Virus record (IMG/VR): IMGVR_UViG_3300044993_000765
Coordinates: 1-64,000 of that record
Strand: one strand, 5' to 3'
Length of the DNA stretch: 64,000 nucleotides
Source of the DNA: a virus
Of the stretch, positions 1 to 64,000 are shown in pieces (the stretch's first letter is position 1; the number at the start of each line of letters is the position of its first letter). The notes below the pieces were generated by a model. That model was not told where the DNA came from. It did no database searches and worked only from the letters and a program-made list of their open reading frames with translations. The position numbers were made by a program, and so were the translations under genes.

Positions 1-3000
1 TCAATAGCATTGTCTTGTGAATGTATCGCATGATCGTGAGAACCTCGCAAAACCGGCATTAGGGTCAATTCTCAACTGCGGAGGCCACTTGTTTGGTATT
101 GGCGGCCCCATAACAACTTTGCCATTCTTGTATCCGATATATTCGTGAGGAGCTTCAACCTCAAGACCAGAAATCATAGCCAAATCACTGGCGAATGACC
201 TTCCGTTATATTTCGGAGCACCTGCAGTGCAGGAAAGAAGTCGAATCCTCTTGTACCTCCCTTTTATCACTCTATCCTTAATGAGATCCCACAGTTGCTG
301 TGGCGAAATCGGATTTCCATGCTCGTCTTGCACTGCGATTTTATCGGAATAACCGTGAGTGGCAATAGTAAAAGTTCCCTTCGGTGAGACATAAGCATTG
401 GACCCATTGTGCAAATCAGCATCTCTTTGCGGGTACCAATTGATTTCTGCAGCAAGTCCAAAAAAATCAAAAAAGACTAAGGGGTCTACATTCGCATACG
501 CATACGTATTTGGCCCACCTAGCAATCCGATCGGATCGCTCTGCACATACCGCCCTGTGCCCGGATCATAATCCCGGAAGTAGTTGTAATTCATGCCTGT
601 CGCAGCATCATACCGCTGCCCCGGAAACCGCATGTCGAGCACGAAGGCGATGCCATCAGCGTCGACATCTTCCTCCGGCGCGCTGTCGCCGAAGGCTTCT
701 CCGGCCAGATCCCAGCGCCAGACCGCAACATTGCGGACCGGGTCGATCACCACGCGCGGCGTGCCCAGCGCGTCGGCCTGGATGTAGTACAGCTTCTGTG
801 TCGCGCCGGCGCCGACCAACAGGCCTACCGGCAGATCATCCAGCCAGATCGCCTGCTGGATCGGCTGGCCGTTGGCGTCGTAGTCGCCGACCCACCGGCC
901 GGCCTCGTCGTAGACCGAAGTCACGGCGGTGCCGCTGCCGTAGCGATAGACCCGTTCCCCTTTGCCGTTGTAAAGATAGTTCATCGCTACGACGCCGTCG
1001 TGTTTCACCGCGCGCATGCGGTTGGCGTCGTCGTACTCGAACTCGCGCACGGCCGGCGCATCGGTTGCCGTTGCGCTCTCGGTGGTCATGATCCCCTGGG
1101 TTTCGCCGGGCGGCGGATCACCCGGCCCCGGATGACCGGGCTCGCCAGGGCCGGGATTTTCCTCCGGACAGTCAAAGCAGCCGCCGGGCGGCAGCCCCTG
1201 ATTCGCAGATCCGATCCGCGTCGTGTTGCCGGCCGCATCGTACTCACGCGGAATCCCGCCAGCACCGGCGAGCCAGTGCCTGCCAGCGACGTAGATGTAA
1301 TCCTGCAGCATGACGCCCTCAGTGCGTCGGGTGCGATTGCCGGTCGCATCGTGGTCGTAGGCGTGGAGGACGCTGTTGCTCGCACCTTCCCGGACCTGTT
1401 TCAGCCGGCTCATGCCGTCGTGGACGTATCTGCGCCGTGCCGGCTCCGCAAGATTCGCGGTATGCAGCGATTCCAGGTTGCCGACCGCGTCGAAGCGGTA
1501 CCCCATGTCGATACCGCCTGCGGCGCCATCACGGATGGACTGCGGCCGACCATTGAGATCGAAGGACCGCACGAGCTGTCGTCCATTGCCGAAGGTCCAG
1601 CCCGTCGATGCGCCGAAGGGCATGTACTGCGCCGAGTGCAGCAGGACCTGCGCGGTGCCGTTGGCCTGCGTCACCCGCAGCTCTCTCGGTCGTGCCTGTC
1701 CATCACGGACGATCCGCACCGTGCTGCCATCCGGATAGGTCATGCCGATCCACTGGTTGCCCGGTGGCGGATTCTGCAGCAGGGTGTTCTGCCCGGGCAG
1801 GCGTCCCCGGGGATCGGTGTGCAGATAGCGCAGGACATAGGTGCGCCCCTGCGTCCGCTGGAGTTTGCGAACGACATTGCCGTAACGGTCGTGGCAATAG
1901 GCCGTGTCGCCGCTGGCGTCGGTCATCCGCGACAGCCGCCCCTGGGCGAACCGCTCGCCATCGAGGCAGTCCCCCGACGCACTGTCGTAGCTGTAGGCCA
2001 CATTGCGGCTGCTGTCGGGGTACGACACCGAGGTCGGACGATTGAGCAGGTCGTAGCCGTAGGTCGCAGTGATCCCGCGCGCATCGGTCCTGCGCTCCAG
2101 ATTGCCAGCCTGATCGTAGGCGAACTTGGTCAGGCCAGTGTCCGGACTCAGTTGGTCGGTCAGGTCGCCGAAACCGTTGTACTTGTAGTCCGTGGGCTTC
2201 TGGTTCGGATCAATGACCTTCGTCAACCGGTCCATCGCGTCATACTCGAACTGCGTGAGCGCGGCCACGCCGTCCACGTCCTGCAGCGTGCTACGAAGAC
2301 GGCCGAGCGCATCGTAGTCGTGGCCGATCCGGCGCAGGAGCGCATCCGTGACCAGACTAAGATTGTCTTCCGCATCATAGCCGAGCACGGTCGCCCGCTC
2401 GTCGGCATCAATCTGGCGTTCGAGTCGGCCCAGCGTATCGAACACGCGGGTCAGCGCACGCCGCAGGGTGCCCGAAGGATCGCGGGTCTCCTCGCCGATG
2501 CGTTCGCCGGCAGCATTCAGGGTATAGACCATGCGATTGCCGGCCGCATCGCTCACGTTCGTCAGACGCTGCGCGGCGTCGTACTCGAACTGCATGAAGG
2601 CGCCATCGGATGACAAGATACGATGGACCGTGCCGGTCGGGTTGTACGCGATCCGGGTGATCCGGTCGTCCGCTTCGCTGCCGTCGTCCATGCCACGGAT
2701 CTTGCTCGCGACCACGCGGCCGCGCGGGTCGTACTCCAGATCGGTCACGACGCCGGTGACATCGCGCACCGACAACGGACGACCTGCACCGTCATAACGG
2801 AGATTTTCCACCACATGCCCGACGGCATTGATCTTCCGCCACAGATCGCCCTTGCGATATGGACACGTCGCGGGCGACGCCGCGCAGGTCGGCTCGTCGG
2901 CCATGCGATAGGTGTAGGCGACGACATCCTCGCTACCCTGACGAGGACCATCGACGGTCAGGATCAGCCCGACAATCGGGCATCTCCCGGCGCTGACATC

Positions 3001-4998
3001 GGCAGGCTCGCAGTAGGTCGTCGTGATCGCGCGGGCGTTGCCCGTCGTCGGATCGAAGGCCATGCTGTCGGTGACCTGGCCGCGCGCGTTGTACGCCCAC
3101 TTATTGCGCGCGACGATCGCACCGGTGCGGTCCCGGGTCCGCTGTTCGGTCACGCGCCCGGTGACCGGGTCGTGGACGAACTCGATACGCCGTTCTTCGG
3201 GCGTCCCGACCGCCGAGGTGATCGACGTGCGATAGGCCCCGTCGTACCCATACTCGGTCCGGACATTGCGCTTGTCGGTCTGTGACTCCAGGCGACCCTG
3301 CCCGTCGAAGGTCTGGCGCTCGGTTGCGGTGCCTTCCTGTGTCGCGAGTACCCGCCGATAGAGGCCGGGGGCGATCGTGTAGGCGCGCGTGCCGCCCTCG
3401 GCGGTGTTCATCGTCGCACTGTCTTCGGACGGATAACTGATCCTGGTCAGTTCGTTGGGCGTGCCCAGCACACGGCTGGAGGTCGCGCGCCCACGCGCAT
3501 CGTAGGCGAACGAGGCGTAACGGCGTTCGTCCTCGGCGGTGATGCCGGTCAGGTGGTGCCGCTGATTGGCGGCGCCGGCCAGACCGGGCTCGTTGTAGTG
3601 GTACTGGCGTACTGCATTGCCCGGCGTGGTGACGCGCGTCAGGTTGCGGTCGGCGTCGTAATCGTAGGCGACGGCCGTGCCGTCCGGCAGCACGATCCGG
3701 CGCAGCAGATTGCCTGCAGACTCGAACCGCAGCACCCGCCCCTGCCCGTCGGTCACGGTCGCAATCGACCGATCCGCGTGGGTGATGGTCAGATCGTTCA
3801 GCGGATCGCCGGGGTTGCGGATGGCGATCAGATAACCGTCCAGATCGAAGTCGCGCACCTCCCCGTCCGGCATGTGCTGTCGGAAGCTGATCCCGTTCGC
3901 ATTGATCCGCTCCAGCACGCGGCCGACCGAGTTTTCGCCGCGGTAGCGGTTGCCGCTCAACAGCACGTAGGATTCGTAGTTGCCGCTTTCGTCGATGTGC
4001 ACGTAAGGCGCGCTCGTCACCGGCGTGCCGATGATGCGGTCGCTCCAGGTGTGGCTCCAGCCGATCCCGAAATTGCGGTTATTGCGGAACTGCCGCAGCG
4101 AACGGTAGTGGCGGGTGAAGGTGCGGCCCGCAAAGGTGAAGTCGTCCTCGTGCCGCTGCTTCTCGCCGGTCGCCGGGTAGATCGGGTTGCGGCTGCCGGC
4201 GCAACTGCCGCACTGCCGGATCGGCACCTCGATCCAAGCGATATCGTCGTTTCGTGGCTGGCAGTGGTTGGCGGACAACAGCGTCGCGTCCGAAACCACC
4301 CCGGAGATCGGATAGAAGCCGGTCGAGCAGTACAGCGTCTTGTGCTTCTGCAGCGACCAGTTGTGGGACTTGGTGGTCCCGTTCGTGCAGTTCGCGGTCG
4401 TGGTCATGCCCTTGAAACCGAAGCTGACCGTACCGCGCGTCGATGCGGTCGTGCCGCTCAGGGAGGGATTGGCGCTGTAGTCCGTGCGCAGGCTGCTGCC
4501 GGTGATGGTGCAGCCCGGCCATTTGGTCGCGAGCGTGCGTTCGACCGAGCCGATCAGCGTCGATTCGCTGCCGCACCAGTCGCTGTAGCCGGAACTCGGG
4601 TCCGGTGCGGGCACATTGCAGTCGCCCTTGCCCTGCCCATAAATGCCCAGATCGGCATAGAACATCGGCCCGTTGACGAGATCCGCGGGGCGATTGCGCA
4701 GCCAATACTGCATGCGCAGCGTTGCAGACCCCATCTGGATGGTCTGGACGTGCTCCAACTGGCCTGCCGCGCCGTAGTAGGCGGTGCTGCTGCGGAGGGC
4801 CGCCTCGGCATCGTCGAGCGTCGAGAAGACACCGGTGGAGGTCACGTAGGTCGGTGGTGGCGTGGGGGCCACGACCTGCGCGATGGCGCCGGCGGCGATG
4901 AGCGTGACCAGAACCAAGAGGAACCGACCGCGCGGTCGGAGCCAATGCGTGATGCCACCTCGGCCCGGCGGCCGGGCGGTGCCTTGTCTTTCAGTCAT
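1..4998 (-). CDS. RHS/YD-repeat polymorphic toxin with N-terminal signal-like segment and C-terminal caspase/C80-like cysteine protease domain
   Basis: YD repeats. RHS core PGQRYDAATGMNYNYFRDYDPGTGRYVQSDPIGLLGG...DFFGL. C-terminal domain has IATHG and IRLLSC (His/Cys dyad) and visibly lower GC. Likely start is ATG 4998 (MTERQG, followed by hydrophobic FLLVLVTLIAAGAIA); the ORF track starts at 5241. Confidence 0.9.
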   Translation of the reverse strand: MTERQGTARPPGRGGITHWLRPRGRFLLVLVTLIAAGAIAQVVAPTPPPTYVTSTGVFSTLDDAEAALRSSTAYYGAAGQLEHVQTIQMGSATLRMQYWLRNRPADLVNGPMFYADLGIYGQGKGDCNVPAPDPSSGYSDWCGSESTLIGSVERTLATKWPGCTITGSSLRTDYSANPSLSGTTASTRGTVSFGFKGMTTTANCTNGTTKSHNWSLQKHKTLYCSTGFYPISGVVSDATLLSANHCQPRNDDIAWIEVPIRQCGSCAGSRNPIYPATGEKQRHEDDFTFAGRTFTRHYRSLRQFRNNRNFGIGWSHTWSDRIIGTPVTSAPYVHIDESGNYESYVLLSGNRYRGENSVGRVLERINANGISFRQHMPDGEVRDFDLDGYLIAIRNPGDPLNDLTITHADRSIATVTDGQGRVLRFESAGNLLRRIVLPDGTAVAYDYDADRNLTRVTTPGNAVRQYHYNEPGLAGAANQRHHLTGITAEDERRYASFAYDARGRATSSRVLGTPNELTRISYPSEDSATMNTAEGGTRAYTIAPGLYRRVLATQEGTATERQTFDGQGRLESQTDKRNVRTEYGYDGAYRTSITSAVGTPEERRIEFVHDPVTGRVTEQRTRDRTGAIVARNKWAYNARGQVTDSMAFDPTTGNARAITTTYCEPADVSAGRCPIVGLILTVDGPRQGSEDVVAYTYRMADEPTCAASPATCPYRKGDLWRKINAVGHVVENLRYDGAGRPLSVRDVTGVVTDLEYDPRGRVVASKIRGMDDGSEADDRITRIAYNPTGTVHRILSSDGAFMQFEYDAAQRLTNVSDAAGNRMVYTLNAAGERIGEETRDPSGTLRRALTRVFDTLGRLERQIDADERATVLGYDAEDNLSLVTDALLRRIGHDYDALGRLRSTLQDVDGVAALTQFEYDAMDRLTKVIDPNQKPTDYKYNGFGDLTDQLSPDTGLTKFAYDQAGNLERRTDARGITATYGYDLLNRPTSVSYPDSSRNVAYSYDSASGDCLDGERFAQGRLSRMTDASGDTAYCHDRYGNVVRKLQRTQGRTYVLRYLHTDPRGRLPGQNTLLQNPPPGNQWIGMTYPDGSTVRIVRDGQARPRELRVTQANGTAQVLLHSAQYMPFGASTGWTFGNGRQLVRSFDLNGRPQSIRDGAAGGIDMGYRFDAVGNLESLHTANLAEPARRRYVHDGMSRLKQVREGASNSVLHAYDHDATGNRTRRTEGVMLQDYIYVAGRHWLAGAGGIPREYDAAGNTTRIGSANQGLPPGGCFDCPEENPGPGEPGHPGPGDPPPGETQGIMTTESATATDAPAVREFEYDDANRMRAVKHDGVVAMNYLYNGKGERVYRYGSGTAVTSVYDEAGRWVGDYDANGQPIQQAIWLDDLPVGLLVGAGATQKLYYIQADALGTPRVVIDPVRNVAVWRWDLAGEAFGDSAPEEDVDADGIAFVLDMRFPGQRYDAATGMNYNYFRDYDPGTGRYVQSDPIGLLGGPNTYAYANVDPLVFFDFFGLAAEINWYPQRDADLHNGSNAYVSPKGTFTIATHGYSDKIAVQDEHGNPISPQQLWDLIKDRVIKGRYKRIRLLSCTAGAPKYNGRSFASDLAMISGLEVEAPHEYIGYKNGKVVMGPPIPNKWPPQLRIDPNAGFARFSRSCDTFTRQCY

Positions 4999-5357
4999 GA
5001 GATTGTCCCTGTTGTGCGATCGATCGGCGTGCTGCCCGCACGTCGGCCCGTGAGACGGGCTCGCGCACGCGATGCCCGCGTTCACATGAACGCGCATCGG
5101 TGTCTCTGGGATTGAGATTTGGCGTTGCCACCTGATCGACATCCTGCTGTTGAAAAATCGACAGCGAGCCGGATCGCGCGCACGCGATGGCACCTCGCCT
5201 GTCGGCGATGCCTTCCGTGACGGATTGGTGTTTGACTGCAACGCCTGCCGCCCATGGCGGCCCCTGGCTTGGGAGGATTCTAACCGCCTCCCGGCGGTGA
5301 TGGGGTACCTGTCAGAACCGACAGGGGCACCCCCGGGGGGTCCCCCTGCCCACTACC

Positions 5358-8300
5358 TCACTCGGCCGTACCGGTCCCTTCCCGGACCCGCTCGGCCAGC
5401 CTCGGATTGAGGACGATGCCGGCCTCGGCCCGTGCACTCCAGGCCAGCCGAGACGCGATGGATCGTTCTAGCGTCCCCGCCGTGATCGCCAACTCGGGGA
5501 CTTTCCGGTTCCACTCACGAATCTGCCGGACGACCTCCGCCCGGCCTTCGACATCGCCCGTTCGGGTCGCCAGTGCGTAGGCGTCCAATAGCCGCTCCCG
5601 GCGCTTGAGCAGATGCTGTTCGTACCGTTTCGCGGCGTTGTTGCGGGCGTAAGTCTCGGCGAGCTCGGAGGGGGTAAAGCCGCTTAGCTGCAACAACGTC
5701 TGGCGCAGGCTCATATCCTCGATTAGCGGGTCGCCACGCAGGGTGTTCGCGCCCTGTACCTCATAGCGCGCCGCCTTGACCATGGACTTCAGGGCACTCG
5801 GCAGCATTGTTTCGACGCCGCGCCAGGTGTGACCCTCGTCGATCAGTGCCTTGCCGGCGATGACGTTCTTGAGCACACCGCCCATCGGGCCGGCGGCCTG
5901 TTCGAGCAGGTGGTAGTACATTCCCCGCCCTTCCAGTTCGCGGTCCGCATCGCGGAACCAAAGCTGCGACAAACTGACCCGGCTGGCGACATCTGCGCCC
6001 GTAACCGTATTAACCGGTCCATTGAGCAGGACTTCGGCCGCATCGGTACCGAGCAAGTCAGTCAGAAAAGCACGCAGCTCCGTTTTCGCTTCCCATGGCT
6101 CGTCTTCGTCGCCGAAGCTTGCCGCGATGGCGTTGAGTACGCCCATGACGACACTCGCGATCGGCAAGCCGAGTGCACCTGAAAAAAGCGCACTCATGCC
6201 GAGGACGCCGGTCAGGTTACGACGCGCGATACGTCTGGTCTGCGGATCGGCGTTGCGCGTCGTCTGCCAGACCATGCGCCCAAGGTGCCATGTGGTGTTC
6301 AGCGCGTATTGCTTGAACATCAGCAACACCTTCGCGACATTGCCCTGCATCCAGCGCGCTCGGTTCTGGTTCGTGTAGTCGTAGTGAGTGTCCTGGATCG
6401 CATCGATCGCGCTCCGGACAGCTTGATCGAAGGATTGGCCTGCTTTGCGCGAAAGTCGGAACGCGGCGATACCGGTCGCCTCGCGGTTGATGAGTTCGGT
6501 AGTGTGGAAGCCCCAGCCGATGATCCGCATGGCCTCGGCCCAGGCTGGACTGAAACGCACCGCGCCGTCCTCCGCAATGCCGGCAAGACTATGCGCCTGC
6601 GTCCGGTCGATGGCGCCGGCCGCGACCAGCGCCTTGTAGGCGTCCTCCTCCTCCCTGTTCGGCAACCGCCTCTCGATATGCCCAAGCGTTCGAGCTGCGT
6701 CGCTGCCGGCGGCCAGAAGCGCATTGAACGCTTTTACCGCGCCGAAGCGAGCTGCGAGATAGGGATAGCTGATGAGCGCGGTCTGGCTGAGGTTGACCAG
6801 CGCAGAGGCGGGAGAAAGTCCCAGGTAATACACGAAGCCCGCTGAGGAGATCGCCTGTGTGATCGGGCTATCGGTCGGCTGCATGATCCATGCGTGTCTG
6901 CGCTGCAGTTCGGCAAGAATCGCATCTCCCGCCACAAGTCGGCGGGTGTCGGCGTCATCCTTGCGGCGATCGATATCCTGCTGATGCTTTAACAATTCGA
7001 GGACCGACTGCAGCTTGTGCGCATAACGCAACCGCGCCAACTGGTGGCTGCCGTGATGCATGTTCCAGGCGAATGCCCGCACGCCATCAGGGTCGAATCC
7101 GGGCACTGCATTTCGATGAATCTGATGCTTGCGCATCGACATCTCGGGCAAAGCCTGCAGATACAACTGATAAATCTCCTCCTGCGTCTTCTCGGAAACT
7201 CCCGCCTTGCTCAAATGCTCAATGATCTCGGCGACGAAAGTCCCCTGTGGCGCATCCTTTGGTCCGCTCTCGGCTTTCAGCCCCTGGGCTCGAATCGTGT
7301 AGCCCTGCCCCTGCAGGCTGGCGACAGCCCGCTCCAGATCGCTCAAACTCTCGAACATCAGGTACACAGGGACTCCGTCGCGTAGCGCCGACACGAAGTA
7401 ACGACCGAAGCGTTGCAGTGGGAAATAAACCCCCTGCAGGCGGTTACGCTCGAACTGCAGCCGGATCACTTGTTCGAGTCGCCGCTTGTGACTGGCACTG
7501 GCGTCGGTGTCGCGCATACGCGCGACCAGCGCCTCCTCGACGGCATCGGAACGTCCTGCGTAGGCATCGCGAAAAGCGATATAGATCTCCTGCGCCTCCT
7601 TCGGCAAGGCATTCCAGCGGGCCACCAACTCCGGATATGCAGCCCGGCGTCGCTTTTCTCGCGCAGGCATACCGCGCAGAATCTTCGCCTCCTGCATCAT
7701 GTCGATCTTGCTGTCTCCACTGCGTTCGCGCATTTGCTGCCTAATGGCTCTCAGCGCCTCACGGATGGACTTCGGTGTGACCTCATGCAGCTTGCCTCCG
7801 AATCGGAACTGCAGCGGTGTATACGCCTTGGCAGGATCGACACCGGCGATCGTCGCCGCGTGCATCAGCCGGAACAGCTCACGGGCCTGCATGCGGTGCT
7901 TCGATACCCAGCGGCGCGCATCTTCGGCGAGGGTGTCGGCCTCACTCTGCATCTGGTTGCGATCGGCGCTCATCCGCGCGAGATAGTCGTTGTAGAACCG
8001 GATGTGCTCGAAATAGTCGCCGCCGAGTTCACCCAGATGGCGGGTGGTCAACAATCCCAACCAGGCGCTGCGGCTCGCGTCCTTGAACTTGGCTGGCGTG
8101 ATGTCCTTGAGCCACGCCTTGGCACGATCCTTCAAGGCGGTCTGCTCGGGCGCGGGATCGAGGATCGCATCCAGATCATCCAAGACAGCGTTCGGCGTGC
8201 GCTTGCTGAACAGAGGCAAGCCCTCCTCAACCGCTGCACGAACGGCCGGCGTGATGTCGAAGGCATGTACCTCCAACGCATGTGCCCGGAAGCGCGGCCG

Positions 8301-11300
8301 GATCTCCGCAGTTGTGACCCGCCCGCCCAGCGGACGCGCCCAGCGGTTGACCACCGCCGGGAGGATGCCGTCGTAGTAGCCGCCCATGCCGGCATCGCCC
8401 AGGTGGAGCGAGAGCGCATCCAGACGCCGCAGAGGCGTGCCACGCGAGCTGCCGCGCGGGGATAGGTCGCCCTCGCCCGCGCGGACGCGCGCGGCCACCT
8501 TGGCACCCAGCAGCGAGGACAGCAGGTTCGCCGGCACCTCCATTTCCCGCACCACGTCGCCCTGCTTCAAGCCAGCGACGCGGAACGCGCCCGAAGGCAT
8601 GGGCATATAGTCGATGGCATCGACCTGTTCGCCCCGCGAATAGCGCGAGGTCTGCTGCGCGCCGGTCGTCCAGCCGATGCGCTGGAAGCCACGTTCGGCC
8701 GCCATCCGCACCATGCGTTTGATCGCAAGCAACGTCCAGTCTTCGGTGGACTTGAAAGGCGCGTCAGGTGCGACGTTGCGATCGGCGCTTGGACGATACC
8801 CGTAGCGCCGGCCGTGCTGGTGCCAATCGGACTGGATCTCCTCAATGAACAGCATGCGCTTGCCGTCCACGTCCTCGCGCTCGTTGTAGCGGATGTGGAC
8901 AAGGACATTCTTTACAGAGGGGTAGTGTTCGCTATGGAAAGGTTCGTCGGGGTTGCGGCTCGATGGCTGCACCGGAAAAGTCAGGAGCAGTTCGCGGTAC
9001 TCGCGCCCGCCTTCCATCTGGTAGCTCGCGTATCGGCCTTCCGCAGAAACGAATGGCGCAGTTGTTTCTATGCCCGCCGAAAGGGTTTCAAGATCGTGCC
9101 TCTGCGATTCGGTCAGTGTGCGCTCATCGACTTCCTGGCCGTCACGCATGAGAGCAACGCCATACGACGGAAGCGTTTCGATCTCGAACCCCGCTGCCTG
9201 CAATCGATCCAGCGCCGCGTCGTAGCGGGCGACATCTCCGCCGATTTGCTGTTCGCCGATCCGCACCTGATGGGTGCGCACGAAGTCGGTCAGCGCCTCG
9301 CGTGTGATCCGCGCTTCTCCGGTTACGCTTTCCCGTGTAGTCAGCCAAACATCGACATCGAGCCAGTCGCGTTCCGCCTGCTTGAATCCACCGCGCCGCT
9401 GTACGCCATCCAGCCATTGTTGCCACTGCTCAGCGGTTCCCCGCCGCGGTGCGCCTTGGGCGCGCTCCAGCGCCTGCAACAATGCCGAGCGAAAGCCCTC
9501 CACGCGCGAAAACGCTGGTGCCATCGACTCTTTGAGTGACAAGGCACGCTCGCTGCCGCCCAGCCGAACCTGCCTCGCGGCACGCATGACCAACTGACGA
9601 AGCTCAGCCTCCGAGAGCGTCCAGCGCACGCCGAGCTTGCGCAGGAACGCGCGCACGGCCGCGACGACACGATCAAGCACGGAATCCTTCACACCTCTCT
9701 CGGCCAGAATCGCGATGAACTCGGCAATGGCCGTACTGTCCCAGCCGTTATCCAGGTAGCCACGCCGCGCGTGCTCGGCGAACAGGTCGCGATAGCGCCC
9801 CTTCTCTCGCAGACGATGGACGCCTTCGGCGATCTGCGCCCACTGCGCCGGCCCGACGATGGTTTCGATGCCGTAGTGACCGATGGCCTCGTGGATCAGC
9901 ACACGCTGGACGGCACGCCGGTTCGGCAGCGCACTGGCCACCAGATAAACAGTGCCCGTGCTGCGCGCGTAATAGCCTTCGGCGAGGTGAACATCCGGCG
10001 CGCGCCGCGCTGAAGCCGGCAGATAGTCTGGGGTTGCGACGACACGCACCACGGGCGCCCCCTTCCAGTCCACCAGCATCTCGTCCACGACCCGCTGCAC
10101 CTGGGCAACGCTCGCGCCAGCAGCGGCTGGGTTGCGGCGTTTGCTGAAAGCTCCGGCGTCATCGTCCCGCTGCTGCTGGTAGTCCAGCAGCTCGTCCAGC
10201 GCATCGCTGAACCCAGCCTCGCGCAGCGCCGAGCGCTGCGCCTCCAGCGCCGCATCGAGCATAGGCCGCTCATGCTCGGGAATCTCCGGCCCGCGCACCA
10301 GCAACAGCCGCTGCACGCGACGATACTGCTCGCGTGCCTCGCGCAACGCCTGTGTCTGCTCGAAAGGCTTGGCGGCTTCGGCCCTGAAGCGTTCGGCCTC
10401 GCCTCGGGCGTTCTCAATACGGGCTTCGGTATCTACGATTTCCGCGCCGATCCGGTCGATATAGTTGTTCAGCCGAGTCAGCAGGCCGGTGGCCGAAAAG
10501 GTCTGCGCACCACGCTCGTAGCTCGTGACCTCGCCCAGATCGGACGACACGCGCACCCATTGGGCATGCACACGATCAATCTCGAAGGTCACGCCGCGAT
10601 AGGCGAGTTCCACCGGACTTGCTGCGTCGCTCGGACCGATCAGCGCGCCAACGCGCCGGGCAATAGTCTGAGTCAGCGCCTTGCGCTCCCCGAACCGGGC
10701 ACCGTCCAGCGTAGTACCGCCGGGCACCGCCTCCTTGTCCTCGGGCAAGGGGTGTTGCTTGACTTGGGCTTGCACCTCGCGCAATGCCTTCAGGTAACGC
10801 GGGCCACCCATCGCGGCGTACTGCTCGGCCGTGCGCGCCTGCCGTTGCAGGGCCGTCTGGTTATCGGCGTGCGCCAACTCCAACTGTTCCAGTCGGCGCA
10901 CGTCATGGCGCAACTGGGTCTCGCGCAGGATCAGCGGGTCTCCCGACGCGGCGGCCTTCATTTCGGCTGCATTCGCCGCCTCGCCGTCGATGTCCTCGAT
11001 TTCGGTCTGTTGGCCGTCGTATTTGCGCAACTGCTCGATGCCGCGCGCCTTGTGTTCCAATAATTGCCAGCGCCGGGTGTCGTAGGTCTGGCGGGTCGCG
11101 TAGCGATAGATCGCCACCTCAAACCCGTCCGGGTCGCGCTCGTAGAGCTGGTTGCCGCGTCGGATCGCTCGGCCTTCGCGCTGTTCCAGATCGCTCGGCT
11201 TCCACGGGGCATCGATGTGGTGCAGGCCGACGATGCGATCCTGCACGTTGGTGCCGGCTCCCATCTTTGCGGTCGAACCGAACAGGAACCGCACCTCGCC

Positions 11301-14300
11301 GCTTTTGACGCGCTTGAACAGCTTGTCCTTGGCGTCGGGGTGCGGGTAATCGTGGATGAAGGCGATTTCGTTCGCGGGCACGCCGCCGGCGATGAGCTTG
11401 GCGCGCAGATCGTCGTAGACGTTGAATCCTTCCGCGCCGCTCAGGCCCACGATGTCCTGCAAACTGAGGCTGTCGCCGGCCTCGGCATCGAACCCATTGG
11501 CGTCGTTGTAGTCGTCGATTTCGGCTTGGCTCAGTTCCTGCCCGGCTTCGCGCTCGGCCTCACGTTCGGCGATCCAGCGTTCGCGACGGGCGGGATCGCG
11601 CAGGGTCTCCTGCGCCCAGGCCAGACCCTTGTCACGGCCGCCGGGCAAGATGCGTCGCGCGCGACCGGTCGCCGCGTCGTAGACGGTCGTCGTCGCCCTG
11701 GCCGCGGCACCGCGCACCACCAGCAGAAACGGCAGTTCCTCCGCGCCCGCGACCGTGTGCGCCGTGCCGCTCGCATGCGCCAGACTGCCATCGTCCTCGC
11801 GCACGTAGACGCGCTGCGGCTTGGTCGCGGCGCTGCGTCGAGCCGTATTGGGCACCGACAAGTCGCAGAACACCAACTGCGTGCCCTTGTCGGCATCCCA
11901 TTGCCGATACAGCGCCAGCATGCGCTCCAGCGCCAGATTGATCTTCGAGCCGCGGAAGTCCGGCGCCGCCGGGTCGATCAGCCGATAGTCCAGTCCTGCC
12001 TTGTTGGCCTGCCCGGTCAGGGAGAGCGCATTGACCCGGCCCTTGGTCTGCCGGGTCAACTCGCGGATGCGGGCGAAGCGGCCCAGGATCGACTCCGGGT
12101 TGAGGTCGATCTTGGGAGTCAGGGCCGCTTCCACGATGCCCATCTGGGCGTCCTCGCGCGTCGGATAGACCGCCAGGGCGCGCGGGTAGGCTTCGCCGGG
12201 CACCTCGATCTTGACCCGGAAGCGGCCGTCTTCGGCCTCCTCGATCGTCGCCGTTTCGCCGCGCCCAGGATTGAAACCGAACACCACGCCGCCGCCCTCA
12301 CTGCGCGCCAGATGCGGGACACCCATGAACTCGGCCACCTGTGGCGAGCGTTCGGCCACCACGATCTGCGGGCGGCCACCCAGCAGGTTCGGAACCGGGA
12401 AGCGCCCGCCCTTGGCCGCTTCCTGGGCCTTGAGGTCGTCCAGCGTCACCACGTCCGCGAACGCGCGGTAGTCGGCCATCAGTGACGGCAGGTTCTGGAA
12501 CTTCGCAAAGCGGGTCGAAGCACGGAAGCCGGCGCCGGAGGGCGCGACCTCGTACACGTTCTCGATGCTGCCGTACTGCCGCGCCCAGGCATCGAAGACG
12601 TGCAAGTCCTTGCGCTTGAGCGTCGGGTATTGCATGTACCGCTGGAGGTTGAACATTTCGACCAGCGAATTGCTGACCGGCGTACCCGTGGCTGTCACCA
12701 GCGGCGCCTTGTCGCCCAGCGTCCCGAACAGCCACTGCGTCTTGACGAACAGATCGAACGCGCGATCGGAGCCGTTCGGATTGCCCATGCCGGGCACGCG
12801 CGACATCGCCGTGGTGTAAAACAGGTTCTTGAATTCATGAAGTTCATCGACGAACAGGGCATCGACGCCCAACTCGTCGAAGGTCAGCACGCCGTCGCGT
12901 TGGCCGATGTTCGCCAGCTTCTGCTTGACCTTGGCCTCCAAGCGTGCGCGGATGCCCTCCATGTCGCGCACGATGCCGCGGTCGCCGCGCTCGCGCTTCA
13001 TCTGTTCGATGAGGCTGGCGATCTCGTCGATCTGTTCGGTCAGGATGCGGGTCTCGGTCTCGGCCGGCAGCCCGATCTTCTTCAGCGAGGAATGGCCGAC
13101 GATGATCGCGTCCCAATCGCCGGTCACGATGCGGGAAAACAGCTTCTTGCGGTTCTCCCGCGTGAAATCGTCCGGTTCCGCCGCCAGCACCACGGCCCCC
13201 GGATACAGCCGGGCGAATTCGGTGCGCCACTGCACGGTCAGATGATTGGGCACGGCGAACAGCGGCTTGCGCGCGACACCGAGCCGTCGCATTTCCATCG
13301 CGATCGCGACCATCTGGAAGGTCTTGCCGGCACCGACGACATGATCGAGCAGCAGTTGACGCGATTGCAGGCCACGCCACACCCCGTTCTGCTGGTGCGC
13401 GAGCAGGGTCAGGCCGGGACTCATGCCCGGCAGGGTCAGATGACTGCCGTCGTAGCGCCGCTCGACGGTGCGGTTCATCTTGTCGTTGTAGAGCGCAAGC
13501 AGGCGCTCGGCCCGCTCGGGGTCGCGCCAAACCCAGGCCCGCCATTCGGCCCGCAGCGCGTTCTGTTTCTCGCGGGCGCGTTCGGTTTCGGCTTCCAGCA
13601 CAATGCGTTCGATCTTGCCGTCGCCATGTTTGATCGTCTTGGTCACGACCACCGCGCGCCCGGCGAGGGTCGCCTGGAAAATCTCGGTCGCGCCCATCTC
13701 CTTCGTGCCCCAGGTCGAGGCATTCAGTACCCGATCCGGTTCGCCGACGACGTTCACCAGCCACAGGCCCGACCCGCGCACATAGGTCATGCGCGCGTTC
13801 GCGCCCGTCACCTCCCGATGGAAAGCTTGCAGATCCTCTGCCGGCAGGAACGGAGCGCCGAGCGCGATGGTGATCTCGCTGGGCGTCTTGTCGCGCGGAA
13901 TGACCTTGGACAACGCCCCGACGTTGCGGGCGAAGCGCGGATCGCGCCGGGCCGCGTCCTTGGCTTCGACGAGCTTGGTTTTCACATCGCCCGACAGGTA
14001 GTCGTCGGCCGTGACCAGATTGCCGTCCGGCGTTTCGTACACCAGCGGGCCGAGTTCCTTGACGAGCGCGGTACTGTCCTTGCCGTAGACCTCGGTCATG
14101 TAGTCCAGGTCCAGACGGCCACGGTAGTTCAGGCTGGCGAGGTAGGCGTCGCGCGCACTGTGGACGGTCACGAAATCCGACGGCGGGAACAGCACGCGAC
14201 GACGGAAGATATCGGCTTTCGTCGCCTTCGGGGCGCGCGGCTCGATGCCCTCGCGCTTGGCGACGGTCTCGCTCACGCCGGCGTCGTAGTCGAACTCCAG

Positions 14301-17300
14301 TGCCAGAAGCAGGCTGGCGTCCGGGTCGTCGAAGAACAGGCTACGGTTGGTCCGCGATGCGCTGAGGTGGCCGTATCGCTTGAGGAAGGCGTCATAGCGA
14401 TCGTTGAGCAGACGACGGTTGGCCTCGATCTGCGCCTCGCTCGCGTCCGCGGCGCGTTCCAGGCGCATCTGCTGGCGCAGCACGTCGCGAATCTCGATCA
14501 TGCCGCGCATGCGCGCCTCGGCGGTCGCACCGGGCGCCGTCCACGGCGCCGCTTGCGGCTCGCCCATCCGGTCCTCGCCCCGGATCATGATCCGCCCCTC
14601 GGCGTCGATGAAGTAGGCGCCGACCTTCACCCCCTCGGGCACCGCACTGGCGGTCATCGCCTCGGTGCGGTCGATCGGGCTGTAGATGCCCTCCGGCAAC
14701 GTCCGCGCCCATGCCGTCAGTTGCGCGGCCAGATCGCCGGAAGGGGCGACGGTGTAGTCGTTGGCCCGGTACATGGTGCCGCCGGCCGTCTGCGTGCCGA
14801 GGATATGATCCGGGTGATCGACGTACCAGGGGTTGATGCGGAAGGAGAACGTCTCGCCCGTGGTCGGGTGTTCTAGCGTCTGTTCGACGGTCTGCACCCA
14901 GCGCAGGCGCGCGGCCCGCGTGTCGTCGCTCGGCGGGTCGGTGTCCGGGGCGCGCTTCTGGAGCACGATGATATCGGTCACGACCTCGGTGCCGGCGTTC
15001 TCGGCGAACGCGGTGTCGGGCAGGCGCGCGGCGGCGATCAGATCCGCCCGCTCCGCGATCCACTGCCGCACGCGACTGTCTTTGGCGTCCAGAAACTGAC
15101 GCGACACCACCATCATCAGCACGCCGCCCGGCCGTAGCTTGTCGATCGACTTGGCGAAGAAGTAGTTGTGGATGCTGAAGCCCGAATACGGGCTGCGCTC
15201 AGAATCGACGATGGGTTCGCTACCGAAGGGCGGATTGCCGATCGCCACGTCGAAAAATTCGCTCGGGACCGCCACGTCCTGAAACCCGCTCTGGCGAATG
15301 TGCGCTTTCGGATAGAGCGCGGCGGCGATTTGCTGGGTCAGCGGATCGAGTTCGACGCCGTAGAGCGTGGAAGCGTTCCGCAGCTTCGCCGGCATCCCGC
15401 CGAAGAAATGGCCAATGCCGACCGCCGGTTCCAGAATGCGCCCGCGGGTGACGCCCAGACGCACCAGTGCGGAGTACATGCCGTCGATCACGGGCTTGCT
15501 GGTGTAGTGGGCGTTGAGCGTGGACGCGCGCGCCGCGCGCCATTCGGCATCCGTCAGCAGGCCCTGAAGCTCGGCGCGGACTTTCGCCCATTGGGCATTG
15601 GCCGGATCGAAGACGCCCTTCAGCGCACCCCAACCGACGTAGCGCGCGAGTTGGCGACGCTCTTCCGGCGACGCCGGCCGCTGTTCGGCGGCCATCGCCT
15701 TGACGATGCGGATCGCAGCGAGATTGTCCCGCGCCTTGCGCGCGAGCCCGCCTTTGCCCAGATCGTCGGCCAAGCCCTCGACGGCCTGCTCGGCTGTATC
15801 CACTTCCGTCGCGGTGGCGGCGACAACGCCGGCCTCTGGCCCCGCGGCAGGCTCGGCCTGCGGCGACGCGGTCTCGGCCACAACGGAAGAGGCCGCAGGA
15901 TCGTCGATCGCTGCGGCCTCTTGGGTCAGGCGCTCTCGCTGCCCGGTTCGGGCGGAGGGGGATCGTCGTCGTCGGTCGTTGGTGGCTCCAGCGACAACTC
16001 CCACACCTGCGCCTTCTCCCAGCTCGACAGATGATTCAGGCTCGTATCGGCCTTCGCCCGTTCCTCCTCGGCGGTCTGGTTCGCCAGCGCCTCCAGGTAG
16101 TATCCCGACCGGATCAGTTTCTGCACCCGCTTGGGCCAACCCAGCATCCAGCGGTTCGCGACCTCGCGCGCGGTCGGCGACATCGCCAGCAGTTTCGCGC
16201 GCACGTCGGCGGGATAAGCGTTCGGTTTGACCAAGTCCTGCATCGGGGGTGTCCTCCGGGTTCGCGGCGTCTGCCGCCTCGTTCAGCGTCGTGTCGGTAC
16301 TGGTGGCGGCGGCAGCGTCGACAGTGACAACGCGCCCTCCGTCGACGATGTCGGGTCCCATGCCTCCTGCACCCGCACCGTCTCCTGCATCAAAGCGGCC
16401 AGATACTCTCCCGAGTCGATCAGGGCGCGCGCCCGCATCGGTCTCGTTCGCATCCAGTGGTTGGCGATCTGCGTCGCCAAGGGCGACATCGATTCCAGGG
16501 CGATCCGTGCCGCGGGCGGATACCGCTCCGGTCTCAACAGGATCGTCACTGCCCACTGCCTCCCTCGATGCCAGGTCCCTGCCATTGTCGGCCCGACGCC
16601 CCGCGTCCGTCGACAGGCTCGGCGCGATCTGGACATCTGCCCACAACTGATTGGCACTACTGGACAGGGTGATGATGCCGTCCGCGATGACATAGCGCGC
16701 CCCGTAGGCTCCGCCGGTGTTGACCGCTCCGGCCTGCTCGAACGCCCGACGAGCCGCGGCCATCGCCGAGTGGACTTCGGTGACATGGGCGAACGCCGCC
16801 GGAAACGGGACCCGCCCGGACTGACCTGAACGCACCTGCGCAACCAGCCCGTCCACGAAATCCGCCAGGATCGCAGCATTGCCTGTGGGTTGCCTTGCGC
16901 TTTCCGTCGCCGCATCTTCCACAGTCTGTGCCGAGGCGGTCGACTCGATGACAGGTGCAGCGATCTTCGTCCAGCGATCGGACCAGGGCACCTCCCGGCG
17001 TTGCTCGATCCGGCCATCGTGGCTCACCGTGATCGTCTGTCCATCGTCTAGGCGCACCCAGGGGAATCCGGACTTGGCGAACAGCGTGCCTTGGGCCGTC
17101 TGCGGCGCACCAAGCATCAGATTGCGCGATGTCGCCTGCACGCGGTCGCCGATGGCGAGTCCCGCCGCCGCCAGGACCGAAAGCCGCCGACTCCGGTTGC
17201 CCTCGTTCATCTGGTCGGCCAGTCGTTGCAGGACCGGCAGTAGGCGACCGTACTCCGCGGTCGCCCGATATGCCTGTTTGCCACCGAACGCGCGTGCACG

Positions 17301-19637
17301 CTGCGCGACCCACTGATTCGCCTCGGCGTAGCTCCCGAACCTCGGAAACGTCTCGACCGGCGCACGCGCCTCCGCCTCGCGCTGGGCTCGCCGCTCCGCC
17401 TCCCGGGATTGTTCGGTCGCGCGGTCGGTACCGGCCCAACGATAAATCGCGTCCTCAGATGCCGAACGTCCACGCGGCAGAGTGATACCCGTCGTCGCAG
17501 CGAAAAGTGCACGACTCGCCGGATTCATCTTGGCATCGCCCAGATTGCGTTTAAGCAAACCGCGCGCATCACGGCGCTCGATCAGATCGATCAGTTCGTC
17601 TGCGGCCTTCTCGTAGAAGCCGCTCTCCTCATCGGTGACGTTCGGTCGCTTCCGGCGCATCGTCTCCACGAACATCCTGCGCAGCGCCGGACGATCCAAT
17701 CCAACGGAGTTTTCGAGTGGCGGCGCGTCGTTCTCGGATGCCACCGCCTGATCGACAGACACCGACACGGTTTCCCGTTCAGGCGGAAGATTTACAGGTG
17801 CACTCTGCGCATCGGTCAGCATACGGCGGTGCAGGTTGCCCCCTGGGATCGGCTGTCCTCTCGCATCGAACAGCGGCAAATAGTTGCGTTCGCCCTCCCA
17901 ATCGGAACGACGCACACGTACCTTGGTATTGCCACGCTTTTCCCGAAAGCCCATCAACGCTTCGCCTTCAGGCGTAGTGACGTTGAGAACGACCCCTTTC
18001 GGCGTGGCTCCGGTCGATTCCACTGCTATCGATTGGGGTGCTGGCGGTCGATAGACTGATGCCTGCGCTCCGATTCGCGACGACAGCACCGCTTCATTCG
18101 GCGCCGCCGCGGGATGACGGGCGCGCGCCGCGTTCACGTCTGGCGTAAGCCCCAAGGAATCGCGCTCAAGCGCAAGGGCTGTCGCATCCCGATCGAACGC
18201 TCCGCGCTGCGCGGCGGGGATCGCAATACCCTCGGGCGTGACCATCGTCACCGGCTCCGGAAGCGCCAGCAACCGCCGATAAGTCGCCGGTGACTGTCCC
18301 GTATTGGGAGTCGATGATGCTTGTCCGACCTGGCGGTCGCTGGCGAGGGTCTCCATCGCCTGCAGGAACGCGGCATCACCCTGCGGCTGCGGCCGCTCGC
18401 GGAGGGCACCGATACCCCCGAATACGCCGCCGCCCAAACCACCGGCTGCCGCGCTGTCGAAGTACGCCGTGAGTGCATCCGCATCAGTCAAGGACTGTTG
18501 GCCGGCGAACCGCGTCGCGCCTTCCTGTACCGCTTCGGTCGCACCCTCCCCGACCGCATTGCGCGCGAAGCCGGCCGCGACGCGATCCTTCAGTGCTCCG
18601 CCGCGCACACCCCGCAATAGCGTATCGGCCAGCAGCGCATCGCCGAACGTCTCCGCAGCCCCATAGATTGCGCCGCCGGTCAGCACGCGCCCGAGATCCA
18701 CCTCGGGGCCTCCGGTCTGCTCGGTCGCGAAGGCCGCGTTATAGGACTCGCCCATACCGCGCGCGGTCGAGGCCGCCGCCAGAGCCCCCGTCGCACCCAG
18801 CGTACGCATCGTCTCTTTCGCCAGTTGATCGCGCATCAGGCCCAATGCCTCGCGCTTGGCAACCGCCTCGGTCGCACCCATGGCGACCTGCCTGGTGACG
18901 TAATCGGCAGCCAAGTTCGCGATCTGCGCCTGGACTTCATCGCGGACCAGTTTCTTGCCGAAGAAACCGCCGACCGCGCCGCCGATGGTGCCCGGCCCCG
19001 GTGCCGCACCGCTGCCGGCGGCGGCACCAGCCACCGAGAACATCAACGACTCCAGTACGCTCGGCAGCATCTGACCGAGGTTGAACTGCGCCCAATCCGC
19101 CAAGTTGCCGAGTGTGCCGGTGATGCCGTCGCCCGTCGCCCAAGCGCGACTCAAGCTGTCGGTCGGACGCGCATCCTGCGCCTGCCGTTCAAGGAGACCT
19201 TGCGCACGCAAGGCCCATTCTCCCGCAGTCTCGTCGGCGCCGAACAGATCCGCACCCAGCGCACCCAGGCCGTACAGTGCTGCCTGCGTACCTGGCCAGT
19301 AGGTCTGCATGCCGCGCCCGAAATCGCCGGCATCGGTGGGCGGCGGAACATCCTGCAGGAACTGACGGGTCCACTGTGCCGCATCGCCCCCCTGCTGTTG
19401 CGCCAACCAAGGCAAGATCACATTGGCGTAATCGGCGTGAATACGCTGGCGATCCTCGGGTGCGGCCATATTCCAGCCCCGTCGAGCCTTGACGGTCTCC
19501 CAGCGCAGGTCGGGGATTTCGGCCGGAGCAAGCGATGGCACGGCCGGTGCCGGCGACGAAGTCACCGGGTCATTCAGGCGTGCGGTCAGCGCAGGATCGA
19601 CAAAAGCCGATCCGAACGGGTTGTAAGCGTCGGTCAT
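5358..19637 (-). CDS. Giant DarB-like large polyvalent protein: N6-adenine methyltransferase, SNF2 helicase, zincin (MPTase) and PLxRFG-type C-terminus; probable injected virion protein
   Basis: MTase motifs LEPAVGIGHF and AIGNPPF. Helicase motifs HVVGAGKT, LFVDELHEFKN and QREGRAIRRGN. HEAIGH metallopeptidase motif, FIEEIQSDWHQ domain and YFPLQRFG. Located at the end of the virion operon. Confidence 0.88.
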   Translation of the reverse strand: MTDAYNPFGSAFVDPALTARLNDPVTSSPAPAVPSLAPAEIPDLRWETVKARRGWNMAAPEDRQRIHADYANVILPWLAQQQGGDAAQWTRQFLQDVPPPTDAGDFGRGMQTYWPGTQAALYGLGALGADLFGADETAGEWALRAQGLLERQAQDARPTDSLSRAWATGDGITGTLGNLADWAQFNLGQMLPSVLESLMFSVAGAAAGSGAAPGPGTIGGAVGGFFGKKLVRDEVQAQIANLAADYVTRQVAMGATEAVAKREALGLMRDQLAKETMRTLGATGALAAASTARGMGESYNAAFATEQTGGPEVDLGRVLTGGAIYGAAETFGDALLADTLLRGVRGGALKDRVAAGFARNAVGEGATEAVQEGATRFAGQQSLTDADALTAYFDSAAAGGLGGGVFGGIGALRERPQPQGDAAFLQAMETLASDRQVGQASSTPNTGQSPATYRRLLALPEPVTMVTPEGIAIPAAQRGAFDRDATALALERDSLGLTPDVNAARARHPAAAPNEAVLSSRIGAQASVYRPPAPQSIAVESTGATPKGVVLNVTTPEGEALMGFREKRGNTKVRVRRSDWEGERNYLPLFDARGQPIPGGNLHRRMLTDAQSAPVNLPPERETVSVSVDQAVASENDAPPLENSVGLDRPALRRMFVETMRRKRPNVTDEESGFYEKAADELIDLIERRDARGLLKRNLGDAKMNPASRALFAATTGITLPRGRSASEDAIYRWAGTDRATEQSREAERRAQREAEARAPVETFPRFGSYAEANQWVAQRARAFGGKQAYRATAEYGRLLPVLQRLADQMNEGNRSRRLSVLAAAGLAIGDRVQATSRNLMLGAPQTAQGTLFAKSGFPWVRLDDGQTITVSHDGRIEQRREVPWSDRWTKIAAPVIESTASAQTVEDAATESARQPTGNAAILADFVDGLVAQVRSGQSGRVPFPAAFAHVTEVHSAMAAARRAFEQAGAVNTGGAYGARYVIADGIITLSSSANQLWADVQIAPSLSTDAGRRADNGRDLASREAVGSDDPVETGAVSARGTDRPGIDVALGDADRQPLDANETDAGARPDRLGRVSGRFDAGDGAGAGGMGPDIVDGGRVVTVDAAAATSTDTTLNEAADAANPEDTPDAGLGQTERLSRRRARETAGDVADRARGREPLDAGLAQAGAETDPVGILPGGAGEPDRRGGTGEGRYEPESSVELGEGAGVGVVAGATNDRRRRSPSARTGQRERLTQEAAAIDDPAASSVVAETASPQAEPAAGPEAGVVAATATEVDTAEQAVEGLADDLGKGGLARKARDNLAAIRIVKAMAAEQRPASPEERRQLARYVGWGALKGVFDPANAQWAKVRAELQGLLTDAEWRAARASTLNAHYTSKPVIDGMYSALVRLGVTRGRILEPAVGIGHFFGGMPAKLRNASTLYGVELDPLTQQIAAALYPKAHIRQSGFQDVAVPSEFFDVAIGNPPFGSEPIVDSERSPYSGFSIHNYFFAKSIDKLRPGGVLMMVVSRQFLDAKDSRVRQWIAERADLIAAARLPDTAFAENAGTEVVTDIIVLQKRAPDTDPPSDDTRAARLRWVQTVEQTLEHPTTGETFSFRINPWYVDHPDHILGTQTAGGTMYRANDYTVAPSGDLAAQLTAWARTLPEGIYSPIDRTEAMTASAVPEGVKVGAYFIDAEGRIMIRGEDRMGEPQAAPWTAPGATAEARMRGMIEIRDVLRQQMRLERAADASEAQIEANRRLLNDRYDAFLKRYGHLSASRTNRSLFFDDPDASLLLALEFDYDAGVSETVAKREGIEPRAPKATKADIFRRRVLFPPSDFVTVHSARDAYLASLNYRGRLDLDYMTEVYGKDSTALVKELGPLVYETPDGNLVTADDYLSGDVKTKLVEAKDAARRDPRFARNVGALSKVIPRDKTPSEITIALGAPFLPAEDLQAFHREVTGANARMTYVRGSGLWLVNVVGEPDRVLNASTWGTKEMGATEIFQATLAGRAVVVTKTIKHGDGKIERIVLEAETERAREKQNALRAEWRAWVWRDPERAERLLALYNDKMNRTVERRYDGSHLTLPGMSPGLTLLAHQQNGVWRGLQSRQLLLDHVVGAGKTFQMVAIAMEMRRLGVARKPLFAVPNHLTVQWRTEFARLYPGAVVLAAEPDDFTRENRKKLFSRIVTGDWDAIIVGHSSLKKIGLPAETETRILTEQIDEIASLIEQMKRERGDRGIVRDMEGIRARLEAKVKQKLANIGQRDGVLTFDELGVDALFVDELHEFKNLFYTTAMSRVPGMGNPNGSDRAFDLFVKTQWLFGTLGDKAPLVTATGTPVSNSLVEMFNLQRYMQYPTLKRKDLHVFDAWARQYGSIENVYEVAPSGAGFRASTRFAKFQNLPSLMADYRAFADVVTLDDLKAQEAAKGGRFPVPNLLGGRPQIVVAERSPQVAEFMGVPHLARSEGGGVVFGFNPGRGETATIEEAEDGRFRVKIEVPGEAYPRALAVYPTREDAQMGIVEAALTPKIDLNPESILGRFARIRELTRQTKGRVNALSLTGQANKAGLDYRLIDPAAPDFRGSKINLALERMLALYRQWDADKGTQLVFCDLSVPNTARRSAATKPQRVYVREDDGSLAHASGTAHTVAGAEELPFLLVVRGAAARATTTVYDAATGRARRILPGGRDKGLAWAQETLRDPARRERWIAEREAEREAGQELSQAEIDDYNDANGFDAEAGDSLSLQDIVGLSGAEGFNVYDDLRAKLIAGGVPANEIAFIHDYPHPDAKDKLFKRVKSGEVRFLFGSTAKMGAGTNVQDRIVGLHHIDAPWKPSDLEQREGRAIRRGNQLYERDPDGFEVAIYRYATRQTYDTRRWQLLEHKARGIEQLRKYDGQQTEIEDIDGEAANAAEMKAAASGDPLILRETQLRHDVRRLEQLELAHADNQTALQRQARTAEQYAAMGGPRYLKALREVQAQVKQHPLPEDKEAVPGGTTLDGARFGERKALTQTIARRVGALIGPSDAASPVELAYRGVTFEIDRVHAQWVRVSSDLGEVTSYERGAQTFSATGLLTRLNNYIDRIGAEIVDTEARIENARGEAERFRAEAAKPFEQTQALREAREQYRRVQRLLLVRGPEIPEHERPMLDAALEAQRSALREAGFSDALDELLDYQQQRDDDAGAFSKRRNPAAAGASVAQVQRVVDEMLVDWKGAPVVRVVATPDYLPASARRAPDVHLAEGYYARSTGTVYLVASALPNRRAVQRVLIHEAIGHYGIETIVGPAQWAQIAEGVHRLREKGRYRDLFAEHARRGYLDNGWDSTAIAEFIAILAERGVKDSVLDRVVAAVRAFLRKLGVRWTLSEAELRQLVMRAARQVRLGGSERALSLKESMAPAFSRVEGFRSALLQALERAQGAPRRGTAEQWQQWLDGVQRRGGFKQAERDWLDVDVWLTTRESVTGEARITREALTDFVRTHQVRIGEQQIGGDVARYDAALDRLQAAGFEIETLPSYGVALMRDGQEVDERTLTESQRHDLETLSAGIETTAPFVSAEGRYASYQMEGGREYRELLLTFPVQPSSRNPDEPFHSEHYPSVKNVLVHIRYNEREDVDGKRMLFIEEIQSDWHQHGRRYGYRPSADRNVAPDAPFKSTEDWTLLAIKRMVRMAAERGFQRIGWTTGAQQTSRYSRGEQVDAIDYMPMPSGAFRVAGLKQGDVVREMEVPANLLSSLLGAKVAARVRAGEGDLSPRGSSRGTPLRRLDALSLHLGDAGMGGYYDGILPAVVNRWARPLGGRVTTAEIRPRFRAHALEVHAFDITPAVRAAVEEGLPLFSKRTPNAVLDDLDAILDPAPEQTALKDRAKAWLKDITPAKFKDASRSAWLGLLTTRHLGELGGDYFEHIRFYNDYLARMSADRNQMQSEADTLAEDARRWVSKHRMQARELFRLMHAATIAGVDPAKAYTPLQFRFGGKLHEVTPKSIREALRAIRQQMRERSGDSKIDMMQEAKILRGMPAREKRRRAAYPELVARWNALPKEAQEIYIAFRDAYAGRSDAVEEALVARMRDTDASASHKRRLEQVIRLQFERNRLQGVYFPLQRFGRYFVSALRDGVPVYLMFESLSDLERAVASLQGQGYTIRAQGLKAESGPKDAPQGTFVAEIIEHLSKAGVSEKTQEEIYQLYLQALPEMSMRKHQIHRNAVPGFDPDGVRAFAWNMHHGSHQLARLRYAHKLQSVLELLKHQQDIDRRKDDADTRRLVAGDAILAELQRRHAWIMQPTDSPITQAISSAGFVYYLGLSPASALVNLSQTALISYPYLAARFGAVKAFNALLAAGSDAARTLGHIERRLPNREEEDAYKALVAAGAIDRTQAHSLAGIAEDGAVRFSPAWAEAMRIIGWGFHTTELINREATGIAAFRLSRKAGQSFDQAVRSAIDAIQDTHYDYTNQNRARWMQGNVAKVLLMFKQYALNTTWHLGRMVWQTTRNADPQTRRIARRNLTGVLGMSALFSGALGLPIASVVMGVLNAIAASFGDEDEPWEAKTELRAFLTDLLGTDAAEVLLNGPVNTVTGADVASRVSLSQLWFRDADRELEGRGMYYHLLEQAAGPMGGVLKNVIAGKALIDEGHTWRGVETMLPSALKSMVKAARYEVQGANTLRGDPLIEDMSLRQTLLQLSGFTPSELAETYARNNAAKRYEQHLLKRRERLLDAYALATRTGDVEGRAEVVRQIREWNRKVPELAITAGTLERSIASRLAWSARAEAGIVLNPRLAERVREGTGTAE
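15926..16243 (-). CDS. Nested +1-frame small protein 1 (105 aa) inside the DarB-like gene
   Basis: ATG preceded by GGAGG (ccggaggacacccccgATG). Paralogous to 16283..16549, with 25/54 identities ungapped. Confidence 0.65.
   Translation of the reverse strand: MQDLVKPNAYPADVRAKLLAMSPTAREVANRWMLGWPKRVQKLIRSGYYLEALANQTAEEERAKADTSLNHLSSWEKAQVWELSLEPPTTDDDDPPPPEPGSESA
16283..16549 (-). CDS. Nested +1-frame small protein 2 (88 aa) inside the DarB-like gene
   Basis: GTG preceded by GGGAGG (gagggaggcagtgggcaGTG). Shares YP...MSP.A..IAN.WM...P.R...LI.SG.YL.AL with 15926..16243. Confidence 0.6.
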   Translation of the reverse strand: MTILLRPERYPPAARIALESMSPLATQIANHWMRTRPMRARALIDSGEYLAALMQETVRVQEAWDPTSSTEGALSLSTLPPPPVPTRR

Positions 19638-19643
19638 GAGCGA

Positions 19644-20369
19644 TCAGGATTTGGGGGACGAGCGACGCAGATGCTGCAGATCGAGATCGATCGAGTACGG
19701 CGGCTCAGGGGACGGCACGAGCGACGCTGGAGTCGTCGCATCGGTTGGCGTGAAGAAGGACGGCGGAAAGATCGCCTGGGAGGATTCGGCACCAGGGGGC
19801 TGCACTGGCCACATCGGAGGCAAGACCGGCCGGTAATGCGGCTGCGCAGGTGGCGCACTCAAGGCTGCGGCCAGTGGCGCATAGGGCGGCAAGAAGGTGG
19901 GCGTAGCGGACTGGCCCAGCGCCTGTGCGATGAATGCGGGGGAGCGTTTGGGCTGCGGGTACGGCGACGACGGCAAGCTGGCCCAGGTGCGCCCATCCTT
20001 TCGGACAGCGGTGGCGTAATCCCCGCGAAGTACATCATCCAGCGATCCGCTGCGTCGCATCAATTCCAGCGCACCTAGATCCTGCGAGCGCGGCGAGAAG
20101 TCGCTCAAGCCAAGCGTCCCCGCGATATCATTCCAAGTGGAGTGCAGAAACTGGTACTTGCCCGCTGCCGTTGTCGTGTTGGCTTTACCGTCCGTCTGTC
20201 GGAACCTTCTCGCAATGCCGGGATGACGAGACAGATCGGGGATGGCACTGCCTCCGAAGGCGACGCGATAAGGATCGGCGTATCTGGCTGTCCCTTCGGC
20301 TTGCGCGATCAGGTCGAGATAACGACGGACATTCGGATGTTCCAATAGCGCGGTCAGATCGCGGCTCAT
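19644..20369 (-). CDS. Lambda-R-like lysozyme/lytic transglycosylase with Pro-rich tail, probably virion-associated
   Basis: Motifs AEGT, TAAGKYQFL..TW, DFSPRSQD and WASLP. Lies among candidate ejection genes. Confidence 0.85.
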   Translation of the reverse strand: MSRDLTALLEHPNVRRYLDLIAQAEGTARYADPYRVAFGGSAIPDLSRHPGIARRFRQTDGKANTTTAAGKYQFLHSTWNDIAGTLGLSDFSPRSQDLGALELMRRSGSLDDVLRGDYATAVRKDGRTWASLPSSPYPQPKRSPAFIAQALGQSATPTFLPPYAPLAAALSAPPAQPHYRPVLPPMWPVQPPGAESSQAIFPPSFFTPTDATTPASLVPSPEPPYSIDLDLQHLRRSSPKS

Positions 20370-21787
20370 GGACGATATGTCCGGTAGGCGTTTTCGGCTT
20401 CCATCTCTCGCGTTGCGCGCTGGAGCTGATCGGTGCTTCTGCGCAGCAGTCCCTGTTGATCTTCCAGGCGTTGATCCATCTTCGCCAATTCTTCGAGCAT
20501 CCGCTGGCGTGCGTCGCGCAGGGTTCTCAGCCGTGCGGCATCAGCCGTGGGGCCTTCGCGCACCAAATCCAGATCCAGCCGCTTGAGACCGGCGTAGAGC
20601 TGGGCGCGTTCGGCGACCATGCGACGCATGTCCTGCAGGGTCTGCGCGGAAATCTGTCGAGCCCGGTCCAGCGACTGCGCCGGTGTCGATGGCGATGCAG
20701 ATGGCTTCGTCGCACCCGGCTCTGGCCTCGGTGCAAGGCCGATGCCGCTGGCTGCAGCGTAGCCGGCCAAACCTGCAGCCTGCCCCGTCCCCGCTGCCTG
20801 TGCGACTGTCGGAGGCAGGCCGCCGGTCTGCGAGGTACTGGAACCGCCCGTGTCGCCGATGTCCAGGCCATACCGCTGCGCCATCTGTTCGAGCTGCATC
20901 CTGCTCTCGGGCGTCGCCATCGGATCGGCGGCGGCCTTGAGCAGTTCCAGACGCAGTGCGTTGCGTGCCTTGACGTCTTCCCTGGCCAGTTCAGCTTGCT
21001 GCTCGAACCGCTTGAGCATCGCCGCCTGCGCCGCCTGCGTCTGCGCTGCACCATATGCCTGCAATTGCGTTCCGGGTTGGCCCGTCCGCGACTGCAGCAC
21101 GACGGCGGCCTCCCGCACGTCCAGAGGCATCGAGGCGCGTCCCTGCACATCGATCAACACCACCTTGCCATCCGGCTGCGCCGTGATTCGCCCGAGTCCC
21201 AGCCGCGAGAATTCAGCGTCTGCCGTAGCGATCTCGCCGGTCAACAACCGGTCGATCACCTGTCCGACCTGGGTCGCAGCAGACGGCGCGGCGGCACCGG
21301 CCTGGGCCGACAAGGCAGCAGGCGATTGCCGAAGCGTGTCGCGGATGGCGGCGTCGCGCTGCAGCGGGTCGATCAGACCATAGGTCGCGGCCCCCGCGCG
21401 TAGCTGCGCGGCTGGAGATTGCAACCGGTCGTCCAGCAAGGTGCGACGCGCGGCGGTGTTGTCCGGGGAATAGGCCCACTGCGACTCCTGCAGGGCCAGG
21501 CCGTTCTGACTGGCGTTCAGCCGGTAGGCGGCGCGCTGCACGTCCTCCTGATCGGGCAGCAGCCGGGCCTGCATGTCGGCAAGCCTAGCCTGATAGACGT
21601 TGCCCGCCTGCATCCGGTCCAATTCCGACGGATACAACTGAAATACACGGTCACGAGCGAAGCCATCCGCGTAGGCGGCATTGTTGGTCGCGGTCTGCTG
21701 GGCGATGGCGCGATCCAGCGCCGACTGCCAATTCGAGGCATGCGCGTTCGCGCGCTCCAGGATCGCGAGCGGGTCGTAGGTTTGCAT
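20366..21787 (-). CDS. Putative internal virion / DNA ejection protein
   Basis: Ala/Gln-rich helical 473-aa ORF coupled to the lysozyme gene. Position is typical of podoviral ejection proteins. Confidence 0.5.
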   Translation of the reverse strand: MQTYDPLAILERANAHASNWQSALDRAIAQQTATNNAAYADGFARDRVFQLYPSELDRMQAGNVYQARLADMQARLLPDQEDVQRAAYRLNASQNGLALQESQWAYSPDNTAARRTLLDDRLQSPAAQLRAGAATYGLIDPLQRDAAIRDTLRQSPAALSAQAGAAAPSAATQVGQVIDRLLTGEIATADAEFSRLGLGRITAQPDGKVVLIDVQGRASMPLDVREAAVVLQSRTGQPGTQLQAYGAAQTQAAQAAMLKRFEQQAELAREDVKARNALRLELLKAAADPMATPESRMQLEQMAQRYGLDIGDTGGSSTSQTGGLPPTVAQAAGTGQAAGLAGYAAASGIGLAPRPEPGATKPSASPSTPAQSLDRARQISAQTLQDMRRMVAERAQLYAGLKRLDLDLVREGPTADAARLRTLRDARQRMLEELAKMDQRLEDQQGLLRRSTDQLQRATREMEAENAYRTYRP

Positions 21788-21796
21788 GAGAGCGGC

Positions 21797-23050
21797 TTAT
21801 GCGTAGGGCGCGGAGCGGTCCGCGAAACCGCGAGCATCGCGCAGAGTGAATGTCTGAGGATCGTCTTCGGCATCGAGACCGAGACCGGGCACGCCCCGGG
21901 CCAGCATCGCCGTCCCCATGCCGAAGGACTGAAGACTGTTGGCTCGGGATTGCTGGAGAAGATAGCCAGAGAAGCGCCCGAAGCTGGCTTGCAAGGCACC
22001 GTAGTAGCCGCTCATGCCGCTCATCAACGCCTCGTTCGCGCCACTGATCGCAGCCGTCGCCGCGCGCATGTCCCCTGTCGCGCTCGCTTGCAGACTGCGT
22101 CCGACGTTGAACATCTGTAGCCGGCGATTGAACTGCACATCATCGCGGCGCCATGCCTGCAATTCCTCATAGCGCCAGGCGTGGTTCACGGCATCGACTT
22201 CGGTTCGTGCCAACTCGCTGTGAATCTCGCGCAGCAGGTTGGCGTTGGCGCCGGCGCAATACCGCGACAACCGGCGGTTCAGGCCGGTGATCGCCTTGCC
22301 GAAAGCGCGTGCAGCATCGTTCCGAGCGCGCCCCATGTGCACCTCATACTGAGGCATATAGCGCGGGTCGGCGGCGACCTGCGCCATGGTTGCGTCCTCG
22401 ACCGGAGCGAAAACCGTCGTATACCGACAATACTCTTTTTCGGCGATGACAAGTTGACGATTGGCGAGCGAGGCCTGATCGTTGGCGATCGAGCGGATCA
22501 GATCCCTCTGCTTGCTGGCGATGTAGTTGTCGACCGCGATCTGGATGGCGATCTGCCCGATAGCCTTCACTCCCACGCTGTCCAATTGCTGCTTGTAGGC
22601 CAGCTCCGCGAGATAGCGGTCCCTGCCCGCGGCCGGGTTCGGGACGACGTGCAGGGTCGGCTGGGCAAGGTAGGCCATCAGCGCACCGAGACCCGCCCCG
22701 ACGATTGTGCTGGTCACGCGGCTGTTGCCGTCCGGATCACTCGCGACGACTTCGACGTTTCCGGTTGCGCAGTTGAAGCGCGGCAAAGTCCGCCCAAAGC
22801 CGGCGTAGTCATCGTCTTCCAGCATCCAGCCCAGCAGTCCTCCGACGCCGGCACCGGCAAGGATCGTTCCCCAGGAGATCGTACCCGGCTGCACGGTCGG
22901 TAGCGTCGGGTTATAGATGACCTGCCGGATCTGCTGGTTGATGTCCTGACGCTGACTGGACTCGGCATTGATCCAGGCATTGACCGCAGAGGTGTTGTCG
23001 TTCTGGACAAGATTGCGGTGCTGGAGCATCGAGAGGTAAGCAGCGTCCAT
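21797..23050 (-). CDS. Putative internal virion / pilot protein
   Basis: Gly-rich hydrophobic segments (ILAGAGVGGLLG, IVGAGLGALM) and a helical body. Likely start MDAAYL at 23050. Confidence 0.5.
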   Translation of the reverse strand: MDAAYLSMLQHRNLVQNDNTSAVNAWINAESSQRQDINQQIRQVIYNPTLPTVQPGTISWGTILAGAGVGGLLGWMLEDDDYAGFGRTLPRFNCATGNVEVVASDPDGNSRVTSTIVGAGLGALMAYLAQPTLHVVPNPAAGRDRYLAELAYKQQLDSVGVKAIGQIAIQIAVDNYIASKQRDLIRSIANDQASLANRQLVIAEKEYCRYTTVFAPVEDATMAQVAADPRYMPQYEVHMGRARNDAARAFGKAITGLNRRLSRYCAGANANLLREIHSELARTEVDAVNHAWRYEELQAWRRDDVQFNRRLQMFNVGRSLQASATGDMRAATAAISGANEALMSGMSGYYGALQASFGRFSGYLLQQSRANSLQSFGMGTAMLARGVPGLGLDAEDDPQTFTLRDARGFADRSAPYA

Positions 23051-23094
23051 GAAGGACGCCCCACCCCAATTCGTGACGAGAACTGCAGTCGCCA

Positions 23095-23553
23095 TCAGCC
23101 GAGCCGCTTGCTGTAGGACATCGTGGCGGGACGGAAGCCAATCAGCGCCGGCATGCCGCAACCCGAGGCCAATTCGATCCGTAGCTGGGTTGCCTGCCGT
23201 TCTCTCGCCCAAGCTTCGAAGTCAGCGACCAGCTCGGTCGCCGTCGTCGCGGTGACACCCTCGGCACCGCCGTCGATCATCACCAGCGGCGCATGCGCCT
23301 GAATCTCGCCGTCCAGAGGTGCCAGTGCGTTGTAACCCATGAGCACCCCTACCGGCAGCCCCGCATCGTTGATCGCGGCGCCGACGTACATCGAAATACC
23401 GCCCGCGCCGGCCATGACCGGCACCAGCGAACGCACGATCCCCGCCTCATGCGGCTTGGTCTCGGGGTCGAGCGCGACGACATAGCGCCGAATTAGATCG
23501 ACCAGCACCTCGGCCATGCTGAGGGGGATGTCGTTGTTGCGTTTGATCTGCAT
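23095..23553 (-). CDS. Phage protein, possibly degenerate GNAT acetyltransferase
   Basis: SD GGAGG. C-terminal LVADFEAWARERQATQLRI...LIGFRP...YSKRL resembles GNAT ends. Confidence 0.5.
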   Translation of the reverse strand: MQIKRNNDIPLSMAEVLVDLIRRYVVALDPETKPHEAGIVRSLVPVMAGAGGISMYVGAAINDAGLPVGVLMGYNALAPLDGEIQAHAPLVMIDGGAEGVTATTATELVADFEAWARERQATQLRIELASGCGMPALIGFRPATMSYSKRLG

Positions 23554-23570
23554 GGAACCTCCAGAAACTG

Positions 23571-23594
23571 AAAACCCCGCCGAGGCGGGGTTCT
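23571..23594 (-). terminator. Intrinsic terminator, possibly bidirectional
   Basis: aaaaccccgccgaggcggggttct: GC stem with A/T flanks just downstream of the 410-aa HEPN gene. Confidence 0.7.
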
Positions 23595-23617
23595 TGGGCT
23601 TGCATCACGATAAAGAC

Positions 23618-24850
23618 TCAGGGAGTAAGGAATTCGATTCCGTCTTTGAGCAACTTGCTCCTAGCCTTGAGCTGATTTACATCCCGAGGAAGACTCAGAA
23701 ATTCGTGAAGCTCGGACAGAGAGCGGTAAGACAACGCATTTCCGATCAAAAACCAAAAAAGACACTTATAGTAGCTCTGAAGCAGGAAACAATTTGTCCT
23801 AGCCTCATTGGTTTGATGCCCGGCGTGGATGCTTGAATTCCGATATTCTCGCAAGTGCATCAGCACCTGTCGATGATAGTCGGCTTCCTGAAGGATGAAG
23901 CAACATCGCTCGACCAGCGCGTCGTAGTCAGCGACCCCCGGAGTCAGCAACATCTCAAATGCCCCCCAGAGGCGGATGAAAGCCGTATTCGGGTCTGGCT
24001 CATCTAGCGCACCAACATACCTCACCAGGGACTCAGCGATAACCTTTCCAAACGGAGAATTCTTGATCCTTCGCATGGCATATCGAGCGTTTTTTTGGAC
24101 AATTTCTGAATTCTTAAATCGATAAAGTTTTTCTTTCTTATACTCAGGAATATACCAAACCGCCTCTGAAGCCAGTTTTCCACCAGCATGATGAAGCGTC
24201 TGGAAACTTCCAAGCCTGATGAGATTGATAGGCTTATGGTCATTTCCACCGAACGAGATTTCTAGCGACTTGTTCGCCTCTAGGCACAAGATTCCACGAT
24301 AAACGTCGAGATAACGCAGAGCCTTGCTAGTAGCCATGTGCGCAGACTTCGCGTACACCGAGACGCCAATCACGCAATAATCTGAGGGCTCATCTTCTAT
24401 GCCAAGATGCCTTCCGTTCCGTTCGATCAAATCTTGCCTCGACCCGAACTTTTTTGGCATCCGCATGCCAAAAAAGTCAATCGATGAATTCAATGCCGAA
24501 ACTCGTCTCTGCCAAGTGGTCGAATCGAGAGAAATTGAAGTAATCAGTACGAATTTTTCTTCTTTCTTGGCGAGCTGTTTATTCAAACCCTTATTGATAG
24601 CAGTGATGAAGCTATCAGGTGAAAGGTCCGGACGCGATGCAAAGAGCGCACTGAATACTAGACCCGCCTTATCCATGTCCTCCGCAACCTGCGGAAATTC
24701 GAGCATCGACGAAAGCGCGGCTGCATCCTGGTGAATTTGGAAATCAGCAAAAGACGTTGATCCATCTTCGGCAATAGATCGAGTCTTGCCCAACCGCTCA
24801 AACACGACCTGAGGCTTAAACTTTTTAGGGTTTTTCCATTTTATCGGCAC
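23618..24850 (-). CDS. HEPN-domain protein (ApeA-like), putative anti-phage moron
   Basis: FIRLWGAFEMLL helix and YRNSSIH (RxxxxH). Low GC relative to its flanks. Confidence 0.65.
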   Translation of the reverse strand: MPIKWKNPKKFKPQVVFERLGKTRSIAEDGSTSFADFQIHQDAAALSSMLEFPQVAEDMDKAGLVFSALFASRPDLSPDSFITAINKGLNKQLAKKEEKFVLITSISLDSTTWQRRVSALNSSIDFFGMRMPKKFGSRQDLIERNGRHLGIEDEPSDYCVIGVSVYAKSAHMATSKALRYLDVYRGILCLEANKSLEISFGGNDHKPINLIRLGSFQTLHHAGGKLASEAVWYIPEYKKEKLYRFKNSEIVQKNARYAMRRIKNSPFGKVIAESLVRYVGALDEPDPNTAFIRLWGAFEMLLTPGVADYDALVERCCFILQEADYHRQVLMHLREYRNSSIHAGHQTNEARTNCFLLQSYYKCLFWFLIGNALSYRSLSELHEFLSLPRDVNQLKARSKLLKDGIEFLTP

Positions 24851-24882
24851 ATCTTCTCCTCGGCGCTAAATGAACCTCGACC

Positions 24883-25098
24883 TCAGGAGTCAGAATTACT
24901 AGCACTACGCTCAAACGGGTCAACTTGGCCTTTCCGAACAAGGCTCCTCAGCAGCATCTTTGCGACTTGATTTTCCGACATACCTCCAAGCTGCGTAAAC
25001 TCACACCCTCGCTCACCGAATACGGTGACCACGTTTTCGTTGACGTGATATTCGGCTTGGTATCGCTTGTTGTCTTTTTCAATCTCTACGAAACCCAT
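24883..25098 (-). CDS. Small hypothetical moron protein (71 aa)
   Basis: GGAGG before ATG 25098; lies in the low-GC island. Confidence 0.55.
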   Translation of the reverse strand: MGFVEIEKDNKRYQAEYHVNENVVTVFGERGCEFTQLGGMSENQVAKMLLRSLVRKGQVDPFERSASNSDS

Positions 25099-25257
25099 CC
25101 CGCCTCCGTAGCTTGAGTCCAAAAAAATTATTTTTTCGGAAAATTAAATCGGGATTTGCCGCGCTTGCTGGTAATAAACCACCTAGCGACCTCCGAATTC
25201 GGCGGCTAATGAGCAGCGTATTATGCTGCTCATGGACGCCCATCACTAAGATACCTA

Positions 25258-25536
25258 CTATTCGATTCGGCCCAACAATACCCGCAAATGTTCTAAAGGA
25301 GCGCGACTCAGGTCATCCGCAACATCCATCTTGCCTTGCGAAGAAGGCGTCAACGTGATACGGGCCTCAACTTCCGCTTTCAAATCGTCAAGCGATGGCC
25401 AAGAGCCTTTTTCGAGCATCTCACCCATGATCTTTCCCAGCACCGCATCCCGGAGGAAAGGGCCTGATTTCTCGACGCTTCTACGATGCATGTCGCCAAG
25501 CCGCTTGACCTTAGCATCGACTCTTGAGTCTGTCAC
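25258..25536 (-). CDS. Small hypothetical moron protein (92 aa)
   Basis: GGAGG upstream; protein-like helical composition. Confidence 0.55.
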   Translation of the reverse strand: MTDSRVDAKVKRLGDMHRRSVEKSGPFLRDAVLGKIMGEMLEKGSWPSLDDLKAEVEARITLTPSSQGKMDVADDLSRAPLEHLRVLLGRIE

Positions 25537-25831
25537 AACACACCTCCGATGGCACTCTCGTCATCAACTAGCCATGAACAATGCTTCACCCGTGAATTCG
25601 CGTTGCCGTTTGAGTATAGCGATAGCGCCAAATAAGTTGCAAAGATAAACGCTGCAGGTTTGCAGTCTCAAATACTGAGACTGATTGCATGGCCATGGTG
25701 TCAGCAAGGACCCCGCCTAACAACCATCCGGGCTGGGCTGCCAATGGCCACGCAACCTGACGAGGAACAGGATAACGCCGGGGCGTCGGACGGGCCATCC
25801 GCCGTTCCCTCGCGGCCGCGTCAGAGTTTCC

Positions 25832-27505
25832 TTACCGCTCCGCCAGTTCGGCTATGCTGCTGGCGATGTGGATTTCCCGCAGCGCGCCTTTGTCAGGGGA
25901 TTCCGGCCGCTCGATCTCGATCTCGAACCCCAGGTGCCGGCTCAGATGCGGCAGGCGGAACGGGTTGGAGTGACGGAGTTCGCGCTCAAACCGTAGCCTG
26001 TCGTCGGTCCATAACCGGAATGTGGTGGCGGGAGCCGCATCAGTCCAGTCACCGCGGAACGGGTGGGCGTCCCAGACCACCTTCGCCGCCGCCCAGTTCA
26101 TATGCCCTGGCGTGACCGTGCAGCGCGTCCGGTAGCGCAGCGGCAGATAGGTCGGCCCGGCGTTCCACTGACCGATGCCGGTCGGCAGCGCCAGGAACAG
26201 CGCGTCGGTGCGGCTGCGGTGCAGCGCGCTTGGCCGCAGCGACAAGGCGATCAGCCCCAACTGCCGGCCGGGATAGACCGGATCGGTCAGGTCGAGCATC
26301 CAGCCGCTGTTCGCGGCGAAGCCGAACCACAGGCCATCGTGGACGGCAGCGAGCATCGTCTCAGGCTGCAAGGCTGCGAAGTCATCCTCGCTCCAGTACG
26401 CCTGACTGACACGCAGGCATTGGCGACCCGTGAGCAACACCAGCCCGTCGCGGCCGGCGTACAGCGCAGCGGCGCTGGGCGTCGTGGCCATCGACCGCCG
26501 TGATGCGCAGGGCATGGGTTCGGGCATTCGGAACACCTCACGTCTGCCCCACTCGTCCGCCTGCGGCGCGATCCAGTACGGATGCCCGTCCGTGGCCACG
26601 TACAGCCCGCTGTCGGTCCAGGCCAGCGCGACGATGGTGTCGTCGAGGTGCAGGCGGTAGGCATCCGGCCACGCATGGAACTCGTGCGGCTCGCAGAACC
26701 AGAGGTCGCGACCCGCGGCGCCCGCCAACTGCGCGCCGTTCGGCTCGGCGACCAGATGGGTCAACCCCTCCGGCGGCGGGGCGAAGCGCATTGTCGTCAG
26801 CGGCTCGCCCAGGTCGAGGTTCCGCAGCGCGTCATTGACGCCACCTATCGCCGCCGGAAACTCGCCGACCAGATGGAAATCTTCCGCGCGCGGCAGGCCG
26901 ATCTGCTCGGCCCCGGCATCGCTCGCGGTCAGGCGGTACAGCCGCACCGCCTGCACGTCCCAACCGCCGACCGGCGGGCCGTCCCATTGCACCCGAACGG
27001 CGGCACCGTCGTCGATCCCGAACCGCACGCTCGGCAGTGAGGGCGGCCCCTCGTTCCCGAAACGATCCACATACGTCACCACGTAGGCCCGGTACTCGCT
27101 GCGCTGGTCATTCGGCCCGGCCCAGCCCGGCGGCGCGCTAGGGGTCGCGATCGGCGGCGTCGGCACGGGCAGACCCAACCGCCACCAGCGTCCGGCCACG
27201 GCGTCCGCCGCATCGGCCCAGACCGGGACGCGCAGATCTTCGCCGACCGCGATCACGCGCGGGCAACCGGGCAGGCCGGCAACAAGATCATCGACTCCGG
27301 ACAAGACGATCCAGCCGGCCTCCGTTCGGAAGATCGTGCGATGCGACGCCCCACGCGGATCGACCGGCAGCGGTGTGGGATACGCCTCGATGGTGCCGTG
27401 CCAGAGGTTCACGTTCTCGGCCCAGGTCGCCTCATTGCCCTGCAACAGCGTGCGGTTGATCCGGGGACGCATGCCGGCGAAGGCGGACTTCAGGATAGAG
27501 GGCAT
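25832..27505 (-). CDS. Phage tail/nozzle-like structural protein
   Basis: 557-aa beta-rich ORF with AYVVTYVDRFGNEGPPS, downstream of the head-tail adaptor genes. Confidence 0.6.
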   Translation of the reverse strand: MPSILKSAFAGMRPRINRTLLQGNEATWAENVNLWHGTIEAYPTPLPVDPRGASHRTIFRTEAGWIVLSGVDDLVAGLPGCPRVIAVGEDLRVPVWADAADAVAGRWWRLGLPVPTPPIATPSAPPGWAGPNDQRSEYRAYVVTYVDRFGNEGPPSLPSVRFGIDDGAAVRVQWDGPPVGGWDVQAVRLYRLTASDAGAEQIGLPRAEDFHLVGEFPAAIGGVNDALRNLDLGEPLTTMRFAPPPEGLTHLVAEPNGAQLAGAAGRDLWFCEPHEFHAWPDAYRLHLDDTIVALAWTDSGLYVATDGHPYWIAPQADEWGRREVFRMPEPMPCASRRSMATTPSAAALYAGRDGLVLLTGRQCLRVSQAYWSEDDFAALQPETMLAAVHDGLWFGFAANSGWMLDLTDPVYPGRQLGLIALSLRPSALHRSRTDALFLALPTGIGQWNAGPTYLPLRYRTRCTVTPGHMNWAAAKVVWDAHPFRGDWTDAAPATTFRLWTDDRLRFERELRHSNPFRLPHLSRHLGFEIEIERPESPDKGALREIHIASSIAELAER

Positions 27506-27558
27506 AATTCAGGCTCTACGGGGGCGGTGGCCGGTCCCCGGCCACCCATAAGGACACC

Positions 27559-28659
27559 TTGGACATGAACACGTCCGTGCAGCCGGAGGCAGACGATGGG
27601 AAAACGATGGAACCGCCCCTGCCACCATCGACGGTCCCGACAACGACCACGTTGAATCTGCGCGCACTGGATTCGGATCACGAGTGGAACGAACGCTTCG
27701 CCGACAACCTCCGTTACCTCGTTGTCGAGTGCGGTCGATTCATGGACTTGCGTCTACTCGAAGGCGTGACGGTCGGTTTCAACTACGACGATGCGTTGAA
27801 CTCCGTCGACCTCGGCTACGAGTCGTCGGTCGCGAAGGGATACACCAAAGAAGGCGGACTCGTCGGCGTCGGCAAACTGCTCCGCGTTCTTCGCGACGAC
27901 GGCATCAAAGCGCACATCGTCATCGACGCCGGGGTTCTGCACCCGCTCGCGGAATTAGAACATCCCCTGTTCCTGTCCACGGCCAACATCCTCGCGCACG
28001 AACTGGCGCATGTGAACGTGATGCTCTGGCTCGTCGAATACAACCTGGAGGTTACGCCCGCACCACTCAGCAGCGACGGCGTTGTGCATGCGATGCGCGA
28101 GGCCGCGTACACGATCTGGGAGGAATACGCCGCCTGTCGATTGAGTGCCAGAATTTCCGGAGACCAGGTGACGACGAACTACGCGAAGAGCGTCGAAATC
28201 TCAATGCCCGGCGCCGTTGGACGTGCCCGCGAGGGCATCAAAGGCTTTCGCAAACATGGGAATTTCGGACAGCTTCTTACCGAAACGCTGACCGCCATCG
28301 CCACGCCCATCAAGATGCTGGCTTATTTGCTCGGCCATCTTGACGGACTGGATCGAGAGACCGACCGCAAGACGCTTGCCCCTGCCTGCGTTGACGACGA
28401 GCTATGCCCTGCCGTTCCGATCGTGCATGACGCATTGCGACAAGCATGGGAGGCGCGGCACGACAGGCAAGGAATCTCAGCCGTAGACGGCATTGTCGAC
28501 GCCTTGCAGAAGGCGCTGGAGATTGCCGGCGTCCAACTTCGCCTCAGCGAAGAAGGCGATGGCTCGATGATCCAAGCTCCGTTTACTGCGGCCACCATGC
28601 CCAATGGCGAGCTGGATATGGCAATCATCCGGCTCCAGCGCATGCTGGGGGCGGAATAA
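27559..28659 (+). CDS. Putative zincin metallopeptidase (moron)
   Basis: ILAHELAHV (HExxH) plus downstream IWEEYAA. Antisense to the late operon. Confidence 0.6.
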   Translation: MDMNTSVQPEADDGKTMEPPLPPSTVPTTTTLNLRALDSDHEWNERFADNLRYLVVECGRFMDLRLLEGVTVGFNYDDALNSVDLGYESSVAKGYTKEGGLVGVGKLLRVLRDDGIKAHIVIDAGVLHPLAELEHPLFLSTANILAHELAHVNVMLWLVEYNLEVTPAPLSSDGVVHAMREAAYTIWEEYAACRLSARISGDQVTTNYAKSVEISMPGAVGRAREGIKGFRKHGNFGQLLTETLTAIATPIKMLAYLLGHLDGLDRETDRKTLAPACVDDELCPAVPIVHDALRQAWEARHDRQGISAVDGIVDALQKALEIAGVQLRLSEEGDGSMIQAPFTAATMPNGELDMAIIRLQRMLGAE

Positions 28660-28675
28660 ATCTGTAGACAACGAC

Positions 28676-29296
28676 ATGACAATGACAGGCTCTTTCGGAA
28701 TTCTCCTGCGAACCTTCTTCTCACTTCATCATGCGCAAGCGGCATCATTCCACGCGCGTCAAGCGATTGGCATAACGCTGGATGGCACGGAGGAGACTGC
28801 GATTGCCCTGGGCGCACACGTCTCGGCCGCCGTGATTTCCGCTGGCGCGTTTTTGGAAGCCACCGTCAACGAAATCAGTGAGAGCGACGAGCGAAGCGGC
28901 GCATTGGAGCGTTTGAACACATATCTCATGGCGCATAACGCCCAGTGCATTCCAAAGAGCGATCCGCGCTGGCAATCGGCCAAGACGCTGATGGAGCTGC
29001 GCAACCGCCTCGTGCATTACACGCACGACTGGCTTGACGATGGCTCCGACCATATGATCGGAGACAAGGCGCTCAACAAATCCACGCTTCTCTCACGCAT
29101 GCAAGCAGAATTTGTGTTCCTGCCGCCACCAGGGCACTACATTCCACGATTCCTTTCGCCGGACTGCGCGGCCTGGGCCATCGGCACTGCGACGACACTT
29201 CTGGACGAGTTCTTTCAGCGACTCGGCAGACAACCGTTCCATGACCACTTGCGCGATCGGATCGAATTGGAACGACCCCGCCCTACACATCTGTGA
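28676..29296 (+). CDS. HEPN-domain protein (moron)
   Basis: AFLEATVNE helix and LRNRLVH (RxxxxH). Starts 16 nt after the peptidase stop. Confidence 0.6.
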   Translation: MTMTGSFGILLRTFFSLHHAQAASFHARQAIGITLDGTEETAIALGAHVSAAVISAGAFLEATVNEISESDERSGALERLNTYLMAHNAQCIPKSDPRWQSAKTLMELRNRLVHYTHDWLDDGSDHMIGDKALNKSTLLSRMQAEFVFLPPPGHYIPRFLSPDCAAWAIGTATTLLDEFFQRLGRQPFHDHLRDRIELERPRPTHL

Positions 29297-29798
29297 CCGA
29301 TGCTCGGCTCACCGCTCGCGCTGTCATCCCGCCGCACCGCACCCAGATCGTCATGGACGCCACCTCACAGCCGGCGACGGCCACGCGCCCGAGATACCAC
29401 CCTTCCGGCGCTTCGGTCAGATCATGGTCGATAACGAAGGTCGCGACTCCTCGCACGACGGATACCGCCGTGTAGGTCTTCGAGGGTGACGGCACGACAA
29501 CGGGCAACGCGCCCTCGCAAGGGCGACACGACGCGAGCGTCGGCGAGCACTTGCCACAGTCGTCGCAATTCGATTCCCCGCAGCCACCACATCCGCCCCA
29601 GCGGCCTTCCGTTACGTCATGCGCGCGCGGGCACGGCGGCGTGCAGGCATCCGCGCAGTCCAGCACGGGCTGACACACGCTTTCGCCCTTGCGGGTGACG
29701 GTCAAGGTCACGTTCGTCGCATCGACGGTCGCGCAGTCGCGCATCAACACGACTTGCAGGCGTTCGGTATTCGGCTCGACGATCAGCGGACGCGCCAT
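29283..29798 (-). CDS. Cys-rich phage structural/hypothetical protein
   Basis: SD AGGAG; in the late operon; contains a Cys-rich insert. Confidence 0.55.
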   Translation of the reverse strand: MARPLIVEPNTERLQVVLMRDCATVDATNVTLTVTRKGESVCQPVLDCADACTPPCPRAHDVTEGRWGGCGGCGESNCDDCGKCSPTLASCRPCEGALPVVVPSPSKTYTAVSVVRGVATFVIDHDLTEAPEGWYLGRVAVAGCEVASMTIWVRCGGMTARAVSRASVTDV

Positions 29799-29807
29799 GC
29801 CGTTCTC

Positions 29808-30437
29808 CTACACCGCAAAATCGCCGCGTTCCAACACCATCATCCGCGCGCCGCCTGTGCGACCACGTAAGCGGCGCGTGCGGGCGCGCAGGATCTCGGC
29901 ATCGAAACGTTGGCCGTAGATGGTCGCTAAACGCGGATCGCTGAACGACTGTCCAGGCAAGAGCAGCACGTCTGCGAGCGCCCCCTCCACAAGCGCACGC
30001 CCCCACTCCTCGGCGAGTCGCGCATCGAGTCGGCACGCATCGTGGCGCGGGGCAGCCACATAACGCACGCGCAAGGTGTCGCAGGCATCGCCGTCACGAT
30101 CGGTCCAGACCGACACATCCGGCGTCTCCAACGCTTCCACCCGGAAGCCGCAGCCCGTTTCGATCACGTCGCGGCGCGGATCGAGCGGATCGCATCCGAT
30201 AGACACCGCGATCACGCGGACCACACGCTCGCACTCCGCCGGCACGACAGGATAATCGCGCACCCCGCAGGCCATCGGCAATCGCACCTCGCGCTCCAGC
30301 CAGCCGGTTGCTTCACAGAAGCGGATCGCCGTATCGCGCAGGTAGCTGTGCGCCGCCACATCCGGCAACCCCGGCGCGGCGGCCACGACTCTCGCCAGGA
30401 ACGGCGTGAAGTCGGTGAACCCCGGTCCACAGCTCAC
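29808..30437 (-). CDS. Head-tail adaptor-like protein
   Basis: GTG start overlaps the upstream TGA (GTGA). Motif LRDTAIRFCEAT...GALADVLLLPGQSFSDP. Confidence 0.6.
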   Translation of the reverse strand: MSCGPGFTDFTPFLARVVAAAPGLPDVAAHSYLRDTAIRFCEATGWLEREVRLPMACGVRDYPVVPAECERVVRVIAVSIGCDPLDPRRDVIETGCGFRVEALETPDVSVWTDRDGDACDTLRVRYVAAPRHDACRLDARLAEEWGRALVEGALADVLLLPGQSFSDPRLATIYGQRFDAEILRARTRRLRGRTGGARMMVLERGDFAV

Positions 30438-31144
30438 GGCTGCGCCCCTTCCGGCGCGCGCCCTGCCTGCGAGACGGCGACGAGCCGTTCCTTCACTTCG
30501 GACACGCCGAGCATCGCGTAGAAGTGCTGGCGATGGGAGTCCTGTTTGCCGAAGGACTGCGGCGACTCCATATCGACGCTGTAGGCGCGGTACAGCATCC
30601 ACTCGACAAGCGCATTATGCATGCGCGCGGGCGTCACCAGTCGGCCGTTGCGCGGGTCTGCATCGTCGAGGTGCGCGACCGTAATCGGCTCGGGGGCTTG
30701 CTGGCACACCAGAACGATGGAATAGGTCCGACCATCCTCCGGCACGGGAGGATCGACGAAGAACGCCATCGGGTCCTGCGGCGTGAAGCTGTAGCCGCGT
30801 ACGCTGTAGTCGCCGCAGACACTGATCGGGGCGCATCCGGTACCTGCGAACGCCTGCAACAGTCCGTCATCGACCTTGCGCGCGCGATCGGCCTTGCCTG
30901 TCGACCCGATAATCTTCTGCAATTGGCATCCCTCAGGCAACGGTCCCTGTCGCGCGCCAGGCGACAAGGTCAGTTCCGAAGTGTTCGCGTACAACTCTGG
31001 CCGATACAGGTAAACCTGTCGCTGCGCATCGTTGAGGTACTCCAGAAGATCCTCGCGAGGCCAGCGGGTATGCGCATAACCGGGCTCTGCATCGTTGAGG
31101 AGCCGTGAGACCTCCAGGATCAGATGTCTGGCGTATCCGCTCAC
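30434..31144 (-). CDS. Head-tail adaptor protein (DUF6682-like)
   Basis: RWPREDLLEYLNDAQ...ALVEWMLYRAYSVD, a pattern seen in podoviral adaptors. Confidence 0.7.
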   Translation of the reverse strand: MSGYARHLILEVSRLLNDAEPGYAHTRWPREDLLEYLNDAQRQVYLYRPELYANTSELTLSPGARQGPLPEGCQLQKIIGSTGKADRARKVDDGLLQAFAGTGCAPISVCGDYSVRGYSFTPQDPMAFFVDPPVPEDGRTYSIVLVCQQAPEPITVAHLDDADPRNGRLVTPARMHNALVEWMLYRAYSVDMESPQSFGKQDSHRQHFYAMLGVSEVKERLVAVSQAGRAPEGAQP

Positions 31145-31602
31145 AGCAATTGCGCCCCGCTTTCCCCACCATCGATTCTCTCGTTGCGCTTGGCCACTGC
31201 ACTACGTGCCGCCTGTCCCGTGCGGTTGAACACATCCTCGAATCCGCCTTCGATGCCACTGGTCGCGATGCCAAGGGGATTGCCCATGACATCGGTCTCG
31301 ATTGTGGGCACTGTGAGGATGGTCCCGACCTTTCGGATCGGATCCCCAGCCGGCTCGAAATCGACACCGTTGGTCGTGAAGCCCGGAGTCAGACCGGGAA
31401 TCAACTCGAACTCGTCGTCGCGCGGGTAAAGGTGTCCGTGTTCGTCCTGGAATACCATCATCGGCTCCCCCGTGTGGTGGAGATTGCGATGCATGTCCAA
31501 GGACACCGGCTGTGTATCCGGAATCAGGATCTGAGGCGAACCGAAGTTCGTCACCTGCCTATCTGCCTGCTGGGCAGGCGCCGATGGGGATTGATCGTTC
31601 AT
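31141..31602 (-). CDS. Phage hypothetical protein
   Basis: SD AAGGA; stop overlaps the next start. Confidence 0.55.
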   Translation of the reverse strand: MNDQSPSAPAQQADRQVTNFGSPQILIPDTQPVSLDMHRNLHHTGEPMMVFQDEHGHLYPRDDEFELIPGLTPGFTTNGVDFEPAGDPIRKVGTILTVPTIETDVMGNPLGIATSGIEGGFEDVFNRTGQAARSAVAKRNERIDGGESGAQLL

Positions 31603-31619
31603 GAAAGATTCCTTTGGAC

Positions 31620-31646
31620 AAAAGAAAAGCCCCGCTTACGCAGGGC
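31620..31646 (-). terminator. Intrinsic terminator after the lipase effector
   Basis: Minus strand gccctgc-gtaa-gcggggc-ttttctttt. Confidence 0.7.
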
Positions 31647-31681
31647 CGGGTAGAATTTCGTTCACTTGGAACGCAGCATTG

Positions 31682-34180
31682 TCATCCGCCGCCATCGCCG
31701 CCGCTATCGGCAGGCGGAGCCATCGTTCGCGAACCGATCCGCATCACCGGCCCACTCGGGCTGTCCAGACCTGCCGCCTCGGTTCGCGCCTGCTCCTGAG
31801 TCAGCGCCTCTTGGCGAGTCATCTGCACGTTTTGCGCAATCGCCGATGACTGCTCGATCGACTGCGAGAGCGCATGTTCCAGATTGATCGGAATTCTGCG
31901 GTGCGCCGGACTGTCGAGATCTCCCTGTACGATGAACAGGGTCTCAGGGCGTCCCGTCTGCGGATCGATGCGGCTGCTCGGCACGACATGATCGATGCCG
32001 GAGAAGTTCCATCCCTTGGCGGACAACGCCTCGGCGACAACGGAGGCGCCCAATGTCGCGCGCTCGTGCTGCGTCAGCCCCATACCGGGCGCGGTCTCGA
32101 TCCTCGACAATGCAGTCTGTGCCTGGAGGTAAAGCAGGTGCGCGGCGTGCCCGGGTTCGTTCAGCAGCGAAGGTTGCGGCGGGGTCCGGGTGTCTTCGCC
32201 GTGCAGCGCCTCCGACTCAGTCTCCGTCGGCTTTTTCCCGGGCGACGCCAGCGAAGGGTATTTCGCCATCAGCGCGGACTCGTATGCCTCCACCTTCGCT
32301 TCCACACTCGGTACCACCGTATCGTTGAGGTGCCGCTGGAACGACTCCATGCCGCTTCCGATGCCTTCCCTTACCACATAAGCCGTTTTGGGGGCCGCAC
32401 CAGGTAGGGCATGCGCTGCGACGGCATTCTCCTTGAGCGCATAGCCCGCAACCGCAGCCGCGCCTGCTACCGGCGCATACTCGCTTACCTGCGCCAGCCT
32501 GTCACTGGCGATCTCCAGTACTTCACTCAGCGACTTGCCCGCGTAGATCGTGGCATCACCCTGCAGTCGTGCACCCTTCACCGCCACCGTGTCCAGCACA
32601 TCGGCCACGGCGTCCGCGTTCTGCCGTATCGCTGCGGCGTCCTGGTTGGCGTCGCGCAGTGCCTGACCGGCTTCGGCCCGATTGCGCTGTCGCGCCTCGG
32701 TGCCGTCACGCTGCAGATCGTCCGCACGGCGGTCCGCCCAACGCTGTAGGCCGTCCGGCAGAAGGTCGATATCGCCGATGTTGCGCAGGACGCCGGCCCC
32801 GGCTGCCGCACTGCGCGCCCTCACTTCGCCCTGAAGCAGATCGATAGACGCCTCGATCGTGCCGGCGATTTCGCGGACATCCGACGAAGCCTCGCCGCTG
32901 GTGCGCACACCGGCCGCGGTCGCGCGCCCCAGGGCACGGCCTGCCTGCGCCTGAAGCTCACCCGCGAGGTTCGCGGCTGCGCGCACGCCATCGCTCTGCG
33001 CATTCAACGACGATGCATACAGCTTGCCGCCGACTTCGGCCCACTCACCGACTTCATTGCCCACACGCGCCGCCGCTGCCTCACGATGCGCGAGGTCCAG
33101 CAACGGACCAGCGAAGCTGGACACACCGGAGAAACTCGGCACGTCCGGACGCGGCACCAGCGCGCTATTGGGGTCGTCGGGGTCGCTGCGCTGCATCGGT
33201 CGCATCGGGACCACGCGCCCCGACGCCAGCGGCATGTCGCGCAGCAAGGTTTCGGTGTCGCCAGTCGCCAACTGGTCCACGAACGCACCGAACGAGACGC
33301 GCGCATGCGGCGGCATCATGTGTTCGACCCGCGCCTTCAGCTCGTCGCGCACCTCGTCGGGCACGTTCTGCAGGATGGTCGCACTGTGCCGCATCACCTC
33401 GGCCAGTTGCCGGTTGTGGAACGCATCCAGGCGATCGACGTTGTAGACCACGCCATCGCTGAGCACCTCGCCCTGGACTTGGTAGGCAAGAATGTGCGCA
33501 TTCGGATCGTAGAGTCGCGCACCTGGATTGCGGTCGACAAAATCGCGGGCGGTATCGGGATGCAGCGGCGCCGCATTGAACGTCACGGCACGTTCGCCGC
33601 TGACCGATACGGCCGCCGAGGCCAGGCCCCCTCCGAGAGAGTGGCCGGTGTAATCGACACGCACTCCAAACTGCCTGAAATCTCTCGCCAGCTCCATTGC
33701 GCGATCGTAGTAGTCGGTACGCGAGCCTATCGTCTGCGGCCCGTTGATGCCTGCGAAGTCTTCGAGCGTCGTGTCGCGCGTGGTGCCGTCCGCGAGTTCG
33801 ATCGGCCCGGAAGACCCTTTGAAGGCCACCGTGGGCTTGAAGCCCGGCCCAAGAATCTCCAGATCGGGCAGGTAGATCTCGGCGCGGAAACCTGATCGCT
33901 CTGGCTTCAGATACTTCGTGATCGCATCATTGTCAAGATGCGAAAAAGCAGTAACTTGCTGGCGCAAAAGATCAAGATTTTCACTGCCGCGTATCCATCC
34001 CGCCGGTGGCTGACCTTCGCCTGCTGCAGAAAGGTAGACGTCCTGGCCCAGGTAGGACATTTCAGCGTCGTAGTGCAACGATTGTAGCTTCTGCAGATCG
34101 GCCAGTGCCTCTGGTGTCCCAATGGATTGCAGCCGTTCACGGAGGACGCGACGGTGTTCCAGCTCTGTGGGGGACGTCAT
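31682..34180 (-). CDS. X-T4SS effector: (phospho)lipase with C-terminal XVIPCD
   Basis: YTGHSLGGG (GxSxG) and TFNAA. C-terminal PGHAAHLLY...IDHVV...LFIVQGDLDSPAHRR...SIEQSS. Confidence 0.85.
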   Translation of the reverse strand: MTSPTELEHRRVLRERLQSIGTPEALADLQKLQSLHYDAEMSYLGQDVYLSAAGEGQPPAGWIRGSENLDLLRQQVTAFSHLDNDAITKYLKPERSGFRAEIYLPDLEILGPGFKPTVAFKGSSGPIELADGTTRDTTLEDFAGINGPQTIGSRTDYYDRAMELARDFRQFGVRVDYTGHSLGGGLASAAVSVSGERAVTFNAAPLHPDTARDFVDRNPGARLYDPNAHILAYQVQGEVLSDGVVYNVDRLDAFHNRQLAEVMRHSATILQNVPDEVRDELKARVEHMMPPHARVSFGAFVDQLATGDTETLLRDMPLASGRVVPMRPMQRSDPDDPNSALVPRPDVPSFSGVSSFAGPLLDLAHREAAAARVGNEVGEWAEVGGKLYASSLNAQSDGVRAAANLAGELQAQAGRALGRATAAGVRTSGEASSDVREIAGTIEASIDLLQGEVRARSAAAGAGVLRNIGDIDLLPDGLQRWADRRADDLQRDGTEARQRNRAEAGQALRDANQDAAAIRQNADAVADVLDTVAVKGARLQGDATIYAGKSLSEVLEIASDRLAQVSEYAPVAGAAAVAGYALKENAVAAHALPGAAPKTAYVVREGIGSGMESFQRHLNDTVVPSVEAKVEAYESALMAKYPSLASPGKKPTETESEALHGEDTRTPPQPSLLNEPGHAAHLLYLQAQTALSRIETAPGMGLTQHERATLGASVVAEALSAKGWNFSGIDHVVPSSRIDPQTGRPETLFIVQGDLDSPAHRRIPINLEHALSQSIEQSSAIAQNVQMTRQEALTQEQARTEAAGLDSPSGPVMRIGSRTMAPPADSGGDGGG

Positions 34181-35100
34181 GGGTTCCCCTCATCGAGTTC
34201 TGGCAACAGGACTTTCGACTCGTCTGTTTCAAATCCGAATGCCTCCCGATCCCGCCGGTAGTGGTCCGGCAACGGGGGGCGCTTGAATCCCTTGTTCAGC
34301 ACCCACTGCTGGCACTTGATCTGCCATTCCCGTCCTTCTCCCGGATCCATGGGTTTCCAGAAAATGGACTCCATTATCAGCGATCGGTGGCTCTGGCCCG
34401 GCGGCAAAAAATTTCTAGGATTTGGGTCTGCTCCCTTTTGCAGCAGCCAGTAAGCTTTCTTGAACGCACCACGGCTAGAATAATTATGAAGAATTGTCCC
34501 GATGCCAGTGATGGCGTTGACATCAGCCCCACGCTCAACCAGTAGCTGCACGTTCTGCCACTGGTCCTGCCAGATAAAGGCTTGAAAGAGCAGCGTCTCA
34601 TTGTTGACATTCCGTGTATTCGGATCGCCGCCGTGATCGAGCAGATGACGCAGATAGATGGGGTCTTCCTGCTTCGCTGCCCATACCAGAGCATTGTCAT
34701 TGTTCCGCGCGGGACGATCTGGCGACACGGGATAAGGCAACGCCGCATTCGGATCTGCGTCGTTCTCCAGCATCGCCTTCAACCCCTCCGGATTTTTGGT
34801 GAAGATCGGCCACGCCAGCAGCGGCATGCCTTCGGGCGAGAAATGCTTGTCCGGATCGACGCCCTCCTCCTTCATCAGCCGACGCACCTCGGCGGCATCG
34901 CCAAATTCCGCGGCGACCGCCAATGCCTGGGCGCCCTTGTCCGGGTACCACGTCTCCAGGCTGCGGGTGTGCGCCGATTTGGCGGCAGGAGGCAGCGGCT
35001 CCAGCAGGCAGCCGCTGATTGTCATTTGCACCAGCAATAGGACAACAACCAGCAGAGCCTTCACATGCAGTTCCTTTTTGAGTAGAGGAGGCGGTTTCAT
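34177..35100 (-). CDS. Ankyrin-repeat lipoprotein, cognate immunity protein
   Basis: Lipobox ISGC and ankyrin repeats (LLDHGGDPN, LVERGADVN, LLQKGADPN). ATGA overlap with the effector. Confidence 0.8.
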   Translation of the reverse strand: MKPPPLLKKELHVKALLVVVLLLVQMTISGCLLEPLPPAAKSAHTRSLETWYPDKGAQALAVAAEFGDAAEVRRLMKEEGVDPDKHFSPEGMPLLAWPIFTKNPEGLKAMLENDADPNAALPYPVSPDRPARNNDNALVWAAKQEDPIYLRHLLDHGGDPNTRNVNNETLLFQAFIWQDQWQNVQLLVERGADVNAITGIGTILHNYSSRGAFKKAYWLLQKGADPNPRNFLPPGQSHRSLIMESIFWKPMDPGEGREWQIKCQQWVLNKGFKRPPLPDHYRRDREAFGFETDESKVLLPELDEGNP

Positions 35101-35210
35101 TGACGGTATCGCCCTTTTCTCATCGATACGATCCGTTTCGAGATACCCATTCCCTGTTTCAAGGCGGCATTCGGATACACATTACTGCCATAGACGGTCC
35201 TCGATTTCGT

Positions 35211-35813
35211 TCACGGGCTCCCGAAAACAACATTCGGTATATCTTCGCGCATCGCCCCTTGCCTGCCGCGCTGAATGTACATGATTTCCTGCCAGATTTC
35301 CTCGCCCATCGATCTGCTGAATGCGACACCGAGACGATAGCTCTCCTGCATTTGCTTCGGTGAATTTTCGACCAGCTTGCGGCCCAACGGAGACGAAAAG
35401 AATGCAATCAGTCCTCTGATGTCATCGCGGCTATAGTGCCGGTCGTAAAGCGCGGCCATGATCTCCATCAACTCCGGAAGTCTTCTCTCCATGACACGCT
35501 CAGAAACGGCCCTGTAATCCCGTGAGAGGGGTTTTGCAGACGCGCCGGCGTCGTCGCCCCCTTCTCCAGCGCGCATGGATTTCTCCGTTTCCTCGAACAT
35601 CATTTGATACATCCGCCTGAAGCTCTCCTCCTCATTCGTAAGTTTCATCAGCCTCACAATATCCGCATGTTTTTCGCCGGCAGCGTCCTGCGCAGACGCG
35701 ACCGGCATCACGCATATGAGTAGCAGCGCAGTCAGCCATCCCGCCAGCATGTATTTGATTCTCCTGTGACTTGTAACGTCGCGGCCTTGCGTCCCGCCCA
35801 TGTCTTCCCCCAT
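35211..35813 (-). CDS. DUF2059-like exported protein
   Basis: Signal peptide ending VASA-QD; LYDRHYSRDDIRGLIAFFSSPLGRKL. Start uncertain. Confidence 0.7.
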   Translation of the reverse strand: MGEDMGGTQGRDVTSHRRIKYMLAGWLTALLLICVMPVASAQDAAGEKHADIVRLMKLTNEEESFRRMYQMMFEETEKSMRAGEGGDDAGASAKPLSRDYRAVSERVMERRLPELMEIMAALYDRHYSRDDIRGLIAFFSSPLGRKLVENSPKQMQESYRLGVAFSRSMGEEIWQEIMYIQRGRQGAMREDIPNVVFGSP

Positions 35814-35879
35814 TAAGGTTTCTGCTTGGTTTGCAATACCAAATGATTCATGATCGCGTGCTTGATCGGTACCGCTTGT

Positions 35880-36005
35880 TCAGCACAGCACCCACAGCGC
35901 CGCCGCCAGAGCGCATTTGCCCGACCATTCCAGTATCTGCGGCCATTTTTTTCGCCACGACCACCACCACTTATCCGGTCGCATACAGATTGTCTGTCGC
36001 CGCAT
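35880..36005 (-). CDS. Small Trp-rich hydrophobic peptide (41 aa), not in the ORF track
   Basis: MRRQTICMRPDKWWWSWRKKWPQILEWSGKCALAAALWVLC. The ATG directly abuts the CsrA-like stop (TGAATG). Confidence 0.45.
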   Translation of the reverse strand: MRRQTICMRPDKWWWSWRKKWPQILEWSGKCALAAALWVLC

Positions 36006-36452
36006 TCATGCCGCTGCGCGGGGAGAGGCCGACAGGTTCACATGCCGCATCCATTCGCCCATCGTGATCTGCGGGGGGCATTTCCCTGCCGCGATCTGCT
36101 TCTTCAGACGGATTTCTTCGCGATCTACCGCTATCGATCGAGGCGCGACTACCCCGATGCGCACCTGCCTGTTGCGCAGTGCCGAAAAACCTAGATATGT
36201 CGGCTTGAACGAGACGCTGACATCTGCGTCTCCCACCTCAAAGCGATCCTGGCTTAGCAGGGTGAGGAGATAGAAAGAGGTCCCGTCGCCCAGAGCCGCG
36301 CCTCGCATTTTCACGCCGTTGACGATCAGCGGTACCGAAGGGGGCGCGAGCACACCCAGCATGACGTGGTAGCACAGCTTGTCGTAGACGGTGAGACAGA
36401 TACTGTCTCCGATGTATATCGTCTCGCCCACCCTGCGCGTGAGGATTAGCAT
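36006..36452 (-). CDS. Tandem-domain CsrA/RsmA-like protein (cassette A)
   Basis: MLILTRRVGETIYIGD at the N-terminus and QVRIGVVAPRSIAVDREEI in the second half; SD GGAG. Confidence 0.85.
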   Translation of the reverse strand: MLILTRRVGETIYIGDSICLTVYDKLCYHVMLGVLAPPSVPLIVNGVKMRGAALGDGTSFYLLTLLSQDRFEVGDADVSVSFKPTYLGFSALRNRQVRIGVVAPRSIAVDREEIRLKKQIAAGKCPPQITMGEWMRHVNLSASPRAAA

Positions 36453-36889
36453 CGCGTGCTCTCCTGCCGTGGCATTGCCCACTGTTGTGCCATATCTGAC
36501 GGATCGGCATCGCCCGTGTGCTCGTAACTGACACGAATTGCTGCGGGCGTCGCAATCCCGACATGAACACAGTCCACGCAGTCTGCAGCCAGCGATACGA
36601 CATCGCCAGGCAGCCAGATCGCGATGAGGATGTCGTCGATACGAAAACGGCGGACACGTCGAAGCGAGAAGTAGTAAGCCTGTCTGTCATTCGACATCGA
36701 TAGAGGACTGATCGTCGCACCATCGAAAAGCAGTTCCGACCCAACGGGCGCGAATACGCTGACCGCGATCCGATCCTTTTCCCGTCCGCTGACCGCGACC
36801 TGCACGTCATTGCCGACATGGACCACCCCTCCCAATTTGCAGGTCATCACCAACATGCGTCCAAGCTCCCTGTTCAGTGAGCGCGACAT
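36446..36889 (-). CDS. Degenerate tandem CsrA-like protein (cassette A)
   Basis: MLVMTCKLGGVVHVGNDVQVAV...VFAP. Paralog of 58268..58714 (FSL..VRRFR...WLPGDVV). Confidence 0.7.
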   Translation of the reverse strand: MSRSLNRELGRMLVMTCKLGGVVHVGNDVQVAVSGREKDRIAVSVFAPVGSELLFDGATISPLSMSNDRQAYYFSLRRVRRFRIDDILIAIWLPGDVVSLAADCVDCVHVGIATPAAIRVSYEHTGDADPSDMAQQWAMPRQESTRC

Positions 36890-37023
36890 GGCAGGGCCAC
36901 CCCGCCCGTCATAACTCAGGGACCAAAATACACCATTGGTTTATTATAATGCAACCGTGGTCTTTACATCTCCCGGCTCACGTCGTCTAATCCCTGCCGC
37001 CCCTCCTCTCCGACCCGGCTCCC

Positions 37024-37674
37024 ATGGATTCCTTCGCCCAGGCTCTTTCCGACGCCATCGACGACTCCGGCATGCGTGGTGACTTCATCGCCAAGCAGGT
37101 CGGCACGACTGCGAACCGCCTTTCGCAGTGGAAGAACGGTCGTCGACCAGTGCCGGCGCACTACGCGCCCACGCTCGCCGCCGTGCTCGAAGTGCCGCCG
37201 GAAAGGATCAGCAGCGCATATGCAAAAGTGATCGAAGCTGGGCTTTCGATTGATTCTGCAAATCGATCAACACCGATACCGAGCGGCAACGTCCGTATCC
37301 CGAGGCTCGCCGATTTCGGTCGACCCGAAGCTATGGACGACTGCTATCTCCTTGAAGTCATTGCGCGTCGGAAGCTGGGGACCACACCTGTCGATGACTG
37401 CCGCTGGGCTCTGCAGCCCAATGCGGCCATGTCGCCGCTGATCGAGCGGGACTGCGTGCTGCTCATCGATACGCGCGTCACCCGCCATGCCGACATCATG
37501 GACGGGGCGGTGTATGCATTCACCCTCTGGGGACGATCTGATGTCCGCCGGATCTTCGTCAGGCGAGATCAGTTGCTGCTGGCTGCCCATAGCTCTGAAG
37601 TCGAGCGCATCGAAGTCCATGGCGATGATTTGGCTGATCTCCATCTGCATGGCATGGTTGTGGGCTGGCTTTGA
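37024..37674 (+). CDS. XRE HTH plus degenerate S24 domain repressor (cassette A)
   Basis: HTH LSQWKNGRRPVP. S24-like AAMSPLI...VLLID...DGAVYAF...VRRI. Confidence 0.8.
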   Translation: MDSFAQALSDAIDDSGMRGDFIAKQVGTTANRLSQWKNGRRPVPAHYAPTLAAVLEVPPERISSAYAKVIEAGLSIDSANRSTPIPSGNVRIPRLADFGRPEAMDDCYLLEVIARRKLGTTPVDDCRWALQPNAAMSPLIERDCVLLIDTRVTRHADIMDGAVYAFTLWGRSDVRRIFVRRDQLLLAAHSSEVERIEVHGDDLADLHLHGMVVGWL

Positions 37675-37777
37675 AAGCCCGCAAGCTTGCGACTTCCGGC
37701 GCAGTTTGCTTTACGATCCGTAGCAGTCCACAAATTCGGGACCGGCAAGCGGCGCCAGGACGCAGGGGAACTGAGGC

Positions 37778-39334
37778 ATGGAAGGCAACAGATGGATCAT
37801 GTTCGGCAGAGGCCTGTCAGCGTCGGCGGGCTACTGCGCGGCCTATTGGCTTCTGTGGCAAGCATCCTTTGACCAGTGGTTCCTCCCGGCAGGTTTGCGG
37901 GCGACGGTCTTTCTGCTCGCCCCCTTGCGATATTGGCCCTATCTGCTGGTCGGCGACGCTGCCGCTCTACTCATCATCCGAGCCCCCATGGCCAGTGATT
38001 ATGGAGCGACTTGGGCTTACCTCAGCCCGTTCTTGCTCGCGCCCTGGGTCACTTCCGCCGTATTGTCGCTAAGAAGGCTTCTGCCTACCCTAGAACGGCA
38101 GGTATCGTGGCTCCCTGCCGCGGGCATTGCCTTGGCCATCTGGGGGACGCTCGGGAACGTCGCCATCAACGCCGTCCTGTCCGGCCCGTCTTCCTTCGAT
38201 ACTTTCGACAAGGCTTCGAACTTTGCGGTCGGGAATTACCTCGGGATTCTGCTCCTCGCGCTCCCGGGTTACTTCTTCACGATGGGCAAGCACCGGAAGT
38301 TGAAAGGCAGCATCTTCATTCGCGACACCGGAATCGGAGTTCTGCTGGTCGTCGGAATCTACGCAGCGATCTCTCTTTACGACTTCAGCATGACATCAAG
38401 GCAAGTCCTGATGATGTTGATGTTTCTGCCGGCGGCAGGCTTGACGCTTCTGCACGGATGGAGAGGGGCGGCAGCCGGCGTGTTCATGGTCAACCTCGCG
38501 ATCGCGCAGACCATGACCTATACAGGAGAAGAAGCCACCCGAGACCTTGATGTCTTTGTCGTCCAGTGCGCATTGACCATCGCCGCGATCGTCCTTCTGG
38601 CGATTGGAACGAAGATTTCTTTACTCTACAACCGCGCGAGGCAGCTTGGCATTTCCGAAAAGCGCGCCCTGGAAATGACTCGCTCCAGCCTTTTCATCGG
38701 CGAAAACAACCTGCGTGAACAGGTGCTCTTCATGGCGCAGATGCATGTCTACATGCACGAGCAACGGACACAACTGGTCGAACTATACAGGGCGCAGGGC
38801 AAATTCACGGAAGCGATGCTACTGAACAGCGCAACCGTAGAACACATGCAATCTTTCGAGAGTCGCGCCGCTGCGATTTACCCATTGAAGATCGAAGAAG
38901 TCGGACTCTATCGCGTCATTTTTCCGGATGCCTTCACCGATTTCTGGGCGGGAGATGCAGAGGTCATCTACTCTAACGCAGTCGGCATGCCGCGCACTCT
39001 TTCTGTCGACCTGCAACTGACCGCTTATCGCTGTATCTGCAATGCCTTTACGGTGCTCGCCCAAAGCGCACCGAAGCAATACGTCGTCAAACTGCGCACA
39101 TGGAAACGGCGCGGACATCGCGGTATCGTGTTCAAGGTCATCGCAAACTACGCAGGCTCGCCTCAGATCACACGATCCGGTGCGATGGCCGAGATCGATC
39201 TCGAACGGAGAGTCAAGGCGTATGGAGGCGCCATGGCGCGCAAGCAGCTTCACTGCGTCCATGTGATGCTATGGGAGCCGACGACTGACGAATCGGCTCC
39301 CACAGCAGACGAGGTCCTGCCGTCAGAAAGATGA
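37778..39334 (+). CDS. MASE1 membrane sensor with degenerate HisKA_3/HATPase (cassette A)
   Basis: WFLPAGLR...YWPYL, many TM segments and HGWRGAA. Kinase remnants IYPLKIEEVGL, AYRCICNA and RVKAYGG. Confidence 0.8.
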   Translation: MEGNRWIMFGRGLSASAGYCAAYWLLWQASFDQWFLPAGLRATVFLLAPLRYWPYLLVGDAAALLIIRAPMASDYGATWAYLSPFLLAPWVTSAVLSLRRLLPTLERQVSWLPAAGIALAIWGTLGNVAINAVLSGPSSFDTFDKASNFAVGNYLGILLLALPGYFFTMGKHRKLKGSIFIRDTGIGVLLVVGIYAAISLYDFSMTSRQVLMMLMFLPAAGLTLLHGWRGAAAGVFMVNLAIAQTMTYTGEEATRDLDVFVVQCALTIAAIVLLAIGTKISLLYNRARQLGISEKRALEMTRSSLFIGENNLREQVLFMAQMHVYMHEQRTQLVELYRAQGKFTEAMLLNSATVEHMQSFESRAAAIYPLKIEEVGLYRVIFPDAFTDFWAGDAEVIYSNAVGMPRTLSVDLQLTAYRCICNAFTVLAQSAPKQYVVKLRTWKRRGHRGIVFKVIANYAGSPQITRSGAMAEIDLERRVKAYGGAMARKQLHCVHVMLWEPTTDESAPTADEVLPSER

Positions 39335-39772
39335 CGGTGTGCGCACCTGCCAGCGTTGGGTCGCGCCATCCTGGTACAGGATCACTTCCACGTCTTCCGA
39401 GCGGAACAGGACCTTGGGCACGCCAGCCGGCTGTGTTTCCGCCTGGATGGTCACGCGATCGACATCGCTCCCGATTGGCATGGTCCAGAACGTGTCGCCG
39501 ATACGGCCCACGGCCGCTCGGACATTGCCGTATTGGTCATTGATCTGGGTATAGCGAATGCCGTCCCTCTGGAATTCGTAGACCTGCCACGCGGCATCCG
39601 CTGCGAGATCCGGCGCAACCGGGAACTCCTGGCCGAGACCGGATTGGGCAGCCGGAGCCCCGGCCCCATCGCTGGGACACCCGCACTTTGCATGGACCAC
39701 CGGGGTCGCGAGAACAGCCATCAGGCCGATGAGCGTGAGACCGCGCGTTCTTGAAGCAACCTTGAAAATCAT
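39323..39772 (-). CDS. Small secreted CGCP protein (cassette A)
   Basis: SD AAGGAG and signal peptide ending VHA-KCGCP. Aligns without gaps to 61192..61644. Confidence 0.8.
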   Translation of the reverse strand: MIFKVASRTRGLTLIGLMAVLATPVVHAKCGCPSDGAGAPAAQSGLGQEFPVAPDLAADAAWQVYEFQRDGIRYTQINDQYGNVRAAVGRIGDTFWTMPIGSDVDRVTIQAETQPAGVPKVLFRSEDVEVILYQDGATQRWQVRTPSSF

Positions 39773-39865
39773 GACTAACTCCTTGTATTCCGTCGAAAAA
39801 CAGGGATGGCGTTACCGGCAGGAGATGCCGGCGACACCGATTTGGGATACCCGCTCCATTGGTTT

Positions 39866-39888
39866 GCGGGCCACTTGACGGTAACACC
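39866..39888 (-). promoter_or_regulatory. Conserved upstream motif of the CGCP gene (extended -10-like)
   Basis: gcgggccacttgacggtaacacc, matching 61745..61767 at 20/23. Minus strand reads TGnTACCGT. Confidence 0.5.
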
Positions 39889-39911
39889 GGAGTCAGCACA
39901 TACGCTGCCGG

Positions 39912-40547
39912 TCAATTGCCCGTGTCCGGGCGCAGAACGACCGCCGAAACGGTCAAGCGCAACCGGGTGAGGATCTCGGCCGGAAGCGTGTTGACGATCA
40001 GGACCAATGCATCGGCTCGCGAAAGCCAGTTCCCGACCGCGACCCAGCCCGATGCGACCACACCCCCGTTGATCTCCGTGGAGGGGATGCCCTCCCGGAC
40101 CGACCCGAGAGTAAAGGCCACCCCCTCCTCCGGGACTTCGACCTTCCAGTAGACCCCGAGCAGAAAGCAGTCCGGCGGGATCACGACCGGATAGATCGTG
40201 TCGTTTTCGGCCAGCGGATGGCAGGCCAGGTACTGCTGAAGACCGACCTGAAGCCGGCCGGTGTTTTCGGTCGGAAGCAGGCAGTCCTGACGCAGGGTGT
40301 ACCCGGTATCGATGAGCGCCGGATAGAAGTCCAGTGTTCGCGAAAGGCCATAGGCCACATGGATCTTGTGGCCCGCCGCTTCGGTCCGGACCGCATCGAG
40401 CAGCTCGGTGGTCATGGGGGCATTGGGATCGATCGACATTGGACAGTCGTCCGCGCAAGCATCGCCGGCCCAGCCGGCCACGTTCTGCGGGAACAACACG
40501 TCCTGCGGGGTTTGCCCGCCCCCGTGATACAGATGATGATGTGCCAT
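39912..40547 (-). CDS. Putative capsid decoration/cement protein
   Basis: Directly downstream of the major capsid gene; SD GAGGA before MAHHHLY. Confidence 0.5.
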   Translation of the reverse strand: MAHHHLYHGGGQTPQDVLFPQNVAGWAGDACADDCPMSIDPNAPMTTELLDAVRTEAAGHKIHVAYGLSRTLDFYPALIDTGYTLRQDCLLPTENTGRLQVGLQQYLACHPLAENDTIYPVVIPPDCFLLGVYWKVEVPEEGVAFTLGSVREGIPSTEINGGVVASGWVAVGNWLSRADALVLIVNTLPAEILTRLRLTVSAVVLRPDTGN

Positions 40548-40579
40548 GGTGGTTTCCTCTGTGGATGAGTCGCCTGCAA

Positions 40580-41530
40580 TCAATTGAACCGAACGTAGGC
40601 GACGCCCAGATGTTCGGGGAACAGCGGTTTATGGCCGAAGATCGACAGCCCGCGGAAGTACGAGCCGAAGAAGTGCTCGGACTTGATGACATCCGCGTCC
40701 TGCAACTGCTGCACGTAGCCCGTGGCCATGCGCTGGCCGAAGATCACGAAGCTGCACTGTGCGTTGGCAGTCTGATCCAGCACGGTCGGCACGAAGTTGC
40801 TGCCCATGAGCTGGAAGCCGGCCGGCGCGAGCGCGCCCATCGTGTTCCCGCGCGGGTCCACAATGAAGCTGCGCGGCAGACCGGTGATATACGCACTGGC
40901 CAGCGGCGATGTGAACAACGCGGTCTGCGCTGCGTCAGGCAGGATCATGAACATCTGCCCGGCCTCGAAGGCATTGGCTTCGCCCATGACGGTTCGACAA
41001 CGGGCCATGAACTCCAGCAGGTTGGCGCCCGTAATCTGCAGCGGGGCGCCTACCCGACCCAGGTTGATGTTGCGGCTGATCGAGCCGGCGTTGCTGCCTT
41101 TGTTGTACGGCGCTGCATGACGGATCATCTTCGCCAGCACCGATTTTTCCTGCGCGTAACCGACGGTACGGCCGCCGCTGTCCTCCAGAGACTTGATGAG
41201 TCGATCCACATTGCGGATCTGCTTCATGTCCACGCGATCGAGCTTGTAGTTCCAGTAGAAGCCTTCGTCCACGGTGAGCGTGGTGCTTTCGACTTCCGGG
41301 GTGTTGGTCAGAAGCCTGGCATTTTTCTGGTAACGGTGGACGGTCGCGACCGGTTCACGCTGGAAGGTGATGCTGTCGCCGAACTGTTCGAGTTGTCCGG
41401 TGTAGCTGGTGGTGGTGATGTCTTTCAGGATCGTGGCCGCGTAGGACCGGATCAGAAAGCGGTTGTAGAACTGCGGTTGGATCAGGCTGCCCGAGTATTG
41501 CGGGTAGCCGGAGGCGGCGGGAATCGCCAT
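40580..41530 (-). CDS. Major capsid protein
   Basis: MAIPAASGYPQYSG, ITTTSYTGQLEQFGDSI and FFGSYFRGLSIFGHK. 316 aa, follows the scaffold gene. Confidence 0.8.
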   Translation of the reverse strand: MAIPAASGYPQYSGSLIQPQFYNRFLIRSYAATILKDITTTSYTGQLEQFGDSITFQREPVATVHRYQKNARLLTNTPEVESTTLTVDEGFYWNYKLDRVDMKQIRNVDRLIKSLEDSGGRTVGYAQEKSVLAKMIRHAAPYNKGSNAGSISRNINLGRVGAPLQITGANLLEFMARCRTVMGEANAFEAGQMFMILPDAAQTALFTSPLASAYITGLPRSFIVDPRGNTMGALAPAGFQLMGSNFVPTVLDQTANAQCSFVIFGQRMATGYVQQLQDADVIKSEHFFGSYFRGLSIFGHKPLFPEHLGVAYVRFN

Positions 41531-41611
41531 CGGAAGCGCTCCTCAGAAAATGGGGGGAAGCGCCCGGCCCGCCGCAGAGGGTCGGCGATCAGCAATGCAT
41601 CGGTGATCGAC

Positions 41612-42679
41612 TCATGGATCGACGCGACCGCTCTGCTGTGCGGCGGTAAAGGCGCGCTCGAATGCCTGCAGTTCGGCGAAGGTTTTTTCGCCGCGCTGCC
41701 ATTTCTTCACCATCGCGTCCAGATCGCCGGCCCGGAACCGTTGCCCCACAGCGGGGACGCCGGTCGCCTGTACGCGCGCAGGCACGGCCAATGCGTCGAA
41801 CGGGTCGGGGCGAGGCCCCGGAGCCGTCGCGCCGACCTGTCGGTACGCCTTGACGATGTTGACGATGGTGTCGATGTCGCCGGCCGCATCGGCTTCGATG
41901 AGGCTGGCGTTGTAGCTCTTGCCGGCGGTGTATGGGTTGCGCTGCTGCACGAAGTCGGCCCATTCGGGTTCGTCGAACACCGTGCGGTCCTCGCCCAGCC
42001 GTTCGACCAGTCGGCTGCGAAACGTGTCGCGTGTCCGAGTCGCGTCGCGGGCTTCGATCGAGCCGATGCGCGCATCGGTTTGTTGCTGCAGCGTCGCGAC
42101 CTGTTGGCGGAGGTCGCGGATCAGGCGCGCACCGGTTTCGCCGTACTCGAACGCGAGATCATCGTCGATGTCTGTCGCCGGTGAGTCGCTCAAGGCGGTA
42201 TTTGCCGGCTCAGAAGGCGTGGACGTTGCGCGCGCGCTGCGCAGCGTCTCCAGTTCGCTTGTCAGCGTCTCCACTTGCGCCTGCAGTTGCCGTAGGATGC
42301 CGGCGTCTTGTGAGGCGGTGCGCGCTTCGAGTTCGCGGATGCGGGCCTGGAGCCGCGGGACTTCCGCGTCGTACTTCCCTTTCAGGACGCGGTAGCGCGT
42401 CTCGAAGCCACCATCGGTCGGCGCGGATGACCGCGGCATTGGTTCGGCATCGTCGATGCGCCAAGCATCCAGATCGACGTAACCCTCACTGCCACCATCG
42501 GCTGCGGTCGACGCGCTGCCCGGATTCGGTGTCGCAGCGGGAGCTGCGGTCGATCCGGGCGTCAGCGGTGTCGGTGTCGCGGAAGTCGATGCAGGTGTTG
42601 ACGCGGCCGAGGATTCGCCGGTGTCTGCGGCGACCCGGGCTTGCAGGGCTTCGAGGGTGAAGACATGGGGTGTGGTCAT
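41612..42679 (-). CDS. Capsid scaffolding protein
   Basis: Low-complexity N-terminus, RYRVLKGKYDAEVPRL coiled coil and C-terminal AAQQSGRV; upstream of the capsid gene. Confidence 0.7.
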   Translation of the reverse strand: MTTPHVFTLEALQARVAADTGESSAASTPASTSATPTPLTPGSTAAPAATPNPGSASTAADGGSEGYVDLDAWRIDDAEPMPRSSAPTDGGFETRYRVLKGKYDAEVPRLQARIRELEARTASQDAGILRQLQAQVETLTSELETLRSARATSTPSEPANTALSDSPATDIDDDLAFEYGETGARLIRDLRQQVATLQQQTDARIGSIEARDATRTRDTFRSRLVERLGEDRTVFDEPEWADFVQQRNPYTAGKSYNASLIEADAAGDIDTIVNIVKAYRQVGATAPGPRPDPFDALAVPARVQATGVPAVGQRFRAGDLDAMVKKWQRGEKTFAELQAFERAFTAAQQSGRVDP

Positions 42680-42898
42680 GGTTGGGCTCTTTGGGAGTCC
42701 ACGCGCGCACCGCCACGCGCGACGCCAGTCCAGCCCGCGCATGACGACGCGGATTCGGGTGTTGGCGCCGCGCATTGCGGCAGACGCATGGGTGTTCCAG
42801 AATTCCGCCGCACGTCAGTGGCGGGGCGGGCGGGGCCGATTGAGCTGAACGCAGGCTCGGCGTTGGCCTTGCACGGGTGACACGGGAGAACGGAAGGC

Positions 42899-43177
42899 TT
42901 ACACCTGCGGCAGGCTCGCGGCAGTGGCGCGGTCTTCGATGCGCATCGGCGCAATGGGCACAGTCGCCAGTACCAGCAGGGCGCGCAACTGACGCGCCGC
43001 GCCCTGGCGGCGCAGAAGCATGTCGGCGTCTTCCTCGCCAACGACGGCGTCTGCTGCGGCTCGGTCTGCATCGCGCAGAGCAGAGACGAAGGCGAGATAC
43101 AGGTTGGGATGCGTGGTCGCCATCCGGCCGAAGACGGCGGACAGGGCGTCGATCTGCGTTCGCGCGAATCCGATCAC
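42899..43177 (-). CDS. Small phage protein
   Basis: GTGA coupling to the upstream gene; LLRRQGAARQL motif. Confidence 0.5.
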   Translation of the reverse strand: MIGFARTQIDALSAVFGRMATTHPNLYLAFVSALRDADRAAADAVVGEEDADMLLRRQGAARQLRALLVLATVPIAPMRIEDRATAASLPQV

Positions 43178-43566
43178 AACGATGCCCTCCCCGCTGGCGC
43201 ATCGGTCACGACGACGGTCGGCATCTGCGGGCCGAGCGCGATCCCGGTCGCGACCAAGCGATAGCGGCCGGGCACGTCGATCACGGTGAGCGTATGCGTC
43301 GGCGTCAACAACCAACCGATGCCTTGCTGCATGGCCATGGCGTAGCGTTTCGCTTCCGCATGACCATGCACCATTTCAATGCGGATGGCGCCAACGCTGA
43401 GATCGAACGCGCGCACGATCGCACGGCCGCTGACTACCTCGAATTCGGGCGACTCCACGGACTCGCTGGAAGGCGAAAGATAGACGGCCGGGTCGCGGGC
43501 CGGCATCGCGCCACAGGACCCCGGCCGGCCGCACACGGGCGCGGGAGGATCGAAGATCGAAGCCAT
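43174..43566 (-). CDS. Phage structural/hypothetical protein
   Basis: Start overlaps the upstream stop; in the operon. Confidence 0.5.
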   Translation of the reverse strand: MASIFDPPAPVCGRPGSCGAMPARDPAVYLSPSSESVESPEFEVVSGRAIVRAFDLSVGAIRIEMVHGHAEAKRYAMAMQQGIGWLLTPTHTLTVIDVPGRYRLVATGIALGPQMPTVVVTDAPAGRASL

Positions 43567-44861
43567 CAGACGCACTCCGTATTGACACCCAACTGGACCA
43601 CGCCAACCTGGGCAGGGCCGAACATCAGTTGCTGATCGCTGGCGCGACGGAAATTGAGCCGGGTCATCACGAACCGACCGCCCGACACACCACCGGCGAG
43701 GGTGTAGACATACGTGAAGGTGCGCGCGACGCCAAGATTGAGCCAAACACCGATGCCGCCGATGTCGCCCTCGTCCGAGGCGTTGCGGACCTCGATCTCG
43801 TAGTCGGCCGGATTGAAAGTGCCCTGTACCCAGCCACCGGGATAGATCTCGTCGATACCGCAGCTACTCGACTGGACGACGGCGCCGCTGGGCAGGAATT
43901 GCAATGTGTAGGAGGTACTGGCGCCGGACCCGCCCTGTGTGACGCAGCACAGGTCGCCGAGCGCACTCAAGCCCGCGCCGAAGATCGGTTCGCCATCGTT
44001 ATCGCGCACGGCGATCGACGATGGCGCAGGCACGGCCGTGACGCGCGCATCCGGAAAGGCGGTCAACGTGAGCGTGCGATCCGGCCCGATCAGGGTATCC
44101 TGGACAGTGACAACGCACACCGGACCGCCGAAGGCGCCTACCGGAATCGTCAGGATCGGCGCAGGATACTGGTGCTGGCCCTGCTCGTCTCCGGAGAATG
44201 CAAGGGAGACGGTCAGCGGGCTGTCGTCGACAACGCGGTTGAGCACGATGTCCCAACACGCGGCCTGACCCTCGATGATCGTCGCCGCAGGCGGCGTCAT
44301 GCTGACGATGCTGTAGCCGGCGCCTCCCTCCCCATCGTTGTCGAGCACGATGATCGTGTCGAAGTGATTGCCCGGCGGTGTCCAGCCAGTCAGTCGTGGG
44401 CCGAACACAGGCTGCAGGATCAACTGCCGGTTCGGTTCGTCGATCGCGTCGTCCAAGGTCTCGACACATATGGTCGCGAAATTTGTTCCGATAGCGAAAG
44501 TCGCCGTCGGCGCAGGATAGCCGTGGATGCCCTGTTCATCGCCGCCCAAGCTGAAAGCGACCGAGAGCGGTGCATCCTCAACCGGGGCATCAAGCACCAC
44601 CACCCAACATGCATCCTGCCCTTCGAGGATGTTCGCCAGCACCGGGGTCATGGTCAGGGTGTGGACCGAGCCGGTTGGCGGCGGAGTATCGCAGCAGGTA
44701 TTGGCAATGGATAGCGTGCCGTCGCCGTTGTCGATGATTTCGATGCCTTCGCCTGCGCGAACGCGCTGCAGCAACGCCAGTACCGACGACGGCAACGTAT
44801 CGTCTGCTGCGAACGGGAGGTGCTGGCCCGCCTCGTATTTGATCGGATTGCGGTCTGGCAT
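43566..44861 (-). CDS. Fibre/spike-like protein with two Calx-beta/Ig-like repeats
   Basis: Repeat I.EGQ.ACW.(V/I)VL...D.PL(S/T)V...GDEQ..H.YPAP...DNDGE occurs twice. Confidence 0.65.
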   Translation of the reverse strand: MPDRNPIKYEAGQHLPFAADDTLPSSVLALLQRVRAGEGIEIIDNGDGTLSIANTCCDTPPPTGSVHTLTMTPVLANILEGQDACWVVVLDAPVEDAPLSVAFSLGGDEQGIHGYPAPTATFAIGTNFATICVETLDDAIDEPNRQLILQPVFGPRLTGWTPPGNHFDTIIVLDNDGEGGAGYSIVSMTPPAATIIEGQAACWDIVLNRVVDDSPLTVSLAFSGDEQGQHQYPAPILTIPVGAFGGPVCVVTVQDTLIGPDRTLTLTAFPDARVTAVPAPSSIAVRDNDGEPIFGAGLSALGDLCCVTQGGSGASTSYTLQFLPSGAVVQSSSCGIDEIYPGGWVQGTFNPADYEIEVRNASDEGDIGGIGVWLNLGVARTFTYVYTLAGGVSGGRFVMTRLNFRRASDQQLMFGPAQVGVVQLGVNTECV

Positions 44862-44867
44862 GGGGCC

Positions 44868-45059
44868 TCAGAGTTGCCCTTCACTCGGGCAGCAGATGTT
44901 GATGATGGTGATCCCGCCATCGGCATCGGCAGTGATCGCGATGCCGTGCCCGGCGCGCAATCGCTGCGCGAGCGCAAGCGTGGCCGCGGGCACGGTGTCT
45001 TCGGGAGCGAACGGCGCATGTCGCGCCTCGTCGTACTTGATCGGGAGTTGATCGGCCAT
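44868..45059 (-). CDS. 63-aa paralog of the fibre N-terminal domain
   Basis: SD GAGGAG. PIKYDEARHAPFAPEDT...RLRAGHGI...NICC versus PIKYEAGQHLPFAADDT...RVRAGEGI...NTCC. Confidence 0.65.
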   Translation of the reverse strand: MADQLPIKYDEARHAPFAPEDTVPAATLALAQRLRAGHGIAITADADGGITIINICCPSEGQL

Positions 45060-45069
45060 GTCCGTCTCC

Positions 45070-45726
45070 TCATGTCTCGACGTTGTTCTGCGATCCGGGC
45101 TCGCAGCGCCCGTAGTGCGGCACGCGGAATCCGCCGATGTCCAGGAAGCCGACCGGCATACCGAGCAGCGCAGCACGGCCGCCATACAGCGTGGTCGGCA
45201 ATTCCGCTGCCTCGCTCATCGGCGGCGGAAACACGCAGGGCTCGAACTGCAGCGCCTCCTCGATGGCCTCCCCCATCTCGGCGCAGGTCGGAATGGTGTT
45301 GCCCGGCTCATGCGGCGAACCGGCACAAGTCTGGAACAGGGCTGCAATCTTTTCGGGATCGCCACGCACCGGATCGTTGAGTAGTCCTGTGCCCTCGATG
45401 AGTTCGTGATCGGTATAAACGCCCGGGCCGGTCTCGGTGACGAGTGTCGTGCCATCGCTCATCACCAGTTGTATGCGGTGATCCTGCAGGACATTGATCT
45501 GTCGGACCTCGATGACTACCGGGAATTCGGGAAACTCTGGCAATGCGTCGATGGCCGCCTGCAGATCCACACAGGTCGCGATCGCGGTACCGGCACGCAG
45601 ATCGCGACCCGCGCAATCGGTTCCGATAATCGTGCCGGTCATCCGCCCGTTGACGATCTCGGCGTTGACTAACGTGATGTTCCGGACGGTCTGACCGTCG
45701 ATATTGGTTTCGTCGCAACAGCCCAT
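45070..45726 (-). CDS. Phage structural protein (Cys-rich)
   Basis: SD AAGGAGG before MGCCDE; LPTTLYGGRAALLG.P motif. Confidence 0.6.
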   Translation of the reverse strand: MGCCDETNIDGQTVRNITLVNAEIVNGRMTGTIIGTDCAGRDLRAGTAIATCVDLQAAIDALPEFPEFPVVIEVRQINVLQDHRIQLVMSDGTTLVTETGPGVYTDHELIEGTGLLNDPVRGDPEKIAALFQTCAGSPHEPGNTIPTCAEMGEAIEEALQFEPCVFPPPMSEAAELPTTLYGGRAALLGMPVGFLDIGGFRVPHYGRCEPGSQNNVET

Positions 45727-46112
45727 TACGGGCCTCCTTGTGCGAGATGGGGAGAAGGCGCCGTCGCGATGGGGATATCGGTTTCCGTCCAGTAGACGAC
45801 GGTATCGAGATCGCCGCGGCAGACCTGGACGCGATACGTACCGGGTTCGGCCAACACGATCTGGTTGTGGCGGCCGCACAGAACCGACTTGCAGCCGTTG
45901 CGCCGCCACGTCGCCCACAACTCCGGCGCGCTCGGCGGCGCACAGCAGGCCTGCGCTGCGTCCTTGATGCGCGGATGGATCAGGAATTGCAGTTCCGCGC
46001 AGCCGCTCCCGGCGAAACGCAGCAGGACCCAACGGTTCGTGACCTCGACATTCGGCACCTCGTCAGCCACCGATGGCCATGCGCCGTAATAGAGAAATCC
46101 ATTACGAGCCAT
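45726..46112 (-). CDS. Phage hypothetical protein
   Basis: SD GGAG before MARNGF; coupled to both neighbours. Confidence 0.5.
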   Translation of the reverse strand: MARNGFLYYGAWPSVADEVPNVEVTNRWVLLRFAGSGCAELQFLIHPRIKDAAQACCAPPSAPELWATWRRNGCKSVLCGRHNQIVLAEPGTYRVQVCRGDLDTVVYWTETDIPIATAPSPHLAQGGP

Positions 46113-46467
46113 GACCGGTCTCCGTCGATCCTGACGCCGCGCCTTCTGAACCGCCCGACGGCGGCTGCGCAAGCGTTTCCAGCAAGGGAGAACGCACCAG
46201 CACCGCCCACAACGCACGGAAGCTGCGCAACATCAGGGACCACACGCGAACATCCTTCGCCGGCAGAAACACCACCGGGTCATGCCAGTACAGCGTCCGG
46301 CGGCGCGAGCGATCGTTGACGCCGCTCGGCAAATACCCGGCCGCGTACTGGCCGTAGCGGACGTAGAACACGCCCTGCACGGGGTCGATGCGATGCACGA
46401 TCCCGGGCCCATACACGATGTCGAACACGGCGTCGCCCGGCACGATGTCGTCGCCGTCCATCTTCAT
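46102..46467 (-). CDS. Phage hypothetical protein (SH3-like N-terminus)
   Basis: GDAVFDIVYGPGIV; directly after the portal gene. Confidence 0.55.
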   Translation of the reverse strand: MKMDGDDIVPGDAVFDIVYGPGIVHRIDPVQGVFYVRYGQYAAGYLPSGVNDRSRRRTLYWHDPVVFLPAKDVRVWSLMLRSFRALWAVLVRSPLLETLAQPPSGGSEGAASGSTETGHGS

Positions 46468-46483
46468 GTGTCGGTTCCTAGGG

Positions 46484-48601
46484 TCAGAGTCGGTCGTTGC
46501 GCAGCGCGTTCACGACGGGAGCTTGGCGGCCGTCGAGTCCTGGCATCGTGGTTCCGGGCTGGGTCGACACCGGAGCGGCAACCGCTCCGCCCATCGACGC
46601 CATCGGGTCGACCCCAAGCGGCATCCCCGCGGGTCCAGTCACGCCCTGCGCAGCCAGTTGTTGCAACAGGTCTTCTGGCAACTGCTTGCCGAAGATCAGA
46701 TCGGGCTCGAAGCCCTGTAATTTCAGCCACTCGCGCAGCAGGTTCACGACGCCGATACGGGGAATGATCGGCATTGGTCCGGTCGCGAAGGGTTGCAGGG
46801 CCTGCAACGTCTCCACGGTGCGCGCCTGGCGCATCTCGCGGGCCATGATGCCCTTCGCGCCGCGGGCGGCCGCGGTGGCGTCGGCCTTCACGTTCTGGTC
46901 GGGGTAGAGCAGCATGTTGAGCAGGTACAGCCCTTCGATCACCGGCTCGACGAGGTACTTGTCGAGGTTGCCGATGGCCTGCTTGATGCCCTTGAGCGCG
47001 CTGTTGTAGAGCAGCGACAACCCCCCCATGGTCGAAGCCGCGCCCTGCGAAGGCGTCGCCCCGCCATAGCTGTAGGCCGGAATGCCGCAGACCTCGTCGG
47101 CGAGCCGCCAGTAAGCATTGAACACCGCCAGCAGCTCGGCTGCGACGCTCGGAACCTTGTCGAAGTTGATCGCCTTGCCCTTGTTACTGCCGCGGGTATA
47201 GAACACACGGTAGGGCCGGATCACGTTCGGCGTGTCCTCGCTCTCGTCGAGCGCGTCCAGGTTGATCTCGCCGATGGGTCCGGAGGCATAAGCCATGTTC
47301 TGCACCAGCCGCCGCGCCGCGCTGTTGGCCTGCCGCTGCAGGTCGCGCAGCAGCATGACCACCGACTCGCCCCAGAACGATCCGGGCAGACGGTTGAAGC
47401 TGGTGACGGCATAGGGTCGTCGGCCGGTCGGCATCGGGTTGAACAGGCAGCGCAACACCAGCCCGGCGCAGTGCCAGACGTTGACCTCGTAGAACTGATC
47501 CGGGTCGACGCGCTCGGGAAACGCCTCATCGGGGTCGCGACCTTCGTAGGCGACCCACTCCAACAGCAGTGCCCCGGGCACCCGACCCCAGAAGTCGATC
47601 ATGTCGAACAGGCCATCGTCACCACCCCAGGCAGCTCCGCCCTGCGCTTCCAGTTGTCGCCGCTCGGTCTCGTTCGAGGTCTGAGCGCGGTAGCCTGTCG
47701 GATACAGGGTCAGAAGTGCGGAGATAGCCTCGGAACTGAAGTGCGGCAGCGCCTTGCAGTCGGTGATCGCCTTACCGGTCATCGGCATACGCTCGCTGAC
47801 ACTGCCGCCATTCTGCGGATCGGTCGAGTCGCGGGACGGGTACAGGTCGAAGGGCGAGACGCGCTCCACTCGGATCTGCGAGACCTCGCGCATCACGATC
47901 CGCTCGCCGGTCCACTTCGGATTCGAGACCCGGCGGACGATGGGCGATTTCACGATGGCGGCGGGGAACACGGTCAGGTCGTCGATGGTGGCGTCGAACG
48001 CTTCGCGCCAACCGCCCTCCTCCAACTGGTCGTGGATCAGCTTCTCCATCCGCGTGCAGGCTTCGCGCGCGGTGTCGCTCTCCATTTCGGCGGCGACATC
48101 TTCCAACTGCTTGATCCGCTCGGCCGCGATGCCGGGCGGCAGCATCGACAGCATCACACCCTGGCGCTGCAGATCGAGCCAGAACGCCTGTCGGGCCGCC
48201 AGCTTGCCGCTCGCAGACAATTCCGGCAGCGGTGTCGGCTCGACCGTCCACGGCTTGTCCTCGGCGTTGGCCAGCGTGTCGCGAATCCACGCGCCCGCCG
48301 CCCGCGCCTTCATGCTCGCCAGCGGCATATAGACGTCCACTCCGTCCAGCGCCCGCGCCAGCTCAGGGTCGTACTCGCCGTTGCGCATCCGCAGGCAGCG
48401 CATCAGGGTCTCATGGACGCTGACCCCACCCCGCCAGACCGCGTTCTCCTTGTGCCGCTTCGCGTCGAGGTATTGGTCTTCGACGTACTGGCCGAGGCGG
48501 GTGCGGAGGCGCTGTTCCTGAGATAACTTGTACTCATCGGCTGCACGTTCCCGCCCGAGCAGTGCATGCTGGGCTTGAGAAAAGGAATATGCCGGGAACA
48601 T
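46484..48601 (-). CDS. Portal protein
   Basis: 705 aa. ERVSPFDLYP, PGSFWGESV...LRDLQ...N...R...NMAYASGP and TMGGLSLL; between terminase and head genes. Confidence 0.85.
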   Translation of the reverse strand: MFPAYSFSQAQHALLGRERAADEYKLSQEQRLRTRLGQYVEDQYLDAKRHKENAVWRGGVSVHETLMRCLRMRNGEYDPELARALDGVDVYMPLASMKARAAGAWIRDTLANAEDKPWTVEPTPLPELSASGKLAARQAFWLDLQRQGVMLSMLPPGIAAERIKQLEDVAAEMESDTAREACTRMEKLIHDQLEEGGWREAFDATIDDLTVFPAAIVKSPIVRRVSNPKWTGERIVMREVSQIRVERVSPFDLYPSRDSTDPQNGGSVSERMPMTGKAITDCKALPHFSSEAISALLTLYPTGYRAQTSNETERRQLEAQGGAAWGGDDGLFDMIDFWGRVPGALLLEWVAYEGRDPDEAFPERVDPDQFYEVNVWHCAGLVLRCLFNPMPTGRRPYAVTSFNRLPGSFWGESVVMLLRDLQRQANSAARRLVQNMAYASGPIGEINLDALDESEDTPNVIRPYRVFYTRGSNKGKAINFDKVPSVAAELLAVFNAYWRLADEVCGIPAYSYGGATPSQGAASTMGGLSLLYNSALKGIKQAIGNLDKYLVEPVIEGLYLLNMLLYPDQNVKADATAAARGAKGIMAREMRQARTVETLQALQPFATGPMPIIPRIGVVNLLREWLKLQGFEPDLIFGKQLPEDLLQQLAAQGVTGPAGMPLGVDPMASMGGAVAAPVSTQPGTTMPGLDGRQAPVVNALRNDRL

Positions 48602-48729
48602 GCAATCGTGGAGGGCGGCTCAGGCAGAGGGCCTGGAAAATCGTCTTTTTGACAGATCAAAGGGCGCTGGGGAATACTCAGGCATCCGGGAACTCCGGGC
48701 ATCAGGAAACGAACCGACCAGGGGACGGC

Positions 48730-49290
48730 ATGCGAGACGACATCAGCGATAAACTGGTGCACCTGACCAAGGGAATCGGGGTCGATCCACTGATGCACCG
48801 CGAGGAAGCGGCGCGAACGCTTGACAAGATTCTCAAAGACCAGGCTTTGCTAGGCGGCACGGGCTTCATCAAGGGAAAGCATCAGTGCGTCTGCTTCTCT
48901 GAAGCTCCCATCAGCAAGCTGTCGCAAATCTTGGCCGTGCGCGACAGCAACGCATTCAAGTACCAGCCCTACGGACTCATCGTCAGCAAGAAGTGGTTGT
49001 TTGCCAGGGGCGGCCGTCCCGTCATTTACGGTCCTGCGAACGAGTACAACATGCTCCCCAATGCGATGAAGTACCGGCATGTCCGGTTTTATCTCTCAAA
49101 AAAGTATGATGTCGATCACTCTTGGGAGCGGGAGTGGAGAATCAAGACCGACACCCTGAAGTTCACGGCCGAGGATGTCACGGTAGTGGTCCCCGACCGC
49201 GTCGCCAAGGAAGCCTTCCAAGTATCCGGACATGATGCGTGGCATTACATCGCCTTGAGTGATCTGGGCGTCAAGATTGATCGGCTCTGA
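48730..49290 (+). CDS. AbiGi-like ADP-ribosyltransferase-fold protein (moron)
   Basis: LVHLT, CVCFSEAP, YGL...GGRPVIY and WEREWR (H-S-ExE pattern). Confidence 0.65.
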   Translation: MRDDISDKLVHLTKGIGVDPLMHREEAARTLDKILKDQALLGGTGFIKGKHQCVCFSEAPISKLSQILAVRDSNAFKYQPYGLIVSKKWLFARGGRPVIYGPANEYNMLPNAMKYRHVRFYLSKKYDVDHSWEREWRIKTDTLKFTAEDVTVVVPDRVAKEAFQVSGHDAWHYIALSDLGVKIDRL

Positions 49291-49324
49291 CACCCGCCAA
49301 AAACCAAAGACCGCAGGATCCGCC

Positions 49325-49882
49325 ATGTCCACACTCCTTCAGAAGTCATTGGAAGTGCTTAATGGGTCGTTTGACTACACACAGAACGGAATGACACAGT
49401 TTCAACTATCCGTAACAAACGAGGTCCTGCTGGCTGTCGCTGACGAAGAAATGGGCATCGACGTAAAGCAAATACCGTCTATGACTCGCGATCTGGGCTG
49501 GTCGCGTCATTGCACCAGGATGCTGATGGATCATGCTGAACTCGTGAATTCCAGCCGACATAATCCCCCGGCCCTTGGCGCTGGGACCGGATTCGCGATC
49601 GTTAGATTGAATCAGATAGATCTCATCCTGAAAGCCATGAAGGATCAGGACGAAAGCGTACTTTCATCGATCGAAAGCCTGCGGCAAGAGCTAGACGAGA
49701 AACTGAAATTGACATCCGAACAGACGATACAGCTTGAAAAATCCACGCATGACGATGATAAAGGATTGTTGACAGCATTCATCATATTTGCACTTGCAAT
49801 TCTGCTGATCTCAACATTTTTCCAAGTCTTTTCCCACGACGATCCCCCCAGCTTGACACTGCCAAGCATCGGACACGGATAG
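49325..49882 (+). CDS. Hypothetical protein with coiled coil and C-terminal TM helix (moron)
   Basis: SD AGGA; LLTAFIIFALAILLISTFF; low GC. Confidence 0.6.
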   Translation: MSTLLQKSLEVLNGSFDYTQNGMTQFQLSVTNEVLLAVADEEMGIDVKQIPSMTRDLGWSRHCTRMLMDHAELVNSSRHNPPALGAGTGFAIVRLNQIDLILKAMKDQDESVLSSIESLRQELDEKLKLTSEQTIQLEKSTHDDDKGLLTAFIIFALAILLISTFFQVFSHDDPPSLTLPSIGHG

Positions 49883-49921
49883 AATATCGAACTCTTTGAA
49901 ACAGGACACACACAAGCCTAG

Positions 49922-51214
49922 TCACCAGTCAAAACCTCCTGAATTTCCATTTCTATTTCTGGAAATCAAAGCCTGTGGAGGCTTCGGAAACCTCGCCCCG
50001 ATATCGTAAATCCGAGCCAGTGCGTCGAGCATGTCGTCGTGCAGCCCGGCCGGAAAAGTCAGGTATTCGGCATTGACGAACCGTTCCACCACATCGACCG
50101 GTGAGCCGTCCGACAACGTGCGCGGCAGCGCCTTCGGCAGCCACCAGCGCCCATTCTCGAAATCCGGCTGTAACCGCTCTATCCGGTCCTCTTTCGCCAT
50201 CTGCCCACCCAACGGCTCCAGGTCGAAGCGGTAGTTTTCCGCCTCCTGCACGCCATGGATGTGTTCGATGTCGCCGTCCTTGCCATATTTCTCGTATCCA
50301 GTCTTCAGCGGCTTCCACTTGCGGTGCAGGTAAATCAGCAGCGCAGCGCGCTCCTTGAGCGACAATCGATCGCGCACGGCTTCAAGCAGATAGTATCGGC
50401 CATCAGTGTTCAAGCCGATGACCACAAACGCGCTGTAGTCGCTGCGCTTGCCCTTGGAGCCGGCAGGGTCAACCAGCAGGTAGCGGTTCATCGGCCGCGC
50501 GATCTGGATCGGCAAGCTGTCGTAGTGGCGCAACCACTCTCGTTTGAAGAATCCACCCGTGCCAGCGACCGGCCGCTGCTGATACAACGCCTCCCAGTCC
50601 CTGCTCCCGCTGACGATTCGCTTTCGCTCCAGAGCTGCCTCGCTGAACCGTTCGGGACACAGAGCTTTCCCGGGCATACGACCCAACTGGTCGTTCTCCA
50701 GTGCCAGAGCCGGCAGCAGAATGACCTCCCAATCCTCCTGCGGGTGTTCGCGTAGCAACCAGCCGGCCAGGTCGTCCTCATGCCAACGGGTGTGCATGAC
50801 GATCAGGATCGAGTCCTCCGCTAGTCTCGGATAGACGACGGAGGTGAACCAGGTCTTGGTCGACTCCCGCACCCGCTCTGACTCGGCTTCCTCGCGCGAC
50901 TTGAACGGATCGTCGATGATGAAGACCTTGGACGGGAAACCGGTCGCGCCGCCGCGAATCGTCGTGCCGAGGTACAGACCGCCTTCGGTCGTCTTGAAGT
51001 AGGTCTTGGCGGTCGAGCTACCGTCCAGCCGCGACTCCGGAAACACCGCCGCATGGACCGGCGACATCAGCGCATCTCGCACTGCTTGCCCGTTTTCCTC
51101 GGCGAGGTCGATCCCGTAGCTTGCGGCGATGATCGGCCAGTCCGGATGCTTCCCAAAAATCCACGGCGGCAACAGCTTCGACACGAGCCGGCTTTTGCCG
51201 TGCTGGGGCGTCAA
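49922..51214 (-). pseudogene. terL: Terminase large subunit, N-terminally truncated at Walker A
   Basis: PQHGKS, FIIDDP, TRWHEDDLAG, LVDPA, SDYSA and HDDMLDAL. An in-frame TAG lies two codons upstream of the TTG, so nothing precedes the P-loop. Confidence 0.75.
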
Positions 51215-51430
51215 CCACTATCTGCAAAAAAGTGATTGATTTTTTTGGTTTTTCTTATGAATCAATGGGATGCATGCCCCCATTGTTGCCCCCAGAGCCG
51301 GCCTTCTGCACCGGAATGTGGTGGGACTGCGCGGGACAAACGACGATCACGACACCCTGGCGGTTCATTACACACACGCCTTGCACGACAGCGCACGCGA
51401 CTCAGCAACGCAACCCGCCAGCGGGTGCGC

Positions 51431-51811
51431 CTACTTCGGTTCGGCCGCGTCTCCCTGCTCGTAAAGCGACACCAAACCCTGCTCGCCGACGGCGTGCGTG
51501 CTGCACGGGAAATAGACCAGTTCGTCGATCACGTTCAACCACGCGCCGTTGAATCGCTCGATCAGGTTGCGCTGCCAAGCATGCGGCATCGCCCAGATGT
51601 GTTTGCAGCGGGCCACGGCAACGTCATAGCTCGCATGCGGCTCGAAGTACACCAGGTACAGCGGCGTCACCTGTTCTGGTCCATAGCGGCGCTTCTGCAT
51701 GCGATTGATCCAGTTCATCTCTTCATAGGCCCACACCAGACTGCTCGACACCGCCTTGCTTGCGACGTTGACGTAGTACGGCCGGGCGCGCGCAAATGCC
51801 AACATGTACAC
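51431..51811 (-). CDS. Degenerate GIY-YIG (UPF0213-like) protein
   Basis: VYMLA...YYVNV...LVYFE...A.AR...W...LIERFN..W. GGAGG before GTG 51811; start uncertain. Confidence 0.55.
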   Translation of the reverse strand: MYMLAFARARPYYVNVASKAVSSSLVWAYEEMNWINRMQKRRYGPEQVTPLYLVYFEPHASYDVAVARCKHIWAMPHAWQRNLIERFNGAWLNVIDELVYFPCSTHAVGEQGLVSLYEQGDAAEPK

Positions 51812-51938
51812 GACGGCCTCCGGTTCCGGCAGAGGTCGGCCGCGCAGGCTGTCCAGCGTCCAGGTGGTCGCCTCCGGCGCTGGGACTTCGGATCGCGCGG
51901 TCTCCGCCTCCAGCGTCGCCGGGGTGAGGCTTGCGAGA

Positions 51939-54900
51939 TCAGCCGCCACCGCCGCCTCCACCACCTCCGCCGCCGCCACCCCCATCGCCGCCGCCATCGC
52001 CATCACCCTGTGGTCCCGATGATGGTGTCAGCGTGCGCGGGCCGATCCGCATCACCGGACCCTCGGTTTCCTGTCGCTCCTTTTTCGCCAGTTCTTCGGC
52101 CTGTATCTGCGCCAACACCTGTTCTCGCATCACCGTTGCAGCCTGCGCCATCGCTGAGGACTGCTCCAGCGAAGTGTGCAGCGCCTGCTGCGTATTGATC
52201 CCCGCACGGTGGCAGTAGTCGGTCGTCGGATCGCCCTGCACCGGAATCAGCGTGGCAGGCAAGCCGGGACCGGGCGCGCTTTGGGTGCTTACGCACAGAC
52301 TGTCGATACGGGTGGCGAACTTGTCTTCGGCCAGGAACTGCGCCACCACGCCGGCCGCTAAGCGGCTTTTCTCCTCCTGCGTCAGCAGGCCCGCCGGCAC
52401 CACGTCGCCGCGTTCGATCAGGCCCAACGCCTGCGTGTACATCGCATGCGCCGGGTGGCCGGGGTGCGTCATCAGCGTGGGCGCGGGCGACGCTTGTTCC
52501 GATGCTTGGGTGGGTTGCCGATCTTCTTCGCGTTCGTCGCGGGTCGCGGCGCGATGGGCGAGCGCCGGATCGAGTGCCGTCGCGGTTTGCGGTGCGGTTT
52601 GCGCCTCGGCGCGCGCGGTATATTCGGGTTCGCGCTCGGGTGTGTCGTCGGTGCTGCGTGCCGTCGATGCGGACAGGCCCACGGTACGCGCTGCGGCGGC
52701 GGGCTCCGGTGTGTCCTGTGCTGGCGTCGAACGGTTTGGGCCGCTTGGTTCGCCACGTTCCCGCTCGCGTTGCGCCGCAAGCGCACGATCCACCGCGTCG
52801 CGCGTGTCCTGATCGGCGATGCCAGTCGCGGGGATGCCGTGCATCGTCTGGAACTGGCGCACGGCGTGTTCGGTTTCCGGGCCGTACTGGCCGGTTTGTG
52901 GGATCTGCGTGCCGTCCGGTCCACGATAGCCTTGCCGGTCGAGGCGGTATTGCAACAGTTCGACATCATCGCTGCGGTCGCCCAGGCGTAGAACATCGGG
53001 ATCGGATGTCGTGGGCGCGGGCGTCGTCGTTTCGATCTTCGCGGCGGTGCGCTCAGACTCTGGCAACGATTCGCGTTCTGGCGCGGCGGTCACGGTGGAC
53101 GGTGGCGAGGGTTCGCGCGGTGTTTCGACTGCCGGCGACGCGGCGTGTCGATCGCTCGTCGCCGTTCGCACATCCGGTTCGGTGGTCGTCGTGTTCGGCT
53201 GCTGTGCGGATTCGCGTTCGCTCACAGGCGCGGTGGTGGGCGGGCTGCTGTCGTTCGCCTGCACACCGTTGGGCGGCGTTTGATCGCGCGCCGCGCGCTC
53301 AGCGTCGCGATGCTGTTCGATGTCCGCGCGTTCGCGCTCAATACGCGCGGCGTCATCGTCGCGTGCGTCGCGCGCCATCGTTGCGACGGCTGTCGCCGCC
53401 AGTGGAACATTCTGCGCCGTGGGCGTGTCCTGCACACGTTCGCGCTGCGGTGTGTTCTCCGGCGTTTCCTCGGTGGCGCGTGCTGCGTCGCCTGCCGGCG
53501 TCATCACGCGCGCCGATGCGCCCACGGCTGCCGCATCGACAGCTTGCTGCGCGTCTTCTTTCGACAACCCCTGTCGATTCGCCTCGCGCTGCGCCTGTTC
53601 GCGTGCGTCGCGTTCTTCGGGCGTCGCCTGCGTGATCGTGCGTTCCGGCACCGGCTGCGCATACGCGACGGCGTACTGCGTCGGCTGATCGGCGATGCCG
53701 GTCGCAGGCAAGTCGTGGGCCTGCTGAAATTTCGCGACCGCGTACACGGTGTCTTGGTCGTAGTGTCCATTTTGCGGAAGCGGCTGGCCGTCGATCCCAC
53801 GATAGCCCTGTTGATCGAGACGGTATTGCAGCAACGCGACCTGATCGTTGCGGTCGCCGGGGTACGCGGTATCGGGATCGCGCGGGCCTGCCATCATCGC
53901 TTGGATCGCGGCGGTTTGCGCGGGGTTCTGTGTCGTGGGCACATCCTGCGCGCGCTCGCGTTGTGGTGCGTTCTCCAACGCCTGTTCGGGCGTGCGGATT
54001 GCATCCTCTGCTGGCGTGGTTCCGCGCGCCGGTGCGCCGATGGTGGCCGCATGGACGGCTTGCTGCGTGTCGTCGTTCGATAGTCCTTGCCGGTTCGCTT
54101 CGCGTTGCGCCTGCTCCGCAGCGTCGCGTTGCTCCGGCGTGGCGAACGCGATGGTCTGCTCGGGTGCTGCATGCGCGGGCGATGGCGCTTGCTGTTCATG
54201 CGATTTCAGTTCGCGCAACTCGGCCGCGATGTCGTTCGGCGTCGTGGTCGCCGCTGTCTCCACGTTCTTGCCGTCAGCGCCGCCAAAACGCGTATGACGA
54301 ATCTCAATCTCGGCGATGGACTTCCCCGCCGTGTTCGGCTCAAGTTCAAGCGCATTGACGCCCGCTATCAGCCCATGCTCGGCGCGCGTGCGTTGCACGG
54401 CAGCGTAGGCCGCCTCGAATTCCTCTGGTCGAACGTCGGGATTGCGGCCCGCATCGACGTACAGGCGGCGCAATGCGGCGCGGTCGGCCTGTTCTGGCGT
54501 GGGCGGCGTCCAGTCGGGAATGCGCGCGAGTTCCTTCTCGTATCCCGGCATCGCCGAAAGCAAGCGTTCGCGCGTCAAGTCCAGTTCCAGCGCGCGCTGA
54601 GGGGGTGCCGGTTCGCCGCCGCGCATCCACGTCCCTTGCGCATCCCGTTCGTAAACACGTTCGTCGGAGGCTTGCAGTCGGTCGGTCGTCATGGCGCTGG
54701 TCACGGCCGCCGGCACCTCGCCGGCTTCGCCGTAGCCGTAGGCTTTGTGTCCCAACTGGTAGCGCATCGCGATGGCCGCCGGCCCCGCTTGAAGGTTCTC
54801 GTCTATCGTCTGGCGTGCTTGGGCATTCAACTGCGCGGTGCGCTCTGGACTGGCGTACTCCGGCTCCGCGTTCCACTCGGGGGCGCCTTCGCGATCCACG

Positions 54901-56261
54901 GTATCGGCCACTTGGCGCGACCAGCGTTCGCTTTCCACGTTGTAGGTCCAACGTCCTGTCTGCACATGCGCGGGGTCGCTCTCCGACACCGGCTGCACGA
55001 ACGGGTTGCGCGGCGTCGGCACCTTGCCCAGCGCCTGTTCGGCCGCCTCCACCCCGGCCTGATAACTCAACTGCTGCGCTTTCTCGGGGGGCGCGCGATA
55101 CCGCGCCGGTTGAAAGTCGCTGATCCCATCGTCCACTCGGTCGGCGCGCAAATCTTCGCGAATCCAGTCCTTGCCGTTGTAGCCCCACGTCACGCCCGGT
55201 TCGTCGCGATCTTTCTGCGAATAAATCTTCTCGTTTTGCCAATGCGTGACGGCGCGATCAGCGGCTTCGGCCATGAGAAACGCATCGGCCGCCACCAACA
55301 CCAGCGGACCCGTGCCCGTGGCGCCCACGGCGGCCGCCGTGAGCGTGCCGCCGCCCCAGCCCGCGACATTCCGTGCGCCGAAACGTGCCCACTGCTCGTT
55401 CGCGGCGGTCGCGTTGTCCTGCGCCCACAGTTCGCTGGTGCGTACCGTCGTTTGGTACGCATCGAGTCCCGTTGCCGCAATACCGCCCATGCGCAGGGCT
55501 TGGTTGGCGGAAAGATCGCCGACCAGAAATTCAGGCGAGATAAAACCGCGCTGGCCGCGTGGCACGCGGAACGCGCGCTCTGCCGCTTCGGCCCCTTGCT
55601 CGGTCAGCGTCAAGCGACCATTCTCCTGCGCGCTGTCCACCGCCTCCGACAAGCTCTGCAAGCCTCTCGCGGCATTGCCCTTGATGGTTTTCTTTCCGGG
55701 CTGGTCGATGGTCTCCAGGCTGGCGGTCAGATGCGATTCGGATTTCAGCACCGCCGGCCAACGCGCTTCGGGGCCGGTGAGTTTGCCGACCGCCTCGATC
55801 TCAAGCGCATGCGTGCGCTGGTATTCGGGGAGATTGCGAAAGAACGCCGCGTTCCTCGCGTTCGCGGCTTCGGGTGTCATGCCTTCCGGCGTGTTGGTCA
55901 GCAGATCGCCGTTGACCATTGCGAATTTGAGGGTGTCGCAGAGGTGGTTTACTCTTGCCGCTACCCGCTCGGCGGCGGCTCGATTTCCTGCGAGTGTGGC
56001 TTGACCATCCGGCGTTTCGGCCAGCTTTTCAAGTGCGTCTGTCAGTTTGTCAGAATACTCGCCCAGCGGTCCACCATTGTGAGGCGTGACGTCGAGTTTC
56101 AATGCTAATTGCCTGTCGGCAGGCAAGTTCAGCAGATTGCGGTCGCCATGTAAGTCAAACAGACCTCCTCGCGTGAGGTCTTGCAATAGCTTGCTTCTTT
56201 TATACGCATCTTGCTCAATGACGTGATGCCCTTGAAATACAGGCTGGTCGTGCTTAGCCAT
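51939..56261 (-). CDS. X-T4SS effector: AHH nuclease, two peptidoglycan-binding domains and XVIPCD
   Basis: FQGHHVI...NLLNLP...HNGG; two LLQYRLD.QGY...ATGIADQ domains; PGHPAHAMY...VQGDP...HRA...SLEQSS. Confidence 0.85.
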   Translation of the reverse strand: MAKHDQPVFQGHHVIEQDAYKRSKLLQDLTRGGLFDLHGDRNLLNLPADRQLALKLDVTPHNGGPLGEYSDKLTDALEKLAETPDGQATLAGNRAAAERVAARVNHLCDTLKFAMVNGDLLTNTPEGMTPEAANARNAAFFRNLPEYQRTHALEIEAVGKLTGPEARWPAVLKSESHLTASLETIDQPGKKTIKGNAARGLQSLSEAVDSAQENGRLTLTEQGAEAAERAFRVPRGQRGFISPEFLVGDLSANQALRMGGIAATGLDAYQTTVRTSELWAQDNATAANEQWARFGARNVAGWGGGTLTAAAVGATGTGPLVLVAADAFLMAEAADRAVTHWQNEKIYSQKDRDEPGVTWGYNGKDWIREDLRADRVDDGISDFQPARYRAPPEKAQQLSYQAGVEAAEQALGKVPTPRNPFVQPVSESDPAHVQTGRWTYNVESERWSRQVADTVDREGAPEWNAEPEYASPERTAQLNAQARQTIDENLQAGPAAIAMRYQLGHKAYGYGEAGEVPAAVTSAMTTDRLQASDERVYERDAQGTWMRGGEPAPPQRALELDLTRERLLSAMPGYEKELARIPDWTPPTPEQADRAALRRLYVDAGRNPDVRPEEFEAAYAAVQRTRAEHGLIAGVNALELEPNTAGKSIAEIEIRHTRFGGADGKNVETAATTTPNDIAAELRELKSHEQQAPSPAHAAPEQTIAFATPEQRDAAEQAQREANRQGLSNDDTQQAVHAATIGAPARGTTPAEDAIRTPEQALENAPQRERAQDVPTTQNPAQTAAIQAMMAGPRDPDTAYPGDRNDQVALLQYRLDQQGYRGIDGQPLPQNGHYDQDTVYAVAKFQQAHDLPATGIADQPTQYAVAYAQPVPERTITQATPEERDAREQAQREANRQGLSKEDAQQAVDAAAVGASARVMTPAGDAARATEETPENTPQRERVQDTPTAQNVPLAATAVATMARDARDDDAARIERERADIEQHRDAERAARDQTPPNGVQANDSSPPTTAPVSERESAQQPNTTTTEPDVRTATSDRHAASPAVETPREPSPPSTVTAAPERESLPESERTAAKIETTTPAPTTSDPDVLRLGDRSDDVELLQYRLDRQGYRGPDGTQIPQTGQYGPETEHAVRQFQTMHGIPATGIADQDTRDAVDRALAAQRERERGEPSGPNRSTPAQDTPEPAAAARTVGLSASTARSTDDTPEREPEYTARAEAQTAPQTATALDPALAHRAATRDEREEDRQPTQASEQASPAPTLMTHPGHPAHAMYTQALGLIERGDVVPAGLLTQEEKSRLAAGVVAQFLAEDKFATRIDSLCVSTQSAPGPGLPATLIPVQGDPTTDYCHRAGINTQQALHTSLEQSSAMAQAATVMREQVLAQIQAEELAKKERQETEGPVMRIGPRTLTPSSGPQGDGDGGGDGGGGGGGGGGGGGG
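53410..54165 (-). repeat. Two about 80-aa internal repeats in the AHH effector, flanking the first peptidoglycan-binding domain
   Basis: ATPE.RDA.EQAQREANRQGLS...PQRER.QD.PT.QN occurs twice (about 53410-53650 and 53925-54165). Confidence 0.75.
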
Positions 56262-56303
56262 GATGAAATTCTCCGATGAATAAGCAAAGGGCTATCGCAG
56301 CAA

Positions 56304-56957
56304 TCAGAAATCTGCTGCGTCTCTCCAGTGCAAGCCATCCGAGCTGGGCTTGACCCCGATTCCTGCTTTACGGATTGCGTCGTACATGATCCGATCACAG
56401 ATAACGGTGAGCGGTTTCTCTGCCATCCGAAACACATGGGCCGAACCAACGACATCTTTCTTAAATGCAAGCTTCGCGCCCCTCGTAAAATCTATAATTT
56501 CTACGTCTTTCCCTGTGCGAAAATCGTGTTCGATATCAACAAAAAACTCAGAGTTTTCCCTGTCCAGAGCAGATAGTTTTCGCACCACATCGCACAGGTA
56601 GAACTGTGGCCCTTGCGATCCATCAGGCAACACGTAGTCGCATGCGGCGAACTCAAACGCCTCCGGGTCAACGGATTCAAAGACGTTCTTCAATCGCTCT
56701 GACACGAGCCAGTAACCACCAAAATCCCCATCCAGATCATTCGGCGGCCTGTTCTTTCCTGGCCCAGTGCCATGAACTAGACGTGGCGTTTCCGGCAGGG
56801 GCGGAATGCCGCCTTCAGGTGGCCGAATGATGCGAGAGGGCGGCGTCAACAATGCTTCTTCGTTTGCGAGAACGACATTGGATAGCGGCGAACTGCTGCG
56901 CGAATCTGGACGCAGCAAGTAGAACTGTCCTTTCTCGGACTTTTGCTTGGTGGTCAT
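56304..56957 (-). CDS. Imm11/DUF1629-like immunity protein
   Basis: GYWLVSERLKNVFESVDPEAFEF...YLCDVVR...HVFR; SD GAGGA; directly upstream of the AHH effector. Confidence 0.75.
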   Translation of the reverse strand: MTTKQKSEKGQFYLLRPDSRSSSPLSNVVLANEEALLTPPSRIIRPPEGGIPPLPETPRLVHGTGPGKNRPPNDLDGDFGGYWLVSERLKNVFESVDPEAFEFAACDYVLPDGSQGPQFYLCDVVRKLSALDRENSEFFVDIEHDFRTGKDVEIIDFTRGAKLAFKKDVVGSAHVFRMAEKPLTVICDRIMYDAIRKAGIGVKPSSDGLHWRDAADF

Positions 56958-57332
56958 CGTGTCCTCACTGCTCATCAATGTGTCGGTGGTCATGCAGGTC
57001 AATCGTATCGATATTTACGTGAAGGCGTCAGCATCAGCAACATGCACGCGACGCTGGCACGGCTTCGCCATTGCGCATCCACGGCCCTTGCGTATCACGT
57101 TCGTAGTCGCGGTGGTCGGATGCGCGCAGTCGGTTGGTCGTGATGGCGGATCGCCTTTACGGCGCACGGCAACTGCTGGCGGATCGTGCAGCCGGTCGTT
57201 TCGATTCGGTCGCAGCCGCTGGTGCGGGGCGATGTCGTTGTTCTCCGTCATGGAGCATTCCTGTCCTGAGTCGTCCAAATTATGACAGCGGGTCCAGCCG
57301 GTGGCACACGGCCGGATTGGCGGGCGCGGTCG

Positions 57333-57401
57333 TCACAGCAGGTACAGCAACAGGGCGACCAGCCATTTGCAGACCCCGATCACAAGATCGTAGCGCCGCA
57401 T
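57333..57401 (-). CDS. Small hydrophobic peptide (22 aa or more), positional equivalent of 35880..36005
   Basis: MRRYDLVIGVCKWLVALLLYLL. No clear SD; the frame is open further upstream. Confidence 0.3.
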   Translation of the reverse strand: MRRYDLVIGVCKWLVALLLYLL

Positions 57402-57472
57402 TCTGCGTTGGTCTGCGCAATGCGCACCGTGCCTGCGCCGGGGGCGGCCAGGTGCCGACGTTGCGCGCGCAA

Positions 57473-57895
57473 TCAGGCCGCGTCCTCGATCACATACCCA
57501 TGCGTATCCGCGATGCGACGTGAGTTCGCGTGGGGATCGGTACGTGCGATTTCCTCGCGTCGGATCACCAATCCAGACGGTGCGATCACTGCAATGCGGA
57601 TCTGTCGCTGCCCGCCGCGCACCTTGCGCTTTGCGCTGGTCGCTTCTCCGACAACGATCACCGCATCGCCGAGTTGCAAGGACTCGCCCGTGAGCAACCA
57701 GAGCAGGTAGAACGCGCTGCCGTTGGAAGTCGTCACCGGCCGCAGCGCGTCGCCTTCATCGGCGACCAGGACATCCAGTGGCGCGGCGACGGCGACAAGC
57801 ACGCACGACCCGCGACGATCGCGCACGGTCAACCTCACGTCGTCACCGATGCGCAGGCTTTCGCCCGTCCTTCGATTCAGTACCAACCGGCCCAT
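57473..57895 (-). CDS. Tandem-domain CsrA/RsmA-like protein (cassette B)
   Basis: LVLNRRTGESLRIGDDV and QIRIAVIAPSGLVIRREEI; SD AAGGAAGGGA. Confidence 0.85.
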   Translation of the reverse strand: MGRLVLNRRTGESLRIGDDVRLTVRDRRGSCVLVAVAAPLDVLVADEGDALRPVTTSNGSAFYLLWLLTGESLQLGDAVIVVGEATSAKRKVRGGQRQIRIAVIAPSGLVIRREEIARTDPHANSRRIADTHGYVIEDAA

Positions 57896-57896
57896 G

Positions 57897-58268
57897 TCAT
57901 CCCTTCCTTTGGTAGCGCGACAGGCGCGCGCCCTGGGTACGCGCGATTTGCATCGCTTCAGGTGCCTCTATCTCGAACTGCGCATCGCGCATCGCACGCG
58001 CGGTGCCTGCGTGTTCTCGCGCATCGCTGATGCGTACGCGCACCGGGCCAATCTCGAACGCATCACCGTCGAACAGGGCGAGGACGTGCGCGCGCCAACC
58101 GAATCCGCACGGCGCACTGGCGCGGAAGCCGTCCACGTCGCCCAGTGCGTTGTCCTGATGGGCCTCGATGTAGACGTACCAGGTGCCATCGACCCACCCG
58201 GTCAGATTCAAGCGGATGTGGTCGCCAAAACTGACGATTTCGCCGATGGCGACGTGCAGCACGCGCAT
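57897..58268 (-). CDS. Highly degenerate tandem CsrA-like protein (cassette B only)
   Basis: VLHVAIGEIVSFGDHIRL and FEIGPVRV...FEIEAPEAMQIAR; coupled to both neighbours. Confidence 0.55.
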   Translation of the reverse strand: MRVLHVAIGEIVSFGDHIRLNLTGWVDGTWYVYIEAHQDNALGDVDGFRASAPCGFGWRAHVLALFDGDAFEIGPVRVRISDAREHAGTARAMRDAQFEIEAPEAMQIARTQGARLSRYQRKG

Positions 58269-58714
58269 CAGCGATGCCCCGAGAAAGTACCGGCCTCGCC
58301 CAGCGTCCCGCCCAAGGGGGCGCGCGGCAACGCGGAGGAGGCCGGCAGGGAAACCGGGGCGAACCTGTCCCGGAGCGATGAGCCGATAACCCGATCCGCC
58401 ACGGCGGACGCGATGCCAAGGTGAACCGCGTCATCGCAGCCGCGTGCATGTGGCACCACGTCGCCGGGCAACCAGACCTGCAAGGCCAGATGCCCCAGTC
58501 GGAAGCGGCGCACGGCCAGCAGTGAGAAGACATAGCCCCAGGTGCCGTCCGCGCGGCGTAGCGGCTCCAGGCGCGCGCCGTCCAGCCACAGGCAGATGCC
58601 GGCTGCCGCGCTCACAGACAGCGCCACACGGGGACCGATGCGAGCCTGGACGACGATCCGGCTTCCTTCACCAACCCGGACGGGTTGGCCAACACGGCAC
58701 GTCATCACCTCCAC
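58268..58714 (-). CDS. Degenerate tandem CsrA-like protein (cassette B)
   Basis: SD AGGAGG before GTG 58714; VMTCRVGQPVRVG. Paralog of 36446..36889. Confidence 0.7.
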   Translation of the reverse strand: MEVMTCRVGQPVRVGEGSRIVVQARIGPRVALSVSAAAGICLWLDGARLEPLRRADGTWGYVFSLLAVRRFRLGHLALQVWLPGDVVPHARGCDDAVHLGIASAVADRVIGSSLRDRFAPVSLPASSALPRAPLGGTLGEAGTFSGHR

Positions 58715-58759
58715 GGGACACCTCCTGTGTGGCCGGACGAGGAGGCCGGCGGCAGGCGC

Positions 58760-58788
58760 ATCGTTACCGGCGTTAACGCTGGTGTCAA
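58760..58788 (-). promoter_or_regulatory. Putative sigma70 promoter with palindromic operator for the csrA-like operon B
   Basis: TTGACA (58788-58783), 17 nt, then AACGAT. The spacer contains the palindrome GCGTTAACGC (58770-58779). Confidence 0.45.
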
Positions 58789-58847
58789 TAGGATGAATTT
58801 CTGATGTAGGCTTACACCATCCCCGTTCAGCCCGGAACCTGCCCCCC

Positions 58848-59504
58848 ATGAACAAGTATTCCCAAGCCTTCCACGACGCCATGAAACGCACCGGCCTGCG
58901 TAACGTCGTGATCGCCGCGCACGTCGGGAAAGTCGGCAACAACTGTGTTGCGCAGTGGCGTTCGGGGCGTCGCCCCATCCCCGCCGAACACGCGCCCAAG
59001 GTCGCCGGCCTCCTCGGCATCCTTCCCGAGCAGATCAGCGAGTCCTACGATCGACTGGTGAAGGCGGGTGCTCTGCTGCCGGATGCGGTGCCCGGCCGAA
59101 ATGCGCCGCCGTACGGCCATATCGTGCTGTCGGAACTGGAGGATTTCAGCCGAGAAGCCGAACAGCCGCGCATCTGGCTCCCGGAGTCGATCACCAAGCG
59201 CAAGCTGGGCCTGACGCGGCCCGCCGACGTGCGCTGGGCGCTGCAACCGTCGCTGTCGATGGCCCCGGACATCGAGCGGCAGGCGCTGGTGCTGATCGAC
59301 ATCACCGCGCAGCGGCACGAGGACGTGGTGGACGGTGGCCTGTACGCCTACGCGCTATGGGGCAGGCCGGACATCCGGCGCATCCTGGTCCGCCGCGATG
59401 CCTGGACGCTGGTGGGGACCAACCCGGAAGTGGAACGGGTGACGGTGACTGAGGAAGAATTGCCGGAGCTTCGCGTGTTCGGCAGCGTGATCGGCTGGAT
59501 TTGA
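58848..59504 (+). CDS. XRE HTH plus degenerate S24 domain repressor (cassette B)
   Basis: VAQWRSGRRPIP and LSMAPDI...LVLID...DGGLYAY...IRRI. Paralog of 37024..37674. Confidence 0.8.
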   Translation: MNKYSQAFHDAMKRTGLRNVVIAAHVGKVGNNCVAQWRSGRRPIPAEHAPKVAGLLGILPEQISESYDRLVKAGALLPDAVPGRNAPPYGHIVLSELEDFSREAEQPRIWLPESITKRKLGLTRPADVRWALQPSLSMAPDIERQALVLIDITAQRHEDVVDGGLYAYALWGRPDIRRILVRRDAWTLVGTNPEVERVTVTEEELPELRVFGSVIGWI

Positions 59505-59607
59505 CGGGCGGGATCGGGCCTAGAATGGCATGACGCCAGCGCGGCGATCGGCACACCCTGTCGGATCAGACAGGGGCGGCGACAACACAGGGAACAGGGA
59601 GCGGAAT

Positions 59608-61155
59608 GTGGGCAAGACCTGGGGCAGGTATCTCGCGAAGGGCATCGTCATCGCCGTGGTGTACGGCGTCGCCTATCTGGCGCTGCGCTACATCTCGTTC
59701 AACCAGTGGTTCCTGCCGGCGGGGTTGCGCGCGGCATGCCTGCTGTTCCTGCCGTATCGGTATTGGCCCTTCCTCTTTCTTGGGGAAGCGGGACTCACGC
59801 TGTCCAAGAAGATCGAGATGATCGATGTCTATGGTGCAGCATGGGTCTACCTTAGTCCGTTGCTCATGCCGCCGATGGTCTCGGCGCTTCCATTTCTGGT
59901 CAGAAGGAAGCTGGGAACCGGTGATCGGTTGATGCGATGGCTGCCATTGCCCGCAGCCCTGATGGCCATTTGGTCTTCGACTTGCAATTTCGCGGTGAAT
60001 CGTCTTCTTGACGGTCCAAATCATCCAGAAGACTTGAAGGCATTCTTGGGGTTTGTCATTGGCGACTACCTCGGGATTCTCACCGCGCTGATGATCGTTT
60101 TTTTGTTTCGATCCCTGCGAAGAGAGCGCCATGTCTCATTTGGCTTCATCCGTGACTCCGTGATTTCCGCTGCACTGATCGGATTCGCCTACGTCTGGAT
60201 CGAGCACTTTCTAGCCGAGGACGATTTTCTCCGTCTTGCGTTGCTCATGACGATGACGATTCCCATCGTACTACTGACCTTTTTCCACGGTTGGAGAGGA
60301 GCCGCTGTTGGCTCATTACTGGCGAGTCTTGGAGTCGCCCAGGCGATGACCTATACCGGAATCCAGAACTCAAACAATGACTTGGTTCTCTACGCTCAGA
60401 TGGGCCTTGTAGTAACGTCTGCCATGTTGCTTCTGCTGGGCGGGCAGATCACTCGACACTATGAAAGCGCCAAAGCGTCAGGTTTCGCGCAACAGGAAGC
60501 ACTGAAGCTCGCACGCATGCAGTTGCTGTCCAATGAGCCTGCGGTGCGTGACCAACTCATCATCATGGCGAGCATGCAGGTGCAGATGGACGACGCCCGC
60601 GACCTGCTCGCCAAGGATCTGCACGCCAACGGCAAGGCACGCGAGGCGATGGAGTTGAACCGCCGCGGCGTCGAGCATCGGCAACTGTTCGAGGTGCAGT
60701 CGCTGGTGGTCTATCCCATCGGCATCGAGCGCGACGGCTTGTTCGGCGTGCTCGACACCGCCGCCTTCCGCGAGTCGCGCGCCAGCGGCGTGGCGGTCGA
60801 GTTCGCCTTCGGCCGCATCGACCCGCGCACGCTGTCGGAAGACTTGCAGGTGTCGGCCTACCGTTGCCTGTGCCACGCCATCGATCACCTGTCGGACTGG
60901 GAGCCGGCCCGCTACCGCCTGCGCCTGCGGGTCTGGCATGGTCGCGCCCGGCGTGGACTCTACCTGTCGGTCGCCATCGACACCGAGTACGCTCGCCACG
61001 TCACGCCGCACGGCGAGAGCGCCCTGCTGCTGCTGGAGGCACGGGTCAAGGTCCACGGCGGGCTGCTGCGCCGTACGCCGCACGGCATTCGCCTGCTTCT
61101 GTCGGAGCCGGCCGGGGAGCCTGCCGCCTTCCAGCCGCTGCCCCACACGGAGTAA
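59608..61155 (+). CDS. MASE1 membrane sensor with degenerate HisKA_3/HATPase (cassette B)
   Basis: WFLPAGLR, YWPFL, HGWRGAA, VYPIGIERDGL, AYRCLCHA and RVKVHGG. Likely GTG start at 59608. Confidence 0.8.
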   Translation: MGKTWGRYLAKGIVIAVVYGVAYLALRYISFNQWFLPAGLRAACLLFLPYRYWPFLFLGEAGLTLSKKIEMIDVYGAAWVYLSPLLMPPMVSALPFLVRRKLGTGDRLMRWLPLPAALMAIWSSTCNFAVNRLLDGPNHPEDLKAFLGFVIGDYLGILTALMIVFLFRSLRRERHVSFGFIRDSVISAALIGFAYVWIEHFLAEDDFLRLALLMTMTIPIVLLTFFHGWRGAAVGSLLASLGVAQAMTYTGIQNSNNDLVLYAQMGLVVTSAMLLLLGGQITRHYESAKASGFAQQEALKLARMQLLSNEPAVRDQLIIMASMQVQMDDARDLLAKDLHANGKAREAMELNRRGVEHRQLFEVQSLVVYPIGIERDGLFGVLDTAAFRESRASGVAVEFAFGRIDPRTLSEDLQVSAYRCLCHAIDHLSDWEPARYRLRLRVWHGRARRGLYLSVAIDTEYARHVTPHGESALLLLEARVKVHGGLLRRTPHGIRLLLSEPAGEPAAFQPLPHTE

Positions 61156-61183
61156 GCCCGGACGCCCTCGCGGGCTTCCGGGC
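61156..61183. terminator. Hairpin between the convergent MASE1 and CGCP genes
   Basis: gcccgga-c-gccc-tcgc-gggc-t-tccgggc; no U tract. Confidence 0.5.
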
Positions 61184-61191
61184 CGCCGTCC

Positions 61192-61644
61192 TCACTCCGC
61201 CGCGCCCAGGGTGCGGATGAGCCAACGGGTCACGCTGCCGTCCTGGTAGCGCACCACTTCCACGTCGGTGCCGCGATACAGCACGCTGGGCACGCCCGCC
61301 GGCACGGCATCGCCGGGCACGGCCACACGGTCGGCGTCGGTGCCGATCGGCATGATCCAGGCGGTGCCGCCGATGCGCCCGGCTGCCGCGCGCACGGTGC
61401 CGGCGGAATCGTTGATCTGCACGTAGCGCACGCCGTCGCGCTGGAACTCGTAGATCTGCCAGGCGGGATCGGCGGCAAGATCGACGGCGGCCGGGAAGGA
61501 CTCGCCGAGTCCACTTGAGGCCGCTTGGCTCCAGTGCCCATCGGCGGGGCAACCGCATTTCGCCCAGGCGCTCGGCGTGAAGAATAGTGCGCAGGCCAGC
61601 AGGGCGAGCGGCGCGCAGGCGGAACGGGAAAGATACATCGACAT
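61192..61644 (-). CDS. Small secreted CGCP protein (cassette B)
   Basis: SD AAGGAG and signal peptide ending AWA-KCGCP. Paralog of 39323..39772. Confidence 0.8.
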   Translation of the reverse strand: MSMYLSRSACAPLALLACALFFTPSAWAKCGCPADGHWSQAASSGLGESFPAAVDLAADPAWQIYEFQRDGVRYVQINDSAGTVRAAAGRIGGTAWIMPIGTDADRVAVPGDAVPAGVPSVLYRGTDVEVVRYQDGSVTRWLIRTLGAAE

Positions 61645-61744
61645 GATGAAACTCCTTTGGTCTTGGTCCGTGTTGAGGTGCTAACGGCGCGACGGTTCCC
61701 CCGGCCTGCCGTTAACGATGGATGGCCCGCTTGGCGTCTTCGCA

Positions 61745-61767
61745 GCGGGCATCTTGACGGTACCACC
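61745..61767 (-). promoter_or_regulatory. Conserved upstream motif of the CGCP gene
   Basis: gcgggcatcttgacggtaccacc; see 39866..39888. Confidence 0.5.
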
Positions 61768-62142
61768 CCTATTCGCGTCCCGGCCCGTGCCGGCCGCACT
61801 GCGCCGCAGGCGGCATCGCCGGGGTTCGCGAGCAGCATCCGGATCGCACGCTGGCGCGCTTCGTGCGCCGTCCTGAGCGGTGGCTCCCCCCGTTCCTGCG
61901 GCCTTCTGGCCGTGTGGTGCGGGTGGTGCGGCGGCCGATGGATGCCATGCCCACGCTGCGGAACTGCAGGGGACGACGTGGCCGCTGGGGGTGTGCGCCG
62001 CGATGCGCGTTCGCCGGAAAGGTTCTGGCCCATTCTGGCCGTTGGCTTCAGGTGGGCGTGCCGCCCCCGCGCGCGCGCGCGGAACGATTGGTTTTCCGCC
62101 CCTTCTGGGCGCGATCCTGACGCCCTCGCGCGCGCGGAACGG

Positions 62143-62670
62143 TCAGGTTGCCGCTGATCGCGGGCGTATGCGGGTGCGCTTGGGACGCGGTGCATGCGGT
62201 TTCGGGATCGCACGCCCGGCCTTGCGATGCCAGCACCACGGGCAGGCAGTAACGGTCGCAGGCGCGTTCGGCCACAACAGGACCGGTCCGCAGCCGGCAC
62301 ATTCGACGACGCGCGTCCAGCCTGCGGGCACGCGCCCCGCCGCCATGTGCTGCGACCTCGCCAGCGCGCGCAGGAGCGCCGACAGCGCCTGCCGCGACAG
62401 TCCTTTGCAGGCGCGCAGATCGCGCATCGACAGCGCCGCCACGGTCGCTCCCGCCAAGCCTTCGTCGATCAGCAGATCGAACAGGGTCCGCAGCGTGTCG
62501 CCCTCGGCGGACGCCAGCAGCGCGACCAGTTCGGGCTTGTGGTCAGCGATACGCTGCTGGAACGATGACGGGATCGAGCCGCGTGTGGGTTCCAGGCGCA
62601 GTCGGTCACCGTGGGCGTACACCCGAATGCCGGCATCGTGCAGTTCGGCCATCGTGCGAACCGGCGTCAT
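62143..62670 (-). CDS. Hypothetical replication-region protein (TubC-N-docking-like N-terminus, CxxC...CxxC)
   Basis: AGIRVYAHGDRLRL...IADHKPELVALL and CAGC...CPWC. Confidence 0.55.
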   Translation of the reverse strand: MTPVRTMAELHDAGIRVYAHGDRLRLEPTRGSIPSSFQQRIADHKPELVALLASAEGDTLRTLFDLLIDEGLAGATVAALSMRDLRACKGLSRQALSALLRALARSQHMAAGRVPAGWTRVVECAGCGPVLLWPNAPATVTACPWCWHRKAGRAIPKPHAPRPKRTRIRPRSAAT

Positions 62671-62711
62671 AGGCCGCTCGCCTGTCGTCGGAACTGTTCG
62701 CCGCGACCGCC

Positions 62712-62936
62712 CGAAGGTAGCGAAGGTTGCGAAGATGGCGGCTGCACGGAGTTCGTATCTTCGGTGGTTTCGGCCCCCGAACCGCCACCTTCGGGGTGTT
62801 GCGACCCGCTCGGGGTCTGTTTCGTCATCGCCGTCATAACTCGACGACCGCTCCGGCGACCTCGCCAAGATGGCGGTCGGATGCCGAAGATTGCGAACAG
62901 GAATTTTCGCCATCTTCGCGACCTTCGCGATCTTCG
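62712..62936. repeat. Inverted arrays of 9-bp CGAAGRTNG repeats; candidate replication origin
   Basis: 62712..62740 and the reverse complement of 62908..62936 match at 26/29 nt, each with three 9-mers. Confidence 0.65.
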
Positions 62937-63964
62937 ACGGGCCGCCCACTGCCTTCGGCCAGTCGCCACAGCCAGCCGCCGAGCATGCCCCGCTTGACCG
63001 CGACCGCGCCGATCTTCCGCTTGGCCCGGTGCATGGCGTCCCTGGAGTAGCCCGCCGCGCTGGCTTCGGCGAACACGTCCTTTGCCGGACGCTCTCCCGC
63101 ACGCAACAGATCGCGCAGGAAGCCGGCCGCGTCTTGACCCGCCCCATCGTCGCGGGATTCGGCCTCTGCCAACACCGCGCGCGCGGTACCCTCGATGACC
63201 TCGCCCCAGGCGACATAGGACGCGATCACGCCGGGATGCTCCGGCAGCGGGGCTTGTTGCAGGTCGTAGGCGAAGCCGCCACCATCCGGGCCGAGGTTGG
63301 ATTTCGCGCGCAGCAGCACGTTGCGGGCGGGACGATCCTCGTCCGCCTCCTGTCGCGCCGCCACCAGGACAATGCGCGCCAGCGCGCCGAACGCCAGCGA
63401 GCCGGTGATGCGTTCCAGCGGATCACGCCCACTGGTGCCCTTGGAGAAGTGAGTGATGCCCACCACCGCGCAGCCGTGTTCGTCGGCCATATCCACCAGC
63501 GGCTGCAAACCGCGCCGGACCTCGGCGTTCTTGTGCGAGTCGCCGGCCACCGCCGACGACAGCGGATCGACCACGATCAGGCGCACGTCGGGGATGGCCT
63601 GCAAGCCATCGCGCAACAAGTCCATGTCGCGCGCGGGATCGAACGGATATGTCTCGCCCCGGTCGATCACGCGCTCGACGACGTGAATCCGGTCCATGTC
63701 CGCGCCGGCCGCGTGCAGGCGGGGACTGAGCGTGTCCTTGTGGCCATCCTCGCCCGACCAGATCACCACCGAACCGACGCGCGCGCGGCTGCCGTCCGGC
63801 CAACGGCCGCCACGGGTGACGATCGCCGCCAGCCCCGCCGCAAGCGTGGTTTTCCCCGTGCCGGGTACACCGCCGACCAGGTGCAACTTGCCAGCTGCCA
63901 GCCAGCCCGGCCACAGCCAGTCCACCGGCACCGGCTCCAGGTCGCTGCCGCGTCGCAGGATCAC
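62834..63964 (-). CDS. AAA_25/RepA-type replicative helicase; may extend beyond the window
   Basis: VDWLWPGWL, Walker A GVPGTGKT, SGED, Walker B LIVVDP, THFSK, GSLAF and KSN; winged-helix-like tail. Confidence 0.85.
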   Translation of the reverse strand: MILRRGSDLEPVPVDWLWPGWLAAGKLHLVGGVPGTGKTTLAAGLAAIVTRGGRWPDGSRARVGSVVIWSGEDGHKDTLSPRLHAAGADMDRIHVVERVIDRGETYPFDPARDMDLLRDGLQAIPDVRLIVVDPLSSAVAGDSHKNAEVRRGLQPLVDMADEHGCAVVGITHFSKGTSGRDPLERITGSLAFGALARIVLVAARQEADEDRPARNVLLRAKSNLGPDGGGFAYDLQQAPLPEHPGVIASYVAWGEVIEGTARAVLAEAESRDDGAGQDAAGFLRDLLRAGERPAKDVFAEASAAGYSRDAMHRAKRKIGAVAVKRGMLGGWLWRLAEGSGRPVEDREGREDGENSCSQSSASDRHLGEVAGAVVEL

Positions 63965-64000
63965 GCGCGGGCCGTCGTCGCGTCGTGGCGACGCCGATGT

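Follow-up and report, generated by a model that had tools for sequence, protein, structure and literature searches.

A small gene very probably lies, as a genuine same-strand overlapping cistron, inside the DarB-like giant gene of the viral DNA analysed here – a stretch of 64,000 nucleotides, called the window throughout – where the same bases, read in the other frame, encode a linker of the giant protein. The giant open reading frame (ORF; 5358..19637, minus strand) runs open from end to end for 4759 amino acids. Wholly within it, and out of frame with it, are two small ORFs: nested gene 1 (P0001; 15926..16243, minus strand, 105 amino acids, ATG start), a canonical member of its family, and nested gene 2 (P0002; 16283..16549, minus strand, 88 amino acids, GTG start), a diverged tandem paralogue. 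Both are in the +1 frame, as (19637-16243) mod 3 and (19637-16549) mod 3 each equal 1. An earlier note, made from the DNA letters without database searches, had described both ORFs with exactly these coordinates, starts and lengths, and had given each a GGAGG Shine–Dalgarno motif. Such motifs are readily read from the sequence, GGAGG at 16253..16257 (minus strand) and GGGAGG at 16559..16564 (minus strand), respectively 9 nt upstream of the ATG and of the GTG. At the sequence level, each nested ORF has its own start and ribosome-binding site, and relatives conserve both the ATG and a Shine–Dalgarno-like motif. A gapless alignment of the two products has 26/60 identities (E=1e-14; the note had counted 25/54), which makes them paralogues, as had been proposed.

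The dual-coded stretch (15926..16640, minus strand) is marked by a switch in codon-position GC and by the absence of giant-frame stops. In the giant frame it is a low-complexity linker (about residues 1000–1237) between the N-terminal modules and the methylase module, and the nested genes lie in its portion rich in G, A, D, R and P (about residues 1030–1237). The placement just before the methyltransferase domain was also described correctly: the linker ends ~160 nt upstream of DDLGKGG, the opening motif of the methylase module (window position 15767). At this motif begins the segment comprising an N-terminal helical region and the methylase module of the giant protein (13848..15767, minus strand), which consistently lies next downstream of the nested gene.

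The architecture of the giant ORF comprises variable N-terminal modules, an Eco57I-like N6-adenine methylase, a SNF2/ResIII-type helicase, an LPD39 domain and a PLxRFG motif, visible in the translation as PLQRFG; Pfam searches of the giant protein returned Eco57I, ResIII/SNF2, Helicase_C and, at 1e-29, LPD39. An N6-adenine methylase, an SF2/SNF2 helicase and polyvalent domains, the combination that defines DarB-like polyvalent proteins, are thus all found in it, the first two forming the domain dyad described for polyvalent proteins (PMC5512222). Its relatives in cultured phages are annotated as ‘DarB-like antirestriction’ or ‘PLxRFG protein’. In many phages no gene is larger than such a giant, which accounts for roughly one fifth of the genome in Bcep22-like phages, and these proteins serve as a model for injected ‘polyvalent’ counter-defence proteins: DarB of phage P1 is carried in the virion and protects injected DNA from restriction, and mass spectrometry has detected JC1 gp69, a relative’s giant protein, in virions, in an analysis whose search space did not include nested ORFs (PMC9144972).

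A search for homologues of the nested proteins, which had been suggested together with the original claim, yielded 79 clusters at 50% identity for P0001, mostly of 90–100 amino acids and mostly aligned from residue 1; nested gene 2 matches the family HMM at E=2e-20. The start of the family is conserved (MQxLY..P..YP), and nearly all homologous loci have a Shine–Dalgarno-like motif at the same distance upstream. The small protein is acidic and helical, and the AF2 model of P0001 (pLDDT 88) has five helices. P0001 and P0002 have no meaningful family match in Pfam, NCBIfam or PHROG; the P0001 model finds no Foldseek match at E<=0.001 in PDB or BFVD, and in a wide VIA-align search its best Z is only 4.9, which is uninformative. 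The ESM Atlas returned only unnamed hypothetical clusters, with a TnpV-bearing cluster at rank 24 (score 0.75) as no more than a lead. A weak match of the window family’s profile (A1) to AlpA (7xya_G) among PDB sequences (E=0.036) was set aside. A search of 400 genomes, from the class of one MAG host, found the family in two, both already known.

The overlap itself is also conserved. In all 40 homologue-bearing loci, which span 41–70% GC, the giant frame remains open throughout the small gene, the small gene sits in the +1 frame and the third frame is always closed; among viral loci related through the methylase module, about 78 of 80 have an ATG-started +1 ORF just upstream of the methylase. 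Stops in the nested frame of homologous linkers, named in the earlier note among the findings that would speak against real genes, are thus not what these loci contain: both frames are kept. Altogether, more than a hundred related genes of phages and plasmids hold this nested gene. In most loci of the window’s family (family A) it ends 5–160 nt upstream of DDLGKGG, with a slight overlap of the motif in one locus, and it is always inherited as one block with the methylase–helicase module. Relatives without a nested ORF are P1 darB, a Streptococcus suis SNF2 gene and locus L101. Cultured phages with a +1 ORF just upstream of the methylase include 8P, Bcep22, PEp14, SopranoGao, Gerry, VvAW1 and Mwe-JY07; their DarB-like genes are among the more distant ones, in which this ORF weakly resembles TnpV. 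The ORF is annotated in none of these, and the annotated phage genomes checked list the giant coding sequence only, which bears out the expectation that standard gene callers miss such genes. In plasmid relatives, the PGAP annotation includes the small gene and places the start of the methylase gene downstream of it, and on the same plasmids the giant frame opens ~400 nt upstream of the small gene with a conserved N-terminus, ATG and Shine–Dalgarno-like motif. In the library searched, no paper connects nested or overlapping genes to polyvalent or DarB-like proteins, and no paper on phage 8P was found.

Openness of the +1 frame is common in these GC-rich genes – 242 other equally long open stretches in 490 kb, or ~0.5 per kb – and the argument therefore relies on composition, on conservation and on the avoidance of stops. 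Over about 16640–15930 of the window, the codon-position GC signature leaves the giant frame for the nested one, where GC3 reaches 0.80–0.90 (0.80–0.86 over nested gene 2) while that of the giant frame falls to 0.42–0.60. The nested-frame extension further upstream, to 17017 (a 244-amino-acid ORF), has no coding signal. The same switch to the nested frame is seen in loci L005–L007 and in phage 8P, and the strongest frame switch along the available giant ORF falls inside the nested ORF in 60 of 65 distinct loci.

Substitutions agree with the composition. In pairs with <=15% nucleotide divergence, changes at nested codon positions 1, 2 and 3 number 69, 34 and 213, and they alter 86 amino acids in the nested frame versus 248 in the giant frame; identity is higher in the nested than in the giant frame in 98.8% of 561 pairs. 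In locus L014, the ortholog of nested gene 1 shares 97% identity with it, and nested third positions account for 7 of the 9 core nucleotide changes. The frame-specific comparison proposed earlier, together with the nested coding composition, accordingly supports the claim that selection acts on the nested frame: it shows this frame to be under purifying selection that conserves the amino-acid sequence of the small protein. The constraint on the giant frame is of another kind. Synonymous permutation predicts 33.5 giant-frame stops over 33 distinct family-A genes, 36.8 over 40 other nested ORFs and 1.9 over the window’s nested gene 1, and none is observed in any of these; across 35 clusters sharing <50% identity, 0 stops stand against 32.2 expected, with a product of P(0) of 10^-18.7, a figure that treats the lineages as independent, which they only roughly are. 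T is depleted at nested third positions (for example, nested versus host-gene T3 of 0.07/0.35, 0.06/0.33 and 0.03/0.29). By these measures, the giant frame across the overlap is shown to be kept merely stop-free, through avoidance of T at nested third positions.

How else might this arrangement be explained? That two long alternative-frame ORFs arose by chance in a GC-rich gene and code for nothing is a reading we give practically no weight. ORFs of this length are indeed frequent in the alternative frames of these genes, at about 0.5 per kb, but the comparative data already refute it: the two ORFs are paralogous (E=1e-14), belong to a 79-cluster family under purifying selection in the nested frame, have a confident predicted fold, and keep their position, start and stop. 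It is also highly improbable that the giant ORF is really three or more genes – one for the N-terminal modules, the small gene or genes, and one for the methylase–helicase – with the giant frame open only passively, stops being rare where a GC-rich coding frame has few T residues at its third positions. The upstream gene would then have no stop codon, and on either side the frame extends over hundreds to thousands of codons in the 40 of 40 loci and in the about 78 of 80 further ones. It does so even in loci of 41–55% GC, where T-ending codons make up 0.29–0.35 in the host gene versus 0.03–0.07 in the nested frame. The chance of a stop-free frame at one high-GC locus is not small (P(0) of 0.07 to 1.0 per locus), yet none is seen where 32 are expected across 35 clusters; and although the PGAP annotation of plasmid relatives follows the split layout, and the record of phage PBC5 divides the gene at this point, the plasmids have the conserved giant-frame start upstream of the small gene.

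The PBC5 record also bears on a +1 frameshift just ahead of the small domain, by which ribosomes coming from the N-terminal modules would make a truncated isoform with this domain at its C-terminus, much as happens in dnaX or in the G/GT pair of tail chaperones: there, the upstream orf33 runs in frame into the small domain and terminates with it, and in the window the frame of nested gene 2 is open far upstream, to 17017. PBC5 is, however, an old Sanger record in which a 1-nt indel would look identical. Moreover, in many loci only 5–25 codons separate the conserved ATG from a nested-frame stop upstream of it (13 codons before the window’s gene 1), the ATG and Shine–Dalgarno-like motif are conserved at a fixed distance, most database homologues begin at alignment residue 1, and a non-exhaustive look noticed no conserved slippery motif. 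A frameshift origin therefore seems to us very unlikely, and a programmed +1 frameshift product, which calls for a shifted frame open from a conserved shift site, was rejected on account of the upstream nested-frame stops. Termination–reinitiation yielding a short methylase isoform was likewise rejected, as the codon spanning the nested stop is GTA, CTA or ATA and none of these is a start. Less easily dismissed, if still unlikely, is the possibility that only nested gene 1 is functional and that nested gene 2 is a duplicate in decay that has not yet lost its open frame. Gene 2 starts with GTG, lacks several nearly invariant family residues (R31 -> H, W36 -> R) and the conserved C-terminal HL..E..G motif, and is absent from the similarly close relatives L005, L006 and L017; because nearly invariant residues are gone and its C-terminal half has diverged, it could be losing or changing its function. 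Against decay, an 88-amino-acid second copy with its own AGGAGG and ATG is found in the more distant L015/L016 (42/80 identical; alignment score 187 in the nested versus 140 in the giant frame), and an ortholog of the same length, with its own Shine–Dalgarno-like motif and start, in L014; the nested GC3 signature (0.80–0.86) spans gene 2, where the giant frame is also stop-free.

The explanation that we favour is thus a cistron of ~90 amino acids with its own Shine–Dalgarno motif and start, wholly inside the giant gene in the +1 frame and immediately upstream of the methylase–helicase core. The small protein would be made through internal initiation on the same mRNA, and ribosomes starting at the giant gene’s ATG would pass through the overlap in a frame displaced by one base, in which it encodes only a flexible, low-complexity linker between the methylase module and the variable N-terminal modules. 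In the terms of the earlier note, these are ‘overprinted proteins’; the nested genes are very probably real, and the direction of overprinting is probably the reverse. Since codon usage in the small gene is normal and its product has a confident predicted fold, and the giant frame is of low complexity and kept only stop-free, the linker, not the small gene, looks like the younger, overprinted reading. The small gene, perhaps with distant TnpV-like kin, would be the older one, and the linker may have arisen as polyvalent genes, which accrete modules, became fused across a small gene whose product needed to stay separate.

The likeness to TnpV, which the note had raised as weak and unverified, holds for positional equivalents in distant relatives and fails for the window’s own two proteins. 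TnpV (PF14198), from elements of the Tn4451/Tn4453 type, is uncharacterised; its postulated role is to assist in excision, on the model of lambda Xis (PMC3158075). Neither P0001 nor P0002 matches the Pfam TnpV family at E<=1, and the TnpV model matches none of 39 members of the window’s family at E<=0.1. Among the positionally equivalent nested ORFs of distant DarB-like genes, 7 of 19 match at E<=0.1, with E-values down to 2.7e-4 and 3.6e-5; L093 scores 27.0 bits, exactly the gathering score of 27 bits, and L091 21.3 bits, so that these matches lie at or just under the threshold. Links between the window family (A1) and the TnpV-like nested ORFs (A3) are weak: hhalign gives E=0.006 at a probability of only 6%, aligning ANRWMLGWP..V..L..G with A..HW....P.....L..G, and cross-HMM matches reach 15–16 bits. 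The sole PDB sequence matches of the A3 profile were designed helical repeats, which were set aside. AF2 models of the window protein and of a TnpV-like nested protein have four core helices in the same order. TnpV is likewise a small helical mobile-element protein, of ~110 amino acids; unlike it, the window’s proteins have an extra N-terminal helix, and transposon tnpV genes stand alone beside serine recombinases, not nested in a methylase–helicase gene.

A second remote likeness comes from the TnpV-like nested protein of L090, whose AF2 model has as its top structural match PDB 2apl, which is PG0816 from Porphyromonas gingivalis (rmsd 2.3 A over 64 residues, 19% identity; Z 7.2, with the next match at Z 5.2), although a Z of 7 is not decisive for a helical bundle. 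The window’s own protein differs in this respect, as 2apl is absent from its top matches, the best of which has Z 4.9. We take 2apl to belong to the DUF1896 family (PF08989). DUF1896 genes probably adjoin large methylase–helicase genes in Bacteroides conjugative transposons; a genome search for DUF1896 gave matches in the Bacteroides control genome only and returned no locus.

As for function, the small protein might, rather doubtfully, be a dedicated partner of the methylase–helicase module, acting as a chaperone, a virion-incorporation factor or a regulator of its activity. A bolder reading, which we advance tentatively as a fair way short of probable, makes the nested TnpV-like gene an obligatory helper of the DarB-like antirestriction systems other than that of P1, in the phages and plasmids of Proteobacteria, Cyanobacteria and perhaps Bacteroidota. 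The helper would fold the giant, load it (into the capsid or T4SS) or switch it on, and the linker would be an evolutionary bridge. If so, a polyvalent gene could gain further modules only if it was read through the indispensable small gene in another frame, and the helper would therefore become locked to its client module.

A conserved, unannotated gene at a fixed module boundary is in any case a concrete candidate partner for DarB-like giants, and it permits a clean genetic test, because a change to the nested start, or to a nested stop, can be made silent in the giant frame, and vice versa. Annotation stands to be corrected in both directions, as phage records miss the small gene and PGAP plasmid records trim the N-terminus of the methylase gene. 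The overlap is also an unusually well-replicated natural case of dual coding – at least 35 divergent lineages, with one frame constrained for sequence and the other for openness – and could be used to study how overlapping genes arise and persist.

Small genes within larger genes are already known elsewhere. In Bacillus subtilis, comS lies within srfAB and encodes a small out-of-frame protein in a giant multi-module gene, on the same transcript. ComS is a lineage-specific regulator of 46 amino acids, and to our knowledge it forms no broad family; the proteins described here, in contrast, make up a widespread family of ~90 amino acids with its own predicted fold, found at one fixed module boundary in very divergent hosts. 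Similar in layout is Rz1, a small same-strand +1 gene wholly inside Rz in phage lambda and many others, including Bcep22-like phages (PMC9144972): it too has its own start, in an arrangement conserved across many phages, and both Rz1 and Rz products are functional, as would be the case here. The present case differs in that the host protein is far larger (about 4000–5000 amino acids), the overlap falls in a disordered linker rather than in a structured part, the nested frame is the more strongly constrained, the two products are not known to make up a single machine, and the nested gene is unannotated in the phage genomes checked.

For function, a comparison is offered by the Dar system of P1, from which the nested protein is set apart by having no sequence similarity to any Dar helper, and P1 darB itself has neither the N-terminal modules nor the nested ORF. 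In the summary of Piya et al. 2017 given in PMC9144972, DarB works with the helpers Hdf, DarA, DdrA, DdrB and Ulx, and this virion-borne methylase–helicase antirestriction protein needs small accessory proteins for both incorporation and function. Bcep22-like phages are without homologues of the P1 helpers Hdf, DdrA, DdrB and Ulx (PMC9144972). By analogy, we hypothesise that the nested protein is a candidate accessory for those DarB-like giants, outside P1, that have no homologues of the P1 helpers.

The DarB-like polyvalent antirestriction gene at 5358–19637 (−) is a single ORF of 4759 codons within a 75,953-bp IMG/VR provirus, and its product matches LPD39, an Eco57I-like methylase, SNF2/ResIII and Helicase_C, with a PLQRFG motif also present. 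Inside it, both at offset +1, lie two small ORFs on the same strand: P0001 (15926–16243, −; ATG, 105 aa), with GGAGG 9 nt ahead of its start, and P0002 (16283–16549, −; GTG, 88 aa), preceded by a GGGAGG whose end lies 9 nt before the start. Their products align without gaps (26/60 identities, E = 1e-14). The earlier note had reported precisely this – two paralogous +1 ORFs with SD-like motifs – and its observation is correct in every detail, since positions, offset, start signals and gapless paralogy were all reproduced. The nested frame stays open for 156 more codons 5′ of the GTG (16550–17017, −), listing as a 244-aa ORF; as the coding signature there is that of the giant frame, we regard this extension as open by chance. 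The giant gene is followed immediately by an ORF of ≥1746 aa (1–5241, −), which has RHS repeats (1.8e-47) and DUF6531 and is predicted to encode a polymorphic-toxin-like protein of the prophage.

Coding frame was judged from GC content by codon position along the giant ORF. Giant-frame GC3 is high, as usual, upstream of ~16650 and downstream of ~15900; between these points it falls to 0.42–0.60, and the nested frame shows the canonical pattern (GC3 0.80–0.90, GC1 ~0.63, GC2 ~0.5). Read in the giant frame, the overlap is of low complexity and rich in G, A, D, R and P; read in the nested frame, it resembles an ordinary helical protein.

P0001 represents a real protein family, here called family A: an exhaustive HMMER search (E ≤ 1e-3) recovered homologues in 79 clusters at 50% identity, mostly 90–100 aa long and with a first residue mostly aligned to residue 1 of P0001. 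Their alignment has a conserved core – M..L....YP, then IANRWMLGWP.RV..L...G.YL.AL..Q.E.E, then HL...E....G....PP – and gives an AlphaFold2 model of a five-helix bundle with a mean pLDDT of 88. The proteins are mostly acidic (median pI 5.6). Scans of P0001 and P0002 against Pfam, NCBIfam and PHROG returned no family match, and the P0001 model had no convincing match among solved structures or viral predicted structures. P0002 is matched by the family HMM at 2e-20, and a second copy occurs at the equivalent place in some related loci (L014, L015/L016) and is absent from others (L005, L006, L017); that of L015, 88 aa long with AGGAGG and ATG, is identical to P0002 at 42/80 positions. Compared with the family alignment, P0002 has lost several residues that are nearly invariant, as well as the C-terminal motif. 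It may have diverged in function; that it is decaying seems unlikely.

The overlap is conserved well beyond the window. Forty loci carry a family A homologue (the window, 2 plasmids, 3 MAG contigs and 34 IMG/VR contigs; GC 41–70%), and in 40/40 the giant frame is open over the entire small gene, the small gene is +1 to it and the third same-strand frame is closed; the giant frame continues for hundreds to thousands of codons beyond. Such regularity argues against an accidental overlap. In one relative (L021:1011–6749, from IMGVR_UViG_3300042362_000235), unlike the others, the giant frame stops ~470 nt past the nested gene, where the giant gene may be broken or split. On Acidovorax pACP4.3 (L001:7568–8594) and a Cupriavidus plasmid (L002:1323–2241), PGAP called the small gene and started an 'N-6 DNA methylase' after it. 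In both, the methylase frame is already open ~400 nt ahead of the small gene. An ATG and an SD-like motif stand there, GC3 is that of a coding frame, and the N-terminus (MQLDLFGAT...) is conserved from one plasmid to the other; the overlap therefore exists there too, and the PGAP start is probably ~300 codons too late.

Substitution patterns indicate purifying selection on the nested frame. In pairs with ≤15% nucleotide divergence, 69/34/213 substitutions fall at nested codon positions 1/2/3, with 86 amino-acid changes in the nested frame versus 248 in the giant frame; the nested frame gives the higher identity in 98.8% of all 561 pairs. The giant frame, for its part, is held open by selection and otherwise free to vary, which fits a linker. 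A stop can arise in the giant frame only where one nested codon ends in T and the next begins AA, AG or GA, and codons of the latter kind are plentiful in this Glu/Lys/Asp-rich protein. When synonymous codons were permuted within each nested gene, 33.5 stops were expected in 33 distinct family A genes and 0 were observed; over 35 clusters (<50% identity) the figures were 32.2 and 0, with a product of P(0) of 10^-18.7, the lineages being only roughly independent. The test errs on the side of caution, since nested third positions are already poor in T compared with the host gene (0.07 vs 0.35 at a 41%-GC locus, 0.02 vs 0.19 at another). The main claim of the earlier note – real genes nested out of frame, with selection on the nested frame – is thus right: composition, in a sharp GC3 switch from giant to nested frame, family, conservation and selection all agree.

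The phenomenon is also much wider than one prophage. Querying viral contigs with the methylase module yielded 80 loci. Wherever the methylase is ≥57% identical to that of the window, a family A gene is nested at +1 and ends shortly upstream of the DDLGKGG motif that opens the methylase module. More distant loci (32–47% identity) mostly lack a family HMM match, yet their coding signature likewise switches to +1 just before the methylase, and they carry a +1 ORF of ~80–130 aa with an ATG and, in most, an SD-like motif. These ORFs form several subfamilies (e.g. MNLQNWISQA..HW.E.QP; A.KHW..WLP; MEFK.PYL.AM..QAP), with 0 giant-frame stops against 36.8 expected and T3 depleted as in family A. The strongest frame-switch window of the giant ORF, as far as sequence covers it, falls in the nested ORF in 60/65 distinct loci. 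A nested ORF is absent from L101 (a locus of 30% GC), from P1 darB, which lacks the N-terminal modules, and from a Streptococcus suis SNF2 gene.

Cultured phages share the arrangement, and, as had been anticipated, annotation misses the small gene: it is unannotated in Pseudomonas phage 8P (inside 8P_023, a 'structural protein' of 5145 aa), Burkholderia phage Bcep22 (gp75), Erwinia phage PEp14, Klebsiella phage SopranoGao, Ralstonia phage Gerry, Vibrio phage VvAW1 and Microcystis phage Mwe-JY07. Bacteroides phage BKO1-TP3 (45% GC) probably carries it as well, as an 87-aa +1 ORF just before the methylase module of its DarB-like gene (L137:2654–2917; T3 0.03 vs 0.29 in the host gene); this ORF has no family match and may be another instance of the nested-gene theme, albeit one that looks unrelated. 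In the 2001 Sanger record of Sinorhizobium phage PBC5 (AF448724.1; L134:1802–3115), orf33, which lies upstream, ends in a small TnpV-like domain read in its own frame, and the methylase frame opens only at 1882, ~570 nt short of where orf33 ends. Either the giant gene is genuinely split in this phage, or the record contains a 1-nt error.

A resemblance to TnpV, which the earlier note had raised, holds for distant positional equivalents and not for the window's own proteins: P0001 and P0002 do not match Pfam TnpV (PF14198), whereas several distant nested ORFs reach its cut-off of 27 bits or fall slightly short of it (L093, 27.0 bits; L091, 2.7e-4). In the alignment of these distant ORFs, 7/19 match at E ≤ 0.1, and the ORF of Bcep22 matches at 0.045. 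The two sets are weakly linked, by hhalign (E = 0.006 but probability 6%), by cross-HMM matches of 15–16 bits and by four core helices in identical order in the two AlphaFold2 models. The model of one TnpV-like nested protein (L090:2600–2932) best matches PG0816 (PDB 2apl; Z 7.2, rmsd 2.3 Å, 64 residues), which we take to be a DUF1896 protein. DUF1896 genes may adjoin large methylase–helicase genes in Bacteroides conjugative transposons. A DUF1896 match was found in our B. thetaiotaomicron control genome. TnpV itself is uncharacterised and has been postulated to be Xis-like (PMC3158075). As a curious second link to giant genes, TnpV-carrying integrative mobilisable elements use the snf2 (large SNF2/methylase) gene of S. 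suis ICEs as their specific insertion site (PMC9815147), although the S. suis SNF2 gene examined has no nested ORF.

The analysis thus shows the nesting itself, independent start signals at the level of sequence, purifying selection on the small protein, selection for an open giant frame, and a fixed place ahead of the methylase module even in very divergent relatives whose N-terminal modules differ. Internal initiation on the giant mRNA would produce the small protein, and the giant-frame stretch over its gene would act as a disordered linker. Of the two readings, that of the small gene would be the older, the linker having arisen by fusion across it. A search for sequencing runs turned up metagenomic DNA only. 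More speculatively, this small and mostly acidic protein may serve the methylase–helicase module as a dedicated partner, an idea made attractive by Bcep22-like phages, whose virions contain the giant protein yet which lack homologues of the P1 helpers (PMC9144972). Our literature search found no report of nested or overlapping genes in DarB-like or polyvalent proteins, and a term search within the survey that describes the methylase–helicase dyad (PMC5512222) gave no mention of them. Embedded genes are already known, as with Rz1 inside Rz and comS inside srfA; the DarB-like nested gene is a new, well-replicated variation on them in a prominent counter-defence gene family.

Follow-up and report, generated by a model that had tools for sequence, protein, structure and literature searches.

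A conserved four-part regulatory cassette of Lysobacter-group bacteria, present twice in a viral sequence and including a phage-type repressor

The Escherichia coli sensor kinase UhpB combines a MASE1 membrane domain with HisKA_3 and HATPase_c domains and works together with UhpC, a membrane co-sensor, and UhpA, a regulator. Lambda CI, LexA and PrtR are self-cleaving repressors of prophage or bacteriocin genes, consisting of HTH and S24 domains. RNA binding by CsrA needs the Leu, Leu, Arg and Arg residues of strand β1 and the Arg, Glu and Glu residues of β5, and CsrT of a Legionella ICE is a CsrA paralog of a mobile element. Here we describe a cassette whose regulatory core has four parts: a small exported protein, a predicted membrane pseudo-kinase, a phage-type repressor and fused double CsrA proteins. 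In agreement with the first-pass annotation, which knew of no such system, the searchable literature yielded no account of this cassette.

The cassette is present in two copies, C1 (31682-39772) and C2 (51939-61644), within the window (the whole 64,000-nt stretch of DNA analysed), with identical gene order and orientation in the gene calls (Table 1). Both the proposed twofold occurrence and the proposed paralogy of the regulatory genes are thus confirmed, C1 and C2 sharing 64% protein identity for the exported protein, 43% for the repressor, 37% for MASE1 (518 aa) and 37-42% for the CsrA-like proteins, while similarity between the effectors is limited to the XVIPCD tail (41%). Because no long DNA-level repeat was found between the two copies in the window, the duplication of the cassette must be old. 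A "small ORF" formerly assigned to C2 (57015-57278) is doubtful as a gene.

Table 1. Positions and supporting matches of the features of cassettes C1 and C2.
Feature	Position	Strand	Evidence
C1 exported KCGCP protein	39323-39772	-	signal peptide, mature N-terminus KCGCP, then β-rich domain
C1 MASE1 protein with predicted C-terminal pseudo-histidine-kinase core	37778-39334	+	MASE1 E 4.5e-23
C1 CI-like repressor, HTH and S24-like domain	37024-37674	+	phrog_4 E 4.7e-10; phrog_6201 ("CI-like repressor") E 2e-8
C1 divergent control region	36857-37023	none	TATAAT flanked by ACC-N-GGT palindromes
C1 first CsrA-like gene, A type, degenerate tandem	36446-36856	-	CsrA 22 bits, below threshold
C1 last CsrA-like gene, Z type, predicted single-chain double CsrA	36006-36482	-	Pfam CsrA 62.5 bits, two stretches
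C1 DUF2059 protein	35211-35813	-	DUF2059 E 1.5e-13
C1 ankyrin-repeat protein	34177-35100	-	Ank_2 E 2.4e-17
C1 effector, lipase-like N-terminus and XVIPCD	31682-34180	-	XVIPCD 56.2 bits
C2 exported KCGCP protein	61192-61644	-	64% identity to C1 copy
C2 MASE1 protein, predicted pseudo-kinase	59530-61155	+	MASE1 E 1.5e-16
C2 CI-like repressor	58848-59504	+	phrog_6201 E 2.8e-10
C2 divergent control region	58715-58847	none	TTGACA, CGTTAACG, CGGTAACG, Shine-Dalgarno, GTG start
C2 CsrA-like genes	A type 58268-58714, M type 57897-58268, Z type 57473-57895	-	Z: Pfam CsrA 46.7 bits
C2 Imm11 immunity protein	56304-57002	-	Imm11 E 6.8e-62
C2 effector, weak AHH N-terminus, two PG_binding_1, XVIPCD	51939-56261	-	PG_binding_1 E 2.3e-29, XVIPCD 42.4 bits

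Linkage was followed in both directions. Around the gene for the exported CxC protein, examined at 79 loci from dozens of Lysobacter-group genomes, the expected neighbours are indeed present: the MASE1 gene is convergent with it in all 74 loci having enough flank, the repressor gene was found in 60 of 72 and tandem CsrA-like genes in 51 of 65. Conversely, in an independent sample of 150 genomes, all 18 strong exported-protein matches and all six repressor-family matches adjoin this MASE1 family, as do three of the four tandem-CsrA matches, the fourth lying ~9 kb away; every remaining CsrA match is the housekeeping gene. Chance alone cannot account for the arrangement, given that dozens of further genomes share it. 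The notion that the neighbours share no common function, being a fortuitous repeat or an annotation artefact of high-GC DNA, is contradicted by these linkage counts and seems to us extremely improbable: although the window (65% GC) contains many spurious ORFs and several family matches fall under curated thresholds, dozens of loci, drawn from different genomes and neighbourhoods, share the gene order and orientation, an independent sample shows the linkage in both directions, and the chosen frames have the GC3 bias of real genes and yield confident protein folds. Three of the components diverge together, MASE1 and the repressor with a distance-matrix correlation of 0.89 and the exported protein with correlations of 0.74 to the repressor and 0.67 to MASE1, whereas the CsrA-like genes follow the other three parts more loosely (r 0.39-0.50). 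The four regulatory components are supported as a conserved, co-inherited unit.

As in UhpB, the N-terminal MASE1 membrane domain precedes a region with the fold of DesK/HisKA_3-like DHp and catalytic domains, and the gene has an obligate second, putatively sensing, partner. The modelled C-terminus of C1 MASE1 (aa 283-518, pLDDT 88) resembles DesK, HK853 and ChpT, with Foldseek E values down to 6.5e-8, and the protein also has a weak NCBIfam match to UhpB over its first membrane helices. Unlike in UhpB, inspection of the C1 C-terminus and of its family revealed neither the conserved phospho-acceptor His of DHp helix 1 nor the N-box Asn or the DxGxG motif of the G box; as modelled, the region is a DesK-like histidine-kinase fold devoid of the conserved His and of ATP-binding motifs. 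Moreover, no response regulator is consistently linked to the gene, the adjacent regulator being CI-like, and the partner is a small exported β-rich protein rather than a transporter-like membrane protein. The family of the latter comprises 76 homologous clusters, in which C30, C32 and P33 are invariant. The C1 member, whose gene overlaps the convergent MASE1 3' end by 12 nt, has no match in Pfam, NCBIfam or PHROG; its AlphaFold2 model (pLDDT 79) consists of a tail, disordered to about residue 45, and a confident β domain, for which comparison with PDB structures gave no clear match (best Z 4.5).

The repressor had been classified as XRE-S24; its Pfam S24 score in C1 falls below threshold (21.4 vs 23.3 bits), but the PHROG CI-like families back the assignment. 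Like lambda CI, LexA and PrtR, it joins an HTH to an S24-like C-terminal domain and is encoded divergently from its putative target operon, with palindromes over the promoter; as with PrtR and LexA at pyocin and colicin genes, it also lies upstream of toxin genes. It departs from these proteins in its catalytic dyad: the C1 repressor has Ala135 at the Ser position and an Arg aligned with the LexA catalytic Lys, the C2 repressor keeps the Ser and replaces the Lys by Arg, and in the family alignment of 22 sequences Arg replaces the Lys throughout, with Ala in place of the Ser in 16 of them. With the Ser-Lys dyad lost, RecA-stimulated self-cleavage by the canonical route, and hence a response to RecA/SOS through it, is ruled out for most family members as judged from the alignment. 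A further difference is the predicted co-transcription with the membrane pseudo-kinase, whose gene follows on the same strand after 103 nt in C1 and 25 nt in C2.

The claim of two to three CsrA-like genes per set is sustained in part: in each cassette only the last gene (Z type) passes the Pfam CsrA threshold, whereas the A type of C1 stays below it and the A and middle (M) types of C2 have no Pfam match. BLAST joins the C1 A type to the Z type at E 1e-7 and relates the C2 A, M and Z types to one another; elsewhere, the gene order is A-M-Z in nine other loci and A-Z in 23. The start of the C1 A type was reassigned to 36856, downstream of an AGGGAG Shine-Dalgarno sequence. The C1 Z type is matched by NCBIfam csrA in two stretches, below equivalog cut-offs, and Z-type proteins match phrog_9500 ("CsrA-like regulator"). 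Repeat 1 keeps MLxLTRR, with the L, L and R of β1, and repeat 2 keeps the AP...REE of β5, AP and REE being invariant in 33 sequences; by these residues the Z type is a single-chain double CsrA retaining one composite RNA-binding site, and would bind RNA. It thus resembles CsrA/RsmA in Pfam score and RNA-binding residues, and CsrT and phage CsrA-like genes in its location on mobile DNA, but is one chain of ~150 aa with two repeats instead of a homodimer of 60-70 aa subunits, and one of its two composite sites no longer has the residues. The REEI motif is missing from the A and M types; the family alignment of the A type shows conservation of C6, C93 and H98. In the literature searched, we found no paper naming such fused double-CsrA forms.

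Within the C1 control region, ACCATTGGT occupies 36932-36940 and a second copy of the 10-mer AAACCAATGG precedes the C1 exported-protein gene, both copies being kept in a relative (locus L005). The corresponding C2 array is conserved in five lineage members, and the window contains just two copies of CGTTAACG, one at 58771 and the other ahead of the exported-protein gene, at 61710-61717. This second placement of the lineage motif holds in six of six C2-lineage and two of two C1-lineage members, and the conserved palindromes of the repressor/csr intergenic region overlap promoter-like hexamers. Across the family, the test for motifs shared by the two promoters is weak: compared with a cross-locus control, 7 of 55 loci exceed the 95th percentile (P 0.065). 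Neither intergenic region gave a sigma-70 promoter in a consensus scan, and terminators in the two cassettes did not exceed chance. The lineage-specific palindromes common to the csr and exported-protein promoters suggest that both are controlled by the repressor.

Our preferred explanation, advanced tentatively, is that Lysobacter-group bacteria have here a compact accessory regulatory cassette with a phage-type genetic switch at its centre. The dyad-less CI-like repressor would share a transcript with the MASE1 membrane protein, which has a predicted catalytically dead histidine-kinase core on its cytoplasmic side and whose gene always lies tail to tail with that of the small exported protein, with its CxC at the mature N-terminus. 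By binding at the lineage-specific palindromes, the repressor would keep the divergent CsrA-like operon promoter off, and probably repress the exported-protein gene likewise. The pseudo-kinase and the exported protein, the latter as periplasmic co-sensor, would alter repressor activity by direct contact upon an envelope or periplasmic cue. The first-pass annotation had likewise proposed a signal passing from the exported protein through MASE1 to the repressor and on to the CsrA-like regulators and the cargo, and had considered that it could serve kin, contact or density sensing. Derepression would then produce the single-chain double-CsrA proteins, the last of which, with its one canonical RNA-binding site, would act post-transcriptionally; it would also release downstream same-strand genes, which in 18 of 57 complete cassettes are a putatively horizontally acquired toxin/immunity pair (RHS, X-T4SS XVIPCD or Tle1-like). 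Because their operators differ, C1 and C2 would act as insulated switches, C1 being a moron in a head-gene block.

Both window effectors have a C-terminal XVIPCD that scores above threshold, and an immunity-type gene (ankyrin or Imm11) precedes each, as in X-Tfe/X-Tfi pairs; unlike these, they reside in a prophage and in an integrative island, and the X-T4SS effector papers found in the literature searched do not mention a dedicated upstream regulatory cassette. As to the cargo identities assigned previously, the C1 lipase is upheld by a match of the effector N-terminus to the T6SS lipase effector 7ubz (E 1.7e-20), but the AHH match of C2 remains below threshold (18.4 vs 22.3 bits). The C1 ankyrin gene, which overlaps the effector start by 4 nt and has homologues at the equivalent position of two other loci (L023 and L029), probably encodes the immunity protein. 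The neighbouring DUF2059 gene was not found in other cassettes, and its product likely has a true start at ~35750, with a signal peptide. In C2, the GC content of the Imm11 region (56001-57000) is 0.52, compared to ~0.65 around it.

Among the 57 complete cassettes, from other genomes, RHS-type toxins with variable tips and Imm genes, as in polymorphic RHS toxin cassettes, occur in 12, an XVIPCD or its immunity gene in about four and Tle1-like effectors in two, so that the cargo is not T4SS-specific as first proposed. It is, as proposed, interchangeable, because the downstream toxin differs between loci of one cassette lineage. About 15 cassettes have housekeeping genes downstream (trpGDC, glutamate-synthase-like and others) and 17 no same-strand gene; because roughly half lack a toxin downstream, cargo control cannot be the sole output. 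Such loci agree with a stand-alone pathway sensing envelope stress or attack, whose CsrA-like proteins would act on host mRNAs in trans, the neighbours being irrelevant and the frequent toxins a mere consequence of insertion into variable parts of the genome. No genes other than the CsrA-like ones always lie under the divergent promoter, and the Z type has one RNA-binding site with invariant residues. We nonetheless regard this pathway as unlikely: toxin/immunity genes occupy 18 of the 39 loci with a same-strand downstream gene, lying 3' of the csr genes with gaps of 3-390 nt, far above the genome share of such genes, and cargo is swapped within a cassette lineage with the junction kept.

The cassette could also be an immunity (lysogeny-type) switch of mobile elements instead of a weapon controller. 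The repressor would then silence early genes, CsrA-like here but in other elements Cro-like, Ogr-like or primase genes; the products of the MASE1 and exported-protein genes would be lysogen-expressed membrane functions, transcribed together with the repressor in the manner of rexAB and lambda cI and, for example, excluding incoming elements; toxin pairs would be incidental morons, and chromosomal copies remnants. Matches to phage families were obtained for the repressor and the Z type (phrog_4, phrog_6201 and phrog_9500), and both window copies lie in mobile DNA, C1 in a prophage head-gene block and C2 in an integrative island that carries an integrase and a primase and splits a terminase gene. 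Furthermore, in three loci (L043, L056 and L067) the repressor-MASE1-exported-protein trio faces a Cro-like HTH gene and a primase in place of CsrA, with an Ogr-like zinc finger beside it in L043 and L067, as judged by eye. Against such a switch, which we consider somewhat improbable, the replication genes of the C2 island are outside the control of the divergent promoter, about 50 loci have ordinary chromosomal genes beyond the exported-protein gene, among which neither integrases nor primases nor any phage family recur, a clade of eight loci adjoins trpGDC with no element genes in view, and no PADLOC defence model matched.

For the accessory cassette that we favour, the earlier view of a self-contained mobile circuit is borne out insofar as the four-part co-inherited unit occupies many unrelated chromosomal sites, a prophage and an integrative island. 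It is qualified by a Xanthomonas ICE, where the exported-protein/MASE1 pair sits among TrbJ/TrbL-like genes (judged by eye), a setting that also fits the lysogeny-type switch; because the pair exists there without repressor and CsrA genes, its predicted pseudo-kinase must have another output.

The gene order of the two prophage cassettes, in which cargo and CsrA-like genes diverge from a repressor gene followed by a MASE1 gene and, convergently, by the gene of an exported CxC protein, recurs in other genomes. Homologues of the exported protein form 76 clusters, each at least 46% identical, and a scan of species-representative genomes yielded 136 loci, 79 of which were retrieved; they derive from Lysobacter, Thermomonas and other Lysobacteraceae, as well as Xanthomonas and Dyella, with up to five copies per genome in several cases. 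As counted by tblastn with the window proteins at loci with enough flank, the MASE1 gene lies convergently and directly behind the exported-protein gene in 74/74 loci, the repressor upstream of MASE1 in 60/72, and CsrA-like genes divergent from the repressor in 51/65. The latter consist of a first (A-type) and a last (Z-type) gene in 23 loci, of these plus a middle (M-type) gene in nine, and otherwise of a single gene. In the reverse direction, 150 genomes evenly sampled across the family contain 21 strong loci of the C-terminal domain of the MASE1 protein (15 genomes), 18-19 of which adjoin a convergent exported-protein gene; all 18 strong exported-protein matches and all six repressor-family matches adjoin this MASE1 family. 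Full-length tandem CsrA is found next to it in three cases, 9 kb off in one and nowhere else, every remaining CsrA match being the housekeeping gene. The first-pass annotation had proposed that the components are linked, and this recurs in both directions; based on these forward and reverse counts, the linkage is nested, with the exported-protein/MASE1 pair as its core and the repressor and tandem CsrA added in Lysobacter-like genomes.

Comparison of the component trees, suggested at the same stage, reveals co-variation of the exported protein, MASE1 and repressor (distance-matrix correlations of 0.89 for MASE1-repressor, 0.74 for exported protein-repressor and 0.67 for exported protein-MASE1), with Z-type CsrA more loosely attached (0.39-0.50 with the other components). 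Such matrices demonstrate co-inheritance as a unit, with partial shuffling of the CsrA genes, and are not proof of physical interaction. In some loci, the exported-protein genes are in tandem, as two or three copies (L008, L027 and L031, upstream of 10001; L-numbers denote loci around exported-protein homologues), and at G146:C1:3364863-3367336, in one of the sampled genomes, two tandem genes of MASE1 pseudo-kinases share a single exported-protein gene. Cultivable Lysobacter strains with a cassette include L. brunescens CCUG 55585 (L055), L. cavernae KCTC 42875 (L056), Lysobacter sp. CA199 (L043, L069) and L. enzymogenes 521 (L068).

The MASE1 domain passes the Pfam PF05231 gathering score (82.2 and 60.8 bits, cut-off 29.8). 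The C-terminal 236 residues of the protein are predicted to form a DHp helical hairpin and an alpha/beta catalytic-domain fold (pLDDT 88), the best Foldseek match of which is DesK (E 6.5e-8, probability 1.00), followed by HK853 and ChpT. Despite this likeness in fold to UhpB/DesK-type histidine kinases, the cassette protein is wanting in their hallmarks: among 38 sequences, no His column reaches 40% in DHp helix 1 (domain residues 12-57), where the phospho-acceptor would lie, and both an N-box Asn column of at least 40% and the DxGxG G box are absent from the alignment. There is no Pfam HATPase_c or HisKA match in the protein, and a profile of the domain finds no solved kinase among PDB sequences. 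Because the kinase motifs are not conserved and no kinase is matched at the sequence level, the domain is, judging from its sequence, a pseudo-kinase. A linked response regulator is also missing: none of the cassette genes encodes a receiver domain, and Response_reg was found in only 3/118 upstream-flank proteins.

The repressors are matched by PHROG CI-like repressor families (E 2e-8 to 4.7e-10); their S24 Pfam scores (21.4 and 21.7 bits) lie just below the cut-off of 23.3, their HTH matches are weak, and a profile search against the PDB returns weak HTH matches only. Although the surroundings of the S24 active site keep the usual M-x-P-[TL]-I...V-L-x-x-D pattern, the family differs from LexA/CI S24 repressors in apparently lacking the Lys general base and, mostly, the Ser nucleophile. 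The Ser of G-D-S-M-x-P is replaced by Ala135 in cassette 1 (A-M-S-P) and by Ala in 16/22 aligned members, and is retained in the cassette 2 repressor and five relatives; an invariant Arg-Arg is paired by hhalign with the Lys of LexA V-K-L-L in a weak alignment (E 0.097), so that the probable loss of the catalytic Lys rests partly on motif reading.

The exported protein has a signal peptide, behind which come a disordered tail with the CxC motif and a beta-rich domain modeled with confidence, and C, C and P are invariant at the mature N-terminus of its homologues. It was rejected as a lipoprotein since K, Q, G, V or A can precede the first Cys; as this variable residue follows an AxA site, processing by signal peptidase I fits. 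No structural relative is recognizable by Foldseek against the PDB or in a wide VIA-align search (nothing above Z 4.5), and an ESM Atlas search returns unnamed clusters only. A predicted complex of the mature protein and residues 1-300 of the MASE1 protein, its membrane domain, scored 0.00 and 0.16 against a mark of 0.32, which gives no verdict. Weak relatives (E ~1e-10, frames of 186-221 aa) with no adjoining MASE1 gene occur at G015:C1:3479862-3480245, G079:C1:3836676-3837068, G088:C136 and G134:C1:4020752, and may represent a distant paralogous family.

As a whole, the cassette is best explained, if tentatively, as a membrane-gated, SOS-independent switch of CI type that frees CsrA-like regulators and cargo: the repressor would be gated jointly by the MASE1 pseudo-kinase and the exported protein, and the switch would release the CsrA-like proteins, plus toxins where such cargo exists. 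Two other explanations overlap with this one, the point of difference being the purpose of the output.

The CsrA-like proteins are 130-160 residues long. The Z type, with two CsrA repeats, matches Pfam CsrA PF02599 with 62.5 bits, spread over two stretches, in cassette 1 and 46.7 bits in cassette 2 (cut-off 27); the A type reaches 22 bits or gives no match, and the M type gives none. Unlike CsrA/RsmA, a homodimer of small subunits that has two identical surfaces for RNA binding, the Z type carries both repeats in one chain: in repeat 1, MLxLTRR is kept and the REEI end is missing, the beta-1 arginines are gone from repeat 2, which retains an invariant AP...REE, and RNA-binding residues survive only in beta-1 of the first and beta-5 of the second. 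Because each RNA-binding site of CsrA combines beta-1 of one subunit with beta-5 of the other, the Z type is predicted to have a single functional site per chain; a single-chain, one-site CsrA is so far known only as an engineered construct. The A type is devoid of the REEI motif, and a Cys near its N-terminus together with a Cys and a His near positions 93-98 (C6, C93, H98), kept in 23 sequences, may constitute a metal or redox site.

Gene calling with GC3 guidance and family searches places both cassettes, present in the same order as first described, in a provirus whose IMG/VR record has 75,953 bases, the window being its first 64 kb. Cassette 1 is a moron between head and adaptor genes. 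The large terminase gene is in two pieces about 16 kb apart (record 51215-67563), and since an integrase, a CHC2 zinc-ribbon primase, a helicase and cassette 2 separate them, the gene is interrupted by an integrative island that contains this cassette. The two copies share 64% identity in the exported protein, 43% in the repressor, 37% in MASE1 and 37-42% in the CsrA-like proteins, with effector similarity confined to the XVIPCD tail; no long DNA repeat was found between them, and they are therefore old paralogs. The nearest kin of each is not its sister copy but cassettes of other genomes, cassette 1 grouping with L005-L007 and cassette 2 with L011, L014, L017, L037 and L058.

Positions of cassette and prophage features in the window or, where stated, in the provirus record
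Feature	Position	Remarks
SU10-type adaptor	30434-31144	family search
Cassette 1	31682-39772	A-Z
A-type CsrA-like gene, cassette 1	36446-36856	
GGTGYTACCGTC element, cassette 1	39800-39900	also in L005, L011, L014, L017, L037, L058
Major head protein	40580-41530	family search
Portal	46484-48601	family search
Large terminase, C-terminal part	49922-51214	430 aa, ends at 51214
Cassette 2	51939-61644	A-M-Z
DNA repeat	54612-54696 / 57064-57148	second copy within effector-like piece
Effector-like piece	57040-57150	111 nt = 37 aa
A-type CsrA-like gene, cassette 2	58268-58714	
GGTGYTACCGTC element, cassette 2	61690-61800	also in loci listed for cassette 1
AAA_25 helicase	record 62834-64675	
Tyrosine integrase	record 65963-67372	
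Large terminase, N-terminal piece	record 67369-67563	64 aa, adjoins small terminase
Small terminase	record 67550-68149	

Within the cassette 2 lineage, the region between repressor and csr genes keeps, in this order, TTGACA, two CGTTAACG-like palindromes, a Shine-Dalgarno sequence and the GTG start codon. The 64-kb window has only one other CGTTAACG, 66 nt upstream of the cassette 2 exported-protein gene, where TCGTTARCG is retained in 6/6 members of the lineage. The cassette 1 lineage has a TATAAT between flanking ACC-N-GGT palindromes, and AAACCAATGG recurs upstream of the cassette 1 exported-protein gene and is conserved in L005 too. This arrangement fits a repressor that acts on the csr operon as well as on the exported-protein gene, through different putative operators in the two cassettes; a family-wide test of k-mers common to both promoters was no more than suggestive, and consensus promoter and terminator scans stayed at chance level. 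Upstream of the exported-protein gene, both lineages also share a non-coding element composed of GGTGYTACCGTC and a GCCCGC...GCGGG inverted repeat.

Both window effectors end in an XVIPCD, the C-terminal domain of effectors of the Xanthomonadales bacteria-killing T4SS (X-T4SS), above the Pfam cut-off of 24.9 (56.2 and 42.4 bits), and the cassette had been taken to precede interchangeable T4SS toxin-immunity pairs. A census of same-strand genes downstream of the csr genes in 57 complete cassettes of other genomes upholds the interchange and not the T4SS link. RHS proteins follow in 12 loci (ten of one family and two SpvB/TcdB/RHS; the one in L005 ends in a deaminase), XVIPCD effectors or their immunity genes in about four (L023, L026, L029, L017), Tle1-like proteins in two, one preceded by virD4, and proteins without assignment in about six, the gap from the last csr gene to the toxin gene being 3-390 nt. 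A profile built from the window domains finds XVIPCD in L023 and L026 only among the other loci, in agreement with the two members found by Pfam in 79 downstream pieces. Interchange is real because cargo differs within one lineage: a lipase-XVIPCD effector in cassette 1 and an RHS-deaminase in L005; an AHH-XVIPCD effector in cassette 2, RHS in L011/L014/L037 and a Tle1-like protein in L058. The T4SS link thus represents a special case, and toxins, although frequent, are not an obligatory cargo. Housekeeping genes (trpGDC in an eight-locus clade, a glutamate-synthase-like gene, Usp/MgtC, aconitase, a hybrid kinase) follow in 15 loci, and 17 have no same-strand gene or reach the contig end. Loci of these kinds can be accommodated by a stand-alone pathway that would deliver CsrA-like proteins to act in trans as its output, an account that we consider improbable and against which count the toxin genes close behind the csr genes elsewhere; under the membrane-gated switch, cargo would be released only where present.

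The small ORF of 87 aa claimed for cassette 2 is rejected as a gene, for a conserved effector-like piece reads there in another frame. This piece, which separates Imm11 from the last CsrA-like gene, shares 65% identity with the cassette 2 effector (residues 522-558), recurs in L017 and looks, from its sequence, like what is left of a former effector gene. GC content drops to 0.47-0.52, from about 0.65, in patches at 24001-25000, 49001-50000 and 56001-57000, the last of which spans Imm11 and fits foreign cargo. In L038 (14247-20424), a virD4 coupling-protein gene comes directly after three CsrA-like genes; behind it lie two small genes and then the gene of a Tle1-like phospholipase.

Part of the family resides in mobile elements. 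Nine Xanthomonas-type loci hold the exported-protein/MASE1 pair, without repressor or CsrA, in one conserved ICE with TrbJ/TrbL-like and TrbM-like neighbors (judged by eye); L043 (12022-16528), L056 and L067 have a repressor-MASE1-exported-protein trio opposite a Cro-like HTH gene and a Toprim primase, with an Ogr-like zinc-finger gene, again by eye, in L043 and L067. The trio layout is satellite-like and suggests a further use of these three genes, as repressor module of an element of the satellite kind. Such settings agree with a primary role of the cassette as the immunity switch of a mobile element, its membrane genes being of exclusion type, an explanation that appears somewhat unlikely to us; past the exported-protein gene, about 50 Lysobacteraceae loci have ordinary, unrelated chromosomal genes, and no recurrent mobile-element family was found in that flank. 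The Xanthomonas element is highly conserved (e.g. L079 7505-12619; also L070, L074-L077, L080 and L081), and an SF1 helicase gene follows in at least three of these loci.

The membrane-gated switch would, in its most far-reaching form, amount to a new signalling logic, in which a CI-type repressor forgoes RecA-driven self-cleavage, is gated by a MASE1 pseudo-kinase with its CxC partner and frees a single-chain, one-site CsrA, as a portable controller that times swapped-in toxins (RHS, X-T4SS, Tle) for mobile elements and chromosomes; we regard this as possible, if doubtful. The component families are known and their combination is new: no description turned up in full-text literature searches (MASE1 with CsrA or Lysobacter; XVIPCD with regulators; fused or tandem CsrA), as the first-pass annotation had supposed, and PADLOC models gave no match to the cassette beyond a chance-level HTH match (E 0.0027). 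The timing of horizontally acquired interbacterial toxin expression is poorly understood, and the Xanthomonadales killing T4SS is not known to be regulated other than by global CsrA control. The two window copies also show that prophages and integrative islands carry X-T4SS effector-immunity pairs. The cassette is a compact, testable candidate for a dedicated switch traveling with toxin cargo; its seemingly dead S24 repressor and dead kinase are a natural example that would reveal how pseudo-enzymes are rewired into signalling, and its Z-type protein offers a natural CsrA with one predicted binding site.

Elsewhere in the window, two very long minus-strand ORFs occupy 1-19637, one at 5358-19637 (4759 aa) and the other at 1-5241 (at least 1746 aa), continuing past the window edge.
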